A DNA stretch of 47,540 bases from Chiloscyllium plagiosum (taxonomy: Eukaryota), in NCBI RefSeq assembly GCF_004010195.1, contig NC_057719.1, positions 18,988,160 to 19,035,699 of the forward strand, in the 5' to 3' direction. The notes beneath the pieces were generated by a model. That model ran no database searches. It was not told the DNA's origin and saw only the letters and a program-made list of their open reading frames with translations. How positions within the stretch are numbered: the stretch's first letter is position 1; the number at the start of each line of letters is the position of its first letter. Position numbers and translations under genes: made by a program. This document shows positions 1-47,540 of this stretch, in pieces.

Positions 1-132
1 AGGTGGGGCCAATGCAGTCATCAATGTAGCGGAGGAAGAGGTGGGGAGTGGTGCCGGTGTAATTACGGAAGATCAACTGCTCTACGTAGCCAACAAAGAG
101 ACAGGCATAGCTGGGGCCCATACGTGTGCCCA
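1..132 (-). mobile_element. Penelope-like element reverse transcriptase fragment (catalytic YIDD region), cut by the window edge
   Basis: The reverse strand translates to GTRMGPSYACLFVGYVEQLIFRNYTGTTPHLFLRYIDDCIG, matching the PLE RT motifs MG..(P)S.A and RYIDD. This frame is not in the ORF track. Confidence 0.85.
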
Positions 133-472
133 GACATCCTGTTGTCAGGTGTATAGAAAATGGAAGAGTGCTGAACTCCTCACAGTTCTTCAAGAAGATT
201 TTCATTATAGTGAATTTTCGAAAAAAACAGTGATCTCAGAAACAGAAGATAATTGTAAATGATTATGGAAAGTTGATGTAAGGTTCTTGGAGTTCCTCAT
301 ATTTGCTTAACTGTAATTAACAGCATACTCTTGGAATGCATGAAGTTGTGTTGTTTTTTGCCTTTCCCTCCCTGGGCCTGGGGAATGAAATAGGTGGCGG
401 ACAGCTAGGCATGAAGCCAACTGAAGAACAGAGTGACTCATGGGCGCTGATGACTTTTGCTCATTCTTGGTA

Positions 473-870
473 GAGTTAGAAGATCCTTTATCCGAAATGC
501 TTGGGACCAGCTGTTTTTCAGAATTTGGAATTTTTCGGTTTTCAGAATAGTGACAGTTTAATGGTGAAATTTTTAAAAATCTGACCAGAGAAGCAGACTC
601 CAAAGTAAGAACGTGCTTGGCCATACCCCCCCTCACGTTGCATCGAGTGGATGTCGACTTGGGGGCTTTCACAGAGAAACCCCAGGCCTGTTGGTTCTTG
701 GCCATGCCCGCTCACGTCGCATCTGAGTGACACACATCGAGTGGGTGTCGACTTGGGTTAACTGTTTGCTCGCCAAACAACCTTGTTAGTGAGAAAAAAA
801 TTTCACAAAAAACTTTCGGATTTCGGAGCTTTTCGGTTTTTGGATGTTCAGATAAACGGTCTTCCACCTG
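473..870. mobile_element. Non-autonomous Tc1/mariner (pogo/Tigger) MITE, Tigger4/MER46-like
   Basis: TA on both sides (471-472, 871-872). Imperfect ~25 bp TIRs: GAGTTAGAAGATCCTTTATCCGAA vs reverse complement of the right end CAGGTGGAAGACCGTTTATCTGAA. Subterminal TTTCGG repeats. TTATCCGAAATGCTTGGGACCAG matches my recollection of the Tigger4a end. Internal imperfect direct repeat ~618-665/698-757. Confidence 0.75.
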
Positions 871-936
871 TACAACAAAAATAAAGATGTTGACTCCGAA
901 ACATAATCCATTTGTGAAATACCACCTTCGAGATAA

Positions 937-1244
937 TAGATTAGATTACTTAGTGTGGAAACAGGCCCTTCGGCCCAACAAGTCCACACCGACCTACCGA
1001 AGCGCAACCCACCCATACCCCTACATTTACCCCTTACCTAACACTACAGGCAATTTAGCATGGCCAATTCACCTGACCTGCACATCTTTGGACTGTGGGA
1101 GGAAACCGGAGCACTCGGAGGAAACCCACGCAGACACGGGGAGAATGTGCAAACTCCACACAGTCAGTCGCCTGAGGCGGGAATTGAACCCAGGTCTCTG
1201 GCGTGTGAGACAGCAGTGCTAACCACTGTGCCACCGTGCTGCCC
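937..1244 (-). mobile_element. HE1-type tRNA-derived V-SINE, full length
   Basis: On the minus strand: tRNA-like head (GGGCAGCACGGTGGCACAGTGGTTAGC...GGGTTCAATTCC, A/B boxes), V-domain (CTGTGTGGAGTTTGCACATTCTCCCCGTGTCTGCGTGGGTTTCCTCC), CR1-like tail and (TAATC)n end. Near-identical to copies at 10836 and 14497. Confidence 0.92.
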
Positions 1245-1245
1245 A

Positions 1246-1969
1246 TTGTGAGAATGACTAAGCATTCCGAGTTAGCATAGGATGATTTGGAATTATCGGG
1301 GCAGGTGGGAGGGATTAGGGTGGTAGGTGGCTAGAGAACGTAACAGCCTCTGATACAACTGGAACAGAGTCCCAGAAAACAGATGGGCATTCTAACCAGC
1401 ACACCTCAGCATGCACCCACCTCTATGGCCTCTAATGATCTATTTCTGGGTTTGGTGGTTCAAAACTCTACCCGTCCCCGGTGGGTGAAAATTGTCTGCA
1501 ATGAGGTCTTTTAAAGAAATATGGATCTGCAAAGTCAGGGAGTTTTGCAACTCAATTGGCTGTTATGCTGTTGTAATTTTCAATTTCCCGACTATATCCA
1601 CATAGATATAGTGACCAAGAGAGATTACTCATGCAGGTCTTTTTGGTGAAGTTTACTTACTACCGAGACAGGCCAATTGAGTTGCAAAACTCCCTGACTT
1701 TGCAGATCCATATTTCTTTAAAAGACCTCATTGCAGACAATTTTCACCCACCGGGGACGGGTAAAGTTTTGAACCACCAAACCCAGAAATAGATCATTAG
1801 AGGCCATAGAGGTGGGTGCATGCTGAGGTGTGCTGGTTAGAATGCCCATCTGTTTTCTGGGACTCTGTTCCAGTTGTTCTCTAGCCACCTACCACCCTAA
1901 TCCCTCCCACCTGCCCCAATAATTCCAAATCATCCTATGCTAACTCGGAATGCTTAGTCATTCTCACAA
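1246..1969. repeat. Long near-perfect inverted repeat (arms 1246-1560 and 1672-1969, 111 bp spacer)
   Basis: The arms are reverse complements. I see two substitutions and one 17 bp indel (GTAACAGCCTCTGATAC, left arm only). Confidence 0.95.
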
Positions 1970-2077
1970 CTCCAATCCCACCTTCCTGACCACTCAACAA
2001 GCACCCACCATGAGCAGATTCAATGGGCTGTGTGCCTACAAAAATAAATTCATGCTACTACACATATGTCAATGAAA

Positions 2078-2410
2078 GGGAAGATGATGGCCTGTTAATC
2101 CAGAGACCCTGGTAATATTCAGGGCACCGGGTTCAAATCCTGCTCTGACAGGCAGTGGAATTTGAATTCAATAAAACAAAATCTGGAATTAAGAATCTAA
2201 TGATGACCATGAGTTCATTGTTGATTATCAGGAAAAACCCATCTGGTTGTCCTTTAGGGAAAGAAACTGCCATCCTTATCTAATCTTGCCAACATGTAAC
2301 TCCAGACCTTCAGCAATGTGGTCGACGATTAACTACCCTCTGGGCAATTAGGGATGTGCAATAAATGCTGGCCTGGCCAATGATGCCCACATCTGTGAAT
2401 TAATTAAAAA
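2078..2410 (+). mobile_element. tRNA-derived SINE, SacSINE1/Deu-SINE-like, with L2-like LINE tail
   Basis: B-box GGGTTCAAATCC near 2129. The tail GGGCAATTAGGGATGTGCAATAAATGCTGGCCTGGCCAATGATGCCCACATC matches the LINE 3' end at ~39150-39200. Family name from recollection. Confidence 0.7.
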
Positions 2411-3057
2411 TAAATTCAAAGCTTTTAAATCTACTCAAGTGTTAATCTCTCATAGAATTAAACATATTTCTATTTGGATACCACATAAAAGACAGTAAAT
2501 CCTTTAATAGCCTCTTCAAATTATCCATCAAACTGTAAAGTCAAAAAAACTCTTGCTGAAATAATTGTTGCTTTTGAAATTCGGCCAAACCATCATTTCA
2601 TAATGACACAGTACTAGCCCTAGGAAAAGTCAACAAAGACCTCTTTCTAATCTGCATAACCAATTGATAATTTTTTTTTCCAACTGACACGAGATGATCT
2701 GCCAATAAAAGCAGTCCGGCAAAGGGTTTTTCTTAAAACAAACCTGTACTGATAGCTTCGGCCTTTTACTCATATTTAAAGAGCAGGGGATTTAAACAAA
2801 AATCAGTTCCTAACACCTTTCAAAGCCATTTGCATTTATTGTATAAATTTGTGAGATTTATACTGCATTTAGAGCAGCCAGAAAGGGGTCTGTCTGAAAT
2901 CACCTCTAAATTCAAATGACCCTGATAGGTTTGGGTAAACCCTCTTGTGTGAATCACAACCCTGTCCATTCCAGCTAGACTAAAAGCCATCAGAATTAAG
3001 GCAGGACAATGCATCTGGGTCTTGACTGCTAATTGTAGAGGCATGTAGAATGTTGTT

Positions 3058-3192
3058 CTAGATTAGAGTGGTGCTGGAAAAGCACAGTAGTTCAGACAGC
3101 ATCCGAGGAGCAGGAAAATCGACGTTTCGGTCAAAAGCCCTTCATCAAGAATAGAGACAGTGCCTGCAGGGTGAAGAGATAAATGAGAGGAG
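3058..3192 (-). mobile_element. PLE 3' terminal fragment (family A) with decayed hammerhead
   Basis: Minus strand reads TTGATGAAGGGCTTTTGACCGAAACGTC followed by the family A tail (GATGCTGTCTGAACTACTGTGCTTTTCCAGCACCACTC). Same sequence as the tail attached to the GIY-YIG ORF at 21517-22138. Confidence 0.8.
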
Positions 3193-3424
3193 GAATGTTT
3201 CCAACTCAATGATAATCCAGACTTTAGAGTACTTCATAATGCACATTGGCTCTCATTTTTATAACCAAGAGATACCACAGCCCTATGACAACCACTGTTC
3301 CAAATCCACAGTCTTCTAGATGTACCTCAGCTGAAAGCTGGGTCCAAGGTCTGGAATGCAAATGATTAAGCTATCACAGTAAAGCTATTTATTTAAAATC
3401 CAATGCAAGTAATGCCTTGGGAAA

Positions 3425-3585
3425 TGAAAACAAGAAATGATGGAAATACTCAGCAGATTAGGTAGCACTTGTGGAGAGACATAGAGTCAGCATTTCAGGG
3501 TGGTGACTTTTTAACAGAATCAGGCTTTATCAAGAGTCTATTGAAAGGTCATCAACCTGAAATATTAACCATGTATCTCTCTCAA
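3425..3585. mobile_element. Degenerate foldback PLE-derived element (family B)
   Basis: GAAATACTCAGCAGATTAGGTAGCACTTGTGGAGAGA followed by a partial inverted arm (AGGTCATCAACCTGAAATATTAAC...CTCTC). Homologous to 9204-9391 and 36055-36245. Confidence 0.55.
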
Positions 3586-3603
3586 TGTCAATTTTCATAA
3601 TAT

Positions 3604-3788
3604 CCCATGTGGTTTACTCAGCCCCTTTAGAGAGCAAACTGCTATCCTTACCTGGTCTGGCCTACATGTGACTCCAGACCCACAGCAATTGTAGTTGATT
3701 GACTCATAACTGCCCGCCTGGGCTATTAGGGGTGGACATTAACTGCTGGTTATCCAGTGACACCCATATCGTATGAATGAATTAAAAA
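3604..3788 (+). mobile_element. 3' half of a SacSINE1-like SINE
   Basis: CCTTACCTGGTCTGGCCTACATGTGACTCCAGACCCACAGCAAT plus tail; homologous to 2270-2410. Confidence 0.65.
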
Positions 3789-5441
3789 TACACTATTTTT
3801 GATATTTTGATAAATTTCACAACCATAACCATCCATTAAATATGCAAATCTTCAGAACTCTTTTCCTCTTCAAGGAGAAATTTGATCCTTACTAAATCTC
3901 CTAAATTTCATGTTGGTGATTTGATATTGCAGCTGGTTCTAAAAATAGATCTCCCTCAGTGAGGATCATTAATATTTAAACCCCAAAACTGTGTATATGA
4001 TAACAACAATGGCAGAGGTGAAAAAGATAAATGCTGTGAATCAGGTATGGACTACTGGAAATATATAGCAGCCACCTTACCATTTCAGGGATAAAGGGTT
4101 AACCTATTGAATTGATACTGATCATCACAACTGCATTCATCCTTAGGATATCTATTGACAAGAAATGTTCACAGCATAGTAGTTCATTATTTCCTCCAGC
4201 CTGACTCCCTTAAGCACTACAGCCAAATAATCTCATCACATTCCCTGTCATTATTTCCTCGGAGCAGCCTTGCCCTATTTTCATATATCAACCCCTTTTC
4301 AAAACTAAATAAAACATCCCATCCCTTATCACCATCTCACCTGTAGCTCCATTTTCCTCTCATGGGATATGGGCACCATTGGCAACTGAATGGCAGAGCA
4401 GACTCAATGGACTGAATGGCCCAATTTATGTTCCTATGTCTTGTGGTCTTATGGTCTGATTGAATTTAAGTTCTAGCAGCTAATATGATTGGATTTGAAT
4501 CAAATTGTGTCTATAGTATTATTGAGGCGTATTGATTGCAAGTCCAGGGACATCCCCACTACCCCACCATCTCCTGTCATCTTTGCTGTGGATGTGTCAC
4601 TGCTACCTAATTCTGTTTTCCCATCTACCCCCCTCCACCCAAACTAAAACACCCACCATTGCCACCCCAACCCTTTATCCATCAACATCAAAACAAATAC
4701 CTTTGTTTATAACACCCTCCATTGCCTCTACAATTTGTTGGATTTAGATTTTACTCTCGACCTCTGGTCAACTGCTCATTCTCCTCTCCCTCTGTTTTGC
4801 AATTATTTGCAAAGCCTTCAACTCCAGTTTAAGCTAATCCCCCTAAACTGGGCGTTAGCACCAATTGATTGTGAGTAAATTGGGATATTCTGCAACTTTT
4901 GACGATCTGAAATTCAGAGAGACAGAAGGGAGTTTGGATAGGATTCTTCTTACTTCCTGTTGTAACTTTGGTGGACGACTGACAGAAATGCCAAAGAAAC
5001 ATCTGCTTACACTATTTCTCTGCAGGTTCTGCCAATCTCACAAGAAATGTGATGCCATTGATCACAAAATGTTTTTACGCACTTGCAAGCCACTTTATTA
5101 ATTGTCGTTATTGCTGATTAGTTGCCATTTTGTGCTAACAAATGCAGAATATCTCCTTGCAAAAAGATCCTAATGTTTGTAAGATGTTTTTTGACTTAAG
5201 TTTTTTTAATCCAAAACAAATAAGATATATTTCACAACATTTAATGGGATGTTTACAAACAAAGATATTTCTTGGTAGATTGTGAATGAATCCTGAAATG
5301 ACTTAGTAACAAGAAGTAGCAGGGTAATGTAGTTAGCTGCTTCTTGATTTAATCATTTAACAGCATTCGTAACTATCTCACGTTCTGAATGCTAACATTT
5401 TCTAATAGATTGATAGAATGTTTATCATTTTTTCAATTAGT

Positions 5442-6153
5442 ATAGTCATAGAGTTATACAGCACAGAAACAGACCCTTCAATCCAACCAGTCCCAGCCAT
5501 GCATAATTCCAATTAAACTAGTCCCACTGCCTGCTCCTGGCTTATATCCCTCCAGACCTTTCTTATTCATGTACTTATCCTAATGTCTTTTAGGGGTGGT
5601 ACATGTATGGAATGAGCTGCCAGAGGAAGTGGTGGAGGCTGGTACAATTGCAACATTTGAAAGGAATCTGGATGGGTATATGAATAGGAAGGGTTTGGAG
5701 GGATTTGGGCCAGTGGTGACAGGCGGGACTAGATTGGGTTGGGATACCTGGTCGGCATAGACGAGTTGGACCAAAGGGTTTGTTTCTGTGCTGTACATCT
5801 CTATGACTCTATGACTCAGGGAGTTCATTTCACACATGAACCATCCTCTGTGTAAAAAAAGTTGCCCTCATGTCTTTGTTAAATCTGTCTCCTCTGACCT
5901 TAAAAACTTGCCACTTAGTTTTGAAATTCTCCATCCTAGGAAAAAGACAACCACCATTAATTATTATCTAAATGCCTTATTATTTTATGAACATTTATAA
6001 GATCTCCTTTCAATCTCCTAAATTCCAGTGAAAGAAGTCCCAGCTATCCAGCCTTTCTTTATTACTCAAACCTCCATACCTGGCAACATCCTGATAAATG
6101 TCTCCTGAATGCTCTCTGACTTAATAATATCCTTCCTATAACTGGATGAACAG
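5442..6153 (-). mobile_element. CR1 LINE 3' fragment, interrupted by an opposite-strand HER1 fragment
   Basis: Minus-strand (CTATGA)n-type tail at 5442; CR1 ORF2 C-terminal homology resumes at 5818-6153. Confidence 0.75.
5593..5817 (+). mobile_element. HER1-type CR1 LINE 3' end
   Basis: Encodes VWNELPEEVVEAGTIATFERNLDGYMNRKGLEG and ends in CTCTATGACTCTATGACTC. Confidence 0.88.
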
Positions 6154-7194
6154 TTTGAGTTTCTTCTGTAAATATGTTCAAAATTCAGTGAGACCTATCT
6201 CATGAGGAAATTACAATCAATTTCCATACAAACAGTGGAATTTTCTGACTTTTATATCAATGATTTAGTGGAATTCATGTTTCATGTGTCTATGCCATTT
6301 GTACATCACCTTGCATCCTGTTTGCCCTTTCGCCTCGAACAAGACTATTTGCATTTGGTGCCTGTCCTGAAGCTGATAAAGCAATGAAGCATCCACCTCC
6401 AAATTATCTACTCCAAAATGCTTAAGAAACCAAAGCATACGCACAAAGTCTGTTGAAACACCAATGTAATTCAACATCTAAACTCTTGTTATTGTATATT
6501 TTAAAACCATAGGCAGGAATAATGTTATTTTCATAAATAGAAATTTAGTGCTTGCCATTTTAGGTGGTGGGGAACATATATGTGATAAGAAAACATCAAA
6601 ATTATGTATATGAATATATATATATTCCTGCATATATACAACATAGTACATTGAAATTTAATATCCATAAATTATAATAGATCTACAAGGGAATGATAGA
6701 TTAGTGCTACCAATATAAGCAACAGAATGCAACATAAATGATACAATATTATAAACTACATTTTGAATTGCATTATATAAAATGCAATCTGAATTCTCTA
6801 CATTTATAATTAAGCTTTAAGATAATCAATTGATAATAGAAAGTCATTGAAGAGCCAAATCACACTTGAAGCAGAAAGATAAATTCTGGGAAGTGAAATG
6901 GAATCAAGAGACAAAGATCACGGTGACAAAGTTAGCTCAAAAAAATGTGAAATAGGTTATTTAATATAAGCTGCAATGTAAAACAATCATCAGTGCACAT
7001 GACAGAACAATAGATATCCTTCACTGCCGGAGAACATTCTAAAATATGGTCTATAGATTGCAGGGGATTTGCAGGCTGTGTAATTGAACCTCTCCAGGCC
7101 AGTCATTGTATTTTTTATTCCAATTTCAATCCTGTGCTCTGCTCTGTGTGCTCATCAAGCACCAGAGTCAGTATTCGACCCTGGGGACCAGACT

Positions 7195-7320
7195 GTGCTT
7201 CTATATGCAAATGCAGCTGCACCTGGGCAGCAAAGCAAGCCTGCACATAGTTTAGCTATGCTAATCTGATTGATCGAAAGCATATTGCAGAACACACGCA
7301 GGCCAGAGATAAGAAGAGCC
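7195..7320. promoter_or_regulatory. Candidate enhancer core (octamer + tandem E-boxes + Pbx/Hox-type site)
   Basis: ATGCAAAT 7205-7212, CAGCTG 7214-7219, CACCTG 7220-7225, ATGCTAAT 7258-7265, TGATTGAT 7267-7274, in sequence with no recognisable repeat. Motif evidence only. Confidence 0.35.
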
Positions 7321-8151
7321 ATTTTTCAAAAAAAAAACGGGAGCTGGTTGAAAGGGAAACCATTGCAGGGAGAAAGGAATTCCAGCCTTTGGATTTCGTC
7401 GGGATGGATTCTTTATTGCAAGGATTATACTGATTGTAAATCCTCATAATTGAATTATTGTTATTATCTAATAAGAATCAATTGGCAGAGTATATATACC
7501 GTGGAACAAGATAAATACAATTTACTGAACGTTATTGTCTAAAATAACATCCAATGGTAAATAATTTCAATAATAAAGAAAGAACAATCAGACAGTATAC
7601 ATAATCTTAAAATGTGGACATTGTATGCAACCTCCTATTTTGTTTAGCTTTGTGTGAGTGGAAAATGATACAAATTGAATTTGTAGCAGTCTCATAGAGC
7701 TAGAGAGTTAACGTTAAGACCATAGCATCATTTTTGGTTTTTTAACTTTATTTCTTCTACTTTTTCGGCTCCATAAGTCAGTCTGCTCAGAGGCTTCCAT
7801 CAATGATACTAGAAAATGATCAGGCGTTGTGCAAGACATTCCATACAGATAAACTTAAACTCCTTTTGACTCCTCTATTTCATGGCACAGACCAGAACTG
7901 GGAGCATGCCATGCAGGGAATCATCGACGTTAACTCACATAGCCCCGATCTGTGCAACGTCATATTAGTTTCGATCAGCCTGATGCATAACACGTTGCCA
8001 TCAATAAAGCATATTGTGGGAGGTTTTAGTTTTAAAATAATCATACAAATCCTCAGTCTCATGATATGAGAAGGTGGGAGTGAACAGGAGAGGATGATTG
8101 AAGTAAATGACTTGCAGGGAAAAGTGCTCACACAAACTCACTGAATAGCTC

Positions 8152-8500
8152 CTGAAAACAAAAAGTGCTGGGGATGACGATGGAGAGATCAAACAAACGT
8201 TCCAAGTCTCAATGACTCTTCATCAGATTTGAAGTGAGGTGTAGAAGGGGCAGCTTTTATGCAATAGTTGGGGGGGTGGGGGGTGGGGGGCGGGGATGGA
8301 GTGGATTGCTGGGGCAAAAAGGCCGATGATAGTTCAGATTAAATGATCGGAATGTGAGAATGGCAGAACAATGGTGCATCTAACTGCCAAACAGGAAAGA
8401 ACAGATAGTCCAACTGGTGTGGGGCAAGGGGAAAGAGGGTGACAGAGAAAACACCAAGTTAAAAGAATGCTAAAAGATTCCAGCATCTGCAGTAATTTTC
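8152..8500 (-). mobile_element. Old PLE 3' region (family B-related) with decayed hammerhead
   Basis: Minus strand CTGATGAAGAGTCATTGAGACTTGGAACGTT at ~8196-8226; adjacent G-rich tract like other PLE 3' regions here; TTCCAGCATCTGCAGTA terminus near 8480. Confidence 0.55.
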
Positions 8501-9701
8501 TCCCCCTGGACCAAATGGCTAGTTGCTAAACTGTTAAATTTCAGACTGATCATAGCACCTTCCACTTTAGTTTGACCTTCCCCTCAGTTAGAAAGCAATG
8601 GAACTCTTTATCTGCCTGGATCTCCTCTTCCACCATTTTATGTTCAGATTTAACATAGAATCACAGTGCAGAAGAAGGCTATTTGGCTCGTCTTGTCTGC
8701 ACTCACTCACTGAATGAGCAATTATGTCTTATTGCCACTTGCCATAGCCATGCACATTCCTTCTATTTAAATGATTATCTAATGCCCACTTGAAGGCCTT
8801 GATTGAACAAGTCCCCACCACACTTCCAGGCAGTACATTCCAGAAGCAAATTATTAACTGCACGAGAAAGTGTTTCTCACATCACATTTCATTCTTATGT
8901 ATACTGTTTTATATCTCTGCCCACTTGTTCTTGAACAGTTTCTCCCTTTCAACTTTCTCAAGGCTTCTGGTGATTTGAAAACATTAATCAAATATTTTCT
9001 TAGCTATCTTCTCTCTGAGGCAAACAGTTCCAATTCTCCAATCATTCCTGAAAACTGAAGTGTTTCATCACTGGAACTATGCACCCAGAATTGTAAACTA
9101 TAGTGCAGTTCAATTCTAATTCATGTTTATACAGGTTCCACTCAACCTCTACGCCCCTGTCGTTTATGCCCCTATTAATAAAACCTAGAACATTTAATGC
9201 TTTAAAAAAAAAGAAACTGCTGGAGAAACTCAGCAGGTTTTGGCAGCATCTGTGGAGAGAAAGCAGAGCCAACATTTTGTGTCCAGTGATCTTTCTTCAG
9301 AAGTATTTTGTTTAATTCTGAAGAAGTGTCACTGGACATAAAGTGATAGCTGCTTTCTCTGCACAGATTCCTCCAGACCTGCTGAGTTTCTGGATGTAAG
9401 TTTGTTTGCTGAGCCAGAAGGTTCATTTTGTCATATACTAGGTAGCATCATCAGTGAGCCCCCGATGAAGCACTAGTATTAGTGACCCACTTTCTATTTA
9501 TGTGTTTAGGTTTCCTTCTGTTGGTGATGTGATTTAACATAGTGATGTCAGTTCTTGTGGTGATGTCATTTCCTGTTCTTTTTCTCACCACAGGAACTGA
9601 CACCAGCATGGGAAATGACATCAACAACCCAAGGAAACCTAAACACATAAAGAGAAAGTGAGTTACTAACACCAGTGCTTCACCGGAGGCTCACTGATGA
9701 T

Positions 9702-9931
9702 GATAGGCGGAAGGGAGGACTGCAGATGCTGGGGATTAGAGTCGAGAGTGTGGTGCTGGAAAAGCACAGCAGGTCAGGCAGCATCTGAAGAGCAGGAGTG
9801 TCGATGTTTCAGGCAAAAAACCTTCATCAGGAATGAGGGCTGGTGATTCCTGATGAAGGGCTTTTGCCCGAAATGTCGACACTCCTGCTCCTCGGATGCT
9901 GCCTGACCTGCTGTGCTTTTCCAGCGCCACT
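9702..9931. mobile_element. Foldback PLE-derived element family A with 12-bp TSD
   Basis: Inverted arms around a short spacer (~9835-9845); flanked by CTCACTGATGAT at 9690-9701 and 9932-9943. Confidence 0.88.
9846..9881 (+). ncRNA. Minimal hammerhead ribozyme motif (PLE type)
   Basis: CTGATGA 9850-9856, A, stem II GGGC-TTTT-GCCC 9858-9869, GAAA 9870-9873, TGTC 9874-9877 (CpG-decayed ACGT palindrome). Confidence 0.7.
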
Positions 9932-10835
9932 CTCACTGATGATATTACCTGGTATGGTGATGAAACGTATGAAAATGAACCTTCCAGCTCAGTGAGTAAA
10001 CTTACATCCAGAACCTCAACCTGAGCTACAAATCTTCTCAAAACTCATTGCTGAGTTTCTCCAGCAATTTCTGTTTTTGCTTGTTTAAGAACTCCAGCAT
10101 TCACAGCTCTGTTTTATCTTTCATTTTATCTTGTCTCTCCATATTATTTCTCCCAAAATCTATAGTTATCCACATTGAACTTCATCGGCCCCCTATCAGA
10201 ACAATCCACAAACATCCTCAATGCCCTTTTGAAGTTCTACATTGTTCTCCTCACAGTTTACAATATTTCCAAGTTTTGTGTCATTCCACATACTTTGTAT
10301 TTTCTCATCACTCCAAGATCTAAATGGATCATGGCTGATCATCTAATTCCTGTTTTCTCGTCATACCCTTTGATGCTTTTAGCCCTTAGAGTTATATCTA
10401 ACCTATTCTTGAAAATATTCAATTTTTTGGCTTCAACTGCTTTCTGTGGCAAAGTTCCATGGACTCACTACTCCATGGGTGAAGAAATAATAAATAATGA
10501 AAAGCTAGCATCCCCATACTAACACCTGGGGAACTCCATTGCTAACCTTCCGTCCTGGTAAATTATCTTGCCACAATCCCTTTTATTCTGTGAGCAATAG
10601 CTTTTGTCATTATTCCCACATTAATTGTTTCTTCCTCCTGTATCTCATACATTCTCTCTTTCTTTGAAATATTGTCCGTCTCCCGCATTGGCCTGGCATT
10701 GGTTCTTAGCTTTCATTCACAGTTTCAATATCCACTGTGAAAGCATTGGACTCTCATACTCAAGATACCACTCAAAGCAGCATTCCAGTCTAGATTCTGA
10801 AAATTGTAATAGTCTGTTGCCAGAAAACCTATTAT

Positions 10836-11154
10836 GGGCGGCACGGTGGCACAGTGATTAGCACTGCTGCCTCACAGCGCCAGAGACCCGGGTTCAATTC
10901 CCGACTCAGGCGACTGACTGTGTGGAGTTTGCACATTCTCCCCGTGTCTGCGTGGATTTCCTCCGGGTGCTCCGGTTTCCTCCCACAGTCCAAAGATGTG
11001 CAGGTCAGGTGAATTGGCCATACTAAATTGTCCGCAGTGTTAGGTAAAAAGGGGTACATGTAGGGGTATGGGTGGGTTGTGCTTCGGCGGGGCGGTGTGG
11101 ACTTGTTGGGCTGAAGGGCCTGTTTCCACACTGTAAGTAATCTAATCTAATCTA
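10836..11154 (+). mobile_element. HE1-type V-SINE, full length
   Basis: GGGCGGCACGGTGGCACAGTGATTAGC head, GGGTTCAATTCC B-box, V-domain, (TAATC)n tail. Confidence 0.93.
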
Positions 11155-11868
11155 TTTTAGAAAGTTTCTATAAAACATCTGTAAAGGAAAATAACTCCTG
11201 GAAAAAAGGAAATGCACACGCTACTCAATGTAGCCATTCCTGCCTGGTGCAAGTAATAAAATGGGAGCTTCAGGCACATGTAGCAAGTGTCATATTTTCA
11301 TATTATTTGAATGCAGTTTGCAGCCTATGATACTGAAGCACAGCACTGTAATAAATACTACTTCTTTGAGCCCAGGCACAGTCGTCATGGAGATTGTGTT
11401 TTCACCACACACGATATAGGATCAAACTCTTTCATGGTTAATGCGGATTTAAGGTGCTTGTCAGAAGTGCACTTGTATTGCTAGGTTAGCCATACTCTAG
11501 CTCTTACCATGACTAAGCAGTATTTGACTGCAGAAAAGGTCTGAATTGTGCAGTGATTCTCATGTCAGCACTTGCCTTGAACAGAAAATGGAGATGACAA
11601 ATCTTCAAACTGGATTCTTTCAATTGGTAAAAAGCATAAGATGGAAGACTGTGCATTTATGTAGTTTCCCATGACATTAAAAGCATTTCACATGCAATAA
11701 ATTGTTTACTTTCCTGTCGTAGTTGCTGTTACATTGGCAAATATTGTAGTGAAATTACACATAGCAAATTCGCCAAGACAGGAAACAAGATGAACCTGTT
11801 TCTGATGATGTTGGTTGATAAAGAAGACTTTATTTCCTGATGAAATGTGCCCAGCTAATCTATTGCAA

Positions 11869-12115
11869 AGGGCAGTTAAGAGTTATCCTCATTGCTGTAG
11901 GTCTGGAGTCACATTAGTAAGACAGATCTTCCTGAAAAAACAGTGAATCACGTGGAACTTTGCAACAAATAACAATCATCTACAGTAACCAATGCTGAGA
12001 ATTGCTTTTTAAATTCCACGCTTTATTAATTAAACTTAAATTGTTGTGGTGTGATTTGAATCCATCCCTTGAGAGTATTCTGCTAGGCATTTAGATTATG
12101 AATCCACTACCATCA
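11869..12115 (-). mobile_element. Degenerate SacSINE1-like SINE
   Basis: GGGCAGTTAAGAG...CATTGCTGTAGGTCTGGAGTCACAT is the reverse complement of the core at 2315-2340/3665-3715; GATTTGAATCC is a reversed B-box. Confidence 0.55.
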
Positions 12116-12845
12116 AGCCACTTTTGGCTAAAAGTTTGGGAGAACTAATAGCTTTATGAATGGCTCCATCAGGAGTTTTACATTATCCAATAAAACATCA
12201 CATAAGGTATCTCCTTTAAACTCAATCTTCTAATACGAAGAAGGGGATGAACTAGCTGATAGTTGTATAGCCAGGATTTAATACAAGGCCCATTTCCAGT
12301 GGCCCTGAAGGCCACAACTGAATTGCATGAGGCCGAGGTTGTAGTTACTGCTACCGTAAGGCACCACCAGCTAAACAGAGAGTTCTGACTCAGCGCCACT
12401 GCTAGGAATGGTGGCCAATTCTGGGACTGTACAGCTTCTAGACCAAGAGCACTGGACATCTGCATAAGGGTAAATTGGGAGGACTCACCAGTAGCTGCTT
12501 GACTGACCCCCGCAAGGGGCAATTGGGAGGTATTATCGAGAGACCACAGTCAAAATCTTCACACTGTGTGAGGGTGGGAGGTCCTCCAGGAGCACCAGCT
12601 TTCTGAAATGGAGGCCCCCATTCCAAACCTGCAGGCGGACAACCAAGTTATACCTGGCAGCATTGCAACGTGATGAGAGCTACCCCACTCCTGGTGAAAT
12701 AACACCAGAGACAGGCAAAGCTTCGCTTTGCCATTCTATCTAATAGGAGGCACAAAATGCTAGTCTACATGTGCATGAAGAGACTTGGGAATACTCCTGT
12801 GTGTTTTCCCGGATACTCACTCCCAGTTCCGTAAAACCATATGGC

Positions 12846-13310
12846 AAAGATCAGTAGTAGGCCTTTCAGTCCATCAAATCTGCTTCACCATTCAATGAGG
12901 TCGTGGCTGATCTGGTAATCCTCAATTTGAACTTCCTTGCCTTTTCGCCATAACCCTTAATTGCCTTAAAGCTTAAAAATCCATCTGTCTTAGCTTTGAC
13001 AATACGTAATGACCCAATCTCAACAGCCCTCTGCACTATCCTCTGAAGGAAGAAATCTTTCCTCATCTCTGTCTTAAATGGGTCTTTATGTCCTCTGTTC
13101 CTAGATTCTCCCTCAAGGGGAAACAACCTCTCCACATCAAGTACTCTAAGAAGTTTGTATGTTTCTTTAAGGTCACCGCTCATTCTCCTAGGTTCCAAGG
13201 AGTACAGGCCCAACCTCTCCTTCAAGAATATTCCCTCTATACTTGATATTGGCTAGTGAATGTCTCTTGAATGTCTCTAATGCCAAGATATCTTTCCTTA
13301 GATATGGTAC
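12846..13310 (-). mobile_element. CR1 LINE 3' fragment
   Basis: ORF 12866-13225: RLGLYSLEPRRMSGDLKETYKLLR...FKTEMRKDFF, the typical CR1 ORF2 C-terminus. Confidence 0.85.
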
Positions 13311-14496
13311 CCCTTATGAAATCTGCAACATCAGTGCCATCCAGTGTGTAACTGAGTGAGGGTTTTTTGAGATAGTCCACCGCTACTTCCTTTCTCTTAG
13401 CTCCATCATGGAGCTATCTAATGATTAGTTGTAGAGGATACATCACTGCAGAGTATCTACAGAGGAGGCCCTGTTCTTGGACAATGAGAAAGTTCATCGC
13501 TTGATAATAATAAGTGTAATAACATTTGGTCGGACATAGTTACTGGTACAAATACATCTGCCCCCTCTAAAACTTTCAGTTGAACTCCTTGCCTCCACCT
13601 ATAGCTTGTTTATGACAGTGTACCCAATGTAGTATAATCATTAACCCTTTCAGAACCGTTATCCTATGCATCATGTATTAGTGATATTCCCTAACCAGGG
13701 ATTCAATTTTTAAAGTCATTTGCGGGACATGGCTATTCCTGGCAGGTATATTGACCATTCCTTATCTCACATGTCAATTCAATTTTGATCCACCATTTTG
13801 AACCATTGTAGTCCATGCGGTGTAATTGAGCCTATAATGCTATACAGCAGTATGTAATTACCATTAAAAATCATTTGGAGTGTTTGCAAAAACATGATGC
13901 TTTTGAACAGCATAAAATAACAGTATAATGCTCACACTATCTAGCTTCCAGCAGCCTGATGAATAATTAGAAAGGATTTGTAGTGCTGCAAATGATTTAT
14001 GAGCTGCAGTGTTACTTTACTTAAAGGAAAGTTAACCTTAATTCTGAGTAAAATAAATGTTTATAAACATTAACAGAGACAATTGTAGGCTGCTGAAGGA
14101 CAATCACTTAGCCATAAATTGCCTAAAATGCTAAAGACTGCTTTGATTTGAGAAAATGGAACAGACGTTTTTGAAGATGCATCACAATTCACACCAGTCT
14201 CAACCTCGTCAATATTTGGTTGGCTTGGCATAGCACAGAAACAGACAAAACTTCACCATGGTGGCCAGCACAGAAATGTGGCTTATCTAAGAAAGTCAGG
14301 GAAATGTTCAACAGGTCTAGCTGCATGTAATGGAGAGCGAAACAGAGTTAACGTTTCAAGCAATGACCTTATATCAGATTCTCAGGCCCCAAATGATTTG
14401 GGCAATGCTGAAAAATCTGGGAGAATCAGGTTAGAATTCAGCTGAGGCCTTTCTTGATGTCAGGATCAACAAATGACATTTTTCAACAGCATCTGT

Positions 14497-14810
14497 GGGC
14501 GGCATGGTAGCACAGTGGTTAGCACTGCTGCCTCACAGCGCCAGAGACCTGGGTTCAGTTCCCGCCTCAGGCGACTGACTGTGTGGAGTTTGCACGTTCT
14601 CCCCATGTCTGCGTGGGTTTCCTCCAGGTACTCCGGTTTCCTCCCACAGTCCAAAGATGCAGGTCAGGTGAATTGGCCATGCTAAATTGCCCGTAGTGTT
14701 AGGTATGGGGTAAATGTAGGGGTATGGGTGGGTTGCGCTTCGGCGGGTCGGTGTGGACTTGTTGGGCCGAAGGGCCTGTTTCCACACTGTAATGTAATCT
14801 AATAATCTAA
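14497..14810 (+). mobile_element. HE1-type V-SINE, full length
   Basis: Same head, V-domain and tail as 10836-11154. Confidence 0.93.
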
Positions 14811-15109
14811 TAACAAGATTCTCACGAGTAAGCAGTGAGAGGTCTATTAATGAGGATTATCAGTCTTTTCTCACCTTCATTAATGTGCACTGTCCTATTC
14901 CATCACTCCCTAGATCGATACTAGACGATGAGAATTCTTGACTTGAATATCTGAACAGTACCTGGGAACACATCTCACCAGTTGCTCCTCCGCATTGTCA
15001 TCTTATTCACCCAGCAGCAACATCTGAGGGCACTTTGCATGGGAATCAGCTGATTATACCACATATCCATGGATGCTGGAACCTGACATATTCCAGCCTC
15101 ATCACAACA

Positions 15110-15328
15110 GCATGGCTGTGACTCATTTACAGATTCAATCAATAAGCACATTGACCTGGACCCAATATACCGACCACTGCAGCGGACAGCTGGAACTGAC
15201 AACCGGAAGCGGCAGATTCAAACCACTATAAATGCCAGAGGAAAGATCACAGAAGCGCTTCACAGGAGGCTCCCAAGCACTGAGGATGTCACCTAGACAG
15301 CGGACGAAATGTCTGCAACACAAATTCT
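15110..15328 (+). mobile_element. PLE 3' end (Poseidon-type endonuclease C-terminus) with hammerhead
   Basis: Encodes DSINKHIDLDPIYRPLQRT. Followed by GCA-CTGAGGA-T-GTC...GAC-GAAA-TGTC-TGC (15277-15316), where GCA/TGC forms stem I. GCTTCAC.GGAGGCTC context is shared with family D. Clade assignment from recollection. Confidence 0.7.
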
Positions 15329-15356
15329 AAAGGGAGTAGTTCTCAGCCAAGTAAAG

Positions 15357-15617
15357 GGTGGCACATTGTGGCTCAGTGGTTAGCACTGCTGTCTCCCAGC
15401 AACAGGGACCCAGGTTTGATTCCAGCCTCGGGTGACTGCCTGTGCACATTCTCCCTGTGTCTGTATGGGTTTCCTCCCACAGATCTGCAGGTTAAATGGA
15501 TTGGCCAGACTAAATTGCCCATAGTGTGCAGGCTAGATGGATTAGCTATGAGGATCTGGGTGGGTTGCTCTTCGGAGGGGTGGTGTGGACTTGACGCTTT
15601 CACACTCTAGAATTCTA
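15357..15617 (+). mobile_element. Older, internally deleted HE1-type SINE
   Basis: GTGGCTCAGTGGTTAGCACTGCTG head, partial V-domain, GGTGTGGACTTG tail. Confidence 0.8.
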
Positions 15618-15864
15618 GGATACCCTTCACTCAGAAGCTTCCAGCACAGTAAGCCAAGGGCACCTCTGATAGCTTATGCCCAATCATTCGGCTGCTTGGG
15701 ACAGTCGGGATCAGGACCATATCCTTGGAGGGGTGAGTGGTGTTTGTGGTGTTGGGGGAATGGGTAACAGCAAGTGAGGGAACATGTTGCACACAAGTGA
15801 CAGTATTGGAGCGTTTGCTTCAGTAGATGGCATGTGATGAAGTAGAGGAAAGATGGAGTCACTA

Positions 15865-16070
15865 ACCCTAATGCAGCAGGAAAGGTCATTGACCTTCTTA
15901 CAATACTGCTTGGCATTCCTCTAGATAGATGAGGTTGCAATGAGCAGGCTGGCATGTTCTGAAACTGTGCTCTCCTTTGCTGCTGCTTTGGGAAGAGAAT
16001 GTTTATCCTCTGCAATAGCCCATCCATCAGAACCTACAGCTTCGTGTCCCCAAAGTATGACGTGAATTCC
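15865..16070 (-). mobile_element. Degenerate Myb/SANT-like ORF of a PIF/Harbinger transposon
   Basis: Minus strand F.D.KL*VLMDGLLQRINILFP...QNMPA, then after a frameshift RNAKQYCKKVNDL and a GTTAGT donor-like site. This matches the Myb/SANT-like DNA-binding pattern of Harbinger accessory proteins. Confidence 0.55.
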
Positions 16071-17000
16071 CTCTAATCCTTTGTGTCATGAACCGTACAG
16101 GGCAACTCCAGACTGACAGTGCTTGACCTGATGCATCAATGAACATTTAAAGATGGCATCCAGTGCCAGGTGTCCTTTGGTAGTGAGTACCCCGACTGTG
16201 GCAACTAGGAGAGTCAGGTTAACATCAGATGAGATGGGCACGATCAATCGTTGATGAGGTGAGTTTGTGACTATAGCAAAAGGAGATCATGAGAGAAAAC
16301 CTCCATGATACTCACTGAAATGACACTTTGCCTGACTATGATAATATTCAGTCCTTCATCTTTGATTTTGTTGAAAGTTTGTTGATATGGCAGATTCTTT
16401 TTTCAGAACATCCTGCTGGACGCAAGGAGCAATGATTGACTGGAAACAGCCTGATTGGCTGGCATCTCTGAAGTCCCAGCAGCACCATTGGCAGCAGTGG
16501 CCAAAACTAGGACTCCAAGCAGACCTCCAATTCCAACTGTCAGACTCCAAGAGCAGGTTAAGTGCCAGAGGATCTCACAGTGGAAGGTGGAGGTGAATCC
16601 TAGAAGTCTGCGAAGGGAGAAAGGAATAGTGAGTCTTAATGGAGAGGAGGCAGAGGGCTCAGGAAGTGAAAGGTGGTGTCATGACTTTGAGGCAGAGAAA
16701 ACCAACAGTGGCACTGATCTCATGGAGATGAATCTGATGGGATCCCCCAATTTCCATCTGAGGTCTGGACAAGCTGAGAGGCTGGGCTTTCCTCTATCCT
16801 TAACCTCCCTCTTTCAGCCTCATAATTGAAAGTGAAAGTTTGAATAAGCGATTAAAGTTATGAAGCATTTTTACATAACAAGGGTCATAGAATTTGTAAC
16901 TGTTTTCCACAAACAGTAGTGGATGCAGGTCAGTTAATTTTAAATCTGAGGTACGTTTTTTTCATTAAGCAAAGTGAAGGATTTGGGCCAAATGCAGGCA

Positions 17001-17443
17001 CAGAGTCATAGAGTCATAAAGATGTACAGCATGGAAACAGACCCTTCGGTTCAACCCGTCCATGTGACCAGATATCCCAACCCAATCTAGTCCCACCTGC
17101 CAGCACCCGGCCCATATCCCTCCAAACCCTTCCTATTCATATACCCATCCAAATGTCTTTTAAATGTTGCAATTGTACCAGCCTCCACCACTTCCTCTAG
17201 CAGCTCATTCCATACACGTACCACCCTCTGTGTGAAAAAGTTGCCCCTTAGGTCTCTATTATATCTTTCCCCTCTCACCCTAAACCTATGCCCTCTAGTT
17301 CTGGACTCCCCGACCCCAGGGAAAAGACTTTGCCTATTTATCCTATCCATGCCCCTTATAATTTTGTAAACGTCTATAAGGTCACCCCTCAGCCTCTGAC
17401 GCTCCAGGGAAAACAGCCCCAGCCTGTTCAGCCTCTCCCTATA
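17001..17443 (-). mobile_element. HER1-type CR1 LINE 3' fragment inserted in an older CR1 tail (~16860-17535, +)
   Basis: ORF 17087-17473: YRERLNRLGLFSLERQRLRGDLIDVYKI...VWNELLEEVVEAGTIATFKRHLD; (CTATGACT)n tail. Confidence 0.92.
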
Positions 17444-18548
17444 GCATATGAAGTTAGGCCACTGATCAGCCACGATTTCATTGAATGTTGGACCAGGCTC
17501 CAGGGGCTAGATGGCCGACTTATGTTCCTCTAAGAGCAGGAAGGAAGCAGTCCTGTGTGGGCAATAATGAAGGCAAGGGTAGGTAAGCAGGTCTAGGCCT
17601 CACCCTAGGTAATACTGCAGACAGTTCAGCGTGAATGGGCAGCAGAATGTAAAACTCTGCCCACTCTCTGTTTCTCAGCCTGTCCTGACCAGCATTTTCT
17701 GTTTATTATTTCAGAGTTGCAGCATCGGCACTATTTTGTTTTTGCATATTTTATCTGGAGTTCATCTTGTGAGTCTGGAGTGGACTATTTGTGGCACTAA
17801 ACAATGAGCAGTCAATGGATTCACATGACAGATCTCTGCTTTCGTATGTTGTGTTATCTTAATACAAGCATTGGTCCATTTATTTTAAATGGGTTAACAC
17901 AGCCTCTAAGATAGCAGACAGAGGAATGTCAACAGCTACTTCTAAATGGTAGAGATTTGAATCACGTTCTGACAACAATAGAGCTCCTGTCAAAACTAAA
18001 AGTAAAGCTTGTGGTAATCTACTAGTAATCTTTCCCCCACGTAGAAAACACATCTGTGTAAAAGACTGCTCACTTTTTCATGCTCACATTTGTTTGTTCT
18101 ACCATTGACCTTGTACTCATTCCAAATAAGGCCAAGAGAGGCTGGAGGCAGAGGCACTGAGTCCTAGCCCAGGCATTGTTCTAACCCAATTAGAAAAGGT
18201 AGCAGAGAGATTGCTATTAGCTGCAATACCCTTAGCATTCCTGTACCAGTAGTGTTGGGGTCTATTAGGAGATCCATTCCTGAAATGTGGCATGGAATTC
18301 TTAAGATTCCAGTGAATTCGATAGATTTTGTAACCACTTTAGAAATTGACCCGGGGCGGGGAGGTGGTGAGGGGTGGGGTGGGGCGGGGGAGGGGGGTAG
18401 TGGTGGGAGGGAGCTGAGTGGAAACAGTATTATGATGCTACTGAAAGCACTCTGACACTTCCACATCTCCCCATATTGAATGTTTGAGGGCCAATTCTCC
18501 CCTTTTACTGTTTTAAAATCATTAATTAAAAAAAACAAAATTGATGCA

Positions 18549-18729
18549 TGATTTGGAGGTACGAGTGTCGGACTGGGGTGGACAAAGTTAAAAATCGCAC
18601 AGCACCAGCTTATGGTCCAACAGGGTTATTTGGAAGTATTAGCCTTTAGAGCGCTGCTCCTTCATCAGGTAGCTTGCTGGTACTTCCATCTAAACCTTTT
18701 GGACTATAACCTGGTGTTGTGTGATTTTT
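18549..18729. mobile_element. Foldback PLE-derived element family C with ~12-bp TSD
   Basis: Full minus arm including CTGATGAAGGAGCAGCGCTC; truncated plus arm ending GTGATTTTT; flanks AAAATTGATGCA (18537-18548) and AAAATTAATGCA (18730-18741). Confidence 0.75.
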
Positions 18730-18907
18730 AAAATTAATGCAAACAGCTCCAAAGGTCTCTGTAGCAAAAAATCAAAACAGAAAAAGGAATTTGTTGAAGT
18801 TAAATTGAACGATCAATTTTGAGGGGGGTGGTGTGTGTGTGTGTAATGATGCAACCCAGCGCCCCACCCCCCCCACAATTCTCATCGATTGCTGAAGGTC
18901 TGAAATG

Positions 18908-19745
18908 GTAGGTAAAAACAAGGACTGCAGATGCTGGAAACCAGATTCTAGATTAGAGTGGTACTTGAAAAGCACAGCAGGTCAGGCAGCCACCCCTCCA
19001 ACCGTAAGAAGGACAGAACCTCCCTGGTGCTCACCTTCCACCCTACCAACTTTCACAAAAACCACATTTCCCCCACCTCCAAACGGAGCCCACCACCAGG
19101 GATATATTTCCCTCCACACTCCTTTCTGCCTTCTGCAAAGACCATTCCCTCCATAACTACCTGGTCAGGTCCACCCCCCCCCCCCCCCAACAACCCACCC
19201 TCCCATCCTGGCACCCTCCCCTGCCATCGCAGGAATTGCAAACCCTGCGTCCACACCTCCACCCTCACCACCATCCAAAGCCCCAAAGGAGCCTTCCACA
19301 TCCATCAAAGTTTTACCTGCACATCCACCAATATCATTTATTGTATCCGTTGCTCCCGATGCNNNNNNNGAGCCAGGGGGAGGGGGGAAGGTGGAGAGAT
19401 AAGTGGGAGGGGGGTGGGGCGGGGGGGAAGTAGCTGAGAGGGTGATAGTTGGATGGAGGTGGGGTTGATGGTGATAGATCAGAGGGGAGGGTGGGGTGGG
19501 AAGGACGATGGACAGGTAGGACAGGTCAAGAGGGTGGTGCTGACTTGGAGGGTTGGATCTGGGATGAGATGAGAGGAGGGGAGATGAAGAAACTGGTGGA
19601 GTCGTAGCTAGATGCAGGAGGGGGCGTGATGGTATGTAGCTGCAGATCCAGTTTCCTCATCTCCCCTCCTCCTACCTCACCCCAGATCGACTCTCCTGCT
19701 CCTTGGATGCTGCCTAACCTGCTGTGCTTTTTCAGCCTCACACTT
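18908..19745. mobile_element. Rearranged Neptune-type PLE: inverted family A ends, Cys linker/GIY-YIG fragment on +, assembly gap 19363-19369
   Basis: PGTLPCHRRNCKPCVHT...FHIHQSFTCTSTNIIYCIRCSRC up to the N-run. Family A tail on - at 18908-18990 and on + at 19686-19745. Confidence 0.8.
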
Positions 19746-20817
19746 TTCCATCTTGTCCAAGCCCAGGAGCAGGCCCATGAGTGATCTTCCCTCGGCTTGT
19801 TCTCCCACCTCTCCACAAGGTGCCCAAAGATCAGGAGCGTGGTGTTGAAGGTGCAAAAATTTAGAACTGGTCCTTTTCAAGTAAAATAAAGGGACTGGAA
19901 ACTTTTACAATTTCTGTATGTATGATCCATGGATTCCTTGAAGCTGCAAAAATCTAGGGCAGCCTGGGAGTCTTAACTTGTGGACTGCTGCACCTTTCAG
20001 ACCAAGTGCCTGATTGTAAAAGGGAAGACTCCTGTGGAGCTAGTCCTTCGCTAAAGGAGTTCAATACCACAGGAAGACAAGGAGGGACACTTGTCTCAAA
20101 GACAGACAAACATAAGGAAGTGAAGGATGTACAGCATCAGGCAATACAGGAAACCTCCCCCCCACCCATCCACTCTCCACCCAGAAAGAAGCAGAAGGAA
20201 TGTTCCCAAGATGGCACAAATAGTTTGGCTTTCGAGGTTCTACTCCAATGTGAAATTCTATCTAAATTGGAATCAGACAGATGGATATACATATCACAAG
20301 CAGCTTCAGGATCAAGTGCCATTGTTTTGACACTTGGGTGGCTTTGGCCAAGAGCTGGCCACCAAGTAACCCGCAGCTAGTGAGTTTCTCTGGCAGAGTC
20401 TACCCCATTCTCCAGCATCAAGCACATGCCCAGTGTCTGGTCAATCTGACCAGTCTCTTCTGCCAGACATCCATATTTCCGCTGGAGGTGCGGATTCCTG
20501 AGCAGTGATTTAATTAACTAACTGACAGCCGTCAGTCTGATGGGAGACAGCTCTGGGGTGAGGCCACCATGGCCAAATGTTAATCATGTCCTCGTAAAAG
20601 ATGGACAAGAGATACAAAGATCAGAGCGAACAGCGGACTGGAGGTTCATGTCATTGTTGAAGCTGTGCACTTGGCAGAAGAAGTAGGCCACCAGACCGCA
20701 CCATCTAGGAGGTAGCTTGATATAATGGTATCGCTACTGGTTCTGAAGCTGGAAGCACCCTATCTAGTCACAAGACAACCCACGGTCTGATTGCCCTCCC
20801 TAAGTAAGAAGGTTAGA

Positions 20818-20940
20818 ACAGTCCAAAGATGTGCAGGTCAGGTGAATTGGCCATGCTAAATTGCCCGTAGTGTTAGGTAGTCGGTGTGGACTTGTTGGGC
20901 CGAAGGGCCTGTTTCCACACTGTAAGTAATCTAATCTAAT
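20818..20940 (+). mobile_element. 5'-truncated, internally deleted HE1-type SINE
   Basis: ACAGTCCAAAGATGTGCAGGTCAGG...GTGTTAGGTA joined directly to GTCGGTGTGGACTTG...TAATCTAATCTAAT. Confidence 0.88.
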
Positions 20941-21516
20941 TTGCAGAGACTCAGTGCTGCCTTTTGTCCCAGAGGAAATCCGTAGCTCTCCCCTATAATG
21001 TTTTGACAAAACTATGGGGGAGGTGATTTAATTAACTAACTAATGCTGCAAAATTGCAATGGTCAGTTACTTCATGATCAAAGATTGACACCAATAGGAC
21101 AGCACTTAAAGCAGTCTGGTCCAGTGCCCAGGGTGAGTGGTAACTTTAGCCTCCAGCTCCTGACAGTTCACCTTCCAGGATTTCTCGGCAGGAATAAAGT
21201 AGACTCCCAAATACAGGAGACAGGTGGTGTTCCTGGTGAATTACTTGAGCTCTGCTGGTGGAAAGTTCACACGCCACTGATGGACAAGGAATTGGGACCA
21301 AATTCCCAGTTATTCTCGACAGAGGACACTGTAGTGTGTAGGTCTTGGTGCTCTCACATCCTCCACAGGTCAGCTGGCACCATGAACATGAGGAGTATAC
21401 CATCATCCAAAAACTCTTGTCTTGCGCAGAGCCAACCCTTACAAACCCATCCACAAGAGGCTCAGGAATAGCTCCATGCAAATTGAATGTAACTGGTCAG
21501 GTAAAGGGTGGCAAAA

Positions 21517-22138
21517 TCTGGATTAGTAGTGCTGGAAGAGCACAGCAGTTCAGGCAGCATCCAAGGAGCAGCGAAATCGACGTTTCGGGCAAAAGTCCTT
21601 AATCAGGAATAAAGGCAGAGAGCCTGAAGCATGGAGAGATATGCTAGAGGAGGGTGGGGGTGGGGAGAAAGTAGCATAGAGGGGATGAGTGGGAGAGGGG
21701 ATGAAGGTGATAGGTCAGGGAGGAGAGGGTGGAGTGAATAGGTGGAAAAGGAGATAGGCAGGTAGGACAAGTCCGGACAAGTCATGGGGACAGTGCTGAG
21801 CTAGAAGTTTGGAACTAGGGTGAGGTGGGGGAAGGGGAAATGAGGAAACTGTCGGAGGTGTTCCCTAAAGCGCTCTGCTAGGAGGGGCCCAGTCTCCCCA
21901 ATGTAGAGGAGACCGTATTGGGACCAACGGATATAATAAATGATATTAGTGGATGTGCAGGTAAAACTTTGATGGATGTGGAAGGCTCCTTTAGGGCCTT
22001 GGATAGAGGTGAGGGAGGAGGTGTGGGCGCAGGTTTTACAGTTCCTGCGGTGGCAGGGGAAGGTGCCAGAATCGGAGGGTGGGTTGTAGGGGGGCGTGGA
22101 CCTGACCAGGTAGTCGCGGAGGGAACGGTCTTTGCGGA
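21517..22138 (-). mobile_element. Neptune-type PLE 3' part: Cys-rich linker + GIY-YIG endonuclease fragment + family A tail with hammerhead
   Basis: GTFPCHRRNCKTCAH...FTCTSTNIIYYIRWSQYGLLYIGETGPLLAERFREHLR; tail CTGATTAAGGACTTTTGCCCGAAACGTC at ~21579-21606. Confidence 0.9.
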
Positions 22139-23967
22139 CTTTACTAACCTTTATCAAACACTGTGCTGCAGTGTACAGAAATTGAATCCAGGCAATAAAT
22201 CGTATCCTGAAACCAAAATCCCCTGAATAAACATTTGCTGTCCTCCATGTTGCCTTTTCCTGATCAAGAGACAAGAACACAAAGGACAGCCCAGTCCTTT
22301 AGGAAAGATAGATCAGTCTTTGTCAAGAGGAATGTTGTTATAAATGATCCAGCTTTGCTCCCCATTCCACATTCCTCTGTGCCCTTGTTCTCATAGGTTC
22401 TCACTGGTTCAGGTTACTCTGCAACAAATCAGTCAATTTGAAATAGCCCTATTCTGCTTGGCACTGGTAGGAACAACTAGGACTCTCAGGAACTTACTTA
22501 CTTTGGAACATAGAAGCAAACATAAGACATGGCTGTTCCACAGATAACCTTATTATACATTGTACACATTTCTGGAACTCTGCCCATGAGTTCCATGTCA
22601 TTTATTATTGTCTTGGACAACTAGATGTTGTGCAAGTCTGAAGATCATCATGTCCACAACCCAGTAGTCAACTCTCCCACTGGGTAACCAGAGGTGGAAC
22701 AAAAAAAGTAGAAGATAGTGACTAGTTTATAATAATAATGAACAGTTTAACATCACTGTCCTCCTCATAATCATAAATCCTACCACAAACTTCTTGCATA
22801 TGTTGGAAGGACATTTCAATAATTATCTATGGCTAACTAGCTTGTCTTACACTTTTGACGTGCTGTATTTTGTTGTTTTCTGATATACTAGAGATTTGCT
22901 TAAGCCAAAAGTGCTTAAGCTGTAAAGATCACATTATCCTGTTCCACTGACACATGAATCTCCTCTGATTCTACAGAGAAAGAGGGAGAGAGAGAGTCAC
23001 GATAGTAATGCAGGTCCATTGGGTGTAGGTCATGGACAAAAACAGTGCTTTTCCTGTATCCTTTGCATAATTGGATAGACGAAAATATAGCTGTACCGGT
23101 GAATTGTTGAACAAACACTTGCTCATGCATATGGCTCATAAATTCAACCTCCAATTATTTTTGGCACTCAGATCAGCCTTCTCTGGCATTTTAGCAATCA
23201 TGCTTAATGGAGTGGCTTGTAAATGTGATGGCATCATTTTCTGGCTTTCATGTCTTTTAGATGTGGTTTAGATGCTTCCAGAGGTTCTTTGATTTTAAAT
23301 AAGAACTTGGAGCCTCTTGCAGGCAAAAATTTGAAATCAACATCCTTCAGCCGTGAGCGTCTCATGAGAAGAGGGTCCCTTGGCTGGATTAATTTACTCC
23401 AGCATCTGTTGCCTATCTGACGAATGCCATCAACAAATCTGGACCAGTCACTCATTGATGCACCATCCTTTTGATCCTTCATTTTAATTGCCACCATGAA
23501 GATTGGCTCGAAAGCAAAATTTAAACCACCAAAGCCTTGCTGTGTTCTCCATCTTATTTGTTAATGGTCTCTCCCAGCTGGCTCATTCTCCGACGAGAGG
23601 CGATGCGTATTTAGAACTATGATTCACCGATCACTCAGAGGCGTTTAACAACCCCCCACTGGCATTTCTGACGACCATTTGGTCTGCATCCAAATAGCCA
23701 TTATTATATTGAAAGCAATACCAAGCACAGAATTTGGCTGCATCATTGGCCCAATTGGAAAGGTCTCAAGTAGGAAATTGTTACTCAGACTGGCATCCAA
23801 TCTACTCGACGAAAGATTCAGACTTTGGGGCTCGCAGTCACACATCCCATCCAAGCAGCTAAGGACTGCCATCAGGTCTCAACTGTGGTTTCATGAAAGA
23901 TATGTGCTGCGGTATTAGACAAAAGCAGAAATGCTTCAATAAAGGACGCAATACAAGCGTCCAAAAG

Positions 23968-36698: not shown

Positions 36699-38731
36699 TC
36701 TCTCCCCTGTTTTGTCTGCGTGTCTCTGTGCTGCTGTTGCCCTTTGAAGGGCTTTACATCATTTAAAAGAGAAGCTCCCCCCTACCCTCCTCACAGAACA
36801 TAAGATGCACCCTGCCCACACTGAGTGTGGTGGCAGCCATCTCCATCCCCATTCTATGCGTGTTATTTACAACACAATAGAAGGCAACAGCGGCCATTCC
36901 TCACGTGGTGCATCTCAGGGCTTAGTTTCTTACTCTTGGTGAATCACCGCATGTACACCTTCCCTTCTTGCTGGTCCTTCCTGTCAACTCCATTAGCTTT
37001 AAACTTTCCCACAATCCCACCCAACCCATCCGTTTAAATCTTCATCTCTCCACTTAGCCCCTCCCCAGCCCAGACATATTGAATCAACATCCAGAAATGA
37101 GAGTGCACTGCTCCCCCACCCCTGGACCTATCAAAATCAGGATGTCGCTGTCGATGAGCACCCTCAACATATTACCCTTTACCTGCAATACTCTATCATC
37201 CTCTCCCCTTCGATACTGAGTTGCTCACTTTACAATTTTTATTCCCTCTGTGTCCCAGGTTCCAAGCCCCATAATTAAGTAGTCTTTTGTCTATCCTACA
37301 GCAGTGGCCTCTAATGATCCTCCATTGGGTTGTCGTGGATCTAGCCCCAAGGCTGACCATGGTTCACTCTCTCGAGTCACTTAGACAGACAGCCTGAATA
37401 ATGAGTTACCAAAACCTGACTGATATTCTTGCAGCACCCTGACTGACTTCCCATGACCCCCTGGGCTGTTAGACTAGACCCAAAGTGGGGGACCTGGAGA
37501 CTATAGGGGTACAATTCTCCTGACTGTGACCTCCCCAAGTGCTTGGCTTCCCATGACAAAAGCATGTGAAATGTATTTGTCATATATGTGACAGGCACAC
37601 GATGCAGATGTAGGATTAATGTAACATGGTGCCATACAGCAAAATGTCCACTCCCCTGACTGATGACTGTGTGCAACCATGACAGGCTGACTGGCTTTGC
37701 GTCTGTGCTAAAAGGCAAGTCAAGTTAATAGCACTGTGAGTCATAACTTCTGTTTGGGGGGGAAAATTGCAAAATGGCAAGACAAGGTAAGGATGCTGTG
37801 AGATTCAAGTTGGCACAGTGATTCAGCATTAAGAAAGCAATTGAGCTGTCCTTAGATAATCCCTGGTGCAATCCACGAGCTGAGCTCATAACTCTGCATG
37901 CAAAGTTTCCTGACAGCACAATTGCTGTGAGATGTCCTCCTGCTCCGAAGTGGAGCACTGAAGTGTTGTACCAAACGGAAAGAGGTTTGGAAATGTGCCA
38001 GGATGATGCAGTCAAAGTGGTACATGTTGGATGCTAATGTACATAGTTTGAGGATATACACAGTCTCTGCCCATGGAGTGTACTCTGAGATGATGATGCC
38101 TGTATCCAAGATGGAGATCCAGAGGAGCGGACAGTAAGCTGGAGTCATCAAGTAATTGCTTCATGCCGAGAATTGTCATGGTCTAGTTTCTACCTGACTG
38201 GAAGGAGGATGCAAACTGAGGTGAGATTTGGTGATTATGCAATCTTGATGCATGCAAATAGGCTTCTCACTGCTCACTAACAAGAATGTCATCTCACCAT
38301 TCAATACTTGGTTGAAACATTGGACATATTGCTCTCAGTGTCAAGAAGTTCCATCATGGACTTCTCACACAATTTCCCCAACTTTCTTGCCGTGGTTTGT
38401 GTCAATCAGGGGATGGGAAGTTTTCAGTCTACATACTCAGCTTTCTTTGATCTGGTGTTTTCCGTTCAATCACACTGTGCTTTGTAAGACTGCTGCAATC
38501 ACTTTTAGGAGTTTCCTCATTGCCCATTATTATGAAAGGTAGCTTTGCACTCATGATAATTATGTGGATATGGCAATAGAGGACCAGAGTGCTGCTGCTG
38601 GCTGGAGCTTCTTATGCTAAATGTACCCTTTGTTCTCCTTCTGCAAAACAATGAAATTGTTCTGGTACTCTGTTCATGACCCTGTTAATTATAGTCAGAT
38701 CCAATGTTATTCCGGCTTGAGAACCAGATGG

Positions 38732-39220
38732 TCTCCACTTACTAGGATGGGTGCAGCTCCAATAACACTCAAGAAGCTTGATACCATCCAGGACAAAGCA
38801 GCCTGCTTAATTGGCAGCACATTCACAAGCATCCACTCCCTCCATCACTGACACTCAGTAACAGCAGTGCACCAACTACAAGATGTATGCAAAAATTCTC
38901 AAAGATCAACACCTTACAAACCAATGGCCAGCAGCATCTATTAGGACAAGGGCAGCAGATTCATGGTAACACCACCACCTGCAAATTCTACTCCAAATCA
39001 CTCACATCCTTTCTTGGAAATATATCATTCCCCCATTCACTGTCACTAGGTCAAATTCCTGGAAATCCCTGCTTAACAGTATTGTAACTTTACCTATAGC
39101 TCATGGACTGCAGGGGTTCAAAAAAGCAGCTCACCACCCCCTTCTCATGGGCAGGTAGAGATGGGCAATAAATGTTGGCCCAGCCAATGATGCCCACATC
39201 CAACAACTGAATTTTAAAAA
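38732..39220 (+). mobile_element. L2/CR1-group LINE 3' fragment whose tail is shared with the SacSINE1-like SINEs
   Basis: SPLTRMGAAPITLKKLDTIQDKAACLIGSTFTSIHSLHH; tail GATGGGCAATAAATGTTGGCCCAGCCAATGATGCCCACATCC. Confidence 0.8.
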
Positions 39221-39357
39221 GCTCTGAGAGATAGTCATCTCACCACGTCAATCCCATTCAATCTGCAGCTGTTGAGCACTCTCAATCTTTCCAGTGATCT
39301 GAACGCTATTGTATCTCTAGGCACCAATAAGGAAGTGGAAAATGTTCTTCCTTCATC

Positions 39358-39488
39358 ACCACAACCACCTGATGAAGGAGCAGCGCTCCAAAAGCTAGTG
39401 CTTTCAATTAAACCTGTTGGACTATAACCTGGTGATGTGTGATTTTTAACTTTGAACACCCCAGTCCAACACCGGCATCTCCAAATCA
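39358..39488 (+). mobile_element. Single-arm PLE-derived element family C with 10-bp TSD and hammerhead
   Basis: CAC-CTGATGA-A-GGAGC-AGC-GCTCC-AAAA-GCTA-GTG (GAAA decayed to AAAA); TTCCTTCATC at 39348-39357 and 39489-39498. Confidence 0.82.
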
Positions 39489-41732
39489 TTCCTTCATCTC
39501 ATTCTTCAACACTGCTTTTTGAAATTTGCGTCCCAAAGCCTAAATCAACCCAACATATCCAAGCACTCTCAGAGTCTTAAATGGTCTTCAGACAAAGTTA
39601 TTGCTCCTGTTCTTCCAGTTGCATGGGTCATGGAATAAGATGGTGTTATATAAGTAACATTGGAGAGTTGTTGCAGTACATCCTGCACTGGAGCCATAAC
39701 TGTGAAAAAGGTGACTATTAACTCCAGTGTCAGAGGCAGTAATCAAGCAAATTGTTTTGAGTACTGTCAATCATTCTGAGTTTAGTAGTGGTTTCACCTC
39801 TCCAATAAATGGAGTGCATACAGTCCCGAAATGGGTTTTGCTCATAATGACAAGACTTTAATTAAGTTAGGGAGTATTTGTCACAAAGTACTAAACTTCT
39901 CTAAATATGTGTGATCTGGTTTGTCTTCTAGTCAAGAGTGATGCCAGGCCAGGTAGTGTCTGCCACTTATGTAGCTTGAATGTATTTGTCAGAGTTGAAC
40001 TTGATGGTATCTGAGTCCTGTTTATAAACTGGGGCATGTCAGGTAACAAGTTACATTATCACCTTATTAAAGTTGTCTCAAGTACCATCGAGGCATTTGT
40101 AGATTGCACCTGCTTTAGTGAGAAACGGAAAGCAGCACATCATGAATAGGGTAATATTAGACTTAGTTCATTCTGATTGGACTTAACTGTGTTTTTGAAT
40201 GGTTGCAATGGATCAAACCATTAAAGTAATCATTTACTGTGTCACTTTCTATTCATGGCAATCATGTTAATTTTGCAGAGATAAATAGACTTTTTTCCAA
40301 TTTTTCCGCAGTTATTAATTTTGTTTTTGCTGCAACGATTAAGTGTTAGTTTCACTAATGCAAGTACTCTCATTGCAGTGAATATAATTTACATTTCACC
40401 ATTGTAATTATTTTTACTTTGCCTATAGTGAACTCTCATTATAATTCATCGCAGTGATCATCATTTTAATTTCACTGCACTGAATTAGAACGAACGTTGC
40501 TTGGCAGTGAGATTACCATTCACTCCTGAAGATTAACATGAGGGTGTGAACAATAAACTTGGATTGCTTTTACCTTCCCATCAAAAATATTTACTTATCA
40601 GATATTTGTGTGACGGGAATTGACGGGCATTTGATTTTGAGTCAAAAAAGCTTTTGAGTTAAATTATGATTAATGATGATCTGATCCAAAGTTCAATGAG
40701 TTTTTCTTTTGATTGGGTAAAGGCTGCTTGAAAACTCAACAGAAAAAGCTTGTATCTATGGCCTGATTGAGACTTGAAGATTAAACCCCAACTGTGTGAC
40801 ATAATGCAGCTGTTGCATTTTGGGGGAAGATCTTCAGCTTGAATGCACCTTTGTCCCACTTTTGACACCACCAAAAAATGGCCATCTGACAGGCAGCGGC
40901 AGACTCGGGTCAGGGAACAGGTGCTGAGAAAGGTCACATTTTAATCGCCAGCCACGATACTTCACTCCGTCATTCCAAACAGCTGACAAACAAAAGGGCT
41001 GGTAATAGTGACTGACAGGATTCTTAATTGTATGCAGTCAGTCATGACAATTTGATTAAAATATTACGAAAAAGTCTCGCCCCCTGTTTGTTTCGATCCT
41101 CGAAATCTAATTTTAAATTTTCAAAAGGAGATTAACTTCACAAGCATGACTTGGATGCCATTAACTTCTACTTAATCTTTATTACTGATGAGAATTTAAC
41201 ATATGTATGGGTTTGTCTCGGTGCTTCTGGCTCTCTGAAGTAATGTCTAGAAAATACAAATGGTGGACCCTAATTTGCAATTAAAGTGATAGTATCCTGT
41301 TTTATTGCTCGACTAAACTGTCTGCATTTATAAAACATTTAAACAAGAAAATAAAACCAAGCCTTTGATAAACAAAGCAGGTATCTTATTATTTATTAGC
41401 GATCAATGAATACATGTTTTTTTTTCCCCTGAAATTTGTGTACATTATTCGGGAGGCCCTGTCTGTCTCTGTTTATGACAGAGTCAGGGTTACCAAGCAG
41501 AGACTTGTTTTTAATATTCGTTCATCGGATTTCGGTATCACTGGCTAGGGAATTTAAAACACGACCACATTGCAATGGCTCTGGGTCACATGTTGGTCAA
41601 ACCAGTCAAGGATGGTAGTTTCTTTCCCTAAAGGATGTTAGACAAAATCACAAATATCAAACTTCCAACACATGCATTTACATAATATCTTCTGGCAAAA
41701 TGTCCAAACTGTTATGTACTGGAAATAACTTT

Positions 41733-42024
41733 GGGGCGGCACAGTGCCTCAGTGGTTAGCACTGCTGCCTCACAGCACCAGGGCCACAGATTCGGTTCCA
41801 GCGTCTGGCGACTGTCTGTGTGGAGTTTGCACATTCTCCCTATGTCTGCATGGGTTTCCTCCGTGTGCTCCGGTTTCCTCCCACAGTCCAAAGATGTGCA
41901 GGTCAGGTGAATTGGCCATGCTAAATTGCCCATAGTGTTACTTGCATTAGTCAGAGGGTTGGTATGAACTGGTTGGGCCGAAGGGCCTGTTTCCACACTG
42001 TAGGGAATCTAATCTAATCTAATC
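41733..42024 (+). mobile_element. HE1-type V-SINE
   Basis: GGGGCGGCACAGTGCCTCAGTGGTTAGC head, V-domain, (TAATC)n tail. Confidence 0.9.
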
Positions 42025-42224
42025 TTCTGAAGTAAACAAAATGTGCTTATGTCAGCAATCTGCCATTTTGCACCAACAATGGTAAACAGTACCTCATATA
42101 CAATAACAAGATTAACAGCCCTTTGGTCTACTCTGTTGTGGGTACTGACTGAGGGAGGTATGTTGGCCAAAATAACAAGAAAACTTCCTGAAGTGGTACT
42201 GTGGGGTTTTAAGCATCCACAAAA

Positions 42225-42385
42225 CATAAAACAAAAACAGAAATTGCTAGAGAAACTCAGCACAGTTCTGATGAAGAGTCACCAGACTTTAAACTTTCAC
42301 TTCCAGATGCTGCCAGACCTGCTGAGTTTCTCCAACAATTTCTGTTATTGTTTCAGAACTCCAGCATTCACACCTTTGTTTTATT
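42225..42385. mobile_element. Foldback PLE-derived element family B (deleted)
   Basis: AAACAGAAATTGCTAGAGAAACTCAGCA / TGCTGAGTTTCTCCAACAATTTCTGTT inverted ends, with CTGATGAAGAGTCACCAGACTT between them. Confidence 0.75.
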
Positions 42386-42544
42386 TCACAGAATGTGAAA
42401 CAGTTTAACATCTCATCCATTTCAACTATCAAGCTAACTTACTTAAATTGCTTTGAACTATACTTATGCATTGTTTAGCTTTTTTTAAAAAAAGATGTCT
42501 TTATAACATTGATTTTCTCAGTAATAGAAAATATAGTATTTCTC

Positions 42545-42825
42545 TGAGGAGTACGTTTAAACTTTGTGACGAGGTGGAATTTCTTCTGTGAAAGGATTGT
42601 GAGTCTCTGGAACACCTTGCAGCAGAGAGCTGGCAGGGCAGAGTCCTTCTGTAAATTTAAGACTGAAATAAATAGACTTTTGATCAGTTTGGGAACTGAG
42701 AGTTACAGGGAAAGGGCAGAAAAGTGGGCATATGGAATGTCAGATAAATCATGATCTTATCAAATGGCAGTGCAGACTCAAGGAGCTGAATGGCTTATTC
42801 TAGCCTCTTTTTTTTGTGGTCTTAA
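42545..42825 (+). mobile_element. Old CR1 3' fragment
   Basis: NFFCERIVSLWNTLQQRAGRAES..KFKTEINRLL. Confidence 0.75.
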
Positions 42826-43831
42826 CATAAACAACCTATAATGGAATGGCAGCCTGTTTTACGTTTCCCCCAATAAATGGAACAGATGGGAAGCCACTTA
42901 TGGAAATCAGATGCCAAAGAATGTTTGGTAGCATTCCTCTGTAGTAGATAATCAAAAAGAGGAAGATGATCTGCTAAATCATGACAAAGGCTGCGGAGGA
43001 TTCAAAGATGAAGAGGAAGAAAATACAACAAAGACACCACAGAGAAATTCAATGAAGAGCTTAATGGTTGCCATTTCAGTGCTGTGGCAAGAGCAAGACC
43101 TGATTAAAGAGATTCGAACCCAGCATTCTGGAAAGAAAAGGCACAGATCTGGTAGCTTTGGAGAAGCATGGGATTTTGGAAATGGAATGGCAATCAGAAA
43201 GAATAGAGGAATCAATGTTTTTTCACTAATTGAATATTTCACACCCTTGCAAAAGTAAGGTGGACTAGTACCCAAGGAGAAAGAACTATGTAGCATTGCA
43301 AACAGAATGGGAGCTTTTGGTATCAGCAGTTTAGTGGCAGTAAGGTCAAGGGTTGAGGGGATGGGTCTCATTGATATGATGATGCACCAGGAAGGCATGA
43401 AAGGACATAAGAGAAGAAGTGGAGAAAATTCCCTTCATAAAGGAAGGAAGCACAGGAGCAGAAATGTCAATTTAATGTGATGCTTCTCATTGAAGATGTT
43501 GGGGTTGTGGTGGTTGTTTGCAATGTATTGTGGTGAGGTGGGCAAGGTTGAAGATCTTAAGGATGCATTTGAAGAGTTGAATAGTTGTGATAATAGGTTC
43601 AGAAGTAGGTGATAATAGGAACTGTGCTAAAAGCAACCCATGTCATAACAGGACTGGGTGTGGAGTGTGTGAAAAATATAGAAGGATGGAATCACACTTG
43701 GAAGTCATTGAATTTGATGTTGAGTTTTAGAGTCTGCAGGGTGCCCAGGTGGAAAATAAGATGCTGTTCTTTGACCTTGCACTGAGGCTCACTGGAAAAC
43801 TGCAGCAAGCCTGAGACAGAAATATTGCCAT

Positions 43832-44057
43832 GAAGTGGAAGTGCTAGTGTTGGAATGGGGTGGACAAAGTTAAAAATCGCACAACACCAGGTTATAGTCC
43901 AGCAGATCTGTTTGGAAGCACGAGCTTTCGGAGTGCTGCTCCTTCATCAGGTGGTTTACCATTCCCTCATCAGAAACCTGATGAAGGAGCAGCGTTCCGA
44001 TAGCTAGTACTTCCAAATGAACCTGCTGGACTATAACCTGGTGCTGTGCAATTTTCA
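43832..44057. mobile_element. Foldback PLE-derived element family C with two opposed hammerheads
   Basis: Inverted arms ~43872-43952 / 43976-44055; possible TSD ACAGAAATATT (43816-43826) / ACAGAAATGTT (44058-44068). Confidence 0.85.
43919..43953 (-). ncRNA. Minimal type I hammerhead ribozyme with all core nucleotides intact
   Basis: Minus strand CAC-CTGATGA-A-GGAG-CAGCA-CTCC-GAAA-GCTC-GTG: stem I CAC/GTG, stem II GGAG/CTCC, palindromic AGCT stem III, CUC cleavage triplet. Confidence 0.8.
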
Positions 44058-44881
44058 ACAGAAATGTTAAGTGGCAGGCAACCAGAAGCTCCGGGTCATT
44101 TTTGCCGGCAGAAAATAGAAGTTCTGAAAAGTGGTCAACCAATCTGCATTTCATTTTCCCAGTGTCGAAGAGACCACATTGTGAATAGTGAATACAGTGG
44201 ACCAGATTGAATAAAGTGCAGGTAAATCATTGCTCCACCTGAAAGATAAGTCTGAGCTGTTGGTTGGTGGAGGGGGAGGAGGTAAACAACAAGTTTACAG
44301 ATTCTGCAATTCGATTTACGTTGGTTCACAACCACATTGGCAAAGTTCTACAATGGTTTTCCATTGCCTTCTGCAGTGTGGCTGGCCAGGAAACTTTGCT
44401 ATTATTTGCTATCTGCCATTATTTAAGGTGTGGACCAGATCAACTATGATTTTGTTGAATAGCAAAACAGGCTTGGGGAGCTGAATGGTCTACTTCTGCA
44501 CCCTTATTTTTTTCTTGTGAAGTATATTGGAAGGATTTACAAGCCAATAATCAATATATTCAGCCATGTTATGAATGCACCTTCCTTGGCCATCAATTTC
44601 TGAAGTATGACTCAAATACAGGATTTAAAAAGGAGAAAGACAGACAAAGGCAGAGATCCCCTGGTCAAAGAAAGAAAGCATCACTGCTGTCTGACACAGC
44701 AGTGAATCTGCACAATTATTACTTTTGCTGTTTGAGTTCAAGCATCTCTGGATATTGGAGTGCGTCTAAAAAAAATTAACAAACAGCAAAATTCACAGCT
44801 GACTTTGGAGGAACCTATGTGGGAGAACTCAAAGCATAGGAGAAGCTAAATGCATGGTTTTTAAGTGTAACCTTGCTGTAA

Positions 44882-45103
44882 ACTTTTTCCCACAGGGTGG
44901 TGCATGTATGGAATGAGCTGCCAGTGAAAGTGGTCGAGGCTGGTACAATTACAACATTTAAAAGACATCTGGATGGGTATATGAATAAGAAAGGTTTAGA
45001 GGGATATGGGTCAAGTGCTAGATTAGGTTGGGATATCTGGTTGGCATGGATGAGTGGACTGAAGGGTCTGTTTCCATGCTGTACATCTCAATGACTCTAT
45101 GAC
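44882..45103 (+). mobile_element. HER1-type CR1 3' end
   Basis: VHVWNELPVKVVEAGTITTFKRHLDGYMNKKGLEGYG; ATGACTCTATGACT tail. Confidence 0.88.
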
Positions 45104-46075
45104 TGCATCACAGGCTGGAGTGCTTTACTAAATACATAGCTATCAAGAGATAAGGAGAAATGGGATACTGAACAGATGAAAATCAGTTCAATGCCTTAAC
45201 AGTTGCATCAAATATATTTCAATTTTGTTTTCAGAAGAGGCATTGTCTTAATGGCTATGAAAGAGAAAAAAAGAATCTAAATGATGTACCCTGCAGCTTT
45301 AAGTGTCCTCCTACTGTTCTCTACTAAAAGTTTATTCATATATAATGGACACAAAACAGAACAATCAGCAACACACTGTGTAATGTGCTTCATGCCAAGA
45401 TGCAGATGACCATTACTCTGCACACTTAACTAAACTAAAATGAACCTTTTTTTGCTGTGCATTCATTTAGCATGGCTAAAAATTACAAAGGACTAGATAG
45501 AAAGTTCACAATCTTGGCTAGACCACTGAGATTTGCCATTGGAGGTCAGATGTTTTTACCTTCTGAGGAGGATGATGTGGGAGGGTTGATATTGGGAGAT
45601 AAATCAGCGCATTCTTTTCTAAAGTACTCGCTGTTGTGCAAATGTCTTTGTAAAGGAAGTGTAACCAATTTAGTAAACATGGAGTAACTCAAAGTAGGAG
45701 TCAATAAGCTGATGAGTTTTTTTTAACACAAGTGCAGTCCAAGTGGTTCTAAGGTTTAGCCACTATTCCGTTAGAAGATTACTGTTTCTGCATTTTTATT
45801 TCCATCACCAGTGAAGGTTCTTCCTTGTTTATCCTCTTTATCTGTCAGGAGTAGCAGCAAAATCTGAAAGACAACTTTTCTTTGCTAGGCACATACTAAT
45901 TGCCTGGAATGAGCAGGAATTACCTCAGACCTAAAACCACTTCACAGAAAGGGTATAAAGAAGATGTTTGACAAACTACCAGCAAATTTACAGTGGTGGA
46001 GTAGCAACTGTTCCAAGAAAGTTCATGCAGTAGTGTTTAATGTTGTAGTACTCAGGTTCTTTCATGAGCTGACCT

Positions 46076-46415
46076 AGAGTCATAGACTCATACAGCACAG
46101 AAACAGATCCTCTGGTCCAACCCATCCACACCGACCAGATATGCTAAAGTAATCTAGTTCCATTTGCCAGCATTTCACTCAGATCCTTCTTAACCCTTCC
46201 AATTCATCTACCCAACCAGGTGCCTTTTAAATAGAGTAATTGTACCAGTCTTTGCTACTTCATCTGGCAGCACATTCCATACAAGCACCACCCTCTGTGT
46301 GGAAAAGGTTTACATCTGGTTCTTTTTAAATCTTTCCCCTCTTACCTTAAACCTATGCCCTTTAGCTTTGGACTCCACTACCCTAGGAAAAAGACCTTGG
46401 CTATTCAGCCTATTC
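46076..46415 (-). mobile_element. HER1/CR1 3' fragment (older)
   Basis: Reversed tail TAGAGTCATAGACTCATACAGCACAGAAACAG and ORF2 C-terminal homology. Confidence 0.85.
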
Positions 46416-46426
46416 GTAGAGCCATT

Positions 46427-46902
46427 GAGTCATAGAGATGTACAGCATGGAATCAGATCCTTCGGTCCAACCCGTCCATGCCGACCAGATATCCCAACTC
46501 AATCTAGTCCCACCTGCCTGCACCCGGCCCATGATCCTCAAAACCGTTCCTATTCATATACCCATCCAAATGCCTCTCAAACGTTGCAATTGTACCAGCC
46601 TCCACCACTTCCTTCAGCAACTCATTCCATTCACATACCATCCTCTGCGTGAAAAAGTTGCCCCTTAGGTCTCTTTTATATCTTTCCCCTCTCACCTTAA
46701 ACCTATGCCCTCTCATACTGGACTCCCCAACCCCAGGAAAAAGACTTTGTCTATTTATCCTATCCATGCCCCTCTTAATTTTGTAAACCTCTGTAAGGTT
46801 TACCATCTCAGGTCCGATGCTCCAGGGAAAACAGCCCCAGCCTGTTCAGCCTCTCCCGATAGCTCAAATCCTCCAACCCTGGCAACATCCTTGTAAATCT
46901 TT
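46427..46902 (-). mobile_element. HER1-type CR1 3' fragment
   Basis: EVYKIKRGMDRINRQSLFPGVGES..RGHRFKVRGERYKRDLRGNFFTQR. Confidence 0.9.
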
Positions 46903-47540
46903 TAGAACATAGAACAATACAGCACAGAACAGGCCCTTCGGCCTACGATGTTGTGCAGAACATTTGTCCTCACTTAAGCACCTATCCATGTACCTATCCA
47001 ATTGCCGCTTAAAGGTCACCAATGATTCTGACTCTGCAACTCCCACAGGCAGCGCATTCCATGCCTCCACCACTGTCTGGGTAGTGAACCTACCCCTGAC
47101 ATCCCCCCTATACCTTCCACCCTTCACCTTAAATTTATGTCTCCTTGTAACACTCTGTTGTACCCGGGGAAAAAGTCTCTGACTGTCTACTCTATCTATT
47201 CCCCGATCATCTTACAAAACTCTATCAAGTCACCCCTCATCCTTCGCCGTTCCAATGAGAAAAGGCCTAGCACTCTCAACCTATCCTCGTACGACCTATT
47301 CTCCATTCCAGGCAACATCCTGGTAAATCCTCCCTGCACCCTCTCCAAAGCTTCCACACCTTTCCTAAAGTGAGGCGACCAGAAATGCACACAGTACTCC
47401 AAATGTGGCCTAACCAAAATCCTGTACAGTTGCATCATCACTTCATGACTCTTGAATTCAATCCCTCTGCTAATGAACACTAATACACCATAGGCCTTCT
47501 TACAAGCTCTATCCACCTGAGTGGCAACTTACAAAGATCT
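46903..47540 (-). mobile_element. CR1 LINE of a different subfamily ((GTTCTAT)n tail), runs off the window
   Basis: KKAYGVLVFISRGIEFKSHEVMMQLYRILVRPHLEYCVHFWSPHFRK...RLRVLGLFSLERRRMRGDLIE; reversed tail AGAACATAGAACAATACAGCACAG. Confidence 0.92.

Follow-up and report, generated by a model that had tools for sequence, protein, structure and literature searches.

The window analysed here, 47,540 nucleotides of the Chiloscyllium plagiosum genome, contains short fold-backs whose arms carry hammerhead motifs, and the question they raise is whether such hairpins replicate as units or form afresh wherever a PLE inserts. The origin of PLE inverted repeats and tails is given as an open question in the available text of Craig 2021 (PMC8557442). 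The reading preferred here is that the fold-backs are probably the smallest form of an ordinary EN+ PLE insertion, built anew at each site, on a base of only ten fold-backs, with four of the nine named copies lacking a long target duplication (TSD). Published systems are compared on excerpts of the papers cited, and all copy counts, centres and arm tables refer to this window only.

All nine fold-backs named in the original prediction exist as local inverted pairs (E 1e-7 to 1e-62; Table 1), and an additional B-type fold-back that it had not listed brings the number examined to ten. Three are nested, A1 in D and D in B1 (9204, 9392, 9702), an arrangement absent from the prediction. The inserts measure 160-430 bp with no ORF between the arms, and the A2 hairpin has a folding energy of -129.3 kcal/mol (z -18.3), with none of 200 shuffles as good. 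PLE pieces occupy ~9% of the window (4440 of 47540 bases, 16 intervals). Overall, the prediction was partly confirmed as an observation and partly supported as an interpretation.

Table 1. Fold-backs, arms and related PLE pieces in the window (left/right TSD copies are separated by a slash, with matching bases in brackets)
Feature	Position	Strand	Details
B1 fold-back	9204..10117	.	interrupted by D; no clear TSD
B1 tail-less arm	9204-9305	sense on -	followed by 11-nt spacer
B1 tail-bearing arm	9315-9391 plus 10061-10117	sense on +	
D fold-back	9392..10048	.	inside B1, interrupted by A1; 21-nt centre
D tail-less arm	9392-9563	-	
D tail-bearing arm	9585-9701 plus 9944-10048	+	
D TSD, 12 bp	9380..9391 / 10049-10060	+ (left copy)	(12/12)
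A1 fold-back	9702..9931	.	within D's hammerhead core; 12-bp TSD 9690-9701 / 9932-9943 (12/12)
A1 arms			tail-bearing 9702-9845 (-); tail-less 9846-9931 (+)
A1 hammerhead cores			9830 (-) and 9850 (+)
C1 fold-back	18549..18729	.	TSD 18537-18548 / 18730-18741 (11/12)
C1 arms			tail-bearing 18549-18672 (-); short tail-less 18676-18729 (+), begins downstream of core
Long family-A PLE fragment	21517..22138	-	tail-less end 21517; hammerhead core 21606
Interior of this fragment			3' non-coding stretch; internal deletion near 21851
Coding part of this fragment	21852-22133		Cys-rich linker and first part of GIY-YIG domain
A2 fold-back	34763..34976	.	15-bp TSD 34748-34762 / 34977-34991 (15/15)
A2 arms			tail-less 34763-34850 (-); tail-bearing 34849-34976 (+); no spacer, short overlap
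B2 fold-back	36055..36250	.	no TSD
B2 arms			tail-bearing 36055-36188 (-); 12-nt spacer; inverted arm 36201-36245 (+)
A3 fold-back	36487..36698	.	TSD 36471-36486 / 36699-36714 (15/16)
A3 arms			tail-less 36487-36563 (-); tail-bearing 36576-36698 (+); spacer holds local duplication
B3 fold-back	42229..42385	.	no clear TSD; arms joined at 3-nt overlap
B3 arms			short tail-less from 42229 (-), without hammerhead; tail-bearing 42264-42385 (+)
C2 fold-back	43832..44059	.	8-bp flanking repeat only
C2 arms			tail-bearing 43832-43956 (-); tail-less 43975-44059 (+); ~18-nt spacer with local duplication
Solo family-A arm, tail-less	3057..3193	-	~45 nt beyond core, upstream
Older B-type fold-back	3421..3583	.	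both arms begin at hammerhead front edge
Degenerate solo B-type arm	14290..14381	-	begins at hammerhead front edge
Degenerate solo B-type arm with tail	17624..17745	+	
Composite family-A insertion	18915..19747	.	spans assembly gap (7 N)
First part of this insertion			tail-bearing end (-), inverted GIY-YIG region (+), 7 N
Rest of this insertion			3' non-coding stretch (-), small hairpin, tail-less end (+) from hammerhead cut site
Solo family-A arm, tail-less	26605..26713	+	intact minimal hammerhead, core at 26623
Solo B-type arm with tail	35240..35368	-	begins at hammerhead front edge
Solo family-C arm with tail	39358..39488	+	10-bp TSD 39348-39357 / 39489-39498

The link to PLEs is firmest for family A, whose arm is contiguous with the GIY-YIG fragment at 21517-22138, as the prediction had proposed. 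The GIY-YIG match itself (E 0.006) is on its own below Pfam's cut-off, and the fragment shares 87% identity over 94 amino acids with a shark protein that has both RT and GIY-YIG matches. The four families had been described as mutually dissimilar, which does not hold for A and B: they are related (blastn E 1e-5 to 1e-9), and a profile of either finds the arms of the other. Family B is therefore probably tied to PLEs through its homology to A, while C and D are tentatively assigned to them from their architecture; with these grades, the proposed PLE origin is supported. The window contains no long C copy and no RT sequence, and a weak search found no homologue of the 42-residue frame upstream in D. 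The Cys-rich linker before the family-A GIY-YIG domain is, we presume, of the Neptune type. This linker sets family A apart from Anolis Poseidon (PMC11167929). Pattern scans of viral contigs and of metagenome contigs found nothing; the 118 loci returned by a shorter pattern (61% GC) were attributed to chance, none of them matching the arms over more than 27 nt.

The layout of the fold-backs is that of head-to-head pairs of PLE 3' ends. In eight of the nine named copies one arm carries a tail, 33-47 nt long in the five fold-backs measured, and the other arm ends at the tail boundary. The prediction had called the second arm truncated; the truncation is not random, since the outer end of this arm lies at this fixed boundary, a PLE feature described in the available parts of Arkhipova 2013, Craig 2021 and Frangieh 2024. 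The inverted arm of B2 ends early, after ~45 nt. Solo arms use either end, being tail-less at 3057, 21517 and 26713 and tail-bearing at 18915, 35240, 39488 and 17745, so a hairpin is not needed for a tail-less end to form. This fits the published arrangement of EN+ PLE insertions, in which head-to-head inverted pLTRs carry a tail on one copy and are flanked by an 8-10 bp TSD (Arkhipova 2013, PMC3846280). The inverted terminal copy, the 30-40 bp tail at one end, heavy 5' truncation and solo pLTRs are common to both (PMC3846280; PMC8557442), whereas the elements here have TSDs of 12-16 bp, small inserts and no ORF between the arms.

The five TSD strings of the original prediction were all found at the elements to which it had assigned them. 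Its statement that long TSDs flank several copies stands for five of nine (D, A1, A2, A3 and C1), but not for the other four: B1, B2 and B3 lack a convincing TSD, and the repeat flanking C2 is just 8 bp long. Among 600 random position pairs scored with the same tolerance, two reached at least 9 and none at least 11. TSD lengths are variable, at 12, 12, 12, 15 and 16 bp, with a further 10 bp at one solo arm.

Minimal hammerhead cores head the arms in all four families, as predicted, although the claim that they lie near the centre fails for D, whose arms reach ~130 nt upstream of the hammerhead and place it ~120-130 nt off centre. A strict hammerhead descriptor was passed by four arms (two A, one C and one D), with no hits in 60 Markov controls. 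The B-arm hammerheads are degenerate yet alignable, most hammerheads in the window are decayed, and a Rfam scan of the window returned no hammerhead at E<=1. In the four intact motifs stem I is 2-3 bp, making them minimal rather than canonical; the core, the bulged base before stem II, the short stem I and the palindromic stem III region resemble those of metazoan PLEs (PMC4209133). Opposite-strand motif pairs 100-700 bp apart and many single motifs, interpreted as truncated PLEs, were reported by Cervera and De la Pena in 2014 (PMC4209133); TSDs, tails and breakpoints are not described in the available text, and the paired cores here are often only 1-30 bp apart.

With the architecture already published, one less ordinary feature is that the arms mostly end just before the ribozyme. 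Twenty-one of the 25 core-bearing arms stop <=20 nt upstream of the hammerhead core, and pairwise identity drops to the background level beyond -10 for families A and C, and for B beyond -4. Not every arm keeps to this boundary: both D arms and two A arms continue past the hammerhead by 45-530 nt. Summed depth along the long A fragment, which is not a copy number, falls in two DNA runs from end values of 1.0e7 and 7.7e6 to ~1.3-1.4e6 immediately beyond the hammerhead. In each run 293 contigs go loose at position -4, a peak confounded with subfamily divergence, as its consensus resembles the bases upstream of A1; one opposite-strand joint was present among the 15 joints listed out of 72. Most likely, this clustering looks as it does because RT ran off the 5' end of the RNA. 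The boundary also has what we take to be an initiator-like look, which weakly suggests an RNA start. Clustering at the hammerhead front edge is not described in the available passages of Arkhipova 2013 and Craig 2021, and a literature search, thin on subscription papers, found no report of short PLE hairpins in sharks or of a cluster of 5' ends at the hammerhead.

How the two arms come together is best read from their centres and variants. All ten centres differ, with none common to the A (three), B (four) or C (two) copies, and the non-CpG variants common to arms (three columns, two events) group both arms of one copy. Together these indicate that hairpins form at insertion and are not replicated as units, in agreement with the independent formation that the prediction had favoured. 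It had also offered a non-autonomous class of ribozyme-bearing hairpin mini-elements; that the whole hairpin replicates as a retrozyme-like or MITE-like unit is unsupported within the window and highly improbable as an explanation. Overall length and layout are similar across families, and in three CpG columns the arms cluster by type, in one column across all three A tail arms, as a replicating hairpin would also produce; CpG decay, however, explains this grouping. The copies have neither a common centre nor tandem hammerhead repeats, their termini are asymmetric, their TSDs range from 12 to 16 bp, and the RNA of such a unit would presumably be a single long duplex sequestering both hammerheads. 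The comparison with non-LTR retrozymes extends to non-coding sequence, a type I hammerhead, relation to pLTRs and a TSD of >4 bp (PMC7229834; bioRxiv 10.64898/2026.07.22.740005). Retrozymes, however, consist of 150-450 bp units repeated head to tail, and have canonical hammerheads and circular RNA (PMC7229834; Li et al. 2026), unlike the head-to-head pairs with minimal hammerheads found here. The window holds six tandem arrays, none of hammerhead units, so the term retrozyme-like does not apply. A MITE was likewise rejected, one end having an unpaired tail and the TSD length not being fixed (12-16 bp).

In the preferred reading of ordinary insertion, the GIY-YIG/RT protein would nick both DNA strands 10-16 nt apart, giving rise to the TSD, and both free 3' ends would prime reverse transcription on the element RNA, the outer start site yielding the arm with a tail and the inner one the arm without. 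Each cDNA would cross the uncleaved hammerhead and usually stop a few bases upstream of the core, most likely at the RNA 5' start; were the RNA to begin near the hammerhead, priming on the transcript's 5' terminal repeat would yield a short cDNA by run-off. End joining of both cDNAs in head-to-head orientation would then leave a short overlap, or else a spacer specific to the copy. The cutting and extension of both strands, the pair of start sites and the uncleaved template are carried over by analogy from Anolis Poseidon in vitro, where each of the two strands is cut and then extended, reverse transcription uses uncleaved RNA and two RT start sites flank the tail ~110-140 nt downstream of the hammerhead (Frangieh 2024, PMC11167929). 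The likeness lies in the two start sites bracketing the tail at a similar distance from the hammerhead. For two-end priming in one event, an RNA start at the hammerhead front edge and end joining, we infer the step from the arrangement of the arms.

Two other readings bear on the same observations. The template may instead be a short self-propagating unit, a tail-bearing solo arm of 125-135 nt with an internal promoter, copied in trans by PLE protein in the manner of a SINE and leaving hairpins as by-products. This departs from the preferred reading solely in where the RNA comes from, with a promoter placed just before the hammerhead. The sharp 5' boundary, the far greater depth of end modules than of internal parts and the lack, within the window, of B or C copies that reach upstream are all compatible with it, as are the internal promoter of D. 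virilis Penelope (Schostak 2008) and the known non-autonomous PLE derivative MRC1 (Craig 2021, PMC8557442), as described in the available text. We nevertheless regard it as unlikely, because long family-A copies share the same end (21517-22138, 3057-3193), the A1 tail arm goes 15 nt upstream into sequence like a subfamily consensus, and run-off from full-length RNA would yield an identical boundary. Self-priming, by contrast, has been suggested for head-to-head PLE palindromes (Arkhipova 2013, PMC3846280, in the passage available): one cDNA would fold back at its 3' end and copy itself, with the copy cut or stopped at the tail boundary. Variants common to the arms of one copy, the head-to-head orientation and the local duplications within the A3 and C2 spacers suit such a snap-back. 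It is still less probable than the short unit, given that solo arms without a fold-back also have tail-less ends, that the inverted arms of B3 and C1 begin 30-60 nt downstream of the tail-arm start, and that at D and A2 the target sequence past the tail-less end looks like a continuation of the element, as if a DNA end had primed there.

This resemblance of targets to the tail start is a post hoc lead only, first spotted by eye at D and A2 and tested afterwards. On the minus strand the D TSD agrees with the tail start of D itself in 9 of 11 bases, and two of the five TSD-defined sites (D and A2) show the likeness, whereas Poseidon is reported to prime without target homology (PMC11167929, available text). 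Over the five sites Fisher's p was 1.4e-4, or 9e-4 with a GC-matched null and 0.013 without the first two bases. At seven other tail-less arms, whose ends were set by loss of homology and for which one reference was mis-anchored, it was 0.86-0.89, and over all twelve arms 0.03 and 0.17.

A bolder extension of the preferred reading, tentative and on balance doubtful, is that PLE RNA starts ~4 nt before the core and that RT usually primes internally on this 5' repeat and runs off, giving a 'strong-stop-like' cDNA of fixed length at both staggered-cut ends, the second aided by pairing of the target overhang with the tail start, so that target choice would be partly RNA-guided and the 130-nt arm might propagate as a mini-retroposon. 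If run-off is correct, this arm would contain both priming sites as well as a start site of its own, and the many stubs in the genome would be a step-by-step record of the PLE reaction. In a PLE-rich genome with many clean TSDs, counting alone could test two-end priming, run-off and target pairing. For annotation, the hairpins risk being mistaken for MITEs or for miRNA precursors, the latter because seven of the eight Rfam matches were sub-threshold miRNA families.

Self-comparison of the window, which is vertebrate non-coding DNA with many LINE and SINE pieces, recovered all nine fold-backs of the original prediction, each formed by two head-to-head arms that are the 3' end of a Penelope-like element (PLE) with a minimal hammerhead, together with a tenth, older one. 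Family searches of the reversed window gave no matches; counts refer to the window only, unless a sequencing run is named. The fold-backs are real and well-formed, and known PLE behaviour explains them for the most part. Their proposed division into four mutually dissimilar families holds for C and D, each of which matches only itself, but not for A and B, which are homologous. The elements at 9204, 9392 and 9702 form a nest, with A1 lying within the hammerhead core of D and D within the tail-bearing arm of B1, and PLE ends may be preferred insertion sites for other PLE ends. The target site duplication (TSD) of A1 duplicates the first core box of D's hammerhead.

Positions of fold-backs and neighbouring features, with TSDs scored against 600 random position pairs
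Feature	Position	TSD (matching bases)	Random pairs reaching it
Large inverted repeat	1246-1969
Tenth fold-back	3421-3583
LINE fold-back	5441-5811
Nested trio	9204-10117
B1	9204	none better than chance
D	9392	12/12	0/600
Open frame upstream in D	9454-9579 (-)
A1	9702	12/12	0/600
C1	18549	11/12	2/600
Composite PLE insertion	18915-19747
Second-species contig	21380-21539
Long family-A fragment	21517-22138 (-)
Loose contig ends	21529-21530
273-nt copy pair	26855-27127, 30135-30407
A2	34763	15/15	0/600
B2	36055	none better than chance
A3	36487	15/16	0/600
B3	42229	none better than chance
C2	43832	8-bp flanking repeat	10/600
Arms passing hammerhead descriptor	9850+, 9936+, 26623+, 43950-

Eight of the nine named fold-backs have a tail on one arm (33-47 nt in the five measured), and their other arm ends where the tail begins; the exception is B2, whose inverted arm is broken off. 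Both end types, with a tail and tail-less, also occur among solo (unpaired) arms. This is the layout found in the available portions of Arkhipova 2013 (PMC3846280) and Craig 2021 (PMC8557442), the former describing inverted PLE pseudo-LTRs with a one-sided tail and TSDs of 8-10 bp, head to head in most. All five TSD strings predicted from the sequence were located where expected, and a solo family-C arm has a TSD of 10 bp. At D and A2, target sequence past the tail-less end agrees with the continuation of the element in 9/11 and 8/11 bases respectively, a resemblance missing from seven arms whose end is not set by a TSD; first spotted by eye and losing strength with stricter nulls, it is a lead only and not a result.

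The interest of the fold-backs rests on their inner boundary and on the testability of the mechanism. Among 25 core-bearing arms (A 9, B 10, C 4, D 2), 21 stop no more than 20 nt upstream of the hammerhead core, the majority at -2 to -6. Both D arms (about -130) and the arms at 3057 (-45) and 21517 (-530) extend further upstream, and four additional arms begin downstream of the core. Where a long reference is absent, as for B and C, inner ends were set by loss of mutual identity; identity is down to 0.23-0.29 past -4 in B and to 0.24-0.31 past -10 in A and C. When contigs of two DNA runs (38,811 and 48,412) were aligned to the long family-A fragment, summed depth, which is not copy number, dropped by a factor of five to eight across the hammerhead; at -4 each run had 293 contigs becoming loose, among the loose ends listed. 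Contig depth and loose ends agree with the inner boundary, but subfamily divergence begins at the same position. No paper on a 5' boundary clustered at the hammerhead was found in literature drawn mostly from outside subscription journals, supplements and repeat databases. Further loose ends, inside the long fragment, indicate at least two family-A end subfamilies beyond the local one.

The predicted physical joining of a family-A arm to a GIY-YIG reading frame was upheld. Beyond its family-A end the long fragment continues as non-coding DNA and then, across an internal deletion, as a Cys-rich linker followed by the beginning of a GIY-YIG domain. The domain match lies below the Pfam cut-off (E 0.006); the GIY-YIG fragment shares 87% identity with a protein labelled Chiloscyllium punctatum. 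Its best homologue bears reverse transcriptase (RT) and GIY-YIG matches, and the end of this homologue also matches the peptide translated past the deletion. The fold-backs work like EN+ PLE insertion, and family A is a member of that group; family B would inherit the assignment through homology to A, and the link of C and D, from layout alone, is putative. The open frame in D (42 codons, with its stop codon within the hammerhead core) may be where a PLE reading frame ends, and a search with its 42 residues found no homologue. In run X10, from a second species (organism B), one contig spans the flank and 23 bases of the PLE end of the long fragment, which suggests that this insertion is older than the split of the two species. 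The composite PLE insertion shows at least three direction changes and includes a 7-N gap, one piece beginning at the hammerhead cut site.

Hammerhead motifs in the arms were borne out in part: four arms pass a strict minimal-hammerhead descriptor that had no matches in 60 order-2 Markov controls, but an Rfam search of the window returned no hammerhead match and most copies are decayed, mainly at CpG. Between families, stems I and II and the four-base palindrome past the second core box vary with pairing kept, the same pattern as in the accessible text of Cervera and De la Pena 2014 (PMC4209133), where opposite-strand pairs of minimal hammerheads were also already noted. The entire hammerhead is contained in the arms, as fits an uncleaved RNA template, and one fragment (19686) begins at the cut site.

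The simplest account, and probably the correct one, is that after a staggered cut both DNA ends would prime reverse transcription, giving one cDNA from each of two start sites; both would run off a putative RNA start just before the hammerhead and be end-joined afterwards. In vitro, according to the available part of Frangieh 2024 (PMC11167929), a PLE protein cuts both DNA strands and extends each of them, RT begins at two sites flanking the tail, and the RNA template is uncleaved. Self-propagating solo arms might instead supply the template, with the same hairpin step, although this seems unlikely. Among six A arms, all three non-CpG informative columns (two events) pair the arms of one copy, while CpG columns follow copy in 1/4 and arm type in 3/4. 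Such shared variants are consistent with hairpin formation by snap-back copying, which tail-less solo arms do not fit and which is accordingly rated improbable.

Self-copying of the whole fold-back as a unit is more doubtful still, to the point of being very improbable: its transcript would form a single long duplex, and the shared centres that the original prediction expects of a replicating hairpin are not seen among the few copies in the window, where non-CpG variants go by copy and all ten centres differ. The two arms overlap slightly in A2 and B3, abut directly in A1 and are separated by a few bases in C1; spacers of about 10-21 nt lie between the arms of the remaining copies, and those of A3 and C2 duplicate neighbouring bases. 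Over about 85 nt, A arms differ by 9-11 mismatches within a copy versus 8-17 between copies, so the insertions are old. A MITE reading was rejected for the fold-backs, as was a retrozyme reading, since retrozymes, in the portions available of Cervera 2020 (PMC7229834) and Li 2026 (bioRxiv 10.64898/2026.07.22.740005), are tandem units, unlike fold-backs.

Other repeats were also observed. The large near-perfect inverted repeat, unrelated to PLE arms, has arms of 206 nt (100%) and 94 nt (99%) with 111 nt between them at the centre; it arose by recent inverted duplication, represents another element or stems from an artefact of assembly. The two 273-nt copies, 3280 nt apart with 100% identity, were either duplicated recently or produced artefactually by the assembly. 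Furthermore, two 3' ends of the window's common LINE, which ends in a short tandem repeat, form a fold-back, suggesting that inverted insertions here extend beyond PLEs.
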